DNA of 64,000 bases from an uncultured Candidatus Sumerlaeota bacterium (GCA_964389675.1 CAYMEV010000002.1:62001-126000), one strand, 5' to 3'. Shown: positions 1-64,000, numbered from the stretch's first letter. Notes: generated by a model from the letters alone, not told the origin. Numbers and translations: made by a program.

Positions 1-4
1 TCCC

Positions 5-1699
5 TTATTTAATTATCAGGTAAAGGTCTGAAACTCCTCCTGTCCCGCCATAATCCAGGGCTGAGATCCTTATGTCAACTGGAACTCCTTTGGGGAATTC
101 AGATGTGAGATCAAAGCTGTCTGGGGAAAAAGTGAAGCCGGAAGGCTCCAGTTGGGGCACTTTAATCCCATTATATTCCACTGGTTCCACTGAACCGATT
201 ATGAAGCGCTTATTAATTCCAGGAGAATTAATTTCAAACAGGATGAAATTATCAATATACCATGAATCTTTGCCCTCAGAATCACCGGCTAGTATAACCT
301 TCTGATTCTCTTCAACTGCAATTGTCCCTTCATACTGATCTGTCAAATGGTAAGGGACCTTATCCCAGGTACTGGTTGTAATGCTTACAGGGTCATAAAC
401 ATTCGATTTGAAATTTGCAGAGCTCTGTCTGGGTATCTCACTGAATATACGGTAAATAACATCATTTTTAACCGGACTGGTAAAATCATATGAAATTACA
501 ATATTTTCCCAGCATGCTTTTCCCCTGTCATAGGCTGTTGCCTGATCATCCCCTATATAAACCCATTCGCCTGTCATACCGTCTGTCCCGCTTGTACCTA
601 GCCCGGAACCGACATCAATTGTACCCGGGTTAATACCTTTTGCTGTTCCGGCATGCCGGCCATCAATGTAAATATCATAGCTTTTATTTCCAGGAAATGC
701 ATCAATCCTGATTTGATACTGTATTCCAACTTCCATATCCATGATTTTGGTATTGGCCGGCCGCAAATAGTGGAGAGCTGTCCCCCAGTCAATGTGCAGA
801 TGGACAAAAGAATCACTGTAAAGGATAAACCAGTGGTTGTCCTTTGTTTTAAGCATAAAATCAAATGAAACAGAATAGTCCTGTGTAAAATCATAGGGGC
901 GCTTTTGTGTTGCAAAACCAGTACCATTCTCCATTGATTCGATGCATATCTGATTAATGCCGATATCCACAGTGTTTCCTCCTGATGATACAGGGTACCA
1001 GCCCAGAACTCCAGCTCCTGCACCGACATTAAGTACAATATATCCATATACAATTCCATCTGCAGTGCCTCTCCCTGGAGTAAGGGTATATACTCCGGCA
1101 GGAAGAGTCTGGCCCACCAGGCTTTTTCCCAGGTTATTGCCGGAAATATCAATTACTTTTGGCCCGGGGTTGTGAATGTTATGGGGGGATATAAACTGCA
1201 TAAATGCCCTGCCCTGGCCGTCCCTGAAAATTCCCATTCCGTCTGTTCCATCATAAAAAGAGTCCACAATTTGTGTCGGTGAGCAAAGAATGACAATATT
1301 GCCTTCATACCTTGGTGATGTTACTGCAGTCTGTCTTCCCCATAGGGTGATTTTCTCAGGGCTGAATTCTGTATCAAGGAGAATGCTGACAGAGCCGATA
1401 CTCGTCCTTATAGTATACTCCCCGGGAGGCAATAACCCGGAAAACTTCTGGCCTTTTTCTACTGTTACGAACAGACTGCCGTTTCGAAAGACTGAAAAAC
1501 TGTCCGCATTCTGTGAAACGCTGATGATCTTTGCATTATTCGTAAGATTGACGGTATTACCGCTTTGTGTGGGGCCTCCGAAAGAAGAACCTTCCTTCTG
1601 TGACCCCCATAGATTATACTGAATTGCATAGATCAATGAAAAATTCAATAATAAGAAAATCATTGAAAAAAAAGCAAATTTTTTAAGATAATTGTTCAT
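5..1699 (-). CDS. Secreted multidomain beta-rich protein (two N-terminal repeats, possible lectin/LamG-like middle domain)
   Basis: 564-aa ORF with N-terminal signal peptide (MNNYLKKFAFFSMIFLLLNFSLIYA). Internal repeat LWGxQ...GNxVxL...LPxGxY. 'SYDIYIDG' segment is typical of concanavalin-like folds. RBS-like AAGGGA upstream. Confidence 0.55.
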   Translation of the reverse strand: MNNYLKKFAFFSMIFLLLNFSLIYAIQYNLWGSQKEGSSFGGPTQSGNTVNLTNNAKIISVSQNADSFSVFRNGSLFVTVEKGQKFSGLLPPGEYTIRTSIGSVSILLDTEFSPEKITLWGRQTAVTSPRYEGNIVILCSPTQIVDSFYDGTDGMGIFRDGQGRAFMQFISPHNIHNPGPKVIDISGNNLGKSLVGQTLPAGVYTLTPGRGTADGIVYGYIVLNVGAGAGVLGWYPVSSGGNTVDIGINQICIESMENGTGFATQKRPYDFTQDYSVSFDFMLKTKDNHWFILYSDSFVHLHIDWGTALHYLRPANTKIMDMEVGIQYQIRIDAFPGNKSYDIYIDGRHAGTAKGINPGTIDVGSGLGTSGTDGMTGEWVYIGDDQATAYDRGKACWENIVISYDFTSPVKNDVIYRIFSEIPRQSSANFKSNVYDPVSITTSTWDKVPYHLTDQYEGTIAVEENQKVILAGDSEGKDSWYIDNFILFEINSPGINKRFIIGSVEPVEYNGIKVPQLEPSGFTFSPDSFDLTSEFPKGVPVDIRISALDYGGTGGVSDLYLIIK

Positions 1700-1898
1700 A
1701 AATATTTGTCCCCTTAAATATTTGAATTTAATGTATAATTAAGGCTATCATGAAAAGATATAAATCAAAAGTATTTTTCATGAATAGCATAAGGTCAGTG
1801 AAAAGATACTATCTTCATATTTAAATTAATTAAATATAGAAAAGGTAAATAAATCCTCTTTAGCATTATTAAGCAGTCCAGGCCAGAAATGAAAAATC

Positions 1899-1926
1899 TT
1901 GTGCAGAAGGCATTATGTGATATTAT
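1899..1926 (+). promoter_or_regulatory. Putative sigma70 promoter (TTGTGC-16-TATTAT with TGn extended -10)
   Basis: Motif lies just upstream of RBS AAGGAGG and the ATG at 1951. Confidence 0.35.
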
Positions 1927-1950
1927 CATAATTAAAGGAGGTTTTATAAA

Positions 1951-2367
1951 ATGAGAAAGATTATGCTGATTATCATTGCCGGGCTGATTGCATTTTCCTC
2001 AGTTCTAATTCTGTCAGAAAATACAGTCAATGTCGCCAGCATGCCACCAGTTGTCATAAAAACATGCCCCCAGGCGGGGGATACCAAGGTAGATCCGGGA
2101 TTAGGAGAGATAAGCGTTACCTTCAGCAAGGATATGATGACGGACAATATGTGGTCATGGGTAAAGATTTCTGATGATACCTTTCCTGAAATTACAGGGG
2201 ATGTAAAATACATGAAGGATAAAAGAACCTGTGTTGCACCCGTAAAACTTGAACCAGGTAAGACTTATGTGATCTGGTTAAACAGTGATAAAATGAGCGG
2301 ATTCAGGGATCTTGCCAATATTCCTGCTGTACCCTATCTTCTTGTTTTTCAGACAAAGGGAAAGTGA
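1951..2367 (+). CDS. Secreted single Ig-like (Big_5/SbsA-type) domain protein
   Basis: Signal peptide, then PPVVIKTCPQAGDTKVDP...ISVTFSKDM...LEPGKTYVIWLN...PYLLVFQT, the pattern of Big_5-like domains. Strong RBS. Confidence 0.7.
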   Translation: MRKIMLIIIAGLIAFSSVLILSENTVNVASMPPVVIKTCPQAGDTKVDPGLGEISVTFSKDMMTDNMWSWVKISDDTFPEITGDVKYMKDKRTCVAPVKLEPGKTYVIWLNSDKMSGFRDLANIPAVPYLLVFQTKGK

Positions 2368-2456
2368 ACTGGAACAGCGGATCACTGATCGAGAGGAAAG
2401 CTCGATTGACAGGTTTAAGGGCACAGGATGCTTCTATTATAATGTGTGGACCAGGT

Positions 2457-2762
2457 TCAATATTGAAGATCTCCTGTAAAAACAAACCCAAGTATTCCGA
2501 ATGATACAATTGAGCCCTTTCTATTAAGGGTTGAGCAGATGATATAATTTTTATACCTGAAACTTGTAATATCAACGATCATATCTGTAAATCCAACTTC
2601 AGCATTAATATCACCAGCAAGCCCTTTGCCTGCTGTCTGATCCCTGAGGGCCTGTTTTATATTCTCTATGTGCTTCTCCTGAGATGGATTTGTAATTGCA
2701 AGTACTGCGGCAATTATAAAGATAATTGCAATTATTTTTGCCGGGCTGTTCTTTTGACTCAT
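2457..2762 (-). CDS. Small membrane-anchored protein, DUF4359-like
   Basis: N-terminal TM followed by LAITNPS..H and C-terminal NYIICS...GILGFVF motifs. Confidence 0.6.
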   Translation of the reverse strand: MSQKNSPAKIIAIIFIIAAVLAITNPSQEKHIENIKQALRDQTAGKGLAGDINAEVGFTDMIVDITSFRYKNYIICSTLNRKGSIVSFGILGFVFTGDLQY

Positions 2763-2846
2763 TCTACATTCATATTCCTTTTTTTAATAGCAGTATTATA
2801 TTACATTTCATTGATATTTAGCAATAAAAAATTACTTCGATATGCT

Positions 2847-2875
2847 TTGTATTTAGCTGTTTCAGGTATTATAAT
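2847..2875 (+). promoter_or_regulatory. Putative sigma70 promoter TTGTAT-17-TATAAT
   Basis: Consensus -10 with 17-bp spacer, 55 bp upstream of the HD gene. Confidence 0.5.
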
Positions 2876-2930
2876 TAATAGATATAAAAAATACAGGGAA
2901 TAATGATCCTTATTCGGGGAGTTTAGTATT

Positions 2931-3539
2931 ATGCATTTTTCAAGATTCAAAAAACAGTTGGAATTTATTATTGAGATAGACAAGGTGAAGAGCATCTTCA
3001 GGCGTACCAGGCTGTTTGATTCATCAAGGCATGAGAATGACAGTGAACATGCATGGCATTTAAGTATGATGGCAATGATTTTGAGCGAATATTCAAATGC
3101 TGAGATTGATCTGCTTAGGGTCATTAAAATGCTTTTAATCCACGATATTGTTGAAATAGATGCAGGTGATACATTCCTGTATGATGAAAACAGGGATGAT
3201 GCATTTATCAGTGAAGAAAAGGCTGCTAAGAGGATATTCGGGCTGCTGCCTGATGATCAGGCTGAGGAATTCTATTCTTTATGGAGGGAATTTGAGGAAA
3301 AGAACAGCAATGAAGCAAGGTTTGCTGGAGCCCTTGATCGATTGGAGCCAGTTATGCAGAACTATTTCAATCACGGATACGCCTGGAACAAACATATGGT
3401 CAGAAGCAGCCAGGTACTGGAAAAAAACAGCTGTATTAAGGATGGATCACAGCATCTATGGAAATATGCCTGCAATTTAATAGCTGAATGTGTAGAAAAG
3501 GGGTATATAGATAATTATGGAGAAGATAAAGATAAGTAA
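2931..3539 (+). CDS. HD-domain phosphohydrolase (HD_3 / YfbR-like 5'-deoxynucleotidase family)
   Basis: ENDSEHAWH, LIHDIVEIDAGD, LWREFEE and ALDRLEP motifs. Confidence 0.88.
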   Translation: MHFSRFKKQLEFIIEIDKVKSIFRRTRLFDSSRHENDSEHAWHLSMMAMILSEYSNAEIDLLRVIKMLLIHDIVEIDAGDTFLYDENRDDAFISEEKAAKRIFGLLPDDQAEEFYSLWREFEEKNSNEARFAGALDRLEPVMQNYFNHGYAWNKHMVRSSQVLEKNSCIKDGSQHLWKYACNLIAECVEKGYIDNYGEDKDK

Positions 3540-4101
3540 TTATTCTGATAAATGGCCGACAGTATTTGAGGAACTTAGAGAAGTATTTGAATTTTACCTC
3601 GGTTCCCTGATTTGTGGGATATATCATGTAGGAAGCACATCTGTAGCGGGCCTTGCTGCAAAGCCAATTATAGATATCGACCTTGAAATTGATTCAGATG
3701 ATAAGCTCCAAAAGGCTATATTAAAGCTTAAAAAGCTTGGCTATATTTATCTCGGAGACCTGGGGATAAAAAACAGGGAGGCATTCAAGCAGGAAAATAA
3801 CAGGGTGCCTTTGACGAAAAAAGACAGGGTGTGGCACAAACACAATCTTTATGTATGTTCCAAAGGGGCTCTCAGCATTCAGAATCACCTGGCTTTCAGG
3901 GATTTCCTGAGGGCTAATCCTGATAAGGCAAGAGAATACGGTGAGCTTAAAAAAAGGATTGCAAGAGATGATCCATACGGCTTTGATACTTACTGTATGA
4001 AAAAGACCCCGTTTATCCTGGAAATACTCAAAATTATTGGTTTTAAGGAAAATGAGATAAAAGAAATAAGGATGCAAAACAGATATATGAAAAGGATTTA
4101 A
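3517..4101 (+). CDS. GrpB/UPF0157 family protein (nucleotidyltransferase-like fold)
   Basis: HVGSTSVAGLAAKPIIDID, HLAFRDFLR and EYGELKK motifs. Overlaps the HD gene by 23 bp. Confidence 0.9.
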   Translation: MEKIKISNYSDKWPTVFEELREVFEFYLGSLICGIYHVGSTSVAGLAAKPIIDIDLEIDSDDKLQKAILKLKKLGYIYLGDLGIKNREAFKQENNRVPLTKKDRVWHKHNLYVCSKGALSIQNHLAFRDFLRANPDKAREYGELKKRIARDDPYGFDTYCMKKTPFILEILKIIGFKENEIKEIRMQNRYMKRI

Positions 4102-7100
4102 TCAGAATTCAGACATCCTTGTCTTGTATTCAAACCTCGGTGCAGCTTCGTATAGATCCTTATAAGCATCAAATGCTCTTTGTTTATGCTGTTCCTTCCG
4201 GGAGATTTTCCAGAGCTGATAATATATTTCAGCCTTGATATCATCATCACTGCAGTCATCAATCAGGCCCTCCAAAGCTGAAATGGACTGTTGAGGTTCT
4301 GTATATGATAATATTTTGTATTTTTCTATCATGGCCTTTGCCATTTCCTCGGGTAAAGAGGCTTTTTCAGCTGTTTCAATGGCTCTCAGGTTTAATTCGG
4401 ATGCCTTACTTATGTTCCCAAGTTCTATAAATATGCTGGTTTTCATGTTTAGGTACCGGCAAAGACTGTTTTGGAGCTTTAGATTAGAAAAAGTATTGAT
4501 GGCTTTATCTATATATTCTAATGATTTCTGGTAATCTTTTTTAATATAATATACATTTGCTATATTGCCTGCTGATATTCCATAAGCTCTTAGGTCCCCG
4601 ATCTCTTCTGAAATATTTCTATGAATTTCAAAACATTCCAGTGCCTGCTGAAATTTGCCCTGGTCAAAATATACATATCCCATATTGGTAATGGCGAATC
4701 CAAATCTCATCCTGTCATTTATTTCCTGATAAAGATTTACAGATTCTTCATAATTTCCCAAAGCCTTTTCAAATTGTCCCTGGTTATAGTAAATATTACC
4801 TATACTTCCCACTGCAAATCCTTGCCCTGTTTTGTAACCTATTTCCTTTGATATCTCCAAGAGCGTTTCAAAGCATTCCAGTGCTTTCTCATTGTCATTC
4901 CTGAATAAATAAATGTTTCCAAGGTTCCCTAAAGCATTTGAGCGGCCCCTCTTATCACCGATCTCCTTTGAAACATCATGGGATGTCGAGTAATGCTTGA
5001 GTGCTTCTTCAAAGCTACCCATCACATAATATATGTTTCCCAGACTGCACATGGCATTCTTGTACTCTCTTTTGTCCCCTATCTCCAGAGTTATTTTCCC
5101 GTAATCCTGAAAATATTTCAGTGCTTTTTCATAATCACCAAGAATATAATACACATTGCCTATATTGCCCAAAGCTATGCCATAGTCGCGTTTTTCTTCA
5201 CTTTTCCTGCTTAATTCCTTATAGGATTCATAGTATTCAAGGGCCATTATGTAATCGGATAGAAGATAGTATACATTGCCTATTTCGTTAAGAATCGAGG
5301 AATAATTTGCCCTGTCGTTTAGTTTTATGCATAATTCCTTGTATTCTTCATAATAGCTAATCGCTTCCTTAAGATGTGATTGCTCAAAATAATAGTTGCC
5401 GATATTATAGATTGTTTCCGCATAATCATTTGAGATCTGATTATTTTTAAATATCCCCAGAGACTTATCTAAAGCTTCTTTGGCTTTTTCATAGTATCCC
5501 TGCTTGATGTTAATGCTTCCGGAGATATTATATGCCTTCCCATGGAGTCTCAAGAAGCCTCTTGTTTCTGCACTTTCAATTATTTCCTCCAATAATTCTG
5601 CCGCTGCATCCCATCTGCTCAGGGCTTCAAGCGATATAGCTTTTTTTAGCAGTATTTGAAGCCTTTTTTCTTTATTGTTTTCGGGGATAATTTGTAATAC
5701 TGTATCATACAGCCTCAGGGCCTTCTCATTAAAATGCCTGTCCTGGCTTGAATCTGCGCATTCTGTATAATATCTTACTGCTTTATCTTTTACGCCGGCT
5801 TCCATGAAGTGGTATGCTGTTTCTTCCAGAAGAGAATTCCGGAACCTGCCGGGCAATGTCTCAAGGTATTCCCCCAGGAGCCGGTTCAATAAATTTTTAT
5901 CATCAATAGTCTGCTTTACTATATCCTTAAGGAAGGTGCTGCTGAAGTTTACTGCCATGTAATTATGAAACCTTATGAACTTTAGTATCTCCTGATTTTC
6001 CAGAAGTATGAGAATTTTGCTGAGATCTTTGTTATAGAGGTTCCTGAGCAGGCTGTTAAGCATTTCAAAGGATAGATCAACCCTTAGAAGGGACATTATA
6101 TGCAGCACCAATCTTATCGTCCTGTCCGATAATACACCTTCCATTCTCTTTCTGGCTATTTCCTGAATATTTTTGTTTATATCTTTATTTTTCAGGTATT
6201 TATGGGATTTCCAGCAGCCATTCTCTTTATAAATGAAGCCTTCTGCAATTAGCGATTTTATCAGTTCTGAAAGGAATAACGGTTTACCTCCTGCCATATC
6301 CCGAATCTGGCCTGCTGAATCTTTTATGCTTTCGTCGATGAAGTGCCTGCCAAAAATATTTATTAAATAATCTCCAGTACCCTGCTCATCCAGTTCTTTG
6401 AGAGTACAGGCCTCTGTCCTTCTGTTTATCAGAATCTCAGTAATATTATTATTTTCACCCATCATATCTTCACTAAGGCTTGCAAAAAATGCAAAATTTT
6501 GTCCATTATTATCCCGGAACTCTATTTTTTCGAGAAGGCGTTTTAATATTCCGGCAGAACCTTCCTCCAGCCATTGAAGGTTGTATATTGCTATTACTGC
6601 TTTCCTGCTGAGTGAAGAAAAGAAATCGAGAAAATAATCAGATATTCTTTCAGTGATAATTTCCCTTAAAGCTTTCTGGTTTTTTATGCTCAGATCATGG
6701 TATCCTCTAAAAAGTGGATGGTCTGGTAAAAGGTATCTCAGATGGGTTGAATATTCCAAAAGAAGGCCCTGCCCTGAATTTGATACCATGTTCTGCAATA
6801 AATCTGATATTAAACAATATTCTGTTACTTCGCCTTCTGAACAGGATGCTTCATAAAAATCAATATTATTTGACCTGCAGTACCTTCCAAATTCCTTAAA
6901 AAGCCTGGTCTTTCCTATGCCGGCTGGCCCGGAATAAATATGGAAATTTATGCTCTTTTCATCAAGTCTGGATTTCATCCCGGCAAGGTCGTTTTGCCTG
7001 TCTGCAAAACTGCATCCTAAAGTATAGCTCTCTCTTGTCTGGGACGTTTCTATCTCAAATGATGTATTGAAAAATTTATTAATATCATCAATTATCTCTG

Positions 7101-7893
7101 TGCTGTTTCTATGCCTTTCAGCTTTATCAAAAGAAAGGAAACGCCTTAAAATTTGGCGGCATCTGTCGTCCTTCAAAAGACTTAATGCATTCTCCCGGTG
7201 TTCCTCAAATACCTTCTGTTCTTTCATTACATTTATATCAAAATTCTCATGGCTGATATTGTCTGCAAGGTAGTACTTCCTTCCTGCAATCATTTCATAA
7301 AGCAATACTCCAAGCGAAAAATAGTCTGAGCTGAAGCTGATATCCCCTGTAAGAGACTCAGGGGCTTTATAAAGCAGTTCTTTACCTGGCTTTCCTTCAA
7401 TCAGATACCTGGTTTCAGAAAGACCGAAATCAAGAAGTACAGGGATATTATTTGAAATTATTATATTTGAAGGACTGATTTCACTGTATAATAGATCTCT
7501 GCTGTGTATAAAATCCAGGGCCCTTGAAACCTGTGCGGTTATTTGCAGGATCTCCACCAGATGAAGCTGTTTATGTGAAGATATAATATTTCTTAGCGAT
7601 TCACCCTCGAGGTATTCCATTACAATAAAGAAGCTCTCATCCATAATGCCAAAATCATATATCTGCACTATATTTGGATGTTTAAGGTTTTTGATTATAT
7701 CATATTTTTTATTTATATCCCTTAAGGTAAGTCCTTCCGCGCTATTAAATTCTGACGGATTTATGATCTTTAAGGCAAAGGAAGCATTATCCATCAGGAG
7801 ATCATGGACAAGATAGAGATACCCATTGCTTCCTGTGCCAATAGTGCTGACGGGCTGATACCTGCAATTTATTACGGGAATTTTGTCTTCCAT
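4102..7893 (-). CDS. Protein kinase-like (probable pseudokinase) - STAND/AAA_16 NTPase - TPR repeat protein
   Basis: Kinase motifs GTGSNG, ALK, HPNIV, DFG, APE. Walker A GPAGIGKT; GGKPLFL (GxP). At least nine 40-aa TPRs (GNIGNVYY). Confidence 0.85.
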   Translation of the reverse strand: MEDKIPVINCRYQPVSTIGTGSNGYLYLVHDLLMDNASFALKIINPSEFNSAEGLTLRDINKKYDIIKNLKHPNIVQIYDFGIMDESFFIVMEYLEGESLRNIISSHKQLHLVEILQITAQVSRALDFIHSRDLLYSEISPSNIIISNNIPVLLDFGLSETRYLIEGKPGKELLYKAPESLTGDISFSSDYFSLGVLLYEMIAGRKYYLADNISHENFDINVMKEQKVFEEHRENALSLLKDDRCRQILRRFLSFDKAERHRNSTEIIDDINKFFNTSFEIETSQTRESYTLGCSFADRQNDLAGMKSRLDEKSINFHIYSGPAGIGKTRLFKEFGRYCRSNNIDFYEASCSEGEVTEYCLISDLLQNMVSNSGQGLLLEYSTHLRYLLPDHPLFRGYHDLSIKNQKALREIITERISDYFLDFFSSLSRKAVIAIYNLQWLEEGSAGILKRLLEKIEFRDNNGQNFAFFASLSEDMMGENNNITEILINRRTEACTLKELDEQGTGDYLINIFGRHFIDESIKDSAGQIRDMAGGKPLFLSELIKSLIAEGFIYKENGCWKSHKYLKNKDINKNIQEIARKRMEGVLSDRTIRLVLHIMSLLRVDLSFEMLNSLLRNLYNKDLSKILILLENQEILKFIRFHNYMAVNFSSTFLKDIVKQTIDDKNLLNRLLGEYLETLPGRFRNSLLEETAYHFMEAGVKDKAVRYYTECADSSQDRHFNEKALRLYDTVLQIIPENNKEKRLQILLKKAISLEALSRWDAAAELLEEIIESAETRGFLRLHGKAYNISGSINIKQGYYEKAKEALDKSLGIFKNNQISNDYAETIYNIGNYYFEQSHLKEAISYYEEYKELCIKLNDRANYSSILNEIGNVYYLLSDYIMALEYYESYKELSRKSEEKRDYGIALGNIGNVYYILGDYEKALKYFQDYGKITLEIGDKREYKNAMCSLGNIYYVMGSFEEALKHYSTSHDVSKEIGDKRGRSNALGNLGNIYLFRNDNEKALECFETLLEISKEIGYKTGQGFAVGSIGNIYYNQGQFEKALGNYEESVNLYQEINDRMRFGFAITNMGYVYFDQGKFQQALECFEIHRNISEEIGDLRAYGISAGNIANVYYIKKDYQKSLEYIDKAINTFSNLKLQNSLCRYLNMKTSIFIELGNISKASELNLRAIETAEKASLPEEMAKAMIEKYKILSYTEPQQSISALEGLIDDCSDDDIKAEIYYQLWKISRKEQHKQRAFDAYKDLYEAAPRFEYKTRMSEF
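4465..5544 (-). repeat. Nine tandem 40-aa (120-bp) TPR units
   Basis: Recurring YG.ALGN(I/L)GN(V/I)YY..GD(Y/F)EKAL.....EIGD at exact 40-residue period. Confidence 0.85.
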
Positions 7894-8129
7894 ACCATAA
7901 CCGGTTAATATAATAAACTATTATCAGAAAATACTATTTAAATCAAATATTAACACCACTTTTTAAAGAGGGGCAGAATTTTCAGGAAAAATAATGCCTC
8001 ATAAAAGCCATGCTGAATATAAAGGTATAAATATAAAAATATTAAGATATGAATTCTTTTCTTTTTTAAATTTGATGGTAATCTAAAAATAATATATCTG
8101 AATAAAAATATTAAAAAGGGGGATTGCAC

Positions 8130-8534
8130 ATGAAAAGACCTATAAATGCTGCCCTGCTGATTGGATTAATAGGTATATTCACCATTGGGTCAAGCCTTTC
8201 TGTAAGCCTTTACCGGGTATTCTGGGGAGATGATGATATTTATTGGACTCCTCAGTCAATGAGTCTGCCATACAAAGAATCAAGTGATTATTTTCAGATC
8301 TATATAGGAGATGAGCTCTTTAGCAATTATCTTGCAAAAGGATATCTAACAGGCCTTGATGATGAGGGCAATCAGTTTAAAATCGTCGAAGATGATATAA
8401 GCTTCCGCCTGAACAACTGGAATAAGACACAGGCTGTCATATTGAAGACAAGTGTCCTGACAGCCTTCCTTTTCGGGATAAGCGTATCCTGTTTTATCAT
8501 TGGCATTCTTAAGGTCTTTAAGAATAAGGACTGA
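8130..8534 (+). CDS. Hypothetical two-TM membrane protein
   Basis: ATG at 8130 after an AAGGGGG RBS. N- and C-terminal hydrophobic helices flank a soluble loop (DIYWTP...RLNNW). Confidence 0.65.
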   Translation: MKRPINAALLIGLIGIFTIGSSLSVSLYRVFWGDDDIYWTPQSMSLPYKESSDYFQIYIGDELFSNYLAKGYLTGLDDEGNQFKIVEDDISFRLNNWNKTQAVILKTSVLTAFLFGISVSCFIIGILKVFKNKD

Positions 8535-8702
8535 TACAGGTTTACTCAATAGATCATAATCAAGCTGATCTGAAAGGTACTAATTTTATATAATATTTTG
8601 ACCGGATCCTGCTGAGGTTTTAATATTAAATCATTCTCCAGGTTTGAGTAAAGTGCCGGATTTTCTTAAGGAGAGGAATGTTTTACATGGCCGGGTGAAA
8701 TT

Positions 8703-10919
8703 ATGATAAGGTATAAAAGATCTATAAAAAGAGATTTGGCTTTTTTGCTTGTCTTAATAGTATTTTTGACTTCCGGTATTATTATCCTGACCTCCTACTA
8801 TTATATTAAGGAAAAAAGACTGGACTCACTGAATAAAGAGGCTGATGAGCTGATAAACCAGCTCTCTGATTCAGTAGCCTTTTATGTATGGAACTATGCT
8901 GAAAACGATATATCAAATACAGCAGCTTCTTTTCTGGTGATAGATGAAATTGTCTATATTCGTATTGCATACGATAATCATGAGGTTATTTTCAATAAGC
9001 AGGGAAATTATGAAGACAATTTGATAAATAGAAGCAGGTCGATCAGATATGCTGGGGACCAGGATATAGGTACAGCAGAGATATCTGTTTCAAGATATAA
9101 GATTTTCCGTAAAAACCGTGAATATTTGTATATGGCGGTCATGCTTACTGCAATTATTCTAATAATTATTATATTCTCGATTAAAGTCCTGCTTTCAGTA
9201 TATATGGAGAAGCCCCTGAGAAATCTGCAGGTGGCAATAAACGAGATTGCTTCCGGGAATTATGAAAAAAGGCTGAAGCCGGTATCCCAGCTGGAGATAA
9301 AGGGTATCATAGCAGATGTTAATAATATGGCTCAGATGATATCCGAGAGGGAGTCAGGCCTTAGGCAGGTCCAGGATTATCTGAAGAATATTATTGAAGC
9401 CATGGCATCAATAATAATCACCATTGATGGAGAATATATAATAAGGCAGGTAAATTCAAGAGCCTATCAGCTAATACAATTCAGAAGGCATGATATAACC
9501 GGTTCAGTACTTTTTGAGGAGACTTCCTTCTTTGATAAATACAGAGATATAATCCAAAAGGTCAATGAAGAGCTTATAATTCAGGAATTCCGCCGTGAAA
9601 ACATTGTGGATTCAAGCCAGGCAAGCAGGTATTATGATATCATGTTCTATCCTTACAGCAATATTGCCAAAGGGGGTGTTGTAATAAGGATTGATGATGT
9701 AAGCAGAGCGGTGGAGAACGAAGAAAAGATAAAGAAAATCCAGAAAATGGAGGTCTTAAGCAGTCTTACAGGCGGATTAGCTCATGATTTCAACAATATT
9801 TTAGGGGGGATTATTGGAGCTGTCTCATTGCTTGAGTGGGAATTAGCGAATGAAAAACATATAGACCAGACAGCATTGAAGGAAAATCTCGAGATTATAC
9901 AGTCCTCTGCAAACAGAGCGGAAAATATTGTTACACATCTTTTAACGCTGGCGAGAGAACATCAATTTGAATTTCATGCTGCAGACCTCAATGAGATCGT
10001 AAAACAGGTTCATGATATCTGTCAGAATAGCCTTGAGAAGAATATCAAGGTACAGGCAACCTATGCTGATGAAAAAGCACTGGTAATGGCAGACCAGAAT
10101 CAGATCGAACAGGTGCTTCTAAACCTCAGCATCAACAGCAGCCATGCTATGACAATAATGAGAAAGGAAGGAGAAGCGCAGGGGGGGGTTCTTTGTTTTT
10201 ACATCGAAAAGATCCATGCTGACCGGACTTTTTGTGATTACCATCCTGAAGCCACTGGCAATGATTATTGGCTTGTCTCAGTCCAGGATACAGGCGTCGG
10301 CATTGAGAAAAAAATTATTCCAAAGATATTTGATCCTTTCTTCTCCACTAAAAAGAAGATAAAGGGTACAGGATTAGGCCTTTCAATGGTCTATAATATT
10401 ATCACCGAGCATAAGGGATTTATAGATGTGTATTCAGAATGCGGAGTTGGTACCACTGTGAACATTTATCTTCCTGCTGTGGCGCAGAAAGAGATTGTCA
10501 GTACAAACAATAAGGAAAAGGATACCCTGAAACTGAAGGGATCCGTCCTTCTGTGCGATGATGAGGAAGCTGTCAGGAAGATAGGCTCTGAGATGCTGAA
10601 AGCCTGCGGGATAGATGTTATAACAGCCAGGGATGGCTTTGAAGCTATAGAATTATTCAAAAAACATAAAGCAGAAATCAAAGCTGTGATTATTGATGCA
10701 ATAATGCCCGGTATTACAGGGGATCTGGTGGTCAGGGAGCTTATGGAAATTAAAAGAGATATAAGGATAATTGCAAGCTCGGGATTCCGGAGAGATAATC
10801 ATGTAGAAAATATACTAGCCTATGATGGTGTGGTTTTTCTAAGTAAACCGTACACACTTGACAAAATGAAGGAGGCTTTATTAAAAATTTTCAGAAACGA
10901 TACAGGAAAGGGGTTTTAA
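8703..10919 (+). CDS. Hybrid sensor histidine kinase (TM-sensor-HAMP-PAS-HisKA-HATPase-REC)
   Basis: H-box GLAHDFNN, N-box QVLLNLSINS, DTGVGI, GTGLGL, and a receiver domain with DDE and D-x-x-MP. Confidence 0.93.
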   Translation: MIRYKRSIKRDLAFLLVLIVFLTSGIIILTSYYYIKEKRLDSLNKEADELINQLSDSVAFYVWNYAENDISNTAASFLVIDEIVYIRIAYDNHEVIFNKQGNYEDNLINRSRSIRYAGDQDIGTAEISVSRYKIFRKNREYLYMAVMLTAIILIIIIFSIKVLLSVYMEKPLRNLQVAINEIASGNYEKRLKPVSQLEIKGIIADVNNMAQMISERESGLRQVQDYLKNIIEAMASIIITIDGEYIIRQVNSRAYQLIQFRRHDITGSVLFEETSFFDKYRDIIQKVNEELIIQEFRRENIVDSSQASRYYDIMFYPYSNIAKGGVVIRIDDVSRAVENEEKIKKIQKMEVLSSLTGGLAHDFNNILGGIIGAVSLLEWELANEKHIDQTALKENLEIIQSSANRAENIVTHLLTLAREHQFEFHAADLNEIVKQVHDICQNSLEKNIKVQATYADEKALVMADQNQIEQVLLNLSINSSHAMTIMRKEGEAQGGVLCFYIEKIHADRTFCDYHPEATGNDYWLVSVQDTGVGIEKKIIPKIFDPFFSTKKKIKGTGLGLSMVYNIITEHKGFIDVYSECGVGTTVNIYLPAVAQKEIVSTNNKEKDTLKLKGSVLLCDDEEAVRKIGSEMLKACGIDVITARDGFEAIELFKKHKAEIKAVIIDAIMPGITGDLVVRELMEIKRDIRIIASSGFRRDNHVENILAYDGVVFLSKPYTLDKMKEALLKIFRNDTGKGF

Positions 10920-10948
10920 TTTTCTAATACAATAAATGAGAGAAATAC

Positions 10949-13156
10949 ATGAGCTTATTTAAATACAGATCAATAAAGAAGAATCTTGCCCTCTCCATTA
11001 TTATAATGGCATTTATTACATCATCCATCCTGATTATACTGAATTATCTCTATTCCACCCGGAAAGAGCTTATTGACCTGAAACAGAGGACCCATGATAT
11101 AGTTGACCAGCTGGGAAATGCAATAGTGCTTCATATCTGGAATTATGAAGATTCTGAAGTTGAAAACATAATAAATTCATACTTTCAGTACGAAGAGATC
11201 ATTTATATAAGAGTTATATCAAATGAAAAGAAAATACTGAAGTCAAGGCAGAAAAGTTCAAAAGAAGGTTTTGTGAAAGAAAGCAGAAATCTTTTTTATG
11301 ATAATACCGAGATTGGAGAAATTGAGATAAGATGCTCGAAGGAACCTTTAAAAAGAGGGCAGATGATCCTGCTGTACTGGCTTTTTGGTTTTACAATAAT
11401 CCTGTTGATCATAATTGCATTTTCAATCCTGGCTGTTATGAGATATCTTCTTGAAAAACCTGTCAGCAGCCTGTGCAATGCTGTTAAAAATATTGCAGCA
11501 GGAGCATATGACGGCAGGCTTGAATCAGTGCCGCAGAAAGAGATAAACCAGATAATAAAAGGCGTGAATACACTTGCTGAGAAAATAAGCACAAGGGAAA
11601 AAAACCTGGTTGAGATACAGGAATTTATGAAAAACATAATCGAGGCGATGCCCTCAATTATAATATCTGTCGATAGAGATTATAAAATAAGACAGATGAA
11701 TTCAAAAGCAGGGAAATTGCTAAATACGGATTCAGGTGCTGAAGAAGGCGATAATCTTTTTGCAGTTTCAGAATTCTTTGAAAAATACAGAAGTAAAATC
11801 GAAAAATCCAATATCGAGCTTACAATCGAGGAAATACCAAGGATACTCTTTTATGACAAATCTAATGAACAGACCTATTACAGTATGACCATATACCCGC
11901 AGGGGAAAAGGATGCCTGAAGGCACAGTAATAAGAGTGGATGATATTACAGTTGCTGTTGAGAATGAAGACAGGCTTCAGATAATACAGAAGATGGAGAC
12001 CATCGGGAGTCTGGGGGCTGGGCTTGCTCATGATTTTAACAATACCCTCATGGGGATAACCGGGTCCGCGTCTCTGATAGATTTTAAACTTTCAAAGAAT
12101 ATGCTCCCTGACAGAGAATCGCTGTCAGAGAATATAGGGATCATTAAAAAATCCGCAAAAAGAGCTGAAAGCATTGTCAAACAGCTATTAACACTGTCCA
12201 AGGAGCAGGATTATGAGTTCTGCCCAGTTGACCTGAACTCTTTAATAAAATATATATATAAATTCTGTGCTACCTCCTTTGAAGAAAATATAACCATAAT
12301 GCCAGATTATCATCATCAAAAGGCTCTGGTACTTGGTGACCCAATTCAGCTTGAGCAGGTTCTGCATAATTTGAGCCTCAACGCTTATCATGCTATGACT
12401 ATTATGAGAAAACCTGGTGAAGAAAAAGAAAATGTTCTTTATTACCACCTCGACAGGATATATGCAGACAATCAGTTCAGAGAAGTGCACCCTGAAGCTG
12501 AGGAAGGCTATTACTGGGTTATTTCAGTGCAGGATACAGGCATAGGCATAGACACAAGCCGTATATCAAAAATTTTTGAACCTTTTTATACTACGAAGAA
12601 AAAGGGAGAGGGTACAGGGCTCGGCCTATCCATGGCAAGCAATATAATAAGAATGCACAGGGGATTTATAGATGTGTACTCAGAACCGGGAACCGGTACA
12701 ACTTTCAAGGTCTTTCTGCCGGAATACACCGGAGATGAATCAAAAGCTACAGAAGCGGTGGATATGGGAATTAAACCAGGAATGGGTCATATACTCTTAT
12801 GTGATGATGAGGAGATCATAAGAAAAATAGGGTCAAGGATGATTGCATCACTGGGATTTGAGGTAATACTATGCAGCACTGGGAAAGAAGCCATTGAATC
12901 ATTCAGGAAGAGCGCGGAAATAATAGATATTGTGATATTGGATGTCAATATGCCTGATATGCCGGGAGAAAGAGTTTTTATGGAATTAAAGAAAATAAAA
13001 AGAGGCATAAAGATTATTATCAGTTCCGGAATATCTCATGATGAAATGGTTAAAAAAAGCCTGTCAATGGGAGCTTTAGCATTCTTAGCCAAGCCATATA
13101 CTATAAGAAAACTTGCAAATATTCTGAAAAAGACAATGAAAGATCTTCGGCAATAA
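10949..13156 (+). CDS. Hybrid sensor histidine kinase, tandem paralog of the upstream gene
   Basis: Same architecture: GLAHDFNN, DTGIGI, GTGLGL, receiver LDVNMPD. Confidence 0.93.
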   Translation: MSLFKYRSIKKNLALSIIIMAFITSSILIILNYLYSTRKELIDLKQRTHDIVDQLGNAIVLHIWNYEDSEVENIINSYFQYEEIIYIRVISNEKKILKSRQKSSKEGFVKESRNLFYDNTEIGEIEIRCSKEPLKRGQMILLYWLFGFTIILLIIIAFSILAVMRYLLEKPVSSLCNAVKNIAAGAYDGRLESVPQKEINQIIKGVNTLAEKISTREKNLVEIQEFMKNIIEAMPSIIISVDRDYKIRQMNSKAGKLLNTDSGAEEGDNLFAVSEFFEKYRSKIEKSNIELTIEEIPRILFYDKSNEQTYYSMTIYPQGKRMPEGTVIRVDDITVAVENEDRLQIIQKMETIGSLGAGLAHDFNNTLMGITGSASLIDFKLSKNMLPDRESLSENIGIIKKSAKRAESIVKQLLTLSKEQDYEFCPVDLNSLIKYIYKFCATSFEENITIMPDYHHQKALVLGDPIQLEQVLHNLSLNAYHAMTIMRKPGEEKENVLYYHLDRIYADNQFREVHPEAEEGYYWVISVQDTGIGIDTSRISKIFEPFYTTKKKGEGTGLGLSMASNIIRMHRGFIDVYSEPGTGTTFKVFLPEYTGDESKATEAVDMGIKPGMGHILLCDDEEIIRKIGSRMIASLGFEVILCSTGKEAIESFRKSAEIIDIVILDVNMPDMPGERVFMELKKIKRGIKIIISSGISHDEMVKKSLSMGALAFLAKPYTIRKLANILKKTMKDLRQ

Positions 13157-13172
13157 AATCTGATTTCTGACC

Positions 13173-14057
13173 CTAAATCAGTATTACAGCAATAGAGACC
13201 AGAAACATCCCGGTAATGGATACCATGTTCGGGGTTTCTCCTGGAAGGATTATCCAGCTAAGCACCGCCCCGCTTACAGGTATGATGAATTTCCACATGT
13301 TTATCTCTGATACCTTCATAATTCCTTTTTTAAGGATGGTAAACCATATGGAAAAAGCTGAAGCTGAGAGAAAAGAAAGCCAGAGAAGAGTCCCGAAAAA
13401 TATTGCAGGCTGATTGAAACATGGGATCCCTTCAAAGATGAGTGAAACCAGGAAAAGGAGAGACCCTCCAAGAAATATCTGGGAAGATGCTAGAAGCAAA
13501 GGATTTATGTCATTTTTATTTTTTGCCACTATAACATTGCCTATTGCTGAGGAAACCGAACTGCCTATCAGGATGATCACGCCAACAAGTTCTACAAGCC
13601 CGGCAGATTTTAAAGGATTACGGGTTACAGCAATCAACACAACACCGCTTATGCCAAAGATAAAGGAAATATATCTTCTGGTACACAGCCTGTCATTCTC
13701 CATGGAAATATGAGCCACAATTGACGATATAACCGGTGATGACCCTATGATTATAGCTGAGAGCGATGCTGATACTATATTTATACCGAGATAAAAGAGA
13801 GCATACAGAATGAATGTCTGAAACAGTGATATTCTGATGATTGAACCCATGTTCTCCTTTATTACCCTTGCACTGAAACCCTTTAATGCAAAGGGCATAA
13901 GAAGTATTCCGGAGAGCATAAACCTGATGCCTGCAAAGCCCAGAGGCTTAAAATACTTCAGGCCTATCTTTACACCTGCAAATGCAGTGGACCACAAAAG
14001 GCATGCAACTATTGCAAATATAGTCGATATTATGTATTCCTTTGAAACATTTTTCAT
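13173..14057 (-). CDS. DMT/EamA family transporter
   Basis: About 10 TM helices; LLWSTAF..VKIGL and AGIRF motifs. Confidence 0.9.
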   Translation of the reverse strand: MKNVSKEYIISTIFAIVACLLWSTAFAGVKIGLKYFKPLGFAGIRFMLSGILLMPFALKGFSARVIKENMGSIIRISLFQTFILYALFYLGINIVSASLSAIIIGSSPVISSIVAHISMENDRLCTRRYISFIFGISGVVLIAVTRNPLKSAGLVELVGVIILIGSSVSSAIGNVIVAKNKNDINPLLLASSQIFLGGSLLFLVSLIFEGIPCFNQPAIFFGTLLWLSFLSASAFSIWFTILKKGIMKVSEINMWKFIIPVSGAVLSWIILPGETPNMVSITGMFLVSIAVILI

Positions 14058-14156
14058 ATAAATCCGTTAATTTATTGATTTTAGAATATCCTTAAATATT
14101 AATGGAATTTAGTCAATATAACTAATTTATTTTTTTGCCAGGGCTGATATTTTGCA

Positions 14157-15428
14157 ATGAATCAAGAAAATGAACAGATAGCGCTTAAGCAGTATTTCAG
14201 GAGGAATACCCTGGGAATTACCATGGTTGAGTCCTTCTGGGGCCTTGGACTGCCTATGGTATTTGAATCCACATATATACAGGTATTTTTAAGGGAACTT
14301 GGTGCATCAAATTTTGAGATTGGACTGATGCCAGTCTTTTTAAGCCTTGGTATTCCAGTTATTTCTCTTCTTTCAGCGTATCTGACTACGCATCTGACCC
14401 ATAAGAAAACAGCTGTTTTTTTAACCAATTTAATTGCCTCTTTTCCCATTATCCTGCTTGGCATAGCCTTGAGCCTTAATATGGATGATAATACAAAAGT
14501 AATGGTTTTTTATATATTTTATGCAGTGTTCTCATTTTCGATTGGACTTGTACTCCCTGTCTGGCAGAACTTTTTGGTCAAGATATTCCTGGAGGAGGAC
14601 ACCCTGCGTGCACTGTCTGTTATGCATATCAGTCAAAGCCTGACCAAGATAATAGGAAGCCTTGCCTTGCTCTGGATAGTTCAAAAATACGGCATATCAG
14701 TATCTGGAGCCAGTAATCTTTTTATTATCGCTGGCAGCCTGATGTTTGTCGGGTCATTATTTTTTCTGATAACAAGAGAGATACCCGATAAATCCTGTAT
14801 AAAAACAAGATTTACCCCTGTAATGTTCTTGAAAACATTATCAGCTATCTTTTATAATAAGCCATTTATAAGCTTTCTCTTCAGTGATGTATCTTACTTT
14901 GCTGTAACGAGCGTAATATCATTTTATGCAGTATACGCAACCGAATACTGCAGTATTAATCCCGCATATGTCTCGGGTCTGTTTATTGCTCTAAATGTAT
15001 CAGGGAGTATTATATTTCAGATTATATTTGGTTATTTTAATTTTCTCAGCCTTAAGAATAAACTTTATATGGAAAAAATAATGAGCGTGGCAGGAATTTT
15101 TACCCTGTATTTTGTCCCTTCTCTTTCAGGATTTCTTGCTGCAAGCTTTATTCTGGGTGCTGGCAGGGCAGTAAGGGTGCTTGCTTATGCCCCTGTTATA
15201 AAAAAGCTTTCTGGTGAGAGGGATGCAACACCCTATTTTGCTGTGGCCCCTATTGTAATTCTTCCAGTTTCAGCAGGATTGCCTATCTTAAACGGAAAGT
15301 TCCTTGATTATTTTTACCAGTTAGGTGCTGACAGCTACCGGATAATGTTCTTGATGATGGCAGTGCTTATACTTTTATCAACTCTGTTTCTGATAAGGGT
15401 CGTATTCAGCAAAGAGAATCAAAATTGA
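14157..15428 (+). CDS. MFS transporter
   Basis: 423 aa with about 12 TM helices; FLRELGASNFEIGL N-terminal MFS pattern. Confidence 0.8.
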   Translation: MNQENEQIALKQYFRRNTLGITMVESFWGLGLPMVFESTYIQVFLRELGASNFEIGLMPVFLSLGIPVISLLSAYLTTHLTHKKTAVFLTNLIASFPIILLGIALSLNMDDNTKVMVFYIFYAVFSFSIGLVLPVWQNFLVKIFLEEDTLRALSVMHISQSLTKIIGSLALLWIVQKYGISVSGASNLFIIAGSLMFVGSLFFLITREIPDKSCIKTRFTPVMFLKTLSAIFYNKPFISFLFSDVSYFAVTSVISFYAVYATEYCSINPAYVSGLFIALNVSGSIIFQIIFGYFNFLSLKNKLYMEKIMSVAGIFTLYFVPSLSGFLAASFILGAGRAVRVLAYAPVIKKLSGERDATPYFAVAPIVILPVSAGLPILNGKFLDYFYQLGADSYRIMFLMMAVLILLSTLFLIRVVFSKENQN

Positions 15429-15520
15429 TTAATCTGACTTAATGAAATAAAACTGTTGAATCATTCAAAACAAAATGTATTATCTTACTGTGGTTATATG
15501 TATAAAATGATTGCAGGGTA

Positions 15521-16780
15521 ATGATGAAAATTAAAGAATTTTTCCTGTCAATGATAAACTTCACATCGGGATGCACAGAACCGGCAGCAATTGCGCTTAA
15601 TGCTGCTAATGCCAGAGAAGTATGTAATCTGAATGAAATCAAAAGGATTATACTGAAGATGGATTATCTTACTTATAAGAATGCATATTATGCCGGTATA
15701 CCTAATGCACCGCACTATAAAGGTACTTTATGGGCTTATTTGCTTGGTTATGCCGTTGGTGATCCCTCGGCGGGACTTGAGATATTCAGCAGGATAGGGC
15801 CGGATACGCTCACAGAAGCATCTGAGCTGGCAGAGTCAATACCTTTTGAAATTGAATTCATTGAGAGCAATACTCTTTATATAAAAAGCCTGGTAATAAC
15901 ATGTAAAAAGATATTCAGCACGGTAACAAGGCAATGTCACAGCTCCGTATCGCAAAAGGAATATATTATATCCGATTTTGATACTTCAGATATTAATGAG
16001 ATAATTTATAGGATTGATAAAAAGGAAATTGCTTCTTATTCTGCAGAATTAGAAAGAACATCCGGAATTGACGATTCATACTATAAGCCTTCAAACTGGG
16101 CATCATTAGTGGATGAACTGTATTCTGACCGGGAGGTAAGGGAAAAGGTAGAGGAAGGGATTGAAGCAAATATCCTTGCACATGAAATCGGCAGGAAGGA
16201 CTGGGATACTACCGGCTCGGATTTCGGGACAGGATCAGCTATCTATGCAAGGATGTCAGGAAAGCCGATCAAGGTCATGGCCTGTGCAAATTCAGGTAAT
16301 AAGGGGCTCACTTCCATCGTGCCCACGGTAAATTATTGCCGTGAAAGGAATATACCAGGGGAAGAGATGCTGAAATCTGTAATAACTGCATGTTTTGTAA
16401 ACTCTATAATTACTGTAAAATTTGGATTTATATCATCGATATGCGGTGTTGTATATGGAGCCGGAGCGGGTTTTCTGGCTGCAATCATGAAGATAGAAAA
16501 CCAGCTTGATGATTTTGACAATGTATTTATAAACTATATATCAAATTTTGGGGGAATATTTTGTGATGGAGCAAAGGTTTCATGCGCTATGAAGGGAAAC
16601 ATCGCAATTCAGGCAGCAATTACAGCAAAAAGGATGCATGAAACAGGTCTGGTAGTTGATTATCATGATGGTTATCTTGGCAGGACATTCCATGAGACGC
16701 TTAATAACCTCATGAAGTATAATGATGCCATGAAGGAGATGGATAAAATTACTGTTTCCATACTCGAGAATAAACCTTAG
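15521..16780 (+). CDS. L-cysteine desulfidase-like protein (YhaM/CdsB, serine dehydratase alpha family)
   Basis: GCTEPAAIAL, ARMSG...SGNKG, ICG and GIFCDGAKVSCAMK Cys motifs. Confidence 0.85.
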   Translation: MMKIKEFFLSMINFTSGCTEPAAIALNAANAREVCNLNEIKRIILKMDYLTYKNAYYAGIPNAPHYKGTLWAYLLGYAVGDPSAGLEIFSRIGPDTLTEASELAESIPFEIEFIESNTLYIKSLVITCKKIFSTVTRQCHSSVSQKEYIISDFDTSDINEIIYRIDKKEIASYSAELERTSGIDDSYYKPSNWASLVDELYSDREVREKVEEGIEANILAHEIGRKDWDTTGSDFGTGSAIYARMSGKPIKVMACANSGNKGLTSIVPTVNYCRERNIPGEEMLKSVITACFVNSIITVKFGFISSICGVVYGAGAGFLAAIMKIENQLDDFDNVFINYISNFGGIFCDGAKVSCAMKGNIAIQAAITAKRMHETGLVVDYHDGYLGRTFHETLNNLMKYNDAMKEMDKITVSILENKP

Positions 16781-16814
16781 AAAAAAAGCATTCTGAAGAA
16801 GGAGGCAGAGGAAG

Positions 16815-17198
16815 TTGAGATACGGTTTCGTAACTGTAAAAGTTAAGGATATGGCTGAATCAGAGAGGTTCTACAGGGAAATTATCGGCCTTTATGAAGA
16901 ACTGAGATTCTCTTACAGAAACGGAATGAACATACTTTTCATGAGCGACTGCAATGGTTCTCTTATAGAGCTCATAAAGATGGAAGGCTGTAGCTCCTCC
17001 TGTGAAAGTGGCAAAGAAGTTTCTATCGGATTTCTTGTTGATGATCTTGATGAAAAAATAAGGGAATTGAAAAGCAAAAATATTGATATCAGGGGCCCTG
17101 TAGATGTTCCGGGAGGGGTAAGGTTCATATTTATCAAGGATCCCAATGGGGTCGATATAGAACTTGTTGAAAATTTCAGCATTGACAGATTAAGATAG
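16815..17198 (+). CDS. VOC/glyoxalase family protein
   Basis: VKDMAESERFYREIIGL...IELI...FIKDPNGVDIELVE. TTG start after an AAGGAGG RBS. Confidence 0.9.
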   Translation: MRYGFVTVKVKDMAESERFYREIIGLYEELRFSYRNGMNILFMSDCNGSLIELIKMEGCSSSCESGKEVSIGFLVDDLDEKIRELKSKNIDIRGPVDVPGGVRFIFIKDPNGVDIELVENFSIDRLR

Positions 17199-17443
17199 AA
17201 ATCCCCGCCCAGCAAATATAAAAATGCGCCAGTATCATGGCTGCTGTTTATTGAGCCCTGCCTGCCAGGGCAGCTGTCCTTTCTTTCGGTCTGTTATTCT
17301 CCCATACAGAGATACTGCCTGCATTTAATTTTTCATATTAAATGCTGATTAATTCCAGCCTGGAATAAAATAAGACAATATATCATCAGGTAACAGTAAT
17401 AAAGTTCAGAATTGTGGAGGATAACCGGAGGATAAAGGCAACC

Positions 17444-18604
17444 TTATTTGAGCATCTCGTGGTAGTCTTTCATTACCTTTTCCCAGTTGTAGAATTCTTT
17501 AATGTAATTGTGCCCGTTAATACCCAGCTGTTTTAGTACTGGTCTGTTCTTAAGCATATATCTGATGCAGTATATAAAATCCCTGCAGGAATTAAAAAAC
17601 AGGCCGCCCTTTGACCTTATCACCTGTCCCCTCAGGACATTACAGCGCTCATTTACAAGCACAGCCTTTTTTGCAGCCCATGATTCCAGTGTAACGATAC
17701 AGAGGCTTTCGAACATGGAGGGCATTACAAGGAATTCAGAGGCTGCCAGTGCATTAAATTTATAATCTTCAGGGATAAATCCTGTGTGTATTATATCCCG
17801 GTGCTCAGGGATTCTTTCTACTGAATTGCCGCAAAGTACAAGTTTGAGGTCATCAAAGACAACCTTCTTATAGTTGATAAAGTACCTGAAAAGTATGTCT
17901 GATCCCTTATTTACATCGATTCTGCCCAAATAAAGCATAAAAGGGCTGTTTATATTATATCTCTTCCTGAAAGAATCAGGGTCTGAACCTTCATGGACTG
18001 GTATTCCAAGAGCACTTATTCTGCTCCTGATATCATGATTATGTGTTTTTTCATTAACAAGCTCCATCTCTTCCCTTGAGATATATATTATGGAAGAGGG
18101 AAGCCTGAAAAAATCCCTGTATATTTTCAGGCCTATAACATTATCCATTTCCGCAGTAGGAACCAGGATTGATTTTTCGGGAACCTCTTTCAAGCCGAAA
18201 TATGTATTGAAATACCTGTATGCAAAGAAAATGAAGCGGTCATATCTGTGCTTTTCAGATCTGATATATTTTACCAATGAAGGGCAATATGGACCGCATT
18301 CAGTGACCCATTCCTCCTCTTCCTGCCTGGAATGACTATTGTAAAAGACCTTCGATGAGATCCTTTCAAAGCTCTTGAGTGTCCTCTCCTTTTCAACAGG
18401 GAATCTTATCAGGTCCAGTGTGTCATAAGTGTCCCTGCCAGGCTTAAAGTGGTTTTTCCAGTATATATAATCCTTTGCGCATGTCGTGATTACTTTTATT
18501 TCATGGCCGTATTTCTGAAGCTGTACAGCTAACTGGTAACAAAGCTTTTCAGAGCCGCCAATGACGCCTTGACCAAACCTGTGGATAACAAGGGCTATTT
18601 TCAT
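17444..18604 (-). CDS. Glycosyltransferase family 4 (GT-B)
   Basis: GGSEK N-terminal motif, LYLGRIDVNKG, PSMFESLCIVTLESW (E-x7-E). Confidence 0.9.
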   Translation of the reverse strand: MKIALVIHRFGQGVIGGSEKLCYQLAVQLQKYGHEIKVITTCAKDYIYWKNHFKPGRDTYDTLDLIRFPVEKERTLKSFERISSKVFYNSHSRQEEEEWVTECGPYCPSLVKYIRSEKHRYDRFIFFAYRYFNTYFGLKEVPEKSILVPTAEMDNVIGLKIYRDFFRLPSSIIYISREEMELVNEKTHNHDIRSRISALGIPVHEGSDPDSFRKRYNINSPFMLYLGRIDVNKGSDILFRYFINYKKVVFDDLKLVLCGNSVERIPEHRDIIHTGFIPEDYKFNALAASEFLVMPSMFESLCIVTLESWAAKKAVLVNERCNVLRGQVIRSKGGLFFNSCRDFIYCIRYMLKNRPVLKQLGINGHNYIKEFYNWEKVMKDYHEMLK

Positions 18605-19212
18605 TTTTTATCAATTTTGTCTTCTATTTCTTCCAGGTATTCTTCCAGGATCTTCTGCCTGTCCCTGATAAAGTTCAAGTCCCTTTCTATGGAGTCAAGT
18701 TTTGAAATCATGAAATTTTCCAGGTTTTTAAGGTCGAAGAATGTCTTGTACGATGAAGCGATAATGTTCATGAAATAGTAGTTAATAAGCTTCTGCCTGT
18801 ATAGTATGGGGTCAGTATACAGCCTGGTCAGAGGCCTCAGTATCTTCTTTATCACGGGGATGATCCGCCCTTTGATACCGGACCTGTGTGTTTTGACAGG
18901 GTAGTTTTCATCTATATTCCAGCCATTATCCTCATCATAAAGGTCTCTGAGCTGATCCAGATTCATCGATGGCTTGAGGAGGTAGTCTTTTATCTCCTCA
19001 AGGCTTTTAAGGCTTATACTGGAAGATGATGTGTCAATATCTGTTGCAAGTGAAAGGAATATGTTCTCAAATTCAAGCTCCTTGATCCTCTGAATCTCTT
19101 CCTCATGCAGCAGACCCATTTTCTTCTTATCTTCTATGTCGTCTCTGATATCCTTTACGATCTTTTCAATGTCAAGTGGCTCATTTTCTCTCTTTTTTAT
19201 AAAACTGTCCAT
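18601..19212 (-). CDS. Hypothetical coiled-coil protein in glycan-modification operon
   Basis: 203-aa helical/charged ORF overlapping the GT4 start (ATGA); THRSGIKGRIIPVIKKILRP motif. Confidence 0.65.
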   Translation of the reverse strand: MDSFIKKRENEPLDIEKIVKDIRDDIEDKKKMGLLHEEEIQRIKELEFENIFLSLATDIDTSSSSISLKSLEEIKDYLLKPSMNLDQLRDLYDEDNGWNIDENYPVKTHRSGIKGRIIPVIKKILRPLTRLYTDPILYRQKLINYYFMNIIASSYKTFFDLKNLENFMISKLDSIERDLNFIRDRQKILEEYLEEIEDKIDKK

Positions 19213-19223
19213 AAACCTGTATC

Positions 19224-19622
19224 CTAATGCTGTTTTTTGTATCTTTCTATATCACTTGAAATTTCTGGCTTATCCAGCCAGAAAGTATGCTTGTTCCTGC
19301 TTTTCCTGATAGGCGATTTTCCAAATAGTCTCATGATTAAGCCTATAGGGGTAATTGCGATAAAGAAAACAATGAACATGAGAACATATGTATTTGCTGT
19401 ACCAAGTGCTTTTGCAATGCAGAGCCAGAGAAAATACAGAGGAATCATTAATTTCCAGGAAAGGAAGGGAATAATTATAAAAGCAAGACCTGCTGAACCT
19501 ATTATACAGTAATTCTTCTGAAAGATAAAGAGAAGAACTGCTATAATAATAAGGGCTGTCCCGACAACGGGGAAAAAAAGGCGGATTTCTTTCTTATTCA
19601 GTTTATCCTTTATGCGAAACAT
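19224..19622 (-). CDS. SxtJ-family membrane protein
   Basis: Probable ATG at 19622, 1 bp after the carbamoyltransferase stop. LYFLWLCIAKALG...VFFIAITPIGLIMRLFGK..I...TFW...YKKQ pattern. Confidence 0.8.
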   Translation of the reverse strand: MFRIKDKLNKKEIRLFFPVVGTALIIIAVLLFIFQKNYCIIGSAGLAFIIIPFLSWKLMIPLYFLWLCIAKALGTANTYVLMFIVFFIAITPIGLIMRLFGKSPIRKSRNKHTFWLDKPEISSDIERYKKQH

Positions 19623-19623
19623 A

Positions 19624-21441
19624 TCAATCCAGTTCAAACTCCTGTTTCCAGTCGATATTATCATTAAAAGCAGGCTGATTTTTTTTATCAAGCAGCAGGT
19701 TTTCCAAAACCAGGAAATCCATATCAGTTCTCATGAAGCATTTGTAAGCATCTTCAGGACTGCATACTATAGGTTCTCCCCTTACATTGAAGGATGTATT
19801 GACTATTACAGGACATCCGCTTATTTTGTGGTATTCTGTCAGGAGCTTATGATAAACAGGATTCTGTGTCCTGTTTATTGTTTGAAGCCTGGCTGAGTAA
19901 TCTACATGTGTGACAGCAGGAATATCTGACCTGGAAATATTAAGCAGATCGATTCCAAAAAGTGATTCCTTTTCTTTTGGCACAGGTTTTCTTATATCAT
20001 TCTTAACAAATGCAGTGAGAAGCATATAAGGGCTGGGTTTATCAAAATCGAAGTATTTGCTCGCCTCTTCTTCAAGGACTGAAGGGGCAAAAGGCCTGAA
20101 AGATTCTCTGAATTTAATTTTCAGGTTCATCTTTGTCTGCATATCTTTAAGCCTGGCATCACCAATTATGCTCCTGTGTCCAAGTGCCCTGGGCCCAAAC
20201 TCCATTTTTCCATTAAACCATCCTATTACGTTTCCTTCATTGAGCAATTCGGCTGTTTTCATGATTATCTCATCCTGCGAAAGCCTTGTATAGGGTATCT
20301 GGTTCTTTTTGAGGAATTCCTCTATTTCACCGCTGTCATACCTTGGACCCAGGAAAGACCCCTTCTGGTGGTCATGAGCGCTGACCTGCCTTGGTCTGTC
20401 AAGAAGCTGATACCATACAAAAAGTGCTGATCCGAGAGCTCCTCCGGCATCGCCTGCAGCAGGCTGTATCCAGATATCGTTGTAGAGACCTTCTCTGTGC
20501 AGCCTGCCGTTTGCTACACAATTCAGCGCAACTCCCCCGGCAAGTACAAGATTGTCTTTATTAGTTATCTTCCTGGCAAACCTGGCCATTTTATATATTA
20601 TATCTTCTGTGACAACCTGTATTGATTTTGCTATATCCATATGGAACTGTGTAAGCTTTGATTCGCTGGTTCTCGGTGGTGATCCGAAAAGCCTGTGGAA
20701 TTGTTTATTTGTCATTGTAAGGCCATAGCAGTAGCAGAAATAGTCCAGGTTCAGCTCGAAGCTCCCGTCGTCTTTCAGATTTATGAGGTTATCCATTATT
20801 TTATCAACATACCTGGGTTTTCCGTATGGAGCCAGCCCCATGAGCTTATATTCCCCGCTGTTGACCTTGAAGCCACAGTAATAGGTGAAAGCTGAATATA
20901 AAAGTCCCAGAGAATGAGGGAAGTGAAGCTCTTTGATTATCTTTATTTTATTTCCCTCTCCTACACCTATCGAGGCGGTTGCCCATTCACCAACACCGTC
21001 CATTGTAAGTATGGCAGCCTCTTTGAAAGGGGAGGGGAAAAACGCAGAAGCAGCATGTGATTCATGGTGTTCCGTATACAGTATGTCCTTCTTAAATTTG
21101 ATTTCTTTATGTATTTTATCAGCAATCCAGAGTTTATCCTTTATCCATAGAGGGATAGCCTTTATAAAAGATGGAAGCCCTCTGGGGGCAAAAGACAGGT
21201 ATGTTTCAAGTATCCTTTCAAATTTTAGAAAGGGTTTATCATAAAACACTATATGATCCAGGTCATCAATTTCCAGCCCTGAGCTTTCAAGACAATATTC
21301 CACGGCATTGGAAGGGAAATTGAAATCATGCTTTATCCTGGTAAACCTTTCTTCCTGAGCTGCGGAGATTATATCCCCGTCTTTTACAAGCGCTGCTGCA
21401 CTGTCATGATAGAATGCTGAAATTCCTAAAATATTTGTCAT
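19624..21441 (-). CDS. O-carbamoyltransferase, CmcH/NodU family (SxtI-like)
   Basis: GISAFYHDSAA, QEERFTRIKHD, HHESHAASAF, DGVGE, GEYKLMGLAPYG, GPRALGHRS, NTSFNVRGEP. Confidence 0.95.
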   Translation of the reverse strand: MTNILGISAFYHDSAAALVKDGDIISAAQEERFTRIKHDFNFPSNAVEYCLESSGLEIDDLDHIVFYDKPFLKFERILETYLSFAPRGLPSFIKAIPLWIKDKLWIADKIHKEIKFKKDILYTEHHESHAASAFFPSPFKEAAILTMDGVGEWATASIGVGEGNKIKIIKELHFPHSLGLLYSAFTYYCGFKVNSGEYKLMGLAPYGKPRYVDKIMDNLINLKDDGSFELNLDYFCYCYGLTMTNKQFHRLFGSPPRTSESKLTQFHMDIAKSIQVVTEDIIYKMARFARKITNKDNLVLAGGVALNCVANGRLHREGLYNDIWIQPAAGDAGGALGSALFVWYQLLDRPRQVSAHDHQKGSFLGPRYDSGEIEEFLKKNQIPYTRLSQDEIIMKTAELLNEGNVIGWFNGKMEFGPRALGHRSIIGDARLKDMQTKMNLKIKFRESFRPFAPSVLEEEASKYFDFDKPSPYMLLTAFVKNDIRKPVPKEKESLFGIDLLNISRSDIPAVTHVDYSARLQTINRTQNPVYHKLLTEYHKISGCPVIVNTSFNVRGEPIVCSPEDAYKCFMRTDMDFLVLENLLLDKKNQPAFNDNIDWKQEFELD

Positions 21442-21566
21442 AAAATCTCTTTATTATTTTATATTGAATAATACATTCTATTTTTTTGGAGTATTTGGTC
21501 AATAAAAATTGGTTTATATAGTCCTGGGGGAATTGTGTGAAAAATCGCCTCTCTTTACCGGTCTTG

Positions 21567-21606
21567 AAAAAAGAGGGCTGATATTATATTCCAGCCCCCT
21601 TTTTTT
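21567..21606 (-). terminator. Rho-independent terminator downstream of lpdA
   Basis: Minus strand reads GGGGGCTG-loop-CAGCCCTC then UUUUUU (one G-U pair), a few bp after the lpdA stop. Confidence 0.8.
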
Positions 21607-21610
21607 ATAA

Positions 21611-22990
21611 TCAAGGTTTTAGTACATGTATGGGAAAACCTTCTGCAAGGTGGGCTGTTTCCATAATTGCTTCACCTATCGTGGGGTGTGCATGGATAGT
21701 CCTGGAGATATCTCTGATACCCAAACCATTGGTAATGGCAAATGTGGGCTCAAAGACAAGTTCAGGAGAAAGTGCCCCGATCATATGGAATCCCAGAAGC
21801 CTGTGCTCATTGTAAAGCATTTTTATAAATCCATCAGTCTCGCCAATAACCTGTGATTTCGCAACAGCCTTAAGTGGAAATACTGCTTTTTTATAGGCAA
21901 TATTATTCTGGTCAAGTTCTTTTTCTGTCATTCCTGCATGGCTTATTTCAGGCATACTGTAAATAAAGCTCGGTATGGCATTATAGTTTATTGTGGTTTC
22001 TTTCCCCATTATGTGGTCTACAGCCCTGAGGCCTTCAGCTGTTGCTACATGTGCGAGCTGAGGCGTATTTAAAATATCACCTGCTGCATAAATGGACTCA
22101 ACAGCTGTCTGGCCGAATTTATTTACCGGTATGCAGCCTTTCTCAAGCAGAATGCCTGCAGATTCTATATTGAGACTAAATGTATCAGGAACTCTTCCTG
22201 TAGAAACCAGCACCTTATCGGCAGATATCTCGACATTTCCCTTTGGAGAAGTGGCATAAACCTTAACAAGGCCGTTTTGAGGGACCAGTTTCTGAACTGC
22301 AGCAGATGTATGGAATTTTATTCTTTTCCTGCTGAAAATACCCTCGAGGTGTTCAGATATTTCTGAATCTTCAAGGGGAGCAAGGCTTGGAAGCATCTCA
22401 ATTATGGTAATCCTTGAACCTAAAGCATTGAAAATGGAAGCAAATTCCAGCCCTATTGCCCCGGCTCCAATAATAACAAGCTCCTCGGGTATATCGCTGA
22501 GTTCAAGAATCTGCCTGCTGGTTATTATGCCGGGGTCTTCTGTCTCAAATGCTTTCGGTATGGAAGGCCTGGAGCCTGTTGCAACTAAAAAGAACCGTGA
22601 TTCAAGTGTCCTGCCGTCTGAAAGCGATATTTTGCTTTTATTTATAAAGCTTGCAGTGCCCTTGAAGATATCCACGCTGTTCTTATGTAAGAGATATTCA
22701 ACTCCTTTTACGATATTTTTTACCAGTTTGTCCTTTCTATCCCTGATATTGGCCAGTGAGAAGGATATATTATCAATCTTATCCAATCCAAATTTGCCTG
22801 CATTTTTTATCTTGGTAAGAAGGTGACAGGACTCATAGTATGATTTTGTAGGAATGCATCCCCAGTTTAGGCAGGTGCCTCCGAATACTGGATTTTTTTC
22901 AATGATGGCAGTTTTCAGCCCGTACTGGGAAGCCCGTATGGCGGAAGGGTATCCCGCAGGTCCTCCTCCTATTACAATTAGATCGTACAT
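21611..22990 (-). CDS. lpdA: Dihydrolipoyl dehydrogenase
   Basis: GGGPAG FAD motif, GGTCLNWGCIP redox disulfide, GAGAIGLE, HAHPTIGE. Confidence 0.95.
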   Translation of the reverse strand: MYDLIVIGGGPAGYPSAIRASQYGLKTAIIEKNPVFGGTCLNWGCIPTKSYYESCHLLTKIKNAGKFGLDKIDNISFSLANIRDRKDKLVKNIVKGVEYLLHKNSVDIFKGTASFINKSKISLSDGRTLESRFFLVATGSRPSIPKAFETEDPGIITSRQILELSDIPEELVIIGAGAIGLEFASIFNALGSRITIIEMLPSLAPLEDSEISEHLEGIFSRKRIKFHTSAAVQKLVPQNGLVKVYATSPKGNVEISADKVLVSTGRVPDTFSLNIESAGILLEKGCIPVNKFGQTAVESIYAAGDILNTPQLAHVATAEGLRAVDHIMGKETTINYNAIPSFIYSMPEISHAGMTEKELDQNNIAYKKAVFPLKAVAKSQVIGETDGFIKMLYNEHRLLGFHMIGALSPELVFEPTFAITNGLGIRDISRTIHAHPTIGEAIMETAHLAEGFPIHVLKP

Positions 22991-23011
22991 TATTAAAGAA
23001 CTCCTTATGAT

Positions 23012-24157
23012 TTACTGGACTGCTATGATGATCTTTTCCAGTTTTAGCCTCTTTTTGTTAAGTATTGATATTTCAAATACTGAACCATCAGGGGCCAGGT
23101 TTATACTGAAATCCTTTCCCTGTTCAAAAAGATCTGGCAGAATATTGATTCTCTGCACCTTTTCCATGCCCAGTTCACCGGCTTCGATTATGATTTTGCC
23201 TGCCATGTCAAGATCAATGGTCTGATATTTTTCAATGATATCAACATTTTTGAGTGAAGGCTTGCCAAATATAGAAACACTGATAATCCCGTCTTCTTTC
23301 AGTTTCGATACCGGCCCGGCATAGTAATATAATGAACTTAGCATGATATCCTTCTCCTGGCTGACAAGGGTTATCTGGTCAAGTGTTTCCAGTATCTCCT
23401 TTCTCTCAGTCTCCAATGAGGCGATCTGTGATGTAAGCATGTTTTTTCTTATCTCAAGTTCCTGAAGCTCAGCGGTAAGCTCTTTCTGCATATCAATCGC
23501 TTCGTTCCTTTCTTTTATCAGTTTATTCACAAACCTTTCCTTTATGAAATTAGGTGATTGGCTTGCAGTGCCCTGAAGAACAGAAGAACCGTATTCAGTG
23601 CCGTCATAGAAATGATATACTATAAATCCAGGCAGCAGGTGATCAAAAAGAGCGACCCTCTCTACAAGCTTGCGTGCATCTTCGGGGCTCAGTCCCTGTT
23701 TATCGATAAGAAAACGCATTGCAAGGTCATAGTGGTTATCTCCCTCTTCAACTACATCCGGCTGGGGCAGCATTGAGAGCAGTCTATCCCTTTCCCTTTT
23801 AAGCGATGATAACTCTTTGTCTTTCAGCATTACCTGCTCGATTATTTCTTCATAAGTAATCCCTTCTTCCTTTTTCAGCTTTTCATTCAGGAATTCCTGG
23901 GCTTCAGGGGTCAGCTCAAGCTGTGATACTTCTGATTTGAATAACTCAGGGTCATCCTTGGAGTATCTGGTTATCACCCTCTTTAAATCTTCTTCAGTTT
24001 CAGCCAGTTCCTGGTTCAGGCTTTCAATCTGCTGGACAAGCTTCTGCTGTTCGCTTATTGCTTCGCTCTCTGTCTTCTTGCAGCATGAGAAAATAAAGCC
24101 GGTTAGAATAAGGGTGATTGAAATTGCAATAATTTTTATTTCTGTTCTCATATTCAT
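23012..24157 (-). CDS. Hypothetical coiled-coil lipoprotein with possible LysM-like segment
   Basis: Signal peptide with lipobox-like FIFSC, long heptad coiled coils, VVEEGDNHYDLA motif. Confidence 0.6.
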   Translation of the reverse strand: MNMRTEIKIIAISITLILTGFIFSCCKKTESEAISEQQKLVQQIESLNQELAETEEDLKRVITRYSKDDPELFKSEVSQLELTPEAQEFLNEKLKKEEGITYEEIIEQVMLKDKELSSLKRERDRLLSMLPQPDVVEEGDNHYDLAMRFLIDKQGLSPEDARKLVERVALFDHLLPGFIVYHFYDGTEYGSSVLQGTASQSPNFIKERFVNKLIKERNEAIDMQKELTAELQELEIRKNMLTSQIASLETERKEILETLDQITLVSQEKDIMLSSLYYYAGPVSKLKEDGIISVSIFGKPSLKNVDIIEKYQTIDLDMAGKIIIEAGELGMEKVQRINILPDLFEQGKDFSINLAPDGSVFEISILNKKRLKLEKIIIAVQ

Positions 24158-24175
24158 AAATAATTTCTCCTTTTT

Positions 24176-25417
24176 TTATTGATCATTTAATTTTAGCCAG
24201 AAGTGGTATTTAGAATCTAATGTTAGAAATTTACCATAGTTAGGGAATTTGTATGGGATATCGGAAAACATATGTCGTGTACTGTTCTCAAGATTCAAAA
24301 TGCCAATTTCCATTCCTTCACCCTTTGTCAATGTAGAAAATACTATAAATTTTTCGTTACCCGGGTCAAATGCCAGGCTTGCTGCTCTCTCTATGACAGC
24401 TAGTGTCTCTTTGGACTGAAGTTCCCTTATATGGAAATCGACCTGGCTGTCAAAGATTCTCTGCATAGTCTGCCTTTTTGGTATTTCAGCCGGATTTTCA
24501 CCTTGTTTTACCAGGCTTTCATGCATCGATACTGCAATTATTCCTTTGTATATACTGTAGGTAAATACAGAAGCATTTTCTTCAGATAAATATACTTCCT
24601 GCTGGCTGGTTTTCAGATCCATCCTGTATATTTCCCTGTCACCAGCCCTGTCGTCAGCAATTGAAAAATACAGCATATCGTTATAAAGTGCAAGTTTCTG
24701 ATGCTTTTTATAGTCATGGGCAAGAACTGTTGCTGTAGATCCTGCAGAAATATCTGTTCTCATTATGGATTTTACCTTTTTTAGCTCAGGGTATCCCTTC
24801 AGCCAGTAGATATATTTCCCGGAATCAGAGAAAAGACATGGGATGGAATTATTTTCCGGGCTGTATTCTTTAAATAGAAGCTGTTTTGTTGACAGGTCAA
24901 TAACTACCAGGTTCCACCTGTTTTTTATCGTATCAGCAAAAGCAATAAGCGGTGCATCCTGTGAAGCTACAAGGTTATCGCAATTCCCAACGGTCTTTAT
25001 CAGGTAATATTTTGCTTTTTTAAGATCAACAAAACCAATTACTGAGGATTTTTTGCCCTTTACCAGAACCTCCATCGCCAGATAATGTGAATTATCAACA
25101 GGATATAGTTTAATTTCATTAAGGGAATTTGTGTTCGTTATATTATAGAGGGCGCCATTCTCATACAGGCAAAAAATATCACGTGATTTTTCCTTATCAA
25201 CAGCGCTGAAAACAATCGGGTCAGGAAGTGATACTTTAAGCGGATTTATGTTTATATGGCTGAAATGGAGTGGAACCTCATATATACTGTAAGAATCTCC
25301 CTTTGTTATAAGCCTGAAATCGTTCATTGAATTATCCAGAAGGAACCGGTATATTGCAAAAACCGCTGTCAGTATAAAAATAACAGATATAAATCCAATA
25401 ATTGCAGTCTTTTTCAT
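24176..25417 (-). CDS. Membrane-anchored beta-propeller (TolB-like) hypothetical protein
   Basis: Probable start MKKTAII at 25417. Single N-terminal TM; FSDSGKYIYW and DREIYRMDL propeller-like blades. Confidence 0.6.
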   Translation of the reverse strand: MKKTAIIGFISVIFILTAVFAIYRFLLDNSMNDFRLITKGDSYSIYEVPLHFSHININPLKVSLPDPIVFSAVDKEKSRDIFCLYENGALYNITNTNSLNEIKLYPVDNSHYLAMEVLVKGKKSSVIGFVDLKKAKYYLIKTVGNCDNLVASQDAPLIAFADTIKNRWNLVVIDLSTKQLLFKEYSPENNSIPCLFSDSGKYIYWLKGYPELKKVKSIMRTDISAGSTATVLAHDYKKHQKLALYNDMLYFSIADDRAGDREIYRMDLKTSQQEVYLSEENASVFTYSIYKGIIAVSMHESLVKQGENPAEIPKRQTMQRIFDSQVDFHIRELQSKETLAVIERAASLAFDPGNEKFIVFSTLTKGEGMEIGILNLENSTRHMFSDIPYKFPNYGKFLTLDSKYHFWLKLNDQ

Positions 25418-25572
25418 TTTGATACTACCTTTTTTATTGCTGAATTTAATTAATGATATTAACCAATATAAAGCGCTGTTCAAGAAAATATTTCTAAAAT
25501 GGACGGCAGCAATTTTTACTGCTTTCATCAAAAAATTTTAGTGCATATTTTATTCTTTTGTTTTTAATTTTT

Positions 25573-25601
25573 TTGACAAAAAAATCAAAACATATTAAAT
25601 A
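25573..25601 (+). promoter_or_regulatory. Possible promoter of the ATPase operon
   Basis: Perfect TTGACA at 25573 with an AT-rich, weak -10. Overlaps a TTTTGA-n8-TCAAAA inverted repeat. Confidence 0.3.
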
Positions 25602-25638
25602 AAGCCAACCTTATTATAACATAAGAGAGAGTCAATAA

Positions 25639-25944
25639 ATGGAAAAGATAATTGCAAGTATTTTGTTAAAAGAGCAGGAGGCAGACCAGCTGATCAAGGA
25701 TACCAACAAGAAAGCTTTTGATATTATACAAAACTCAAGGGAAGAAGCCAGTAAGATAATCCAGGATGCTCAGGAGAAAGCGGGGAAGAAGGGAAATGAA
25801 TTTATTGAAGCATCCACCGCTGTTGCGACATCTGAAAGTGAACTGCTGATGAAAAGCTTTGATGGTATGGTCAAGGAAATTAAAAATAAAGCTCAAAAAA
25901 ACACTGAAAAAGCACTCGAATTTATTTTCAGGAAGATCACATAG
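25639..25944 (+). CDS. A/V-type ATP synthase subunit G/H (peripheral stalk)
   Basis: Small charged helical protein (KEQEADQLI...AQEKA), first gene of the operon. Confidence 0.8.
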   Translation: MEKIIASILLKEQEADQLIKDTNKKAFDIIQNSREEASKIIQDAQEKAGKKGNEFIEASTAVATSESELLMKSFDGMVKEIKNKAQKNTEKALEFIFRKIT

Positions 25945-27957
25945 ATGGCAATTGACAGTATTAAGAAAATAAAGATAGCTGTTCATAAAAGATACAAACT
26001 TGCCCTCTTAAATCATATATATAATCTTGAGATGGTACATATAGACAATGTAGAGGGATTGAAGCAGCTTGACAGCAATCCTGTCCTTGAAGAGATTGAA
26101 AAGGATGACAGGGAGAAATATAAAAAAAGGCTGCAGAGAATAAATTCTGCCCTGTCATTCCTTTCAAGATACCAGAAGCCAGAAAGCCTCATACAATCAT
26201 TTTTCCCGAGTAAGATCTTCATAGACAAGGAAACACTGGAAGAGATCAAAGATGGGTTCAATATGGATGTTTATGTTCATGACATCCTGAAAATAAGTGA
26301 GGAAGAAGCAAGGCTTAAAAGGGAGCAATCTCAGCTTGAAACACTGATTCATGAACTCAACCCCTTTCTGTTCATTAAGGATAAGATCGGTGATATCGGT
26401 GATACTGCATCAACGAGGGTAAAAACCGGGCTTATATCAAAACAGGACTTTCTGAAATTTTCAGAAAAGGCAAATGAATTTTTGCCTTTAGCCTTTCAGT
26501 ATAATGAATATAATCCCAAGGATGTATTTATCTACCTTGTTTACCATAAAAAAATTGAAAATGAAATTAATGAGCTGTTCAGCAGCTTCTCATTTATTGA
26601 ACATGCTTTTTCAAATCAGCTGAAGAATACTCCTGAAAAAGAATATTCAATGATCAATAATAAACTTAAAAAGATAAAGGATAGACTGGGAAAGCTTTAC
26701 GAAAACGGGCAAAGGCTGGCAAAAGATTCAGATAAGCTTAAGGTTTTCTATGACCTGATTACCAGGAATTTAGACATTTATGTCATACAGGACTCTATAA
26801 AAGGAACAAAAACAGCTGTTTTTATAAACGGCTGGATAAGGGAGAAAGATATACCGGCGTTTCAGAAATCAGTGGAAAGGTATAAAGAGATGCATATTGA
26901 TTATTCAGAACCTGAAGCTGACCAGGATATCCCGGTTTCCCTTACTACCCTTAAAATCTTCAAGCCATTTCAGATGGTGCTTAAACTATATGCTTTGCCA
27001 AGGTTCTTTGAGGTTGATCCAACCTTTATACTCGCTCCATTTTTTGCGTTATTTTTCGCACTTTGCCTTACTGACGCAGGGTACGGCCTTATTCTTGTCC
27101 TGCTTTCTCTCTTACTGTATAAAAGCCGGAAGGTTGAGAAAGGCTCTGAGCTTCTATTCAAACTGATGATATTCAGCGGAATCCTTACCGTAATAGCGGG
27201 TATTCTTACAGGGGGATTCCTCGGCTACAGCCTTAGAGGAATTCCTGTGCTGGACAGGCTTATCCTGCTTGACCTTAACAGCGAGTCATCTGATTCTGCT
27301 GAACCGCCTTCGATCACCTTTCTGAAAATAGCGCTTCTTCTGGGGATTATACATGTTATTGCTGGTATAGCAATACGGGGATATATGAAGATCAGGGAGA
27401 AAAAGCTTTTCAGTGCTATTGTTGATGAAGCTAACCAGATACTGCTAATTATTTTCGGCAGTATTTATGTTGGTAATTTTCTCAGTTTTATAAATATTGA
27501 CAAGGATTCCATGCTGCTCACTGTAGCAGGCTATGGAATGCTTGTCACCTCAGTTATATTCATACTCTTTATAGGGAGGGAGCTGAAAAAGCCTATTCCT
27601 GTGGTAGGGAAAGGCCTCTTTGAGTATTACAGCTTTTTTTCCGGTACTTTTGGAGATGTATTATCATATGCACGTCTGATGGCCCTTGGAATGGCGACAG
27701 GCGTTACGGCAAAATCAGTTGGCATGATATCAGGCATGGTTTTTGATATTAAAATAATCGGCCCGATCATAGGGATTCTGATTTTTATCGTAGGACACCT
27801 GTTTATGATGATAATCAATGCACTGGGGAGTTTTATCCATACAGCCAGGCTGCAGTATCTTGAGTTCTTTACAAAATTTTATGAGGGCGGCGGAAGGGAA
27901 TTCAAACCTTTCAAGCATAATAAGAAATATATTATATTCGAAAATGATGTTGCATAA
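25945..27957 (+). CDS. atpI: A/V-type ATP synthase subunit I (a)
   Basis: EVDPT, DAGYG, GDVLSYARLMALG, HTARLQYLEFFTKFYEGGG. Confidence 0.95.
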   Translation: MAIDSIKKIKIAVHKRYKLALLNHIYNLEMVHIDNVEGLKQLDSNPVLEEIEKDDREKYKKRLQRINSALSFLSRYQKPESLIQSFFPSKIFIDKETLEEIKDGFNMDVYVHDILKISEEEARLKREQSQLETLIHELNPFLFIKDKIGDIGDTASTRVKTGLISKQDFLKFSEKANEFLPLAFQYNEYNPKDVFIYLVYHKKIENEINELFSSFSFIEHAFSNQLKNTPEKEYSMINNKLKKIKDRLGKLYENGQRLAKDSDKLKVFYDLITRNLDIYVIQDSIKGTKTAVFINGWIREKDIPAFQKSVERYKEMHIDYSEPEADQDIPVSLTTLKIFKPFQMVLKLYALPRFFEVDPTFILAPFFALFFALCLTDAGYGLILVLLSLLLYKSRKVEKGSELLFKLMIFSGILTVIAGILTGGFLGYSLRGIPVLDRLILLDLNSESSDSAEPPSITFLKIALLLGIIHVIAGIAIRGYMKIREKKLFSAIVDEANQILLIIFGSIYVGNFLSFINIDKDSMLLTVAGYGMLVTSVIFILFIGRELKKPIPVVGKGLFEYYSFFSGTFGDVLSYARLMALGMATGVTAKSVGMISGMVFDIKIIGPIIGILIFIVGHLFMMIINALGSFIHTARLQYLEFFTKFYEGGGREFKPFKHNKKYIIFENDVA

Positions 27958-27992
27958 ATAAAGATCATTTTTTTAAGGAGGTTAACATACTA

Positions 27993-28475
27993 ATGGAAAT
28001 AATCGCACAAGCATTGGCAATGCTCGGTGTAGCTTTTGCGGTCGCACTTGCAGGTACAGGTTCTGCTGTTGGGATTGGTTATGTCGGCCAGGTTGCTTCA
28101 GGGATCCTCAGGGAAGATCCCGGTAAATTTGGTAAACTGATGCTTCTTGTTGCTCTTCCAGGAACACAGGGTATTTATGGTTTTGTTGTAGGATTTCTGC
28201 TGATGAATAAACTGAACCTGATAGGCGGAGGCGCAGAGATTAAGGAATGGACAATCGGCCTTGGACTGCAGGGTCTTGCAGCCGGATTGCCCATAGCACT
28301 TGCAGGGTTATTCTCGGCCATTCATCAGGGTAAGGTTTGTGCTTCCGGTGCAGGTCTTGTCGCAAAACAGCCTGATGCAATGGGTAAAGCCCTTATTCTA
28401 GGTGTGTTTGTTGAATTCTATGCAGTTTTGGGTTTGCTGGTTTCCATCTTTCTTATTAACGGCATGCAGGTATAA
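27993..28475 (+). CDS. atpK: A/V-type ATP synthase proteolipid subunit K (4-TM, Na+-binding signature)
   Basis: GSAVG, LPGTQGIYG, SAIHQG, VEFYA. Confidence 0.95.
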   Translation: MEIIAQALAMLGVAFAVALAGTGSAVGIGYVGQVASGILREDPGKFGKLMLLVALPGTQGIYGFVVGFLLMNKLNLIGGGAEIKEWTIGLGLQGLAAGLPIALAGLFSAIHQGKVCASGAGLVAKQPDAMGKALILGVFVEFYAVLGLLVSIFLINGMQV

Positions 28476-28480
28476 TTAAT

Positions 28481-29071
28481 ATGGCTTTAGAGGATATTCT
28501 GAAACTTATTAAAGAAGAAGCAGATTCTGAAGGAAAAAGGATAATTGCCGACGCTGAGACGGAAGCTGAGGCTATAAAAGACAATGCCAGAGAAGAAGCA
28601 AAGAAAGAAGAGAAAAGGCTTCTTGAATACTATAAGATGCAGGCAGAGAAGGAGAAATCAAGGATAGTCGACAATGCGAAGCTTGATATTAAAAAGAAGA
28701 TGCTTAGAGAAAAGCGCCATCTCCTTGATCTGCTATATGGTAAAGCAATTGAGAAATTTCAGAAGCTGAGCAGAGATGAGTATATATCCCTGATAAAGAA
28801 GCTTATTCTGGAAAATACAGTTACCAAAAAGGAAGAGATCATAATATCTAAAAAGGAAAAGCATATTAATCAGGCATTTATTGATGGCTTTAATAAGCAG
28901 AACAAGGGATTCAATATCTCACTTTCTGATAATAAGGGGGATTTTGAAGGAGGATTTCTTCTTAAGGCTGAGAAACAGCAGGTTGCCTGTACATTTGAAG
29001 CTCTTATCTCTTTAATAAAAGAAGAATATGAGGTTGAGCTTTCGAGAATCTATTTCGGGGAGGAAAAATGA
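28481..29071 (+). CDS. atpE: A/V-type ATP synthase subunit E
   Basis: MALEDILKLIKEEA helical N-terminus, GGFLL motif, operon position. Confidence 0.9.
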   Translation: MALEDILKLIKEEADSEGKRIIADAETEAEAIKDNAREEAKKEEKRLLEYYKMQAEKEKSRIVDNAKLDIKKKMLREKRHLLDLLYGKAIEKFQKLSRDEYISLIKKLILENTVTKKEEIIISKKEKHINQAFIDGFNKQNKGFNISLSDNKGDFEGGFLLKAEKQQVACTFEALISLIKEEYEVELSRIYFGEEK

Positions 29072-30093
29072 CAATCCGGAATACTGAGAGGTATGATCCT
29101 AAATACCTGTTTGTGTCAGGTGTGGTCAAAAGCAAGGAGCTTGAGCTTATAAGCGCCTCAAAACTCGAGAGAATGAAAATGAGCAATTCTCTGTACGATT
29201 TTCTCTCAATCCTTGGAGAAACAGTCTACAGCGATATAGTATCCCTCGCAAAGACAAGCATCCTTTTTGAAGAGCATCTAACAGAAAAGCTTTTTTCTTT
29301 TGAACTGGAGCTCCTCTCTCTGATAAAAGATGATAATCTGAAAAAGGTTTTCATGGTCGATTATGATTTTCATAATATAAAACTTATGCTTATGAGCTTT
29401 TTATCAGGTAAAGCTATGCCTGAAGATGGGACCTCTCCAGGTTTTCTAAGCATTGATATGCTGAAGAACTCAATACATGAAGATGACTATTCTATGTTGC
29501 CTGAACTGATTAAGGAGGCCATTACCGGAGCAAAAGCGATATTTGACCTTGAAAAGAATATGCAGAAGGCTATGTTATTTCTGGATAAAAACAAGTATGA
29601 GATCAAACTTGTTATCTCGAACAGGCTTAAAAGCGATTTTCTCAGGGACCTTGTGAAAACAGAAATAGATCTTTTTAATATTGCTTTTCTATTCAGGGCA
29701 AAGATATTAAAGCTTGATCATGCCATGTTTGATGAACTTCTATTAGAGGATGGGTATATAGATAAAAAACAGTTCCTTGATCTTTTGGATTCGTCTCCTG
29801 ATGCAATTGCAGATGCATTTAAGGCCTCTGACTATGCAGACGGAATTCATGAGGCCATAACAGAGTCTAAGGAAAAACAGAGCATTTCATCTTTTGAAAC
29901 CTATATCAGAAATATTATTCTTGAAAAATCAAAGGAGTCCTCCAATTTTATATTCGGGTTTGAGCCATTAGTGGGCCTGATTTATGCAAAAAGACATGAA
30001 ATATACAATCTTAAGTCTATTTACATAGCAAAGGAATATCAATTATCTGAAGAAGAACTCAGTATTAGACTAGGAGATGCCTATGCAAGCTAA
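29068..30093 (+). CDS. atpC: A/V-type ATP synthase subunit C (d)
   Basis: YDFHNIK, EIDLFN, FGFEPLVG...EIYNLK. Confidence 0.9.
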   Translation: MTIRNTERYDPKYLFVSGVVKSKELELISASKLERMKMSNSLYDFLSILGETVYSDIVSLAKTSILFEEHLTEKLFSFELELLSLIKDDNLKKVFMVDYDFHNIKLMLMSFLSGKAMPEDGTSPGFLSIDMLKNSIHEDDYSMLPELIKEAITGAKAIFDLEKNMQKAMLFLDKNKYEIKLVISNRLKSDFLRDLVKTEIDLFNIAFLFRAKILKLDHAMFDELLLEDGYIDKKQFLDLLDSSPDAIADAFKASDYADGIHEAITESKEKQSISSFETYIRNIILEKSKESSNFIFGFEPLVGLIYAKRHEIYNLKSIYIAKEYQLSEEELSIRLGDAYAS

Positions 30094-30400
30094 GATTGCA
30101 GCAATTGGAGATGTAATTTCTGTAATGCCCTTTAAGGCTTTTGGGGTGGATACCTACAGCTATAAAGCAGAAGAAATGAATGATGAAGTTCTTGAAACAA
30201 TAGTTTCAAAAGGCTATAGAGTGATATATATTACAGAAAAACTTGCAGCAAAAGTACTGGAAAAGATTGATGAATATGATATAAATCCCGCTGTTTCAAT
30301 TACTCTGATTCCTGACAGCAAGGGCTCTATAGGGCTTTCCAGCAGAAAGCTGAGGGATATTATTATCAGAGCAATTGGAGCAGATACGCTTACAGAATAA
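30083..30400 (+). CDS. atpF: A/V-type ATP synthase subunit F
   Basis: KIAAIGD...FKAFG...IYITE...IP...RAIGAD. ATG at 30083 lies 6 nt after AGGAG. Confidence 0.92.
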   Translation: MQAKIAAIGDVISVMPFKAFGVDTYSYKAEEMNDEVLETIVSKGYRVIYITEKLAAKVLEKIDEYDINPAVSITLIPDSKGSIGLSSRKLRDIIIRAIGADTLTE

Positions 30401-30416
30401 GAATGAGGTTAGAGAT

Positions 30417-32192
30417 ATGATAGAAGTTGGTGATATTATAAAGGTCTCAGGACCGCTTGTAGTCGCTAAAAATATTAGAAAATCAAAGATGTATGATGTC
30501 GTAAGGGTCGGAAAGCAGAAGCTTCTGGGTGAAATAATTGAACTCAGAGGTGACCGCGCATCAATACAGGTTTATGAAGAGACAGCCGGCCTCGGGGTAG
30601 GTGATCCTGTAGAAGCTACAGGGGAAGCGCTTAGCGTTGAGCTTGGCCCCGGCCTGATTATGTCCTTTTATGACGGGATACAAAGACCCATAGATGAGAT
30701 TGCTGAAAAGGTTGGAAGCTTTATTACAAGAGGTATTTCCATCCCCGGATTATCAAGGGAAAGAGTATGGAGCTTCAAAGCTATTGCCAAAAAGGGAGAT
30801 AAGGTATCAGGGGGTGACATTCTAGGCGAGGTTGAAGAAACGCCTCTGGTTATTCATAAGATAATGGTTCCTCACGATGTTTCAGGTGAGCTTGCCGAGA
30901 TAAAGGAAGGGGAATTCAAGGTCACGGATAAAATTGCTGTCATAAAGACCGAGGATGGAAATGCAGAGCTTACCATGATCCAGAGATGGCCTGTCAGACT
31001 TCCAAGGCCCTATAAAGAGAAACTGCCGCCTACAGAACCTCTTGTTACTGGAACAAGGGTAATTGATACATTCTTTCCGGTGGCAAAGGGTGGTACTGCA
31101 TGTATTCCAGGTCCTTTCGGAAGCGGTAAGACTGTTGTCCAGCACCAGCTCGCAAAATGGTCGGATGCTGATATTATCGTTTATGTAGGGTGCGGAGAAA
31201 GAGGCAATGAAATGACTGATGTTCTGATGGAATTCCCTGAACTGAAAGACCCGAAAAGCCAAAGGCCTCTCATGGAAAGGACTGTCCTGATTGCAAATAC
31301 CTCCAATATGCCTGTTGCTGCGAGAGAAGCATCAATCTATACAGGTGTTACAATAGGTGAGTATTTCAGGGATATGGGGTACAGTGTCGCTATCCTTGCA
31401 GATTCAACATCGAGGTGGGCGGAAGCCATGAGGGAAATATCAGGGAGGCTTGAAGAAATGCCTGGAGAAGAAGGGTATCCTGCTTATCTGGGGACAAGGA
31501 TTGCTGAATTTTACGAAAGGTCCGGAAGGGTAAAAACTTTCGACAGGGATGAGACCATCGGTGCTTTAACTATTATAGGGGCTGTATCCCCTCCCGGAGG
31601 AGATCTTTCTGATCCTGTCGTACAGGCAACCCTGAAGGTAGTAAAAGTTTTCTGGGCACTAAAGGATAAGCTTGCTTACCAGAGGCACTTTCCTGCAATT
31701 TCATGGCTGGATTCATACTCTCTTTATTATGACTCCATAGAAAAATACCTTAATGAAAATCTTGGTGAAGACTGGATTAAAATGAGGGATGAAGCTATGG
31801 CAATTCTGCAGGAAGAGGATAAACTGCAGGAGATCGTAAGGCTTGTGGGCATGGATGCATTAAAGGCATCTGACAGAATGCTTATGGAAGCAGCAAAATC
31901 TATCAGGGAAGATTTTCTTTACCAGAATGCTTTTCATCCTGTTGATTCATATTGCCTTATGAATAAACAGAAAGAAATTATGAAGATAATAATGGAATAT
32001 TATGATATTTCTGTAAAAGCCCTGGAAACAGGTATTGAAATTGAGGATATCCTTAATATAAAAAGCAGAGAAGGAATAGCAAAAGCAAGGCTTATTGCTG
32101 ATAATGAAACAGATAAATTTGCAGAGCTGAGAAAATCAATAAGCAGCGAGCTTTCAGAACTGCAGAAAAAAATTAATAAGGTGGAGAGTTAA
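30417..32192 (+). CDS. atpA: A/V-type ATP synthase catalytic subunit A
   Basis: [10 protein letters not shown]-loop [27 protein letters not shown]. Probable ATG at 30417. Confidence 0.97.
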
Positions 32193-32194
32193 AA

Positions 32195-33589
32195 GTGGCT
32201 CTTAAAAAAGAATATACAACAATACAGGAAGTAGTAGGACCATTGGTGCTGATGGACCAGGTCTCAGATGTAAAATATGATGAATTAGTCGAACTTCAGG
32301 CCCCAGATGGAGAGATAAGGATGGGCAAGGTTCTTGAGGTTATGGACGATAAGGCTTTAATTCAGCTTTTTGCAGGTACATCGGGTGTTAATATCTTCGG
32401 GTCCAAGGTAAAGTTTTTAGGAAAGGGCCTTGAGATAGGGCTATCACCGGATATACTCGGCAGGGTATTCGACGGGCTCGGAAGGCCTATTGACAATGGC
32501 CTTGAAATAATACCTGAAGAAAAAAGGGATATAAATGGGTTGCCTTTGAACCCCTTCAGCAGGGATTATCCTTCTGAGTTTATACAGACAGGCATTTCAG
32601 GGATTGATGGAATGAATACTCTTGTCAGGGGGCAGAAACTGCCAATTTTCTCATCATCAGGCCTGCCTCATTCAAAGGTTGCAGCCCAGCTTGTGAGACA
32701 GGCTAAGGTAAGGAGCTCATCAGAGGCATTTGCAATTGTTTTTGCAGCAATGGGCATAACTTATGAGGAATCATACTTCTTTATAAACAATTTCAAAGAA
32801 ACAGGGGCAATTAACAGGACAGTGCTTTTTGTAAATCTGGCAGATGACCCCACCATTGAAAGAATCGCTACTCCAAGAATGGCCCTCACTGCAGCAGAAT
32901 ACCTTGCTTTTGAAAAGGATATGCATGTTCTTGTGATCCTTACAGATATGACAAACTACTGCAATGCCTTGAGGGAGGTATCTGCAGCCAGGAAAGAGGT
33001 GCCTGGAAGAAGGGGCTATCCGGGATATCTTTACACTGACCTGTCAACAATATACGAAAGAGCTGGCAGAGTAAAGGGCAAGAAGGGAAGCATTACCCAG
33101 TTCCCCATACTTACAATGCCTGAGAATGACAAGACGCACCCGGTCCCTGATCTTACAGGTTATATTACAGAGGGGCAGGTCATCCTGTCCAAGGAACTGC
33201 ATAAAAAGAACATTTATCCACCCATTGACCTTATGCAGTCTCTTTCCAGGCTCAAGGATAAAGGCATCGGAGAGGGCAAAACCAGAGAAGACCATGCTGA
33301 TGTATATAACCAGCTTTCAGCAGCATATGCCAGAGGCCTGGAAGCACAGGAGCTGGAGGTAATCCTCGGGGAGGCAGCGCTGTCGGATATTGACAAGATG
33401 TATTTAAAATTCACAAGAGTTTTTGAAGACAAGTTTATCAGACAGGGCGAATATGATGACAGAAATATTGATCAGACTCTTAACATAGCCTGGGAACTTT
33501 TCAAACTGATTCCGGAATCAGAGCTTAAAAGGATCAAGCCTGAACTGATAGATAAATATCTCCATAAAAAGAACGAGGATGGAAAATAG
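32195..33589 (+). CDS. atpB: A/V-type ATP synthase subunit B
   Basis: [45 protein letters not shown]. Confidence 0.97.
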
Positions 33590-34221
33590 TGATTATTGAA
33601 GGCATATCAGCAACAAGAATGAATCTCCTCCAGCTGAGGAGAAAACTGACTACTGCCATAAAAGGCCATAAGCTCCTTAAGGATAAACAGGATGAACTTA
33701 TGAGAAGATTTCTGGAACTTATAGAAGACACTAAATCGAAAAGAAAACTGGTCCAGGAATCCATGGCTGAAGTCCTAAAAAGGTTTCTGCTGTCCTATAT
33801 GCCCCTTGCAAAAAAGAATGTCGACATAAGCCTTTCATTCCCTCAGGAGAGCCTGCAGTTAAAAGAGACCCAGGGATTTATTATGAATATGAAAACCTAT
33901 GACCTTGAGATTGTAAATAGCGGTGATATAAGGTCTTACAGCCTTCTTGATACCAACAGTGACTTTGACATATGTATCCTTGCCTTAAACAGGCTTTTTA
34001 AGGAGCTGATAGAGCTTACACAGCTTGAGAAAAAGCTGGTTATGCTTTCATATGAGATTGAGAAGACAAGAAGACGGGTGAATGCACTTGAGTATAAAAT
34101 GATACCGAATATTGAAGATACTATAAAAATGATTAATTTCAAGCTTGATGAACGCGAGAGGTCAAATCTTACAAGGCTTCTTAAAATAAAGGACATGATG
34201 AAAAATAAATCAGGGATCTGA
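33589..34221 (+). CDS. atpD: A/V-type ATP synthase subunit D
   Basis: ATRMNL...GHKLLKDKQDEL, EIEKTRRRVNALEY. Confidence 0.95.
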   Translation: MIIEGISATRMNLLQLRRKLTTAIKGHKLLKDKQDELMRRFLELIEDTKSKRKLVQESMAEVLKRFLLSYMPLAKKNVDISLSFPQESLQLKETQGFIMNMKTYDLEIVNSGDIRSYSLLDTNSDFDICILALNRLFKELIELTQLEKKLVMLSYEIEKTRRRVNALEYKMIPNIEDTIKMINFKLDERERSNLTRLLKIKDMMKNKSGI

Positions 34222-34275
34222 TTATTTTATTGACATATTTTACAATTTTATTAAAGATTTTAATCTGTATAAGAT

Positions 34276-34348
34276 GCCGAGGTAGCTCAGACGGTAGAGC
34301 AGGGGACTGAAAATCCCTGTGTCGGTGGTTCGATTCCGCTCCTCGGCA
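34276..34348 (+). tRNA. tRNA-Phe (GAA)
   Basis: GCCGAGG/CCTCGGC acceptor stem, D-arm GCTCAGACGGTAGAGC, anticodon loop CTGAAAA, T-loop GGTTCGATTCC. Confidence 0.97.
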
Positions 34349-34577
34349 CCTTTTCATAAAAGCCGCACAATTTTCAGCCTTCAATCCCTTATTTAATCCG
34401 GCCATGGTTCTGTTTTTCTTAAGTATTGATTTGCTGATTAAAATTTATTTTATTCTTTATTCAAAGAATATATACCTGTAATATGAATCATATTTGCATT
34501 ATATTTGGGTATTGATTTCAGCAGGAAAAGTTTTTATAATAAAGACAGCTTTTTTTTCTTTGTACTATAGGGTTGAT

Positions 34578-37500
34578 ATGAACAGCAGTTTTGAAAAAGG
34601 CACTATCATAAATAACAGGTATATTGTAAAGGATTTAATCGGCCAGGGCGGCATGGGTTATGTATACCTTGTGCAGGATACATTAAAAGCAGGATCAGAA
34701 ATAGCACTTAAAACAATTAAGGGAAGCATGTCAGATAAGAATGAGCACCTTGATATATTCAAGCTTGAATTTGAGATAATGACGAGACTGAAGCATCCGA
34801 ATCTCGTAAATGTCTATAATTTCGGTTATGACGATCAAAAAGACTGTTATTATATCACAATGGAGTATCTTAAAGGCAAGACACTGAAAAGCCTGCTTAT
34901 GGAGGATAATGTAATAGATGAAAACAGGGCTGTGGATATCATGGTAAATTTATTGAGAGGCCTCGAGTTTATACACAGCAGGAATATTATATCCCGTGAT
35001 GTAAAGCCCTCGAATATACTGGTATCCGATAGAAGTGTAAAACTGATGGATTTTGGCATTTCTGATATAGGATCAGTGGATCAGAAGAAGATCAAAGGTT
35101 CTCTCCTTTATATTGCGCCGGAGATCCTGGTTGGAGAAGCTGACCACAGGATAGATATCTATTCTGCAGGCATTGTATTCCTCCAGATGCTTACAGGAAA
35201 AATACTTTACAAAGAGACAAAGGCTACCTCCATACTTGATATCATTAAAGATGAATATGTTTACCTGTATAACCAGTCAGTAGCCCTGGAGGCGCTGAAT
35301 GACAGAAAGGTAAAGGATATTATCAACAGAATGATTGCCTATAACAAGGAGGAGAGATACAATACCTGCTCGGAGGTAATAGTAGATATCAATAAACAGC
35401 TCGGATACTCTTATGAGATAGAAACACCTGAGACCAAAGATGCCTATGTATCAGGTGTAAATTTTGTCAACAGGGCCGAGGAATATGGATGGCTTAAAGA
35501 AAAGATATTCTCTTTGCCCGACAGGGGAAAGATGTTTCTGCTGATGTCCAGTATTGGATTGGGCAAGTCCAAGATATTTAATGAGCTGAAAAAATACTGT
35601 CAGCTTAATAATATTATCTTTTGTGAATGCGAATGCTTCAAGGATAATGTAAAGCCGTACCATCCAGTATCAGAATTGCTTTCACAGATAATGCTTTATT
35701 CTTCAAGAGAACTGAATAACAAATACCATAAGTATCTGAATAAGGTCACAGATTATAAACCATTTGAAGAAGAAACCGATATTTCAGTTGATTTATACAG
35801 GGAGATTGAAATACTTCATCAGGCTATAATAAATTTTCTGCTTGATTATGGGAACAGTACCGGCTATACAACTGTCATCTATGTCAATAATATACAGTGG
35901 ATAGATGAGGGCAGCTTCCAGATACTGCATGAGTTGCTTAACCATATTTCAAAAAAAGAGAATAAAGAGAATAAACTGAGAATCTATGCAAGCGCAAGGA
36001 AAGAGGAGTCCAACATGATCAGGGACAGACTCGATGGAATGGAAAAGGACAGATGCCTGGATATCCGGACATTAAAACCATTTAATCTTTCCGATATCAT
36101 GAACTATTTTGAGAATGTTTTCGGAAGCTGTAATATCGATAGATCCTTAAGTTCATCAATAGGAAAAATAAACGGCAGGATAGGGGGAAATCCCTATTTT
36201 TTAGGTGAATTCATACGTTTTTCCCTTAAAGAAAGAATTATTGACAAACCTGGAGCAAAGTGGATTCTTACAGAACCTGTTGAAAAGGCAAATGTCCCTG
36301 ATAATCTCAAAGACATACTTGCAAAAAGGCTATATCCAATGCTGAAAGACCAGTACCATCTGAGATTTATGAATGTTTTTTCCCTTATAAGGTTTTCCAT
36401 GTCCTATAATGATATTTACTCCTTTTTTTCCGGCATTGAAAAGCCAATAATTAGAAACAGGCTTCAGGAACTGGAAAATCACGAAATTGTCAAGTCAGAG
36501 AAAATCGGTAATAATATATTTTACAGCCTCTCTCACGAACTGATCAGGAAAATTGTCTCTTCATCAATACCTGACAGGGCTGATCTGCATAATTTTATAG
36601 GAAACAAGATCGAAGCAGTATTCCGGGATAGAATAAAAGGCTATATGCCTGAACTTGCATATCATTTTCAGGAGGGCGGGGATAAGGAAAAGGCGATCTA
36701 CTATCTGAAAAAGTCAGGCGATGCTCAGAGAAACAAGTATTTTAATATTAATGATATTCTGAAATATTACAATGAAGCTCTCAGGCTCTCGAAGGAATTC
36801 TATGGCAAAGAAAGCTATGAAACTGCGCTGTTATACTCAGATATCGGAATTATATATTATGAAGAGGGTGATTTTGCCGCAGCTACAGATAACTGCAAAA
36901 TTGCAGCCGAGATTATTAAAGGCTTATACGGGGAAGAAAGCGATAAATTTGCAGCTGTACTGAATAGAATGTGCCTTATAAGCCTCAAGATAGGGGAATA
37001 CAAAAAAGCGCTGATATTTGCCAATAAGGCAAATGATATACAGCTGAAAATATTTGGGGATAATAATATACATGTAGCCAGAACATATAATAATATTGCC
37101 CAGATATACCTTAAAACAGGCGATTATCTTGATGCACTTGCTTATGCAAGGAAATTCCAAAAAATATACCTTGGCATTTACGGCCAGGACAGCAGGGAAA
37201 TGATTACACCCATAAACCTTATGGGTATTGTCTATTTTGATATGGCTGAGCTGGATAAAGCCAAAGAATGCTTTTTTAGGGCAATGAAGCTTCATAATAT
37301 ATACTTTGGAAAGGATGCAGTTGAAAGCACAACATCATACAATAATATTGGGCTGGTTCTGCTGGAACAGGCACATTACCAGGAAGCCCTTTTTTACCTG
37401 AAAAAAACTCTGAAAATACTAAAGGCTTTCTACAAGAATCCCCATGTCGATATAGCAAAATGCTACAATAATATGGGCATAGTGTATCACGACCTGAAAG

Positions 37501-38132
37501 AAAATGAAAAGGCATTCAAGTATTACAGAAGGGCTTTGAGGATTAGAAGGAAAATTTACGGTGAAATGCATACCAGGACTGCAGGTTCATATAATAATGT
37601 AGGAATTATCTACTCAGAAAGAGGCGATTATAAAAAAGCCCTGAAGTACTATAAGAGATCCCTTGAGATACAAAAGGCAATATTCGGGCAGTTTCATGCC
37701 AGTGTAGCAAAGGCCTATAATAATATTGGCCATCTCTATTATCAGATGAAAGAATACGATAAGGCCATATCTTTCATCAGTAAAGCAATGGATATAAGGA
37801 AAAAGGTATATAATAATAAACATACGGACCTTGCAAGCGGCTATCATGGTTTTGCGTCCATTTACAGGGCTTTGGGCGATCTGAACAAGGCCATAGAGTA
37901 TATACATATGGCACTGGAGATATACCTGAAATTTTATGGTGAGAGGCATGCTGATGTCGGTCATTCCTATATTATACTTTCAGATATATTCGAGGAACTC
38001 AATAACCATGAAAAAGCCTACTATTATATTGAAAAGGCAACAAAAATATATAAGCAGGTATTCGGTGTCAAACATATAAACTATATAGAAGCAGAAGATA
38101 AAATGAGAAAACTTGAAAGCATGCTTAACTGA
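34578..38132 (+). CDS. Ser/Thr protein kinase - STAND/AAA_16 NTPase - TPR repeat protein
   Basis: GQGGMG, IALK, SRDVKPSN, DFG, GSLLYIAPE. Walker A-like SSIGLGKS; GGNPYFL. Ten 42-aa TPRs. Probable start MNSSFEKG at 34578. Confidence 0.88.
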   Translation: MNSSFEKGTIINNRYIVKDLIGQGGMGYVYLVQDTLKAGSEIALKTIKGSMSDKNEHLDIFKLEFEIMTRLKHPNLVNVYNFGYDDQKDCYYITMEYLKGKTLKSLLMEDNVIDENRAVDIMVNLLRGLEFIHSRNIISRDVKPSNILVSDRSVKLMDFGISDIGSVDQKKIKGSLLYIAPEILVGEADHRIDIYSAGIVFLQMLTGKILYKETKATSILDIIKDEYVYLYNQSVALEALNDRKVKDIINRMIAYNKEERYNTCSEVIVDINKQLGYSYEIETPETKDAYVSGVNFVNRAEEYGWLKEKIFSLPDRGKMFLLMSSIGLGKSKIFNELKKYCQLNNIIFCECECFKDNVKPYHPVSELLSQIMLYSSRELNNKYHKYLNKVTDYKPFEEETDISVDLYREIEILHQAIINFLLDYGNSTGYTTVIYVNNIQWIDEGSFQILHELLNHISKKENKENKLRIYASARKEESNMIRDRLDGMEKDRCLDIRTLKPFNLSDIMNYFENVFGSCNIDRSLSSSIGKINGRIGGNPYFLGEFIRFSLKERIIDKPGAKWILTEPVEKANVPDNLKDILAKRLYPMLKDQYHLRFMNVFSLIRFSMSYNDIYSFFSGIEKPIIRNRLQELENHEIVKSEKIGNNIFYSLSHELIRKIVSSSIPDRADLHNFIGNKIEAVFRDRIKGYMPELAYHFQEGGDKEKAIYYLKKSGDAQRNKYFNINDILKYYNEALRLSKEFYGKESYETALLYSDIGIIYYEEGDFAAATDNCKIAAEIIKGLYGEESDKFAAVLNRMCLISLKIGEYKKALIFANKANDIQLKIFGDNNIHVARTYNNIAQIYLKTGDYLDALAYARKFQKIYLGIYGQDSREMITPINLMGIVYFDMAELDKAKECFFRAMKLHNIYFGKDAVESTTSYNNIGLVLLEQAHYQEALFYLKKTLKILKAFYKNPHVDIAKCYNNMGIVYHDLKENEKAFKYYRRALRIRRKIYGEMHTRTAGSYNNVGIIYSERGDYKKALKYYKRSLEIQKAIFGQFHASVAKAYNNIGHLYYQMKEYDKAISFISKAMDIRKKVYNNKHTDLASGYHGFASIYRALGDLNKAIEYIHMALEIYLKFYGERHADVGHSYIILSDIFEELNNHEKAYYYIEKATKIYKQVFGVKHINYIEAEDKMRKLESMLN
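36822..38081 (+). repeat. Ten tandem 42-aa (126-bp) TPR units (kinesin-light-chain/TPR_10-12 type)
   Basis: Recurring A.SYNNIG..Y...GDY.KAL.Y..KAL.I...(I/V)(Y/F)G..H at 42-residue period. Confidence 0.85.
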
Positions 38133-38179
38133 AATTTATTTCAAACATGCATGATGCATGATAAGGGGGTGATTGATCA

Positions 38180-39661
38180 ATGACCAGCGTACTAAGCAAA
38201 GACCATTATGAAAAATTCAAGGCATTTGAAAGGGATTATCTTAATCTCGAAAATGACATAAACAGTTTGAAAGAGAACATTAAAATGAATAAAAATACAT
38301 TGAATAAACTGGATCAGGAGATTTCGCCAATAGTAAACAGCCTTTCAAGCGAAAAGAACCTCAGGCTCCCTCTTTCATCACAGAAAGGACTCAATGATTT
38401 CAGCAAAGATAAGCAGGAGGCATTCAGAAGGGACATGGAGAATTTGTCCAGTCAATTTGGCAATAATTCAAAGTCTCTAATTTCCAGGGCCTATTATAAG
38501 GCAAGAAATATGATTAAAGCCCTGGGCGGTATTATTTTTAACCTGGATAAGGTATATTATAATTCACTCTATAATGCACGTCTGCTGGATCATTACCGGG
38601 AATGGATACAGTACAGCATTACCGAGATACAGGATAATCTTTTTATCCAGCAGGATATTAATCAGAACATAGCCACCCTTTTGACAAAGATGATGCTCCT
38701 GGTACAGAAATTTAATGAGGTTTCCATTGATCATACACTGATATCTGAATTAAAACAGAAGGGTTTTGATACCAAAATTGACCTTTTAAGGAACAAAGAA
38801 AAGATGCTCATGGATAACCTGATGCAGGAGGAATCATTCAGGGAGTATTTTCACAAGATTGAAAACTATAAGAAGAATATTAATGGACTTATCCTTAAGA
38901 TAAATGAAATAATGGAAAATATGGCATTTAAATCGGACCGGGCTGAAATCTCACAAGTTAATGCGGAAAGGATATTAAATGATCAGGTCTATTATGAATT
39001 TGAAGAGGCCTTCCGGGGTGACAGGAATAAGATCAAGATTAATTTTCAGCAGTATATAGATATGGTCAGGGAAAGGCAGCCTGTGGTGGATATTGGATGC
39101 GGCAGGGGGGAGTTCCTGGAGGTATTGCAGGAAAATAATATCGAAAGCTGGGGCGTTGACAGCAATCCCTGCATGACAGAAATGTGCCTGAAGGATGATA
39201 TAAAAATATATAATAGAGATGCGCTATCTTATCTGAAAAAGGCAGAAGATGAATCGATAGGTACAATATTCTCGTCACATCTTCTGGAACATATGACAAT
39301 ATCTCAGATTGAGCATTTTCTAAGGCAATCATACCGGGCTCTGAGAAAAAACGGGCTTGTCATAATTGAGACACTGGACCCTTCCTCATTTATAGGTTTT
39401 CACTATTATTACCTCATGGACCCTACCCACAAGACACCCATACATCCTCAGTATATAAGGTTCCTTGCTGATTCAATAGGATTCGAGGATGCATTTATAT
39501 ACAGGCCTGCAAAGGATTATGACCGCGTTGTCAGTGATAGCCTGATCTTGAATGAAAGCAGCTCAAAAAGCTCAAATAATACTATAGAAGCATTTAAATA
39601 CCTCTCTGAAAAACTCGGGAACTATCCTGAATTTTCCCTTATTGCGAAGAAAGGCAGATAA
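38180..39661 (+). CDS. Class I SAM-dependent methyltransferase with long N-terminal coiled coil
   Basis: FEEAFRG, VVDIGCGRGEFL, SSHLLEH, DPTHKTPIHP. About 260 aa of helical N-terminus. Confidence 0.85.
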   Translation: MTSVLSKDHYEKFKAFERDYLNLENDINSLKENIKMNKNTLNKLDQEISPIVNSLSSEKNLRLPLSSQKGLNDFSKDKQEAFRRDMENLSSQFGNNSKSLISRAYYKARNMIKALGGIIFNLDKVYYNSLYNARLLDHYREWIQYSITEIQDNLFIQQDINQNIATLLTKMMLLVQKFNEVSIDHTLISELKQKGFDTKIDLLRNKEKMLMDNLMQEESFREYFHKIENYKKNINGLILKINEIMENMAFKSDRAEISQVNAERILNDQVYYEFEEAFRGDRNKIKINFQQYIDMVRERQPVVDIGCGRGEFLEVLQENNIESWGVDSNPCMTEMCLKDDIKIYNRDALSYLKKAEDESIGTIFSSHLLEHMTISQIEHFLRQSYRALRKNGLVIIETLDPSSFIGFHYYYLMDPTHKTPIHPQYIRFLADSIGFEDAFIYRPAKDYDRVVSDSLILNESSSKSSNNTIEAFKYLSEKLGNYPEFSLIAKKGR

Positions 39662-42108
39662 TGGGTAAAAAAAGAGGGTTACTTATACTGATTCTTCTCT
39701 GCATTCTCTTTATTTACCTCAGGGGTGCCTTAATTAATGCTGATGTGCCACATGATATAAGTTTCAGCGGGGGGATTTTCTCTGATGAGGGCGATTATTC
39801 GATTAATGCAAGGAACAGGGTTTTATACGGAAGCTGGTTCATGGATCAGTGGAATGATATGTATTATAACCCATCACTGACCTTTATAAGATATATTTTC
39901 TTCTGCCTCTTTGATGTAGGAATTGCACAGCAGAGATGGATCTCAATACTTTTTTCCATGCTTTCAATCTTTCTTGTCTATTTGACGCTTTCAGAGGATT
40001 TTAACAGAAGAACTGCGGTTTTAGGCATATTATTTTTCGGATTCAACTATCTCTATATCATGTACAGCAGGAATGGGTTATTGGAAGTGCCAACCATTGC
40101 ACTGAGCACATTTTTTATATACTGCTTTCAGAAAGGTTTTAAAAAACCAAGGTTTTTTATGTATGCAGGAGCCTTCACAATATTTACCTATTCATTTAAG
40201 AATCTCTTTGCATATATGCTTCCTGTCACTATTGTTGCATATATTTTTTACGTTTTGATAAACAGTGTTGAATACAAAAAGCATATAAAACCTGTTATTC
40301 TTCTTACAGGCGGATACCTGGCATCATTCCTAGCCTGGTATTTTCTTCATTTTCGCCCATTAAGGGGATGGATCATAGGCTACGCAGGAGAGTATATGAA
40401 GGAGCTTTTGCTTGCAAAAAGCCTGGGCCATGTGCTTTACAATTTCAAAACCTTTCCGGTTACAAAATTTTACGGGCCTCTGACTAATCCGGTAAACGGG
40501 GTATTCCTCTCAATGCCTGTAATCTATGCATTGGGATTTGTGTTTGTGGGAGTATTTCTGTACCTCATATTATTTAATAAAAAACTTATCAGGCCTACAG
40601 ATGTTATGACAGTCTCGTATTTCTTTGCTGCATTTCTTTTTGTGCTTCTCATACTGGCTTACAGGCCGACAAGATATTTTATTGTACTCATAGTTCCTCT
40701 TTCAATCATGTCAGCAAGGCTTATTGACCTGATACTGAAGCTTCGACTGCTGAAGCCAGCAGTCCTGAATATTAAGGGCATAATATTTATTTCAGTTATT
40801 TATATATGGGGTTTTGTATTCTATTACCTATGCATCATGCCATTTTACTGCCATATTTTCTCCAGGAGTATTAATGAATCAGGCATACCGTTAAAGATAT
40901 CACTGGTCAAATGGACCCTGATATATTTTGCTGCAACAGGTTTTATCATTATAATTTCATATATCCGCAATAAGCCCTTATGGATAAGCAGATATGCCGT
41001 TGCTGCAGCCTCCCTGGCTATTATCATATCAAGTGTGCTGATAAATCTATACCATTACTCAAAATGGTACAGGTCTCCTTCTTATGATGTATATAATTCA
41101 GCCATGACAGTAAAGGAAATTGTCCCTGAAGGCTCTGTAATGGCAGGCCTTATCTCGCCAGTCCTAGTAATGGAGAGCAATATACGGCCCTTTTTCATGT
41201 TCCAGGGATTTATGAATTATGAGAATGATCCCTGCATCCGAAATGGTGTAACACATGCTGTTCTAGGCATATATAACAATGAAGCAGGTATTTTCTTTGA
41301 TACCTGCCCGGAGAAGATGGGGAAATCTACATTGATAAGGGTATTGAACATATTCAGAAAGGATTTCATGCTTTATTCCTTTGTCCTTCCAGTACTGAGG
41401 GAAGTCTCCCTGATAAGAAGCTCACCTGAAAGTATTGAATGCGAGCTAAGGTTATACATACCATCAGAAAAATTCTGTGATAACCTGACTGTCAATGTAT
41501 ACCTCATAAAAGAAAGCGGGCGTACAGAGATAGATCCGCTGGTCTTCAGCGGGCTTATACCCTTTGAAGAGAACACCGTCCATGCTACGCTTCCCTTTGG
41601 AACTCAAAACAAAAGCAATATGGAATTCTTCTTCTGCATTGATAATGAAGAAGCAGGACTAAGTATGGAATTTAAGGCAAGCAGCCTGCTGAAGCTTACC
41701 GGTTCTGACCATTATGATAAAACCATCTTTCATGATGATGTAAGAAAAGGCGTAAGGATCTCGGATAAACAGGGATTTCTGACATACGGCCCATATCTGC
41801 CTTTAGAGGAAGGTATGGCGACAGTAAACTTCTTCATATCTCCTTTTGACCTTCCTGAATCAGACACAGATGCTTTTGTTGTTGATATTGCGGGCGATAC
41901 AGGAAAAACAATCCTGTCATCAAAGAATATAAGGACTTCTGAGCTTAAAGAGCATGAGAATGCTATTTTTGAGGTTCCCCTGGGGTTTTTCCTGAAAAAA
42001 CGTACCAGGATTGAATTCAGGACATATTTCTTCTCAACTGTAAGCATTTATGTTCATAAGATCAGGCTTGATTTCAAAAGCGGAAGATTCTTAAGAGTTG
42101 AGGCATAG
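39661..42108 (+). CDS. GT-C (ArnT/PMT-like) polytopic glycosyltransferase with extracellular C-terminal domains
   Basis: SDEG acidic loop after TM1, YYNP, YSRNGLLE, many TMs, C-terminal GFLTYGPY beta-domain. Start overlaps the upstream stop (TAATG). Confidence 0.8.
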   Translation: MGKKRGLLILILLCILFIYLRGALINADVPHDISFSGGIFSDEGDYSINARNRVLYGSWFMDQWNDMYYNPSLTFIRYIFFCLFDVGIAQQRWISILFSMLSIFLVYLTLSEDFNRRTAVLGILFFGFNYLYIMYSRNGLLEVPTIALSTFFIYCFQKGFKKPRFFMYAGAFTIFTYSFKNLFAYMLPVTIVAYIFYVLINSVEYKKHIKPVILLTGGYLASFLAWYFLHFRPLRGWIIGYAGEYMKELLLAKSLGHVLYNFKTFPVTKFYGPLTNPVNGVFLSMPVIYALGFVFVGVFLYLILFNKKLIRPTDVMTVSYFFAAFLFVLLILAYRPTRYFIVLIVPLSIMSARLIDLILKLRLLKPAVLNIKGIIFISVIYIWGFVFYYLCIMPFYCHIFSRSINESGIPLKISLVKWTLIYFAATGFIIIISYIRNKPLWISRYAVAAASLAIIISSVLINLYHYSKWYRSPSYDVYNSAMTVKEIVPEGSVMAGLISPVLVMESNIRPFFMFQGFMNYENDPCIRNGVTHAVLGIYNNEAGIFFDTCPEKMGKSTLIRVLNIFRKDFMLYSFVLPVLREVSLIRSSPESIECELRLYIPSEKFCDNLTVNVYLIKESGRTEIDPLVFSGLIPFEENTVHATLPFGTQNKSNMEFFFCIDNEEAGLSMEFKASSLLKLTGSDHYDKTIFHDDVRKGVRISDKQGFLTYGPYLPLEEGMATVNFFISPFDLPESDTDAFVVDIAGDTGKTILSSKNIRTSELKEHENAIFEVPLGFFLKKRTRIEFRTYFFSTVSIYVHKIRLDFKSGRFLRVEA

Positions 42109-42180
42109 AAGCGGTGCCGGCATTCTGCAGTTCTGGAACAACAGGCCAGCGTATATTTTAAGCCTTTTGTTCAGTTATCT

Positions 42181-43575
42181 TCATTTATTATCCAGCGGCT
42201 TCCATGTACCATCAGGGGGGCCTACGTGAAACCTGCCTGTAATGTCTGGAATGCCTCCTGTCCCGGCATCTCTTGAATAGATCCTTCCTGATGGAGCAAT
42301 ATAGAACTGCCTTCTTCCGTCAACATTGTATCTTTCAGGCCCTGCCCTCAGATCAAATCTTATTATCATTCCTATATGGTCTTTTTCTGTACTTTCAGTA
42401 TATAGATATCCTGATATAGGGATCTCTCCCTCGGAGTTAATAGCTTCTGCGAAAGAGGATTCCAGTAATCCGTCGTATTTAAGGTCAATTGCTGTGCCAA
42501 AAGAGCGGGGAGTATGGGTTGATCTGTAGATACGCTGAGCGGAGGAATAATTCCTAATGTTTTTTAGTGCTATCTGTTCCATTTCTATTACATCCTCCAA
42601 AGCAGTTGATGAATATTCATCCGGGGATAAAATTTCCTGCAATACCCATGTATTATCATGCAGCCCTGCCTGGAATCCGGGTTCAATATCCGGAATTCCT
42701 CCCTCTTTTTCGTCTCTGGCATATAGATATCCCAAATTATTAAGATAGAATTGCTTTCTGCCATCTAAACCATAAATGACGGGGCCTGCTTTAAGCTCAA
42801 AGCTTATTATATTGCCTGTATGGTCCTTTTTTGTACTTTCAGCAAAGATATAGCCTGAGATTTGAATATTTCCTTTTGATATAATGGATTCAGATAATAC
42901 TGCTTCAAGAATTTCTTCATCTCTCAGTTCTTCTGCTGTACTGTAACTGCGGCTTGCCTTGATATTCCTGTATGTTTGCTGAGCTGAGAAATAGGCTTTT
43001 GCAATTTTAACCGAATTTTCCTCATTTTGAATGATAATTTTAAGTATTTTATTTGGATCAATATCTGAAGACAAAAATGAAGATCCTGATACCAGCCATG
43101 TATCATCAGGGGGCTCATAATGAAATGCCCCTTCGATTTCAGGGAGACCTGCTTTTTTATTATCTCTGTAGTATAACCAGCCTTGCGGGTTTAAATAATA
43201 CTGTTTCCTGCTGCCCCTGGCGTATTTTTCAGGGCCTGCTTTAAGCTCAAACCTGATTATGCGACCCGTTTCATCTTTCTCAGTGTTTTCCATGAACAGG
43301 TATCCTGATATTGGCACAGTTCCTTCAGAGATAATGGAATCAGCTAAAGTCGGTTCAAGAATCTTCTCCATTTTTAAGTATTCCGCATTGCTGTATTCCT
43401 TGTTGATATGTGCTGCTCTATAATTCTGCTGTGCCACAAAATAAGCCCTGATATAGTTTAATACATCATCTTCTTTGGAATCTGTTTTTCTGAAGCTAAT
43501 ACCTGCAAAGAATGCTAATATAAAGATTAAAGCAGCTATTCCGACTATAAAATAATACAGATTATTTTTCCTCAT
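42181..43575 (-). CDS. Membrane-anchored protein with three tandem pilin-head/DUF2950-like repeats
   Basis: N-terminal TM, then 3x AY.SAQ..YR...L....LE......I.SEG..PISGY.F.E.T.KD..G.II.F.L.AGP..Y...GR.Q(F/Y)Y....G.(L/I)Y.RD...W. Confidence 0.75.
   Translation of the reverse strand: MRKNNLYYFIVGIAALIFILAFFAGISFRKTDSKEDDVLNYIRAYFVAQQNYRAAHINKEYSNAEYLKMEKILEPTLADSIISEGTVPISGYLFMENTEKDETGRIIRFELKAGPEKYARGSRKQYYLNPQGWLYYRDNKKAGLPEIEGAFHYEPPDDTWLVSGSSFLSSDIDPNKILKIIIQNEENSVKIAKAYFSAQQTYRNIKASRSYSTAEELRDEEILEAVLSESIISKGNIQISGYIFAESTKKDHTGNIISFELKAGPVIYGLDGRKQFYLNNLGYLYARDEKEGGIPDIEPGFQAGLHDNTWVLQEILSPDEYSSTALEDVIEMEQIALKNIRNYSSAQRIYRSTHTPRSFGTAIDLKYDGLLESSFAEAINSEGEIPISGYLYTESTEKDHIGMIIRFDLRAGPERYNVDGRRQFYIAPSGRIYSRDAGTGGIPDITGRFHVGPPDGTWKPLDNK
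42200..43470 (-). repeat. Three ~148-150-codon intragenic repeats
   Basis: 20-bp identity GGGCCTGCTTTAAGCTCAAA at 42782 and 43232 (450 bp apart). The third copy lies 444 bp further along the gene. Confidence 0.9.
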
Positions 43576-43683
43576 AGGGGTAATTTCCTCCTTTAAGCTC
43601 CTGCATGGTTTTTTCAGGGGAATACAGGGGCTTATTGTTAATAAGATAAAATTGCCTTAAAAAAAATTGTTCCAACAATATGA

Positions 43684-44952
43684 CTAGAGCAGGCATTTCC
43701 CGGCACAGTAAAGCCCTACAACATCATGGCTTTTGTAGATAATTTCTGACAGCGCTCTGTCAATATCGCTTTGCTGTTCTGCTTTGTTTTTAATAATGAC
43801 CAGGTCTGCATATTTCCCTTTGTCTATATAACCTGTTAACCTGCTTAATTTTAGTGCTTCCGCAGAACCTCCACAGGCAAGATAGATTCCTTCCCTGCAG
43901 TTGATTGCAAGATCCTCATCATTTATCACTGAGAGTGTTTTTGACTGCTCAATTGCTTCTCTCAGCTCATCAATGACAGATATATTATAGCCTCCGGCTA
44001 TATCTGTTCCAAGGCCAATATGAAGGCCCTTTTCAATGTATTTTCTAAGGGGCATTATCCCGCTTCTTAAAAACCTGTTTGACGTAGGGCAGTGGGCGAT
44101 TATAGAGCAGCTGTCCCTTATTGCATCAATTTCATGGTCATTCAAGTAGATGCAGTGTGCAAGAATTGTATGCTTTTTCATTAATCCGGCAGAATTATAT
44201 ATGTCAGTATATGTTCTGAAACTGCTGTGAAGCCTTAGAACTTCATTTATTTCATTTCTGTTCTCTGAGAGGTGAGTCTGCAGATAAAGGCTGTTATCAT
44301 AAATCATAGCAATTTTCTTCATAAATTCAAAGGAACAGAAAAGTGCAAATCTTGGCGTAAGAGCATAAAAAAGCCTGTTTTCCCTGCCATGCCATTTTTT
44401 AATGAGCCCTGCTGATTCCATAATCATCGCTTTTGGATCATGATTTCGGCAGTAGAAGCCGCCGAGGTCTCCCAGTACATTTCCGCATATCAGCCTTATT
44501 CCTTTTTTCTCTGCAGCCTCAAATATTATTTCAGTGCTTTGAATGCTTCCATTTGAATATGCACAGAAAGTAACAGTGCCGGAACTTATCAGGGAATCAA
44601 AAAATTCTGAAATGATCCCTGATGCATAAGATTTATCACAGAACCTGATCTCTGCTTCCCTGACATAGTTATCAAGCCAGTAAAGCAGGGATGATTTGCC
44701 TATCCCCCTTATGGGGAACTGGGGTATATGGGTATGCATATCAGTAAAGGCAGGTAGTATATAGTCCTTGCCAGCATCTATTATTTCAAAATTATCAAGA
44801 TTTTGATCCTTAATGGAGACATATCTGCCATAATCAGTAATTATTCCGCTTTTCCTTGAGAACAATACATAACCCTCAGGAATATATCTGCATTTTTTTA
44901 ATGAAAGAGGATTGATAATATTGCCTTTAAGAAGTATACTTTCTTTTTGCAT
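43684..44952 (-). CDS. guaD: Guanine deaminase (amidohydrolase)
   Basis: DMHTHIPQ, LTPRFA, QTHLSEN, AHCPTSN.FL.SG, GLGTDIAGG. Confidence 0.88.
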   Translation of the reverse strand: MQKESILLKGNIINPLSLKKCRYIPEGYVLFSRKSGIITDYGRYVSIKDQNLDNFEIIDAGKDYILPAFTDMHTHIPQFPIRGIGKSSLLYWLDNYVREAEIRFCDKSYASGIISEFFDSLISSGTVTFCAYSNGSIQSTEIIFEAAEKKGIRLICGNVLGDLGGFYCRNHDPKAMIMESAGLIKKWHGRENRLFYALTPRFALFCSFEFMKKIAMIYDNSLYLQTHLSENRNEINEVLRLHSSFRTYTDIYNSAGLMKKHTILAHCIYLNDHEIDAIRDSCSIIAHCPTSNRFLRSGIMPLRKYIEKGLHIGLGTDIAGGYNISVIDELREAIEQSKTLSVINDEDLAINCREGIYLACGGSAEALKLSRLTGYIDKGKYADLVIIKNKAEQQSDIDRALSEIIYKSHDVVGLYCAGKCLL

Positions 44953-45067
44953 AGTTAATATATTATGGAATTATTTAGATAAATACAATGATATTTTTTT
45001 GTTTTCAAATTGAACATAAAAACTATAATGACTTGCTTTGCATTAAAGGTTAAGGAGTACTATAGGA

Positions 45068-46987
45068 ATGAATTTTAAGGTATTATTAATTACCCCCAAT
45101 AAAACCAAATTAAAAGAGGAGATTGCTGAGTTAAAGGAACGAGGGTTCAATGTTGTCGGAGCTGCTGATTTTTCATCTGCCTGCAGGAGCCTGACTGAGG
45201 ATGGAGCTATTCATGTTGTCCTGACTGAGCTTATCGTCCCGTATGAAAGCCGTGCAAAATCAAGAAAAATAAGGGGCCAGGAGATATTTAAGGAGATATT
45301 AAGGCTCAGGTATGAGGTAAACATATTCCTTTTTACTATGGATGAAGATGCTAAAAGCTTTCTGTCAGGCGGTTATCTAAACGGTTATTTCAGCAAGACA
45401 GACCAGGACTGGGATGAGATATCAAGGAGGATAATATCAGAGATTAATGCAAAGAAAAAGGCTCCTTTTTATGAAAAGATTGTTGAATACAGCCTGAAAG
45501 CAGAGGATTCATATCATACTCCAGGGCACTCATCAGGATATTCACTGAAATATTCAAACTGGGTGAAGGATTTTTATGAATTTTACGGTCCGAATATCTT
45601 CAGGACAGACATTTCGGTGTCTGTTCCAATCCTTGACTCGCTTCTTGATCCGAAAGGGGTCATTAAAGAGGCTCAGGAGCTTGCCGCCAGGGCATTCAGT
45701 GCAAGGCATACTTTCTTTTGTTCAAATGGTACTTCAACAGCAAATAAGATTCTGCTTCAGACCCTCCTTAAACCGGGCGATGCAATCCTTCTGGACAGGA
45801 ATTCGCATCAGTCAGTGCACTACGGTATTATCCTGAGCGGAGCTGAACCTATATACATGATGCCTACCATTAATGACAGGTATGGAATATTCGGTCTTGT
45901 TCCAAAAAAGGATATTATTAGTAATATGGACAGGGCCCTGAATATGCATAAGAAATTGAAGCTTCTTTTTCTTACAAACTGCTCCTATGACGGTCTGAGG
46001 TATGACATAGCGGATATAGTAAAGGAGGCACATGCCAGAGGCATTAAGGTTCTCGTGGATGAAGCGTGGTTCGGGTACAGCAGGTTCCATCCGGAATTTT
46101 ATCCCTGTGCGATGGAAGCAGGAGCTGATTACAGTACACAGTCCACGCATAAGACAATGAGTGCTTTCAGCCAGGCATCAATGATCCATGTAAATGATCC
46201 GGATTTCCGTGAATTCAGCGATTTTTTCATGGAAAATTATATAATGCATACATCTACATCGCCGCAGTATCCCATGATAGCATCCCTGGATGTAGCCCGA
46301 AAACAGATGATCATGGAGGGATACAGCCTTTTAAGTAAAGTTCTGAGGCTTTCTTCGGGTATAAGGGAGTCAATAAACTCATTAAGCAGGTTCAGCGTTC
46401 TGACCCTTGATGATATGCTGACCAGCGAGCTTTCAGATGACAATATCAAGCTTGACCCGCTGAAAATAACGATAGATGTCTCTAAATCCGGGTTTACTGC
46501 AAAGGAAGTTGAATATATGCTTCTTAACAAGCATAATATACAGATTGAAAAAACCACATTCAATACACTTACTGTCCTATGCACGATAGGAACGACCCAC
46601 TCAAAACTGAACAGGCTGTTTCTTGCCCTTGAAAACATTGAAAAGAACAGCCCAAATAATGGCAAGAGCCCGAAACACAATGTAAAACTGTCATTGAGCC
46701 CTATCCGATACAGGCCCCGTTTTGCTTTTTACTGTGACGGTGAGAAAATGCAGTATTCAAGGTCCGAGGGAAGGATATCAGCAAGCATGGTAGTGCCTTA
46801 TCCTCCGGGTGTCCCTCTTTTAGTGCCAGGGCAGCTTATTACCGGGGAAATCATTGACGATATTCAGTCCTATATAAATTATAAAACACAGATAAACGGT
46901 ATATTTGACAACTTTCTGAAGGTTCTGACAAGACAGGAGGAAAGTGAACTGAATGAACAGGGCTTTAGGATCGATGATAATCCTTAA
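45068..46987 (+). CDS. Orn/Lys/Arg decarboxylase (PLP, fold I) with N-terminal wing/receiver-like domain
   Basis: HTPGHS, NGTSTANK, DRNSHQS, DEAW, QSTHK (PLP lysine), STSPQYP, PYPPGVP. Confidence 0.92.
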   Translation: MNFKVLLITPNKTKLKEEIAELKERGFNVVGAADFSSACRSLTEDGAIHVVLTELIVPYESRAKSRKIRGQEIFKEILRLRYEVNIFLFTMDEDAKSFLSGGYLNGYFSKTDQDWDEISRRIISEINAKKKAPFYEKIVEYSLKAEDSYHTPGHSSGYSLKYSNWVKDFYEFYGPNIFRTDISVSVPILDSLLDPKGVIKEAQELAARAFSARHTFFCSNGTSTANKILLQTLLKPGDAILLDRNSHQSVHYGIILSGAEPIYMMPTINDRYGIFGLVPKKDIISNMDRALNMHKKLKLLFLTNCSYDGLRYDIADIVKEAHARGIKVLVDEAWFGYSRFHPEFYPCAMEAGADYSTQSTHKTMSAFSQASMIHVNDPDFREFSDFFMENYIMHTSTSPQYPMIASLDVARKQMIMEGYSLLSKVLRLSSGIRESINSLSRFSVLTLDDMLTSELSDDNIKLDPLKITIDVSKSGFTAKEVEYMLLNKHNIQIEKTTFNTLTVLCTIGTTHSKLNRLFLALENIEKNSPNNGKSPKHNVKLSLSPIRYRPRFAFYCDGEKMQYSRSEGRISASMVVPYPPGVPLLVPGQLITGEIIDDIQSYINYKTQINGIFDNFLKVLTRQEESELNEQGFRIDDNP

Positions 46988-47532
46988 GGCATCTGGCTTC
47001 CTGATTTAGTGAGAATCATCTCCTCCATGTACAGTTTGCTGTTATTTCTGTTTTTCTCAATAAGGCTGATAAGCTCCTTTTGCGATAAAACAGGGCTTTC
47101 AATAATTGCATCATCTATAACCTTTATAATCAGGCTGTCCTTCTTAAAATAGTATTCAGCAAAAATAAAGCTGCTTTTTTCGCCTGTAAGGATATCAATG
47201 CTCTGCAGGTTGAGAAAATTCCCGCAGTCAAGTTCAGTGACAAAAGCCCTGAAGATGCTGGTATCAAGCATAACCTTTGCATTGCTTTCTATCTGACAGC
47301 CTAGGATAAGATACTCCTGACCGCATACATGCATGATTATGGCTGTATCCTCCTGGCCATCCACCTTCCAGTTTCCCTCAAGATCGGGATCCATAACAGC
47401 CTCTGAAGCTTCCTTGAGAGGAAATTCCGATTCATAGGGGCAGGCATAAAAAAGCATTGTTAATCCGATAAGCAGAATCAATGATATTTTATCCACTTTT
47501 CTGTATAGCAGATTATCTGTCTTTTTTTTCAT
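46984..47532 (-). CDS. Hypothetical lipoprotein
   Basis: Basic N-terminus, hydrophobic stretch, lipobox LFYAC, then PYES.FPL...D..L.G.W. AAGGAG RBS 7 nt upstream. Confidence 0.7.
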   Translation of the reverse strand: MKKKTDNLLYRKVDKISLILLIGLTMLFYACPYESEFPLKEASEAVMDPDLEGNWKVDGQEDTAIIMHVCGQEYLILGCQIESNAKVMLDTSIFRAFVTELDCGNFLNLQSIDILTGEKSSFIFAEYYFKKDSLIIKVIDDAIIESPVLSQKELISLIEKNRNNSKLYMEEMILTKSGSQMP

Positions 47533-47561
47533 TTTCAATCTCCTTTTATGGATTTATAAAG

Positions 47562-48251
47562 TTATGAGTCAAAAGCACTGTTCAAGAAAAAAAGCAGATC
47601 TTTATGGCTTTTGAAGATATGTTCGCACTGGCTGAATTCAGCTGTTATATTATGCCTGTTTCTTATGGATATGGACCGTATGCCTGCCTTTTCTGCAGAT
47701 ACTACTCCCTTTTCTGTATCCTCTATTACTATGGTTTTATCAGGATTTGCATTTATCTCTGCAAGTGTGTGGACAAAGATGTCTGGATGAGGCTTGGGCT
47801 TCATGTTTTTTGTTTTTCCGAAGACCCCGGAAAAGACCTCTCTGGGTATATTATTATCATCAAGCAGTTTATTCAGGATTTCCTTTTTTGTGTTTGATGC
47901 TATATACAGCTTCTTATTGCCCTTCTTTAATATGGTGAGAATAGGCAGTATTTCTTCATAGCTCTTTATAAGGCCCTTTTTTACATAACCCATGTAATTC
48001 CTTTCTATTTTCCTTTTAATGGATTTTTCTTCTTCCTTTGAAAGGCCTAATCCCTTGGATTCTTTTTCGAGCCCGTTTCCTATATTTGTCCAGTATTTAT
48101 AATAGTAGCTTTCTTCAAGGCATTTAATCTCTGAAAAAGCCTTTTTTGCCGAGAGATAGAAGTAATATTCTGAATCGACAATTATGCCGTCAAAATCAAA
48201 TATGATATTTTCTGCTTTTTTTATGAGGGTTTTAAGGGCGTTTTGTTCCAT
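47562..48251 (-). CDS. HAD-family phosphatase (subfamily IA, CbbY/beta-PGM-like)
   Basis: FDFDGIIVDSE, IASN, KPKPHPDIF, VIEDTEKG. Confidence 0.88.
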   Translation of the reverse strand: MEQNALKTLIKKAENIIFDFDGIIVDSEYYFYLSAKKAFSEIKCLEESYYYKYWTNIGNGLEKESKGLGLSKEEEKSIKRKIERNYMGYVKKGLIKSYEEILPILTILKKGNKKLYIASNTKKEILNKLLDDNNIPREVFSGVFGKTKNMKPKPHPDIFVHTLAEINANPDKTIVIEDTEKGVVSAEKAGIRSISIRNRHNITAEFSQCEHIFKSHKDLLFFLNSAFDS

Positions 48252-49047
48252 AAAAGAAATCTTTATAGTCCCTGATATAACTGATTATTTCTTTGAATTC
48301 ATCAAAATTAAGGCTGTTGGGGCCATCAGAAAGAGCCTTTTCAGGTTCAGGATGGATTTCAAAGAACAGACAGTCCACACCTGTTGCAAGCCCCGCTTTT
48401 GCAAGGCTGAAGACGAACTCCTTATCTCCTGTGCTCTGTTGCCCAAGGCCTCCGGGCCTCTGAACGGAATGGGTCACATCGAAACAGACATAGGGAGCAT
48501 ATTTTTTCATAATCGGAAATGATCTGAAATCTACAACAAGATTGTTATAACCGAAGGTTGTCCCTCTTTCTGTCAATATGAAGTCATTATCAGATACAGA
48601 CATTATTTTATCTGCAATATTCTTTGTGTCGTATGGTGATAGAAACTGGCCTTTCTTAACATTAATTATCTTTCCGGTCTTAGCGCAGTTTATCAGAAGG
48701 TCTGTCTGACGGCAGAGAAAAGCAGGTATCTGAATGATATCTATATCGTTCGCTACCTGTTCTATCTGGCAGGTTTCGTGTATATCAGTCGTAATGTAGA
48801 GGCTGTGCCTTATTGATACCTCGCTTAATATCTCAAGGCCCTTTTTGAGCCCTACCCCTCTGAATGATTCTGCAGAGGACCTGTTGGCTTTATCAAAGCT
48901 GGCCTTGTAGATTATGTCTATCTGGTTTTCTTCCGCCTGCCCTGAGAGAAATTCAGCAATTTTAAGGGATATTTCCCTGTTTTCAAGTACACATGGGCCT
49001 GCAATTATAAATGGCTTTGAAAGACTTGAGAGATTTATGCTGTCCAT
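48232..49047 (-). CDS. kdsA: 3-deoxy-8-phosphooctulonate (KDO8P) synthase
   Basis: IAGPCVLE, KASFDKANRSS, QIPAFLCRQTDL, NVKKGQFLSP, ERGTTFGYNNL, FDVTHSVQ. Confidence 0.97.
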   Translation of the reverse strand: MDSINLSSLSKPFIIAGPCVLENREISLKIAEFLSGQAEENQIDIIYKASFDKANRSSAESFRGVGLKKGLEILSEVSIRHSLYITTDIHETCQIEQVANDIDIIQIPAFLCRQTDLLINCAKTGKIINVKKGQFLSPYDTKNIADKIMSVSDNDFILTERGTTFGYNNLVVDFRSFPIMKKYAPYVCFDVTHSVQRPGGLGQQSTGDKEFVFSLAKAGLATGVDCLFFEIHPEPEKALSDGPNSLNFDEFKEIISYIRDYKDFFYGTKRP

Positions 49048-49048
49048 T

Positions 49049-50014
49049 CTACAACCCTGCCTTTACTAGGTCATGAAGCCTGATAAGGCCTACAACATCA
49101 CCCTGATTGCTCAATACAGGGAGTATGCTTATCTGAGATTTCCTGTTTTCCATTACCTGCATTGCCTTGAATGCAGGCTCCTCATCTGTAATAAATATTG
49201 GAGTCCTGGTCATAATCTCAGAAGCTTTTCTGGTAAGGATGTCTGCATGCTTCATAAGCGACCTCCTTATATCTCCATCGGTTATTATCCCAACAAGCTT
49301 ATTATTGTCATCTATTATATTTACCCCGCCCAGAGGATTTATTGTCATTGCAGCTATTATATCCTTTATTGTATCATAAGGCTTTGCTATGGGATTTGCG
49401 CTACCCTTATGCATGAGATCGCTGACCTTGAGGAGAAGCCTTTTGCCGAGCTGGCCTCCCGGGTGATACCTTGCAAAATCATCAGGTTTTATCCCCTTCA
49501 TTATAGATACTGCAACAGCTATGGCATCTCCCATTACAAGTGCAGCAGTTGTTGATGCTGTCGGAGCGAGGTTGTTGGGGCATGCTTCTTTCTTTACAGT
49601 GACATCAAGGACAATATCAGATAGCTTTGCAAGTGTTGATCCAGGATTGCCGGTTATTGAGATAATCTTTGCTCCTATTTTGGATATGTATGGCAGTATT
49701 GAATTAAGCTCTTCAGTTTCTCCGCTTTTTCCTAATGCTATTACAAGGTCCTCACTTAAAACCATTCCGAGGTCCCCGTGTTTTGCCTCGCTGGGATGTA
49801 TATAGAATGATGATGTACGAAGGCTCGAAAGAGTCGAGGATATCTTACGGGCTATTATCCCGCTTTTACCCATACCTGTAAGTATAATTCTGCCCCTGCA
49901 TCCATACACAGCTTCTACAGCATTCTGAAAACTTGCAGACAGACTGTTTTTGACCTCTTTTAGCGATGATATCTCTATTTCGAAGACCCTTTTTCCTTCC
50001 TGAATGAGATCCAT
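49049..50014 (-). CDS. kdsD: Arabinose-5-phosphate isomerase (KpsF/GutQ family, SIS + CBS)
   Basis: GMGKSG, HPSEAKHGDLG, EACPNNLAPTAS, HPGGQLG, C-terminal CBS pair. Confidence 0.95.
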   Translation of the reverse strand: MDLIQEGKRVFEIEISSLKEVKNSLSASFQNAVEAVYGCRGRIILTGMGKSGIIARKISSTLSSLRTSSFYIHPSEAKHGDLGMVLSEDLVIALGKSGETEELNSILPYISKIGAKIISITGNPGSTLAKLSDIVLDVTVKKEACPNNLAPTASTTAALVMGDAIAVAVSIMKGIKPDDFARYHPGGQLGKRLLLKVSDLMHKGSANPIAKPYDTIKDIIAAMTINPLGGVNIIDDNNKLVGIITDGDIRRSLMKHADILTRKASEIMTRTPIFITDEEPAFKAMQVMENRKSQISILPVLSNQGDVVGLIRLHDLVKAGL

Positions 50015-50172
50015 TCTATTCTCCGGAATCCTTACTGCTTTTAATATTGATGTTTATATAATACCGGAATAAAAAATAAAATCAAACATTTTGTGAGCAT
50101 GCCAAATATTACTTTACTATAAGAAATGTTTGTTTATAATGCTTTTGTATTTTCTGTTGAAAGGAGCCGGGG

Positions 50173-51612
50173 ATGATCCGGAACGAAAATAAGAGATTGT
50201 TCCTTATAGGCCTTGATTGTGCAGAACCTGACCTCATCTTTAAAAGGTGGAAGGATAAACTGCCTGCATTCAGGTATATTATGAATAAGGGTATATATGC
50301 CCATCTTGAGAGCACCATACCTGCCATTACAGTTCCGGCATGGGTATCAATGGTTACTGGAAAAGATCCGGGTGAACTTGGCATTTATGGTTTCAGGAAC
50401 CGTAAGGCTTATGACTACAGCGAGCTGTATATTCCAAATTCAACCAGTGTCAGGGATAAAGCAATATGGGAATATCTGGATCTTTACAACAAGAGGTCCT
50501 TTATTATGGGTGTTCCCATGACATATCCTGTAAAAAGGATAAACGGGATTATGGTTTCAGGATTCCTTACTCCCGATACCGATTCTGAATATACATATCC
50601 TAACGGGTTCAGAAATGACATAAAAAACCTGATAGGTGAATACATAATTGATATAAAAAATTTCAGGACAGAGGATAAGGAATGGCTTTTAAGGCAGATA
50701 ATCCTGATGACAGGTAAAAGGTTCGAACTCTTTTTGAAGGTAAATAAAATGTTCAGGTTCGATTTTTCCATGATTGTAGAGATGGGAACAGACAGGATGC
50801 ACCACGGGTTCTGGAGTTATATGGCTGAAGACCACCCCAGGCATATAGCAGGAAATCCTTATGAAAATACTATCTATGAATACTATAAGCTTATTGATAA
50901 TTTTCTTGGAAAGATAATAGAAGAATTCAGTGAAACAGCTGATATAATGATAGTCTCTGACCACGGCGCAAAGACAATGAAGGGGGGATTCAATGTCAAT
51001 CAGTGGCTTATGGAAAAAGGGTACCTTGTATTGAAAAACAGGAAAGAAGGTGTGCAGAAATTTTCCAATGATGATATTGACTGGGCGATGACCAAAGCAT
51101 GGAGTTCTGGCGGTTATTATTCGAGGATCTTTCTTAATGTTAAGAACAGGGAACCTGATGGTACAGTAGAGGAAGCAGACTACAATAACTTTCTTGAGCA
51201 GATTAAGCAGGAGCTGGAAAGTGTAAAGGGGCCAGATGGAAAGACTCTGGGAAATCTTGGTTTCATTCCAAAAGAGATCTACAAGAAGGTTAATAATATA
51301 CCCCCTGATCTGATCCTTTATCCTGCCAATCTGGACTATCGCTCTATAGGAAGTATCGGTCATAACTCATTCTTCAGCCCAGAAAATGACACGGGTCCTG
51401 ATGATGCAAACCATTCTCAGAACGGGCTCTTTATGTATCTTGGTGATAATACTGATAAAAAAGGCTATATTGGAAAATGGAGCATATGCGATATTGCAAG
51501 CACTGCGGTGAAGTTTTTCAAAATATCCTCCCATTCCAGCAAGGCTGCAAATATACTTGCCGATGCTAAATCAAAGAATATCATATTTATGGATGATCAA
51601 GGTGCTGATTAA
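50173..51612 (+). CDS. Alkaline-phosphatase superfamily protein (type I phosphodiesterase/nucleotide pyrophosphatase)
   Basis: IGLDCA, STIPAITVPAW (Thr nucleophile), DRMHHGFW, VSDHG, GPDDANH. Confidence 0.88.
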   Translation: MIRNENKRLFLIGLDCAEPDLIFKRWKDKLPAFRYIMNKGIYAHLESTIPAITVPAWVSMVTGKDPGELGIYGFRNRKAYDYSELYIPNSTSVRDKAIWEYLDLYNKRSFIMGVPMTYPVKRINGIMVSGFLTPDTDSEYTYPNGFRNDIKNLIGEYIIDIKNFRTEDKEWLLRQIILMTGKRFELFLKVNKMFRFDFSMIVEMGTDRMHHGFWSYMAEDHPRHIAGNPYENTIYEYYKLIDNFLGKIIEEFSETADIMIVSDHGAKTMKGGFNVNQWLMEKGYLVLKNRKEGVQKFSNDDIDWAMTKAWSSGGYYSRIFLNVKNREPDGTVEEADYNNFLEQIKQELESVKGPDGKTLGNLGFIPKEIYKKVNNIPPDLILYPANLDYRSIGSIGHNSFFSPENDTGPDDANHSQNGLFMYLGDNTDKKGYIGKWSICDIASTAVKFFKISSHSSKAANILADAKSKNIIFMDDQGAD

Positions 51613-51621
51613 TTAATAAAT

Positions 51622-52704
51622 TCAGCCTGAATATTTCTTCAGCAGCCTCAGTATTCCACTGAAGGAGAAAAAGATGCTCAGTGTGAGGAAACACTCATAA
51701 GTGCAGCAGCACCCATTATTTTTGATATAATTGACTATCTCTCTCCTTTTTTCTGAAAACCATATTTTCCTAAAATCAAAATCTGTTTTTTTGAGGTCCC
51801 CTATGGGTTTTTCAAGTATTTCACATGGCATTACGACACCGTCTGAAAGTATGACAGCCCCAAGCTGTGCCGCCAGGCATGGCACTATCTGCTTTTTTCT
51901 TTCCAGTCTTTCTTTTATTATATAAGGCCTGACTGTTCTTATGGCGTTTATCACTCCAGCGAAAGGAAAGCCTTTATAGCCCTTGAGGTGCCCCCTTTTA
52001 ACCTCATCTTCAAGAAATTCAGAAAACTTCATGTATTTTTCTATATCAAAGTCCATTGCCTTCTTTTCACGGGGATTGCCTCTTACCAGAAGATGGTTGA
52101 TGGTTTTGACCCCAAGGTCCTTCTGCAGGAATTGATAAATATCATATACCTTGTCAATATTATATGCAGATACAGTAAGGCCTATATTAGCATTGAATTT
52201 AGGGTGGCTGTATTCAAGTTTTTTAAGCTCCCTGAAAGTATATACTGCTTTCCTGAAGCTTTCAGGATTGTTCCTGATATAATTATGGTCCCCTCCAATC
52301 CCGTCTATGCTTACATCTACAGCAAGGTCCACTTCAGGAAGTTCATCCAGGATTTTTTCTGTATGCAGTATCACTTTATCAGTAAGGGAGCCATTGGTTG
52401 GTATTCCAATATTGCATACCCTGTTGTTCCGTGCAAATATTTTAACTATTTCAACTATATCATCTCTTAAAAACGGTTCTCCCCCTGTAGGAAGCAAGAA
52501 AAGCAGCCTGCCCAGTGACTGGGATAATTTCTCAAGATCATCTAAAGACATTTCGTAGCTGTCTTTTATTAAACCCTGGCCAAGCAGGCAATGCCTGCAG
52601 GCAAGGGTGCATCTGGATGTAATGAACAAAACAAGGTAGATAGGAAGGCTTTGCTTTTTGAAAAAGAGTCTGCTGGAAAATTTTATATAATCAAGGGGTT
52701 TCAC
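51622..52704 (-). CDS. Radical SAM protein with Twitch/SPASM-type C-terminal domain
   Basis: CTLACRHC (CxxxCxxC), TGGEPFLR, TNG, SIDG; C-terminal C..A...G.V.PCE and CCCTYEC. Confidence 0.9.
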   Translation of the reverse strand: MKPLDYIKFSSRLFFKKQSLPIYLVLFITSRCTLACRHCLLGQGLIKDSYEMSLDDLEKLSQSLGRLLFLLPTGGEPFLRDDIVEIVKIFARNNRVCNIGIPTNGSLTDKVILHTEKILDELPEVDLAVDVSIDGIGGDHNYIRNNPESFRKAVYTFRELKKLEYSHPKFNANIGLTVSAYNIDKVYDIYQFLQKDLGVKTINHLLVRGNPREKKAMDFDIEKYMKFSEFLEDEVKRGHLKGYKGFPFAGVINAIRTVRPYIIKERLERKKQIVPCLAAQLGAVILSDGVVMPCEILEKPIGDLKKTDFDFRKIWFSEKRREIVNYIKNNGCCCTYECFLTLSIFFSFSGILRLLKKYSG

Positions 52705-52707
52705 CGC

Positions 52708-53688
52708 CTAGTACCTTTTCCTTAAGATGAAATAGTGGAGAAGACCGAAAACCAGCCCTGATAATACAATAAACGAATCAAAGATCATAAATATAATAGA
52801 TTTCAGGAGAAAGGAAGCTCCCTTTTTTATATATGCATAATATAGGAACTTCCGGTTGAAAAACAGGTAGAGAAACAAAAAGCATAAAGATATAATAAGA
52901 TTGAAAGGCTTAAGTTTATAAAGCACAATAAAAAAAGCAGATATTGCCGGAAACGGGACAGAAAGAATGAAAGAGAGAGGTACTGAGCTCTGGTTCCTTC
53001 TCTGGAAATTGCTCCATTTTTCTCTGAGTACTATTTTCAGAAGGCCGCAGGTTCTTAAAAAATCCGTTTTTATGAGGCTTTTAAGTGTATATTCCTTTTT
53101 ATGCTGGATCTGGAGGTCCTTTATGACAACAGTCAGGTAGCCGTTATTTGCCATTTTTCTTCCAAATGCAGTATCCTCTACATTGGGCTTTACATAGTTA
53201 ACATCGAAGCCTCCGAGTCTTTCAAAGTCCTTTTTCCTTATGGCAGCACAGGAGGTATAAAATGAATGTATATATTTTGGCAGATGAGAAAATGTATAGT
53301 TCATCCAGAGGTTTTTAAACCTTGAGAAAAAACTGCCATAGGGTACAGCAATTGATTCTATGCCAACAGCGCCGGCTATTCTGCTTTCTGTTAAGGCTTC
53401 CTTTATAAGACTCAGTGCATTCTCAGGAAGGATAATATCCGCATCAATAAACAGGATAATATCCCCTTTTGCATATTTAGATCCGGTATTTCTTGCATGA
53501 GCTACGCCGGTCCCATTGTTCTTTACTACAGTAACATTATGCTTTTTAAGGAGATTGATGCTGTTATCTGAGCTGTGGTCATCAACAACTATGGTTTCAA
53601 GGCTCTTATGATCCTGTGCTGAAATTGATCTAAGCGTATATTCTAATGTCTTTTCACCGTTCTTGACTGGTATTATAATGCTTATCAA
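52708..53688 (-). CDS. Glycosyltransferase family 2 with C-terminal TM helices
   Basis: SIIIPVKN, VVDDHSSD, ARNTG, FIDAD, GGFD, VED. Confidence 0.9.
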   Translation of the reverse strand: MISIIIPVKNGEKTLEYTLRSISAQDHKSLETIVVDDHSSDNSINLLKKHNVTVVKNNGTGVAHARNTGSKYAKGDIILFIDADIILPENALSLIKEALTESRIAGAVGIESIAVPYGSFFSRFKNLWMNYTFSHLPKYIHSFYTSCAAIRKKDFERLGGFDVNYVKPNVEDTAFGRKMANNGYLTVVIKDLQIQHKKEYTLKSLIKTDFLRTCGLLKIVLREKWSNFQRRNQSSVPLSFILSVPFPAISAFFIVLYKLKPFNLIISLCFLFLYLFFNRKFLYYAYIKKGASFLLKSIIFMIFDSFIVLSGLVFGLLHYFILRKRY

Positions 53689-53700
53689 AATGCATATCCT

Positions 53701-54660
53701 TTAATCTATGTATACAGGTATATCTATATATGGATGCCTTTCTTCGTCAATCATTAATTCAATATGATATACCCCGGGCTTATTTATTATTTTTTTTAGC
53801 ATAATTTCAAGAATTTTTACAAAATCATCTTCACCTGTCCTGATACTGATATCAAAAATGCCCCTGTCAAAAACAGCTTCGCTAACATTGAAGTCTGATT
53901 TTTCAGAGTTTATCAGATGAATGAGGAAAGGCTGCCTTTTTTTTGAATTGCCCTGGAAATGAGCTCCAAGGGGCAGCACATTTATTAGTGGCTTAATGGA
54001 TGTATTTATATTCAGGACAATCCTGCCATGGTTTGTTTCTATTGCAAGAAAATCCATATATGAACCTGGCTGGATCTGCTCAGAATATGCTATTATTATC
54101 TCCTTTGAGGACTTTATTCCTTCTGTCGGGGCATGATCAATGTCCAGTGCCTTGGCATGTAGGTGTTCATTGCTTTTTGTAAGGTCCTTTATTTCAAGTG
54201 TATTGAAAATACTGCACAGGTACGCCCTGTATACATTTCTGCTTCCCGGATACTGCTCGATGTTTATAAAATCATGAGGATAAAGCAATACGGGCTCCAT
54301 TACACTATAGATAAAAAATATCTTTATATCAGGGCTATCAGGATCATTTGTATGGAGTCTTAAATAAGTATCCTCTTCTCCTCTCATTAAAATTGAAAAG
54401 GCAAAAAATTTCTTTTCACCGGGAGGTATAATAAATTCGCCTGTTTCAATAAATATATTAGGGGATGCTTCAGCAGGACTTATTATAAGGGATGTATCAC
54501 CTGAGTTGCTTATCCATATTTTTTCCCTTAAAGCTGTTCCTTTACAAAAGCAGCCAAGATTCAGCACAGTCTTTTCAAGGTCAATTACCGGCGCAGAAGA
54601 CAGGATGCCCTCTGAAGAAAAAAAAACCAAAATTAATGCGATAAGAATTTTTATCTTCAT
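53701..54660 (-). CDS. Secreted Ig-like protein (DUF1573-like)
   Basis: Signal peptide; ISNSGDTSLII...IPPGE...LHTNDP motifs. Confidence 0.65.
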   Translation of the reverse strand: MKIKILIALILVFFSSEGILSSAPVIDLEKTVLNLGCFCKGTALREKIWISNSGDTSLIISPAEASPNIFIETGEFIIPPGEKKFFAFSILMRGEEDTYLRLHTNDPDSPDIKIFFIYSVMEPVLLYPHDFINIEQYPGSRNVYRAYLCSIFNTLEIKDLTKSNEHLHAKALDIDHAPTEGIKSSKEIIIAYSEQIQPGSYMDFLAIETNHGRIVLNINTSIKPLINVLPLGAHFQGNSKKRQPFLIHLINSEKSDFNVSEAVFDRGIFDISIRTGEDDFVKILEIMLKKIINKPGVYHIELMIDEERHPYIDIPVYID

Positions 54661-54724
54661 AATATCAGCCTTTTATATTAGATTAATAATAAATATAAAT
54701 CGAGAAAAATTAGGAGCAGTAAAA

Positions 54725-57241
54725 ATGATTAAGGATCTAATGAGGACTGTTTATCTGGATAACGGGCTTAAGGTCATAGTGGTAGAGAACAGGAAGAATC
54801 CTATACTTACTACTCATGTATGGATCAATGTAGGAGTGCTTGATGAGGAGGACAATACAAGGGAAATATCTCACCTTCTGGAGCACCTGCTCTTCCAGAA
54901 CCAGGAATATGTCGACAGGATAAATGCAGTTGGGGGTGAGTACAATGGTTTAACCGGCCTTGATTATACCTATTATTACAATGTGGTTCCATCCGAATTC
55001 CAGGAGGTCAGCCTGGAAGTACTTAGAAGCATTGTTCTTGGGCCTTTATTTCTTGACTCGCAGATAGAAAAGGAAAGGAAGATAGTGACCGAGGAGATGT
55101 TTCAGTATAAGGACACTCCCAACAGAATTATCCTGGACCGGCTCTTTAAGCTAAGCTACAAAAACAGCAGGTTTTCCCGGGGTTTATTGTCAACGGATGT
55201 CCCGGTATTACAAAAAAGCCATATCCTTAATCACTATAACAGGTACTACAGGCCGGAAAATGCATGTATTATTGTTGTTGGAGATGTAGAGCTTAAAAAA
55301 ACGATGAAGCTTGTTGAAAGGTATTTTGGTGACTGGGAAAGGGGCAACTACCTCTCATCATTAAGGCCCAAGGAACCAGAGCAGAATGAGATGAGATACA
55401 ACTATGAGCAGATGGATATTCAGTATAATATGAGCGGGCTTTTATTCAAGTTTGACAGGCCGAATTCCAGGGATATGCTCAAGATAAACCTTCTTGTTGA
55501 GATATTATCTTCAGCAAGAAGCTCCAGGTTCAGGAAGAACATTGTCGAAAAAGGGCTGGTACAGCTTCTGGATGCAGATATATTTGAGACCAAGGAAAAC
55601 AGGATACCATTCTTTATATTTGCCATACAGGATGAAAAGAGGAGTATTATGGATGGCTTAAGTGCCATACTGGACGAGATCGAAAAGATTAAGACATATC
55701 CGATAACAAGTTCAGAGCTTGAAAAAGCTGTGAACATCCTTAAGAGGACCTATGTCCAGAAATTTGAGAGAATCGAGGGTATTGCTGAATCAATAGGGTA
55801 TGCCGAGATCTTTGACAAATACGATTTTCTTGATGAATACCTGAATATGCTTGAAGAAATAGCCCCCAAGGATATAAATGATATAGCCCTTAAGTATCTT
55901 AAGACCAATAATCTGAATATCATGTGCCTGTATCCCAACAAGCCTTCGATGCAGATACCCGTACTGGAGGATTTTAAGAGAGATATATATGAAAAGCAGA
56001 GAAGCATAATATCCAAAGAGTCAGATCATACTCTTAAGAATGGCATATCGGTATATATAAATGAAATGCATCATATCCCTATATCTTATATATCTGTGCT
56101 GGTGGGAGGCGGGTCACGCTGCGAGACGAACCAGATATCCGGCATTTCATATATTTTATCCAAACTTAGCCTCAGAGAGACGAGAGAATATACAAATGAT
56201 GAGCTTACCAGCATGCTTGACTTTTTAGGCGGATCAATAAACACATCTGTTACCCAGGATTATCTTATGTATAATGCTGTATTTCTTCCACATAATATTG
56301 AACAGAGCCTGAGACTGCTTTCAGAGATAATATTCTACCCTACTTTTCCGAAAGATTTTATGGAGATTGAAAAGAATAATGCTGTGACTTCTATAAATAC
56401 AATTCGGAATAATATCACACTGTACTGCCTCAAACTCTTTTACAGGTACCTGTTCAATGACACAGGCTATGGCCTGTATCCAGACGGTGATACCGACAGC
56501 ATAATGAGCCTGGACCAGCATCAAATTAATAAATGGCATAGAATGTACTTCCACCCGGAAAATATGATAATATCAGCTGTAGGCGATGTTGATACTCAGC
56601 ATTTAATAAGCAGGATCGAGCATTATTTCGGAGAGAAGAAGGATTACGAATCAGAGATGAAAAGCATTAAAACTGATATAAATCAAGGGGGAAATGAGTA
56701 TATAGAGTATATTGAGAATCTTAACCAGACGGGAATAATAATGGGGGGGATTGCTCCTGCCATTGTTTCTGAAGACAGCATAGCTTTTGAAATGCTTATT
56801 AATATTCTTGGAAGGACCATGGATTCAAGGCTATTTAAAAGGCTCAGGCTTGATAAGAAGCTTTGCTACTCAGTTTTCAGCAGTTATAACGGCTATATGG
56901 ATTGTGGCTGTTATTATATATATCTTTCCACAACAGACCCGGAAGCTGCAATTCAGGAAATATACAATGTATTGAAGGATCTTAAGGCTAATCCGCCAAA
57001 AAAGGATGAAATCCAAAAAAAGAAGAATCTGATAATAGGAAATCATAAAATAAGCAATGAATCTCTGGAATTCCAATGCAGTCAGCTTACCAGGAGCAAG
57101 TACAGGTTTAATAACTGGAATTATAACAGGAGTAGAATGGAAAAGATAAGGGATATCAGTGACAGTGAAATTATTGAAATGGTTGATAAGTACATAGATC
57201 CTGATAAAATGATCAGGGTTCTTATAACAAAAAAGCAGTAA
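54725..57241 (+). CDS. M16 family zinc metallopeptidase (PqqL-like, fused two-half form)
   Basis: LDNGLKV, HLLEHLLF (HxxEH), EKERKIVTEE, YYRPEN; inactive second half with SRLF..LR. ATG at 54725 after an AGGAG RBS. Confidence 0.92.
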   Translation: MIKDLMRTVYLDNGLKVIVVENRKNPILTTHVWINVGVLDEEDNTREISHLLEHLLFQNQEYVDRINAVGGEYNGLTGLDYTYYYNVVPSEFQEVSLEVLRSIVLGPLFLDSQIEKERKIVTEEMFQYKDTPNRIILDRLFKLSYKNSRFSRGLLSTDVPVLQKSHILNHYNRYYRPENACIIVVGDVELKKTMKLVERYFGDWERGNYLSSLRPKEPEQNEMRYNYEQMDIQYNMSGLLFKFDRPNSRDMLKINLLVEILSSARSSRFRKNIVEKGLVQLLDADIFETKENRIPFFIFAIQDEKRSIMDGLSAILDEIEKIKTYPITSSELEKAVNILKRTYVQKFERIEGIAESIGYAEIFDKYDFLDEYLNMLEEIAPKDINDIALKYLKTNNLNIMCLYPNKPSMQIPVLEDFKRDIYEKQRSIISKESDHTLKNGISVYINEMHHIPISYISVLVGGGSRCETNQISGISYILSKLSLRETREYTNDELTSMLDFLGGSINTSVTQDYLMYNAVFLPHNIEQSLRLLSEIIFYPTFPKDFMEIEKNNAVTSINTIRNNITLYCLKLFYRYLFNDTGYGLYPDGDTDSIMSLDQHQINKWHRMYFHPENMIISAVGDVDTQHLISRIEHYFGEKKDYESEMKSIKTDINQGGNEYIEYIENLNQTGIIMGGIAPAIVSEDSIAFEMLINILGRTMDSRLFKRLRLDKKLCYSVFSSYNGYMDCGCYYIYLSTTDPEAAIQEIYNVLKDLKANPPKKDEIQKKKNLIIGNHKISNESLEFQCSQLTRSKYRFNNWNYNRSRMEKIRDISDSEIIEMVDKYIDPDKMIRVLITKKQ

Positions 57242-57250
57242 ATTTTTGAT

Positions 57251-57279
57251 TTTACATTATTATTTTTAAGGTATATAAT
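57251..57279 (+). promoter_or_regulatory. Putative sigma70 promoter TTTACA-17-TATAAT
   Basis: Near-consensus hexamers with 17-bp spacer, 41 bp upstream of the kinase ATG. Confidence 0.65.
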
Positions 57280-57320
57280 CCCATTTGTAATTTATTATAA
57301 TCCATGAATATTTATGAAAA

Positions 57321-59501
57321 ATGAACAGACAAAATGACATTAATGGTGATGACAATATGATATTAGGCCCTTATGAAATTATCGAGAAGATTGGAGAGGG
57401 TGGGTTTGGAATAGTATATAAGGCAAGAGATAACACTCTCGACAGAGAGGTTGCTGTAAAGGTGCTCTGTATCAAAAGGGATAAGACTCAGGATGACAAG
57501 GGTGGCAAGACTCCTGGAGCAGCTTCATCCCCTGAAATCAAAAAGAAGGAAAAGGCATTTGAGGAGAGGTTTATCAAGGAAGCCCAGAATGCTGCCAAAT
57601 TGGATCATAGCAATATTGCAAAGATTTATTATGCCGGCGTTGAGAAAAGCCTGAGATTTTTTGCAATGGAATATATAGATGGAAGGGGTGTTGATGATAT
57701 ACTGGAGGAGGAAGGGCCCCTGCCGATACAGCTTACGCTTCATATAATCTATTATACGGTCAGCGGACTTGCTGAAGCCCTAAAATACGGGATTATTCAC
57801 AGGGACATCAAACCAAGCAATATAATGATTACTGATGATTATACTGTTAAGATAGTTGATTTTGGACTGTCAAAGATATTATCGGAAAATTCATCAATCA
57901 CAGCAGATGGTTCAGCATTCGGCACACCTTTCTTTATGAGCCCTGAACAGTGCAAAGGAGATCCTCTTGATTTCAGAAGCGATATCTATTCACTGGGTAT
58001 TACAATGTTCTATATGCTTACCCACAAATATCCGTTTGAGGCGGATAAGCCCCTTGCGATTCTAAATAAGCACGTGAACGAAGAGCTGCCGGATGTTTCC
58101 CTTTTCGCGAATGAGACTATAACTCAGGATGTGAAGAATCTCCTTACCAAAATGACAAACAAAAAGCCTGAAGACAGGTACCAAAGCTATGTAGTCCTGC
58201 TCTCAGAGCTTAGAAAACTTAGGCTTAGGTATCCCTTCATTAACGATGAAATAGAAAAGGAAATAATCATTAATGATTCCAGTGCAACAATCTATGGTCC
58301 CGATAAATCACCTGAGGATATTATTGAAGAACACAAAACTATGAAAGAGAGGTTCAAATTTCTCATTAAAGAGGGTGATATCTTTGAGATTGAGGAATTT
58401 CTCATAAGGTACCCTGAAAATGAATATACAAAACTGCTTGAAGAAAAGCTCGCTCATCTGAGAGATGAAGCCGAGATATTCAAGAAGACCGAGATGCTTG
58501 ATGTCTATGAAGAATGGGAAAAATTCATAAAGCTCTTTCCTGAGGGGAAATACAGCCAATATGCCCATGAAAGGCTTGAATTCCTTCGTGAGATAAGGGA
58601 AAAGGAAAATAATAAAAAGGCCCAGAAACTGGAGCTTTTTGAAAGAGCAAAGAAAAAGAACACAAAAGAGGACTATGAACAATTTCTGCTATTATACCCT
58701 AATGCGGAAGAAAGCGTACATATCAGAGGCCTGATGGACAAGCTTGAACAAAGCACCATTACCCATGATGAAAAGAGGAGCACGGAGAAGACAGGCCATT
58801 CCTTTATAAGGCTTATAGAAAAGTCTGAAAGCCTTATAGAAAAAAAAGATTATTCAAGTGCACTGGAAATTGTTACTAATATTTTGTCAAAAAATCCTAA
58901 GCATGCAAAAGCTCAGATGCTCAGGGGAAAAATACTGAAGATTAAGCCAAAGCTTTCTCCCTATTACAAAAGGCATGATTTCAAAATATACAGGATCGCC
59001 ATATACATTATAATACTGCTTTTGCTTGGCAGCATGTTCATCCTTGATCTTTTTATATACAGATCAGTTCTTCCTGTTATAGTGCCTGAGATTACAAAAA
59101 ACTATCTATATCTTGACAGCTATGGGAGCCTTAGGCCAATGCTGAAAAGCGTGGTTTCCGCAGACAGGATATTAAAGGCGGATAAAAACGCTGCCAGAAT
59201 AAGGCATATAGTCGATACCAGAAGAAGCGTTATTGAAGCTGTTCAGGATAAAAGATTCTATTCGCCTGAAGGAAATAACTTCATTTACCACCTGGGCAGG
59301 CTGAAGGAGATAGAAGATAATGAAAAATACTATAATAAGCTTAAATATAATGGTATAAGCAAAATGCTTGAAATTGGAAGCTACCTTGACAGTCTCATGA
59401 AGTATGATGAATCAAGAGTTTTATATGAATATATACTTTCTATCGATCCTGACAATCAAGAGGTATTGAAGAGATTTCGCATTAGAGACTATAACAGATA
59501 A
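57321..59501 (+). CDS. Membrane-spanning Ser/Thr protein kinase (Hanks type)
   Basis: GEGGFG, VAVK, HRDIKPSN, DFG, GTPFFMSPE, helical repeats, one TM near the C-terminus. Confidence 0.92.
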   Translation: MNRQNDINGDDNMILGPYEIIEKIGEGGFGIVYKARDNTLDREVAVKVLCIKRDKTQDDKGGKTPGAASSPEIKKKEKAFEERFIKEAQNAAKLDHSNIAKIYYAGVEKSLRFFAMEYIDGRGVDDILEEEGPLPIQLTLHIIYYTVSGLAEALKYGIIHRDIKPSNIMITDDYTVKIVDFGLSKILSENSSITADGSAFGTPFFMSPEQCKGDPLDFRSDIYSLGITMFYMLTHKYPFEADKPLAILNKHVNEELPDVSLFANETITQDVKNLLTKMTNKKPEDRYQSYVVLLSELRKLRLRYPFINDEIEKEIIINDSSATIYGPDKSPEDIIEEHKTMKERFKFLIKEGDIFEIEEFLIRYPENEYTKLLEEKLAHLRDEAEIFKKTEMLDVYEEWEKFIKLFPEGKYSQYAHERLEFLREIREKENNKKAQKLELFERAKKKNTKEDYEQFLLLYPNAEESVHIRGLMDKLEQSTITHDEKRSTEKTGHSFIRLIEKSESLIEKKDYSSALEIVTNILSKNPKHAKAQMLRGKILKIKPKLSPYYKRHDFKIYRIAIYIIILLLLGSMFILDLFIYRSVLPVIVPEITKNYLYLDSYGSLRPMLKSVVSADRILKADKNAARIRHIVDTRRSVIEAVQDKRFYSPEGNNFIYHLGRLKEIEDNEKYYNKLKYNGISKMLEIGSYLDSLMKYDESRVLYEYILSIDPDNQEVLKRFRIRDYNR

Positions 59502-59509
59502 AATTACCT

Positions 59510-61183
59510 ATGACAGATCCTGCAATTATCCTTTCCATAAATGATGGACACGATGCAAACTGCACTCTTGCTGAAGGTGATAGAATCCTTTTAAGTACTT
59601 CAAGGGAGCGTTTTACGAGGTATAAATTCCAGGGAGGCTATCCTCTCGAGATAATAGAATATATAAGGAAGAACCTGGGTTTATCTCTTGATGATATTGA
59701 CCAGATAATATTTACAAACAGGCTGAACTTTGTTCACAGGTTTTTCTCAAAGACATTTCATGCATATTACCATGATTATTTTTCTCTTTCTCAGAAGCTT
59801 TATCTTTTATATCAGGATTTTTTCAGAAGGATACCCTGCTATCAGAACTTTATGGATATGATAAGCCGTCAGGCCTACAGGAAACATTTCCGGAAGATCA
59901 TATTCCTTGATCACCACCTTTCTCATGCAGCAGCAGCGTATTACTATTCAGGCCTTCAGAAAGCATTGATAATAACAGCAGATAATATCGGGGACGGGCT
60001 TTCTGCTTCTGTCTATAAGGGCTGTGACGGAAGAATGTCTCTTATAAAGCCGATTGGCTGTCTCCAGTCTCCAGGCCAGTTTTACGGTGAAATTACTCAA
60101 ATACTGGGTTTTGATCCTCTCAAGCATGCAGGAAAGACAACAGGGCTTGCAGCGAATGGTGACCCCGCAAAACTGTATCATGTTATGGAAAAACTCTTCT
60201 ACCTTTCAAATAATAAAGAATCAATGCATATAAAGAGTATTATAAACCCGTTTAAGAAATCATGGATAAAGAAGAAACTTGAGGGTTATTCAAGAGAAGA
60301 TATAGCAGCTGCAGCCCAGAAACGGCTGGAGGATTGCTTCATAGAATTTATAAAAAGCTATGTAAGAAAGAGTAATATACACGATATTGTGGTTTCAGGA
60401 GGGGTATTCGGCAATGTAAAACTGAATCAGCACATATTCGAATTGCCGGAGGTTGACAATCTATATGTCCATCCCGGGATGAGTGATTGTGGCCTGAGCA
60501 TGGGTGCTACCGCATATTACTGGATGGAAAAAAAGGGGAAGAAGCCTTTATTCCTTGATAATATATACCTTGGTCCTGAACCTGGAAATATACCAGAGGA
60601 TTTAATAGATAGAGAAAAATACAGTATCAAAGAATTTCATGAACTTGAAAGGGAAATAGCTCTCAGGCTTGCTCAGGGAAAGATAATCGCCATATGCAGG
60701 GGAAGGATGGAATATGGCCCTAGAGCTCTTGGAAACAGGTCTATAATATATAATCCTCTTGATAAATCTGTAAATGACTGGCTTAATAAAAAACTGAACA
60801 GGTCAGAGTTCATGCCTTTTGCACCCACAATATTATATGAGGATATTGACAGGCTTTTCAGCATAAAGAATGGAGGATGCCTGTCAGACAGGTTTATGAC
60901 CATTACCTATTCTGCAAAGGATATTATGAGGGATAAAGCCCCGGCAGTGATACACACCGATAATACAGCCAGGCCCCAGGTCCTGAGGAGGTCTGATAAC
61001 AGGTTCTTTTATGATATTATAAAAACATACAAGGATTTGACAGGCATCCCTTGCGTGCTGAATACCAGCTTCAATCTGCATGAGGAACCTATTGTCATGA
61101 CAGGAAATGATGCATGCAGAGCATTCATCCAGGCAGATCTCGATGTCCTGGTTTTGAATAACCTAATTATAGAAAAGAAATGA
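59510..61183 (+). CDS. Carbamoyltransferase, CmcH/NodU family (second, divergent copy)
   Basis: GHDAN, RERFTR.K, HHLSHAAAAYY, GKTTGLAA, GPRALGNRS, FMPFAP, LNTSFNLHEEP. Confidence 0.92.
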   Translation: MTDPAIILSINDGHDANCTLAEGDRILLSTSRERFTRYKFQGGYPLEIIEYIRKNLGLSLDDIDQIIFTNRLNFVHRFFSKTFHAYYHDYFSLSQKLYLLYQDFFRRIPCYQNFMDMISRQAYRKHFRKIIFLDHHLSHAAAAYYYSGLQKALIITADNIGDGLSASVYKGCDGRMSLIKPIGCLQSPGQFYGEITQILGFDPLKHAGKTTGLAANGDPAKLYHVMEKLFYLSNNKESMHIKSIINPFKKSWIKKKLEGYSREDIAAAAQKRLEDCFIEFIKSYVRKSNIHDIVVSGGVFGNVKLNQHIFELPEVDNLYVHPGMSDCGLSMGATAYYWMEKKGKKPLFLDNIYLGPEPGNIPEDLIDREKYSIKEFHELEREIALRLAQGKIIAICRGRMEYGPRALGNRSIIYNPLDKSVNDWLNKKLNRSEFMPFAPTILYEDIDRLFSIKNGGCLSDRFMTITYSAKDIMRDKAPAVIHTDNTARPQVLRRSDNRFFYDIIKTYKDLTGIPCVLNTSFNLHEEPIVMTGNDACRAFIQADLDVLVLNNLIIEKK

Positions 61184-62586
61184 AAATATTACTCTTAAAA
61201 TGGACGGAAAAGGTTGTTGGCAGGAGTGTTGACCCTAAATTTGTCCAGGGGGTCACTGGCATATATCCCCCTCTGGGGCTAATGTATATTGCCTCAGCTC
61301 TTCTCGATGCGGGGCATGATGCCAGGATCCTTGATATGCCCGCCGAAAGAATGTCCGAGGATAAGCTGGAAGATTACCTCAAAAAAGAGGCCTTTGATAT
61401 CATCGGCTTCAGTGCTGCTACTCTTCTATGGCCTCAGGTGGCATCGGGAATAAAAAAGGTAAAGAGAATTCTCCCTGAGGCGATTACAGTGCTTGGAGGC
61501 CCGCATACTGTCCTTTTCTACCGTGAATGCCTTGCTGTCAGGGAACTCGACTATGTTGTGGTGGGAGAGGGTGAAGAAACAATAGTAGAGCTGTTATCAA
61601 GCATTGTAAATAAAACGGATAAAAGAATGGTGAAGGGAATTGCTTTCAGAAGTGGAGAGGGTATCTGCTTTACTGGAAATAGAGACCTTTTAGATATTAA
61701 TGGTATTTCATTTCCTGCAAGGCATCTGATTGACCAGGACAAGTACATGTCCATTATGGCAAGAAAGCCTTTTGCCACAATGGTTACAAGCAGAGGATGC
61801 CCTTTCAGATGCCATTTCTGTACTCAGGTTTACTGGCAGAACAAGTTTCGCATGAGGACATCCGGTAATGTAATTGAAGAGATAGAAGAGATTGTCGAAA
61901 AGTATAATGCCAGAGAAATTATGATGTATGATGAGACATTTCTTGTGGATAAAAAAAGAGCTATCTCTATTTCTGAAGGCATAACTGAAAAAGGATTAAA
62001 AATTAAATGGGATATCAGAACGCGTATTGATACAATTGATGAAGCCATAATGGAATCTATAAGGAAAGCAGGATGCTATAAAGTCCATATAGGAATCGAG
62101 AGCGGTTCAGACAGGATACTTGAAAAGATGAATAAAGGTATTGATACTGCCGGGATTATAAAAACAGTCAATAATTTGAAGAAATATGGTTTTGAGGTTC
62201 TCGGATACTTTATGATCGGATACGTGGGAGAAACGCTCGATGAGATAAATGAAACGATCAATTTCAGCCTCAGCCTTCCCCTGGACTGGGCTCATTACAA
62301 TATAACACTTCCTGTACCGGCGGTGCCTCTTTTTGACGATGCAGTTGAAAAGCATATTATAGAAAAGGACTATTGGAGCAGGTATACACTTATGCTTGGA
62401 GAGATAAAGCCGCCAGCCTATTTTAATGACAGCGGGCTTTCAGCTGAAGAGCTTGAGGATCTGCTAAAAAATGCATACCGCAGGTTTTATCTTAGACCTT
62501 CCAGGATCCTTAACTGCACCATCAAAATGCTTGATAAGGATAGAATAAAAAATGGATTATCAGGGCTGTTTCAGCTTTTGAGGTAA
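61180..62586 (+). CDS. Cobalamin (B12)-binding radical SAM enzyme
   Basis: PPLGLMYIAS, GGPH, GEGEET (B12 domain); TSRGCPFRCHFC; GIESGS. Confidence 0.93.
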   Translation: MKILLLKWTEKVVGRSVDPKFVQGVTGIYPPLGLMYIASALLDAGHDARILDMPAERMSEDKLEDYLKKEAFDIIGFSAATLLWPQVASGIKKVKRILPEAITVLGGPHTVLFYRECLAVRELDYVVVGEGEETIVELLSSIVNKTDKRMVKGIAFRSGEGICFTGNRDLLDINGISFPARHLIDQDKYMSIMARKPFATMVTSRGCPFRCHFCTQVYWQNKFRMRTSGNVIEEIEEIVEKYNAREIMMYDETFLVDKKRAISISEGITEKGLKIKWDIRTRIDTIDEAIMESIRKAGCYKVHIGIESGSDRILEKMNKGIDTAGIIKTVNNLKKYGFEVLGYFMIGYVGETLDEINETINFSLSLPLDWAHYNITLPVPAVPLFDDAVEKHIIEKDYWSRYTLMLGEIKPPAYFNDSGLSAEELEDLLKNAYRRFYLRPSRILNCTIKMLDKDRIKNGLSGLFQLLR

Positions 62587-62591
62587 AATAA

Positions 62592-63029
62592 ATGGAGTAT
62601 ACTGTAAAAAATGAAGATGAACTGGCCGGTATTGCTTCAGTAATCCATGGATCTGTAAAAAGGGGTGATATTGTTGTCTTTGATGGGGAGCTTGGTGCAG
62701 GCAAGACTGCCCTGATAAAAAGAATCTGCAAACTTTACGGCATTGAGAGTAATAAGGTAAAGAGCCCTTCCTTCAGCATACATAATGTCTACCTCGGTCC
62801 TGAAATAATTGTAAATCATTATGACCTCTACAGGCTGTCAGATATTGAGGACCTTAGCATGCTTAATATTTTTGAAAACATTGAGAATTCTATTACTTTA
62901 ATAGAATGGGGAGGCAGGTTTATTGAATACTTCTATGAGAACTGCAGGCTGATTATTACTATAAGGTATATTGAAAACCTTAATGAAGGCAGAAGGGTTT
63001 ATATTAGAAAAGGTGGGAAAGAGGGGTAA
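62592..63029 (+). CDS. tsaE: tRNA threonylcarbamoyladenosine biosynthesis ATPase TsaE
   Basis: GELGAGKT, VKSPSF, HYDLYRL, LIEWG. Confidence 0.95.
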   Translation: MEYTVKNEDELAGIASVIHGSVKRGDIVVFDGELGAGKTALIKRICKLYGIESNKVKSPSFSIHNVYLGPEIIVNHYDLYRLSDIEDLSMLNIFENIENSITLIEWGGRFIEYFYENCRLIITIRYIENLNEGRRVYIRKGGKEG

Positions 63030-63042
63030 GAACCCCTCTTTT
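63018..63042. terminator. Probable bidirectional intrinsic terminator between tsaE and gdh
   Basis: AAAGAGGGGT-aaga-ACCCCTCTTT perfect hairpin between convergent genes. Confidence 0.7.
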
Positions 63043-63047
63043 AAGTC

Positions 63048-64000
63048 TTATAGCCAGCCTCTTAACTTACATGATTTTTCAACTCTGTGAACGGCTATCA
63101 TATATGCTGCATCCCTCATGTAGACATTCTTTTCTTTTGCCAGATCGTAGACACCCTCATAAGCTACAGTCATCTTTGTATCCAGTTTTTCCAGGACTTC
63201 CTTTTCTGACCAGTAATAATTCATATTATTCTGTACGCCTTCGAAATATGAACATATAACACCGCCGGCATTGCACAGGAAATCAGGTATCAGATGCACT
63301 TTCTTGCTGTAGATCACCTCATCTGCATCCTGCGTTGTAGGGCCATTTGCAGCTTCAGCTATTATTTTTACCCTGGAGAAATCTATGTCGTTTACATTGT
63401 CCTTTCTGAGAACGCCTTCTGTTGCAGCAGGAACAAGGATATCAACGGATTGTGAAAGCCATGCGCCTCCATCCAGAATCTCATATCCTGCCTTTTTTGC
63501 CTTTTCTTTATCGATCGAACCGAATTTGTCAGTTATTGATTTAAGGTACCCGGCATCAATCCCGTCCCTTTTCTTGAATGTATAAGGTTTCTTGTCTATA
63601 TTGTCCCAGCATGAAACAGCAATGACCTTTCCTCCTAACTGAGTAAAAAGGAGTGCAGCATATTGGCCTACATTCCCGAATCCCTGGATAGAACATGTTT
63701 TACCGTCGATATTCTCGCCCATTTTCTTTAAAGCTTCTCTGATCGTATAGATAGCGCCAAAACCTGTTGCCTGTGTCCTGCCCAGTGAACCGCCATAATT
63801 TGCAATTTTTCCTGTTATTACGCCTGGCTGCTTGCATCTTGCAATTGTCTCATATTCATCCATGAGCCACATCATATGCTGTGCATTGGTCATTACATCC
63901 GGTGCAGGAACATCATTGTTAGGACCTACTATATCAAATATTTTTCTCATGAAGCCTCTGCAAAGCTTTTCCTGTTCGGTATCGCTCATTTCCCTGGGAT
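63048..64000 (-). CDS. gdhA: Glutamate dehydrogenase (Glu/Leu/Phe/Val family), 5' part outside the window
   Basis: DVPAPD, ITGK....GGSLGR..ATG.G, IQGFGNVG, EAANGPTT, IPDFLCNAGGV..SYFE. The frame stays open to the window edge. Confidence 0.92.
   Translation of the reverse strand, partial: PREMSDTEQEKLCRGFMRKIFDIVGPNNDVPAPDVMTNAQHMMWLMDEYETIARCKQPGVITGKIANYGGSLGRTQATGFGAIYTIREALKKMGENIDGKTCSIQGFGNVGQYAALLFTQLGGKVIAVSCWDNIDKKPYTFKKRDGIDAGYLKSITDKFGSIDKEKAKKAGYEILDGGAWLSQSVDILVPAATEGVLRKDNVNDIDFSRVKIIAEAANGPTTQDADEVIYSKKVHLIPDFLCNAGGVICSYFEGVQNNMNYYWSEKEVLEKLDTKMTVAYEGVYDLAKEKNVYMRDAAYMIAVHRVEKSCKLRGWL

Follow-up and report, generated by a model that had tools for sequence, protein, structure and literature searches.

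Two kinase-STAND-TPR genes of an uncultured Candidatus Sumerlaeota bacterium: probable MalT/PknK-like signalling receptors from an old paralogous family

The genes P0001 and P0002 of an uncultured Candidatus Sumerlaeota bacterium are most likely ordinary intracellular signalling receptors rather than a new immune system. With a probability of roughly 0.78, we regard their products as soluble cytoplasmic signal-transduction STAND ATPases of the MalT/PknK-like subfamily, with a Hanks-type kinase as output and a TPR solenoid as input, from an old family in which the repeat classes are inherited with the scaffolds. Both genes lie in one window, the whole stretch of 64,000 nucleotides that was analysed. 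A preliminary description of it had proposed a lineage-expanded family of effector-STAND-repeat receptors that diversifies by exchanging sensor modules and is possibly an undescribed immunity or signalling system. The architecture and the expansion were confirmed, whereas sensor exchange, novelty and the immune role were not.

One scaffold in two genes

Both open reading frames were present where they had been described, and each encodes a kinase, a STAND ATPase (the NOD, Pfam AAA_16) and TPRs (Table 1). Pfam matches to Pkinase and AAA_16 and a strong match to TPR_12 were obtained for both proteins. The AAA_16 scores are barely over the cut-off of 32.6 bits (34.6 for P0001 and 34.3 for P0002), and TPR_MalT clears its cut-off of 45 with 67.2 and 63.8 bits, respectively. 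No TM-like segment was found in either protein (highest 19-residue hydropathy 1.18 and 1.35). The P0002 frame in full extends from 34494 to 38132 on the plus strand, with an alternative TTG start at 34494; ATG 34578 is the likelier start, because the promoter-like site falls downstream of that TTG. The site itself is weak evidence, since 31 such sites were found in 5.5 kb against 21.1 expected.

Table 1. Positions of the two genes and their parts, counted from the first nucleotide of the window
Feature	Position (nt)	Strand	Description
P0001 gene	4102..7893	-	ORF of 1263 aa; degenerate kinase, STAND NOD, 40-aa TPR array, helical C-terminal end of ~130 aa
P0001 kinase-like domain	7027..7893	-	aa 1-289; Pkinase 125.6 bits; probable pseudokinase
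P0001 NOD	5752..7026	-	aa 290-714; winged helix and arm; AAA_16 and ATPase_2 matches
P0001 TPR sensor region	4105..5751	-	aa 715-1263; TPR_12 192.8 bits, TPR_MalT 67.2 bits
P0001 clear 40-aa units, n=8	4495-5415	-	aa 827-1133; unit HMM
P0002 gene	34578..38132	+	1184 aa from ATG 34578; intact kinase, STAND NOD, 42-aa TPR array
P0002 Ser/Thr kinase domain	34578..35444	+	aa 1-289; Pkinase 169.8 bits; key catalytic residues complete
P0002 NOD	35445..36722	+	aa 290-715; AAA_16 34.3 bits; row in NOD alignment
P0002 TPR sensor region	36723..38129	+	aa 716-1184; TPR_10 171.9 bits, TPR_NPHP3 98.4 bits
P0002 42-aa units, n=10	36816-38075	+	aa 747-1166; unit HMM
Promoter-like site 5' of P0002	34512..34540	+	TTGATT-17-TATAAT; 10/12 consensus match only

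The two proteins are collinear from end to end, with 334 of 1186 positions identical (28%; BLASTP E 4e-123), a similarity that at the sequence level is far beyond chance and bears out the proposed common scaffold. We also checked whether the scaffolds are no closer to each other than to generic AAA_16 kinases: they share 341 bits (31%), against 152 bits (26%) between P0001 and P0004, the best homolog found outside the genus. The motifs listed earlier all recur in the P0001/P0002 alignment and are conserved across 33 family members of two genomes. They comprise the linker [YF]ExETxxT[KR]xSY..G..F..R..E, the Walker A motif GxxGxGK[ST], QW[IL][DE]EGS, GGxPxFLxE, LExxEI and AYH[FY]. Among ten distant homologs aligned, the linker core ETxxT[KR]xSY occurs in one (P0004).

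STAND NTPases undergo inducer-dependent nucleotide exchange followed by multimerisation, and their named motifs include an N-terminal hhGRExE-like motif and a GxP in the helical domain. The features set out by Leipe et al. in 2004 reportedly also include Walker A as GxxxxGK[ST] and Walker B as hhhhD[DE]. The P-loop is present in both proteins (GPAGIGKT in P0001, SSIGLGKS in P0002) and in 30 of the 33 members, the exceptions reading GKD twice and GKR once. An hhGRExE-like F[AV][DN]R..[DE] stands ahead of the P-loop (F..R..D in P0001), and GxP is found as GGKPLFLSE in P0001 and GGNPYFLGE in P0002; all 33 members share the Arg of the former motif and the Pro of GG.P.FL.E. The canonical Walker B motif, in contrast, is missing from both: the acidic pair is YN in P0001 (IYNLQWLEEGS, degenerate) and NN in P0002 (VNNIQWIDEGS), and the downstream W[IL][DE]EGS is retained. 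Across the family, 24 of 33 members have Asp at the second position, 7 of these 24 as DD, and the pair contains no acidic residue in 7 of 33. Given the YN and NN pairs, these proteins may differ from MalT in ATP hydrolysis and perhaps also in the canonical switch cycle.

A fold search was needed for placing the NOD, because a profile search with the NOD alignment against PDB sequences returned Apaf-1 alone (E 0.0021). The AF2 model of the P0001 NOD (pLDDT 86.1, pTM 0.76) was matched by Foldseek to MalT at rank 1 (8bob_C, E 2e-10, TM 0.57), to Apaf-1 at rank 2 (3sfz, 8.6e-10) and to PH0952 at rank 3 (6mfv_A, 2.8e-9), in alignments covering ~410-440 columns. These best matches agree with an effector-STAND-repeat architecture, and the model has the NBD-helical domain-winged helix fold, the NBD-HD-WHD composition given for the NOD in PMC4381067.

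Repeat classes, scaffold clades and family history

The genome-wide count of paralogs revealed a strongly expanded family. Within the source genome (3.57 Mb), 35 matches were found, including 19 full-length members, in addition to one copy split across two contig ends; the only congener (G001) gave 18 matches, with at least 14 full-length members plus fragments. No match was obtained at E 1e-10 in 39 other genomes, none of which is nearer than domain level; the lineage has only two species representatives. About 28 cyclase-STAND-TPR genes have co-expanded with the kinase family, and all STAND genes combined (~53) occupy ~5.8% of the source genome. The 33-row tree contains 14 sister pairs between the source genome and the congener, 12 of them starred. 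More than 100 metagenomic relatives were found, and the family clades are interspersed with library representatives from other sources, which made up 130 of the best 150. By sequence comparison, P0001 and P0002 are thus members of an old paralogous family with mostly one-to-one orthologs in the only congener. The ortholog pairs are 28-78% identical per module, against 85% and 88% for two housekeeping proteins checked, a divergence that fits rapid adaptation; three non-core neighbours in the congener are likewise merely 62-70% identical.

The repeats differ as had been described. BLOSUM self-correlation peaked at offset 40 in P0001 (0.82, with -1.09 at offset 42) and at offset 42 in P0002 (1.14, with -1.09 at offset 40). 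The unit HMM recognised eight clear 40-aa units plus weaker ones from aa 719 in P0001, and ten 42-aa units plus weaker ones in P0002. TPR_10, the 42-aa type, scored 171.9 bits in five stretches of P0002, compared with 83.6 bits and no separate stretch in P0001. The array of P0002 therefore combines the 42-residue period and the TPR_10 match of kinesin-light-chain-type TPRs.

From this difference it had been proposed that whole TPR sensor arrays were repeatedly exchanged between scaffolds, which we consider unlikely for the kinase family. Two sharply different repeat classes on one scaffold family do invite the proposal, but on the 33-row scaffold tree the class changes only 3 times (minimum 2), and the starred branches of this tree permit one origin. 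That the 42-aa class arose once was not rejected by the AU test (p 0.073; 19 rows under LG+G4, a simpler model than the mixture model). The class again tracked the clades after 97 metagenomic relatives were added, and it is shared within all 14 ortholog pairs. Moreover, when the kinase, NOD and TPR were each compared with the other species, all three modules pointed to one and the same best partner in 12 of 19 members, and 5 of the 7 exceptions have no G001 partner in the tree. Neither recent TPR exchange nor gene conversion was found among paralogs: the TPRs of non-orthologous paralogs are at best 34% identical, so nothing has been exchanged recently. Taken together, these results suggest that the kinase family switched class no more than once or twice, long ago and prior to the split of the two species. 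They come close to congruence of the TPR and scaffold trees, the outcome named beforehand as speaking against exchange, and leave diversification by sensor exchange weakly supported. On these trees, the 40-aa and 42-aa classes are old subfamilies inherited together with their scaffolds.

The picture is different in the wider kinase and cyclase superfamily. Both classes occur among the cyclase-STAND proteins too (42-aa arrays in 3 of 27 members), and 5 class changes are required on the joint NOD tree, with a minimum of 2 among the cyclases imposed by starred branches; some module replacement is therefore likely at this level. The effector split between kinases and cyclases, on the other hand, is clean on the same tree (1 change, 100*). 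Within the 42-class TPR tree, the pair C13/L062 groups with cyclase arrays and not with the other 7 kinases. The pair C5_101278/L061 was considered as a candidate swap, since it has 40-aa arrays yet branches outside the main 40-aa clade, with TPRs 28% identical and a discordant best TPR match. However, the best TPR match of L061 is still C5_101278, so fast divergence explains the discordance as well as replacement does.

Genomic context and the immunity question

In the congener, synteny is conserved at both loci. L051, the positional ortholog of P0001, again adjoins HD and GrpB genes, and L060, the ortholog of P0002, again has V-ATPase D, tRNA-Phe and methyltransferase genes as neighbours. 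The context in the window is of a non-defence type, with a V-ATPase operon, tRNA-Phe, the methyltransferase, PMT_2, HD, GrpB and hybrid histidine kinases. No defence gene was found flanking P0001 or P0002, and no integrase ORF was recognised at either locus. A PADLOC search of 21 window proteins gave matches at E<=1e-8 for 3 of them: the methyltransferase (mad2), a separate kinase (31 models) and a PDC-M51A candidate more than 23 kb away. A MADS-like pairing of the methyltransferase (mad2) with the kinases (mad6) was rejected, with 39.5 bits for mad2 and 114-143 bits for MAD6 against a cut-off of 460. The methyltransferase adjoining P0002 has a generic SAM-methyltransferase Pfam domain at aa 298-436, the same part as the mad2 match, and weak, below-cut-off NCBIfam matches to the small-molecule models CpaM, BioC and UbiG.

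It had also been suggested that the family may serve immunity. As NLR/Avs-like anti-phage receptors, the proteins would sense a phage protein by the TPR and oligomerise by the NOD, and the kinase would act as an abortive-infection effector through mass phosphorylation of host or phage proteins. The effector-STAND-TPR layout is indeed common to Avs, Avs3 (8dgc_A) ranks 11th among the structural matches of the NOD model, and the sensors of defence STANDs are described as mostly TPR-like in PMC13581612. High copy number, fast divergence between the two species and the tRNA gene adjoining P0002 could be read in the same way; that tRNA, however, is itself part of the conserved synteny. PADLOC kinase models (PD-T4-6, mad6 and MkoA) do match the kinase domains, but merely as generic kinase similarity. 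The NOD alone gave best E values of 0.0013-0.044 to unrelated models, and whole P0001 and P0002 gave kinase or TPR models alone among the best 25 of 37 and of 36 matches. Thus, neither a defence-type STAND model match, nor a defence-type effector, nor a defence-island neighbourhood was found for the two genes. The TPR is not the fastest-evolving module: in 9 of 14 pairs it is better conserved than the NOD. The sister family bears cyclase outputs typical of signalling. The supplementary text of PMC13581612, as far as available, lacks the words "kinase" and "cyclase"; the terms Pkinase, kinase, Guanylate_cyc, cyclase and AAA_16 are absent from its available supplementary tables, and the 589 clades of that paper may or may not include the present one. 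We therefore judge an anti-phage role of the two genes to be improbable. An NLR-like layout, many paralogs and different repeats do not amount to evidence for an immune system or for sensor shuffling.

Kinase output and known systems

The P0002 kinase has the complement of an active Hanks-type enzyme, with the IALK Lys, the alpha-C Glu, SRDVKPSN and DFG all in place. P0001 departs from it in the catalytic Asp (Glu), the catalytic-loop Lys (Ser) and the alpha-C Glu (Lys). Its catalytic loop reads YSEISPSN, against [YHSC][RG]DxKPxN in 31 of 32 other members, and its Gly loop GTGSNG; the catalytic loop of its ortholog L051 is YRDLKPAD. Only 7 of 134 family kinases, P0001 among them, are without a key catalytic residue. 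Having lost catalytic residues of the kinase, P0001 and L051 are probably pseudokinases, which is the specific new point of this analysis. Between the two, the TPR is the best conserved module (58%, against 44% for the kinase and 43% for the NOD), whereas the kinase holds this place in 11 of 13 other ortholog pairs. As the catalytic residues are gone and the P-loop and a well-conserved TPR are kept, P0001 would most likely be a non-catalytic sensor or scaffold, which might, for example, co-assemble with or titrate an active paralog. That P0001 is instead a functionless copy decaying to a pseudogene, as its lost catalytic Asp, Lys and alpha-C Glu, degenerate Walker B region and end branch (0.8, the longest in its clade) could suggest, is very improbable, because its 1263-codon frame is intact, as is that of L051 (1260 codons, same syntenic position), its TPR, identical at 58% of 549 aligned residues, belongs to the better conserved ones in the 14 pairs, and the Walker A, GxP and linker motifs are retained.

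The mechanism that we propose for P0001 and P0002 as signalling receptors is based on homology. By analogy with MalT, PH0952 and Apaf-1, the resting NOD would hold ADP, with the arm and the TPR keeping it closed. Binding of a peptide, protein or metabolite ligand to the TPR would allow nucleotide exchange, opening and multimerisation of the NOD. Multimerisation would bring kinase domains together, leading to trans-autophosphorylation and then to phosphorylation of downstream targets.

A wider and rather speculative scenario, which we hold to be doubtful, is that this deep-branching uncultured lineage uses its STAND-TPR receptors (~53 genes, 5.8% of the genome, with kinase or cyclase outputs) as its main cytoplasmic sensing system. 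They would form an NLR-like co-assembling repertoire, the pseudokinase P0001 and its ortholog would be sensors, adaptors or decoys recruiting or restraining active paralogs, and some members might guard against phages or non-self. If true, the decoy or adaptor role of P0001 would be comparable to that in NLR helper/sensor pairs or in the tandem kinase-pseudokinase partners of plants.

The architecture is known, yet only a small number of these proteins have been studied. The MalT subfamily of STANDs comprises Ser/Thr kinases as well, for example PknK, the only kinase-output member named in the available portions of PMC4381067 and PMC6468293; kinase-NOD-TPR proteins already had a place in this subfamily there, and the family can hardly be called undescribed. 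Nevertheless, 19 kinase-output and ~28 cyclase-output STAND-TPR proteins, two repeat classes, one naturally dead kinase and more than 100 metagenomic relatives make up a natural series. It can be used to ask which ligands bacterial TPR-STAND sensors recognise, whether paralogs co-assemble, and how a kinase reads out NOD oligomerisation.

Compared with known systems, the NCBIfam collection has no model covering P0001 or P0002, every match being far under its cut-off. The TOMM system kinase/cyclase fusion protein (TIGR03903) gave partial matches of 129.9 bits to P0002 and 108.1 bits to the cyclase-STAND family, over the cyclase-to-NOD region of the latter. These scores, far under the cut-off of 705.75, exclude membership; the partial matches show that AAA_16 STAND scaffolds bearing kinase and cyclase outputs have been catalogued before. 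Avs (AVAST) and bNACHT proteins share the tripartite effector-NTPase-repeat logic, and Avs3 is among the fold matches. However, they carry defence-type effectors (nucleases, proteases and others) in defence islands, whereas our proteins have a kinase output, a housekeeping syntenic context and a NOD without PADLOC match. MalT of E. coli (PDB 8BOB, 1HZ4) and PH0952 of Pyrococcus horikoshii (PDB 6MFV) likewise have a TPR-type sensor after the arm, and their structural alignments with the NOD model have 12-15% sequence identity. Their effectors differ, being a C-terminal LuxR-type DNA-binding domain in MalT and an N-terminal ArsR-like one in PH0952, in place of the kinase. PknK of M. tuberculosis (Rv3080c) resembles our proteins, in architecture and Pfam family only, by its N-terminal Hanks-type kinase, AAA_16-type NOD, C-terminal MalT-like TPR and solubility. 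P0001 and P0002 have AAA_16 (marginally) and TPR_MalT above the curated cut-offs of this MalT/PknK-like type, and one homolog (P0066) is labelled "serine/threonine-protein kinase PknK" by its source. Unlike PknK, they have long regular 40- or 42-aa TPR arrays, the subfamily-specific linker ETxxT[KR]xSY and 19 full-length copies per genome.

Domain architecture of P0001 and P0002

The proteins encoded by the two genes (P0001 and P0002) could be aligned end to end with 28% identity (334/1186, E 4e-123), and Pfam assigned Pkinase, AAA_16, and TPR families to both. AAA_16 scored 34.6 bits in P0001 and 34.3 bits in P0002 (Pfam cut-off 32.6), and TPR_MalT scored 67.2 and 63.8 bits, respectively (cut-off 45). 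All of the shared scaffold motifs named in the preliminary description were found, and they are conserved across 33 family members. No TM-like segment was detected in either sequence. The likeliest start of P0002 is ATG 34578, because a promoter-like site lies downstream of the upstream TTG and the ortholog matches the kinase from residue 1.

The different repeat classes described for the two proteins were confirmed. Self-correlation was maximal at offset 40 in P0001 and at offset 42 in P0002. We found 8 clear 40-aa units in P0001 (aa 827-1133, with weaker units upstream) and 10 clear 42-aa units in P0002 (aa 747-1166), and TPR_10 scored 83.6 versus 171.9 bits. The C-terminal ~130 aa of P0001 did not show the 40-aa period, and TPR_NPHP3 scored 98.4 bits in P0002.

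Features in and near the window. Positions are those of the window (C2:62001-126000; assembly of 3.57 Mb, 58 contigs) unless given with a contig.
Feature	Position	Strand	Description
P0001	4102-7893	-	ORF, 1263 aa
Small ORF	8124-8534	+	136 aa, divergent from P0001
Tandem hybrid histidine kinases	8703-10919, 10949-13156	+	738 and 735 aa; HisKA, HATPase_c, receiver; HAMP in first
V-type ATPase operon	25945-34221		
tRNA-Phe (GAA)	34276-34350	+	between V-type ATPase operon and P0002
P0002	ORF 34494-38132, start most likely ATG 34578	+	1184 aa
Promoter-like TTGATT-17-TATAAT	34512-34540	+	downstream of upstream TTG start of P0002 ORF
SAM-methyltransferase, PMT_2-family glycosyltransferase	38180-42108	+	493 and 815 aa; stop of first overlaps start of second; downstream of P0002
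PknB-like Ser/Thr kinase	57321-59501	+	726 aa, without NOD
PDC-M51A match	61180-62586	+	468 aa; >23 kb from either gene
Cyclase-STAND locus	G000:C2:58458-61859		141 nt before window start; ~27 others (L031-L050, L069-L072, L088)
L081	G000:C2:175021-180588		1855 aa; GAF and HATPase_c after TPR

On its predicted structure, the NTPase module between kinase and TPR array is a STAND NOD. The AF2 model (pLDDT 86.1, pTM 0.76) retrieved MalT first in a Foldseek search of the PDB (E 2e-10, TM 0.57), then full-length Apaf-1 (3sfz) and the TPR-STAND PH0952 (6mfv_A), with Cdc6/Orc, CED-4, Avs3, and plant NRC proteins lower; a sequence-profile search of PDB chains with the NODs retrieved Apaf-1 alone (E 0.0021). 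Walker A, the Arg of F..R..E, and the GxP proline were invariant or almost so in the NOD alignment (33 rows). The Walker B acidic pair was non-canonical, being YN in P0001, NN in P0002, ND in 14 of the 33, and DD in 7, so some members may hydrolyse slowly or not at all.

The VAIK-Lys, HRD-Asp, catalytic Asn, and DFG-Asp of the kinase were kept in 31 of the 33 members, the exceptions being P0001 and its ortholog L051 in the congener genome G001. P0001 has a YSEISPSN catalytic loop, a Lys for the alpha-C Glu, and a GTGSNG Gly loop, and L051 has KPAD for KPxN, DFW for DFG, and an Asn for the alpha-C Glu. When 101 public-library relatives were added, a key residue was missing in 7 of 134 kinases. 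The kinase was the best conserved module in 11 of the 13 other ortholog pairs, whereas between P0001 and L051 it was the TPR array (44%, 43%, and 58% identity for kinase, NOD, and TPR). This is what a dead kinase under relaxed constraint, attached to a working sensor, would look like.

Size and age of the family

The proposal of a lineage-expanded family was borne out. A scaffold query of the window's genome (G000) gave 35 matches, 19 of which were full-length family members; two contig-end fragments may be one split gene, and five more kinase-STAND proteins were more distant. Some members are in tandem: three on contig C8, separated by 76 and 242 nt, and a further two on C36, 39 nt apart. A protein with Pkinase matches in two stretches adjoins the C8 triplet. 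G000 also contains a second family of ~28 Guanylate_cyc, AAA_16, and TPR proteins (1100-1500 aa). Most of these have a ~400-aa N-terminal region with cyclase matches at ~aa 26-142 and ~aa 305-390, which suggests two cyclase-homology domains per chain. All 54 STAND ORFs (53 genes if the fragments are one) occupy 5.8% of G000.

Among the 199,900 species of the collection there was one congener, G001; the 39 other genomes compared share the domain level alone. The P0001 NOD gave 18 matches in G001 and none in the other 39 genomes (E 1e-10). Of the 14 pairs of G000/G001 sisters in the 33-row scaffold tree, 12 were starred; therefore, the expansion is older than the split of the two species. P0001 and L051 are positional orthologs that share HD and GrpB genes and a small upstream ORF as neighbours. 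P0002 and its G001 ortholog L060 are positional orthologs as well, with V-ATPase D, tRNA-Phe, and the methyltransferase beside them.

When 1.84 billion public representatives were searched exhaustively with a profile, 2,676 proteins reached E <=1e-30, and 130 of the best 150 came from outside G000/G001. In almost all of the best relatives the NOD follows a kinase, with its start near residue 285, and these proteins interleave with the G000/G001 clades (FastTree, 130 rows). A few have a named source (candidate division WOR-3, CSSED10-310), and their annotations read "histidine kinase", "diguanylate cyclase", or "tetratricopeptide repeat protein". The top-scoring library protein, P0122 (2385 aa), matches the NOD in two stretches and a kinase at aa 1202-1479. 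It represents either two family members fused together or a pair of tandem genes annotated as a single gene. In the family member L081 and its G001 counterpart L067 (1872 aa), a single protein joins a Ser/Thr kinase and a STAND switch to a histidine-kinase module.

Exchange of TPR arrays

The preliminary description held that the family diversifies by swapping its TPR sensors. Repeat class required three changes on the scaffold tree (minimum two). The main 40-aa clade (20 rows, starred at 100) and a 42-aa clade (7 rows, starred at 99) were clean, and the outliers were a 42-aa pair (C13/L062) and a 40-aa pair (C5_101278/L061). Forcing all 42-aa members together cost 6.1 log-likelihood units and was not rejected (p-AU 0.073; 19 rows, LG+G4), and the repeat class of added metagenomic relatives agreed with the clade of placement. 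Kinase, NOD, and TPR had the same best match in G001 in 12 of the 19 G000 members, and for five of the seven exceptions the tree contains no partner from G001. No TPR arrays more than 34% identical were found between non-orthologous paralogs.

The cyclase family, too, contains both repeat classes, and 3 of 27 members there carry 42-aa arrays. The joint NOD tree of kinase and cyclase families split cleanly by effector (one change, starred at 100), whereas repeat class needed five changes, and starred branches force at least two within the cyclase family. Moreover, C13/L062 grouped with cyclase arrays in the 42-class TPR tree. Sensor exchange is thus not supported as an ongoing process in the kinase family, given three changes and paralog arrays at or below 34%, but some old replacement is, by the cyclases and C13/L062. 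On our reading of these sequences, a few array replacements or repeat-period turnovers probably occurred deep in the history of the superfamily, and present-day diversification would not proceed by sensor exchange.

Immunity, signalling, and known STAND proteins

An immune role, one of the functions previously suggested, would fit the divergence of the ortholog pairs, which are far less similar than V-ATPase A (88% identity) and a carbamoyltransferase (85% identity). However, non-core neighbours were 62-70% identical between G000 and G001 as well, and the fastest module was not consistently the TPR. Both genes are surrounded by housekeeping or envelope genes. Whole P0001 and P0002 matched kinase and TPR models only, among the PADLOC matches listed, and the NODs alone matched nothing in PADLOC better than E 0.0013. 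We therefore consider it very improbable that the family consists of immune receptors. The supplementary files in text form of PMC13581612, a paper on defence STAND sensors, do not mention kinases or cyclases.

Among 21 window proteins scanned with PADLOC (E <=1e-8), three matched: a generic methyltransferase match, the separate PknB-like kinase, and the PDC-M51A candidate (E 1.6e-14), the sole defence-candidate match in the scanned part that was neither kinase nor generic methyltransferase. The PknB-like kinase scored 289 bits against the Stk1/PknB model, below cut-off. The tRNA-Phe does not indicate recent insertion of an island, because its arrangement is kept in G001 (L060 215-289); the methyltransferase beside P0002 is kept there too (65% identity). 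The 136-aa ORF had no match to Pfam-scale, NCBIfam, or PADLOC models, and a 48% identical stretch occupies the same position beside the ortholog in G001. The best G001 matches of the hybrid histidine kinases were 34-36% identical, which points to a generally fast turnover of sensor kinases in the lineage. Many more G000 kinases have other partners (receiver, NERD, PEGA, and SpoIIE phosphatase).

We conclude that these signalling proteins are of a known kind and form a large, old, lineage-enriched family; the earlier observation is confirmed and its interpretation partly supported. Three points are worth keeping: the conserved putative pseudokinase P0001, the clean 40/42-aa subfamily split, and how large the STAND-TPR repertoire is in this deep-branching genome. 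The system can hardly be called undescribed: according to PMC4381067 and PMC6468293, the MalT subfamily of STANDs includes Ser/Thr kinases, PknK among them, as well as bacterial transcription factors, and arm- and sensor-based autoinhibition is described there. By analogy, the same autoinhibition could serve as a model for P0001 and P0002. PknK, as described there, carries a Ser/Thr kinase on a STAND, as do P0001 and P0002, and MalT itself (8bob_C) is the closest fold match of the modelled NOD.
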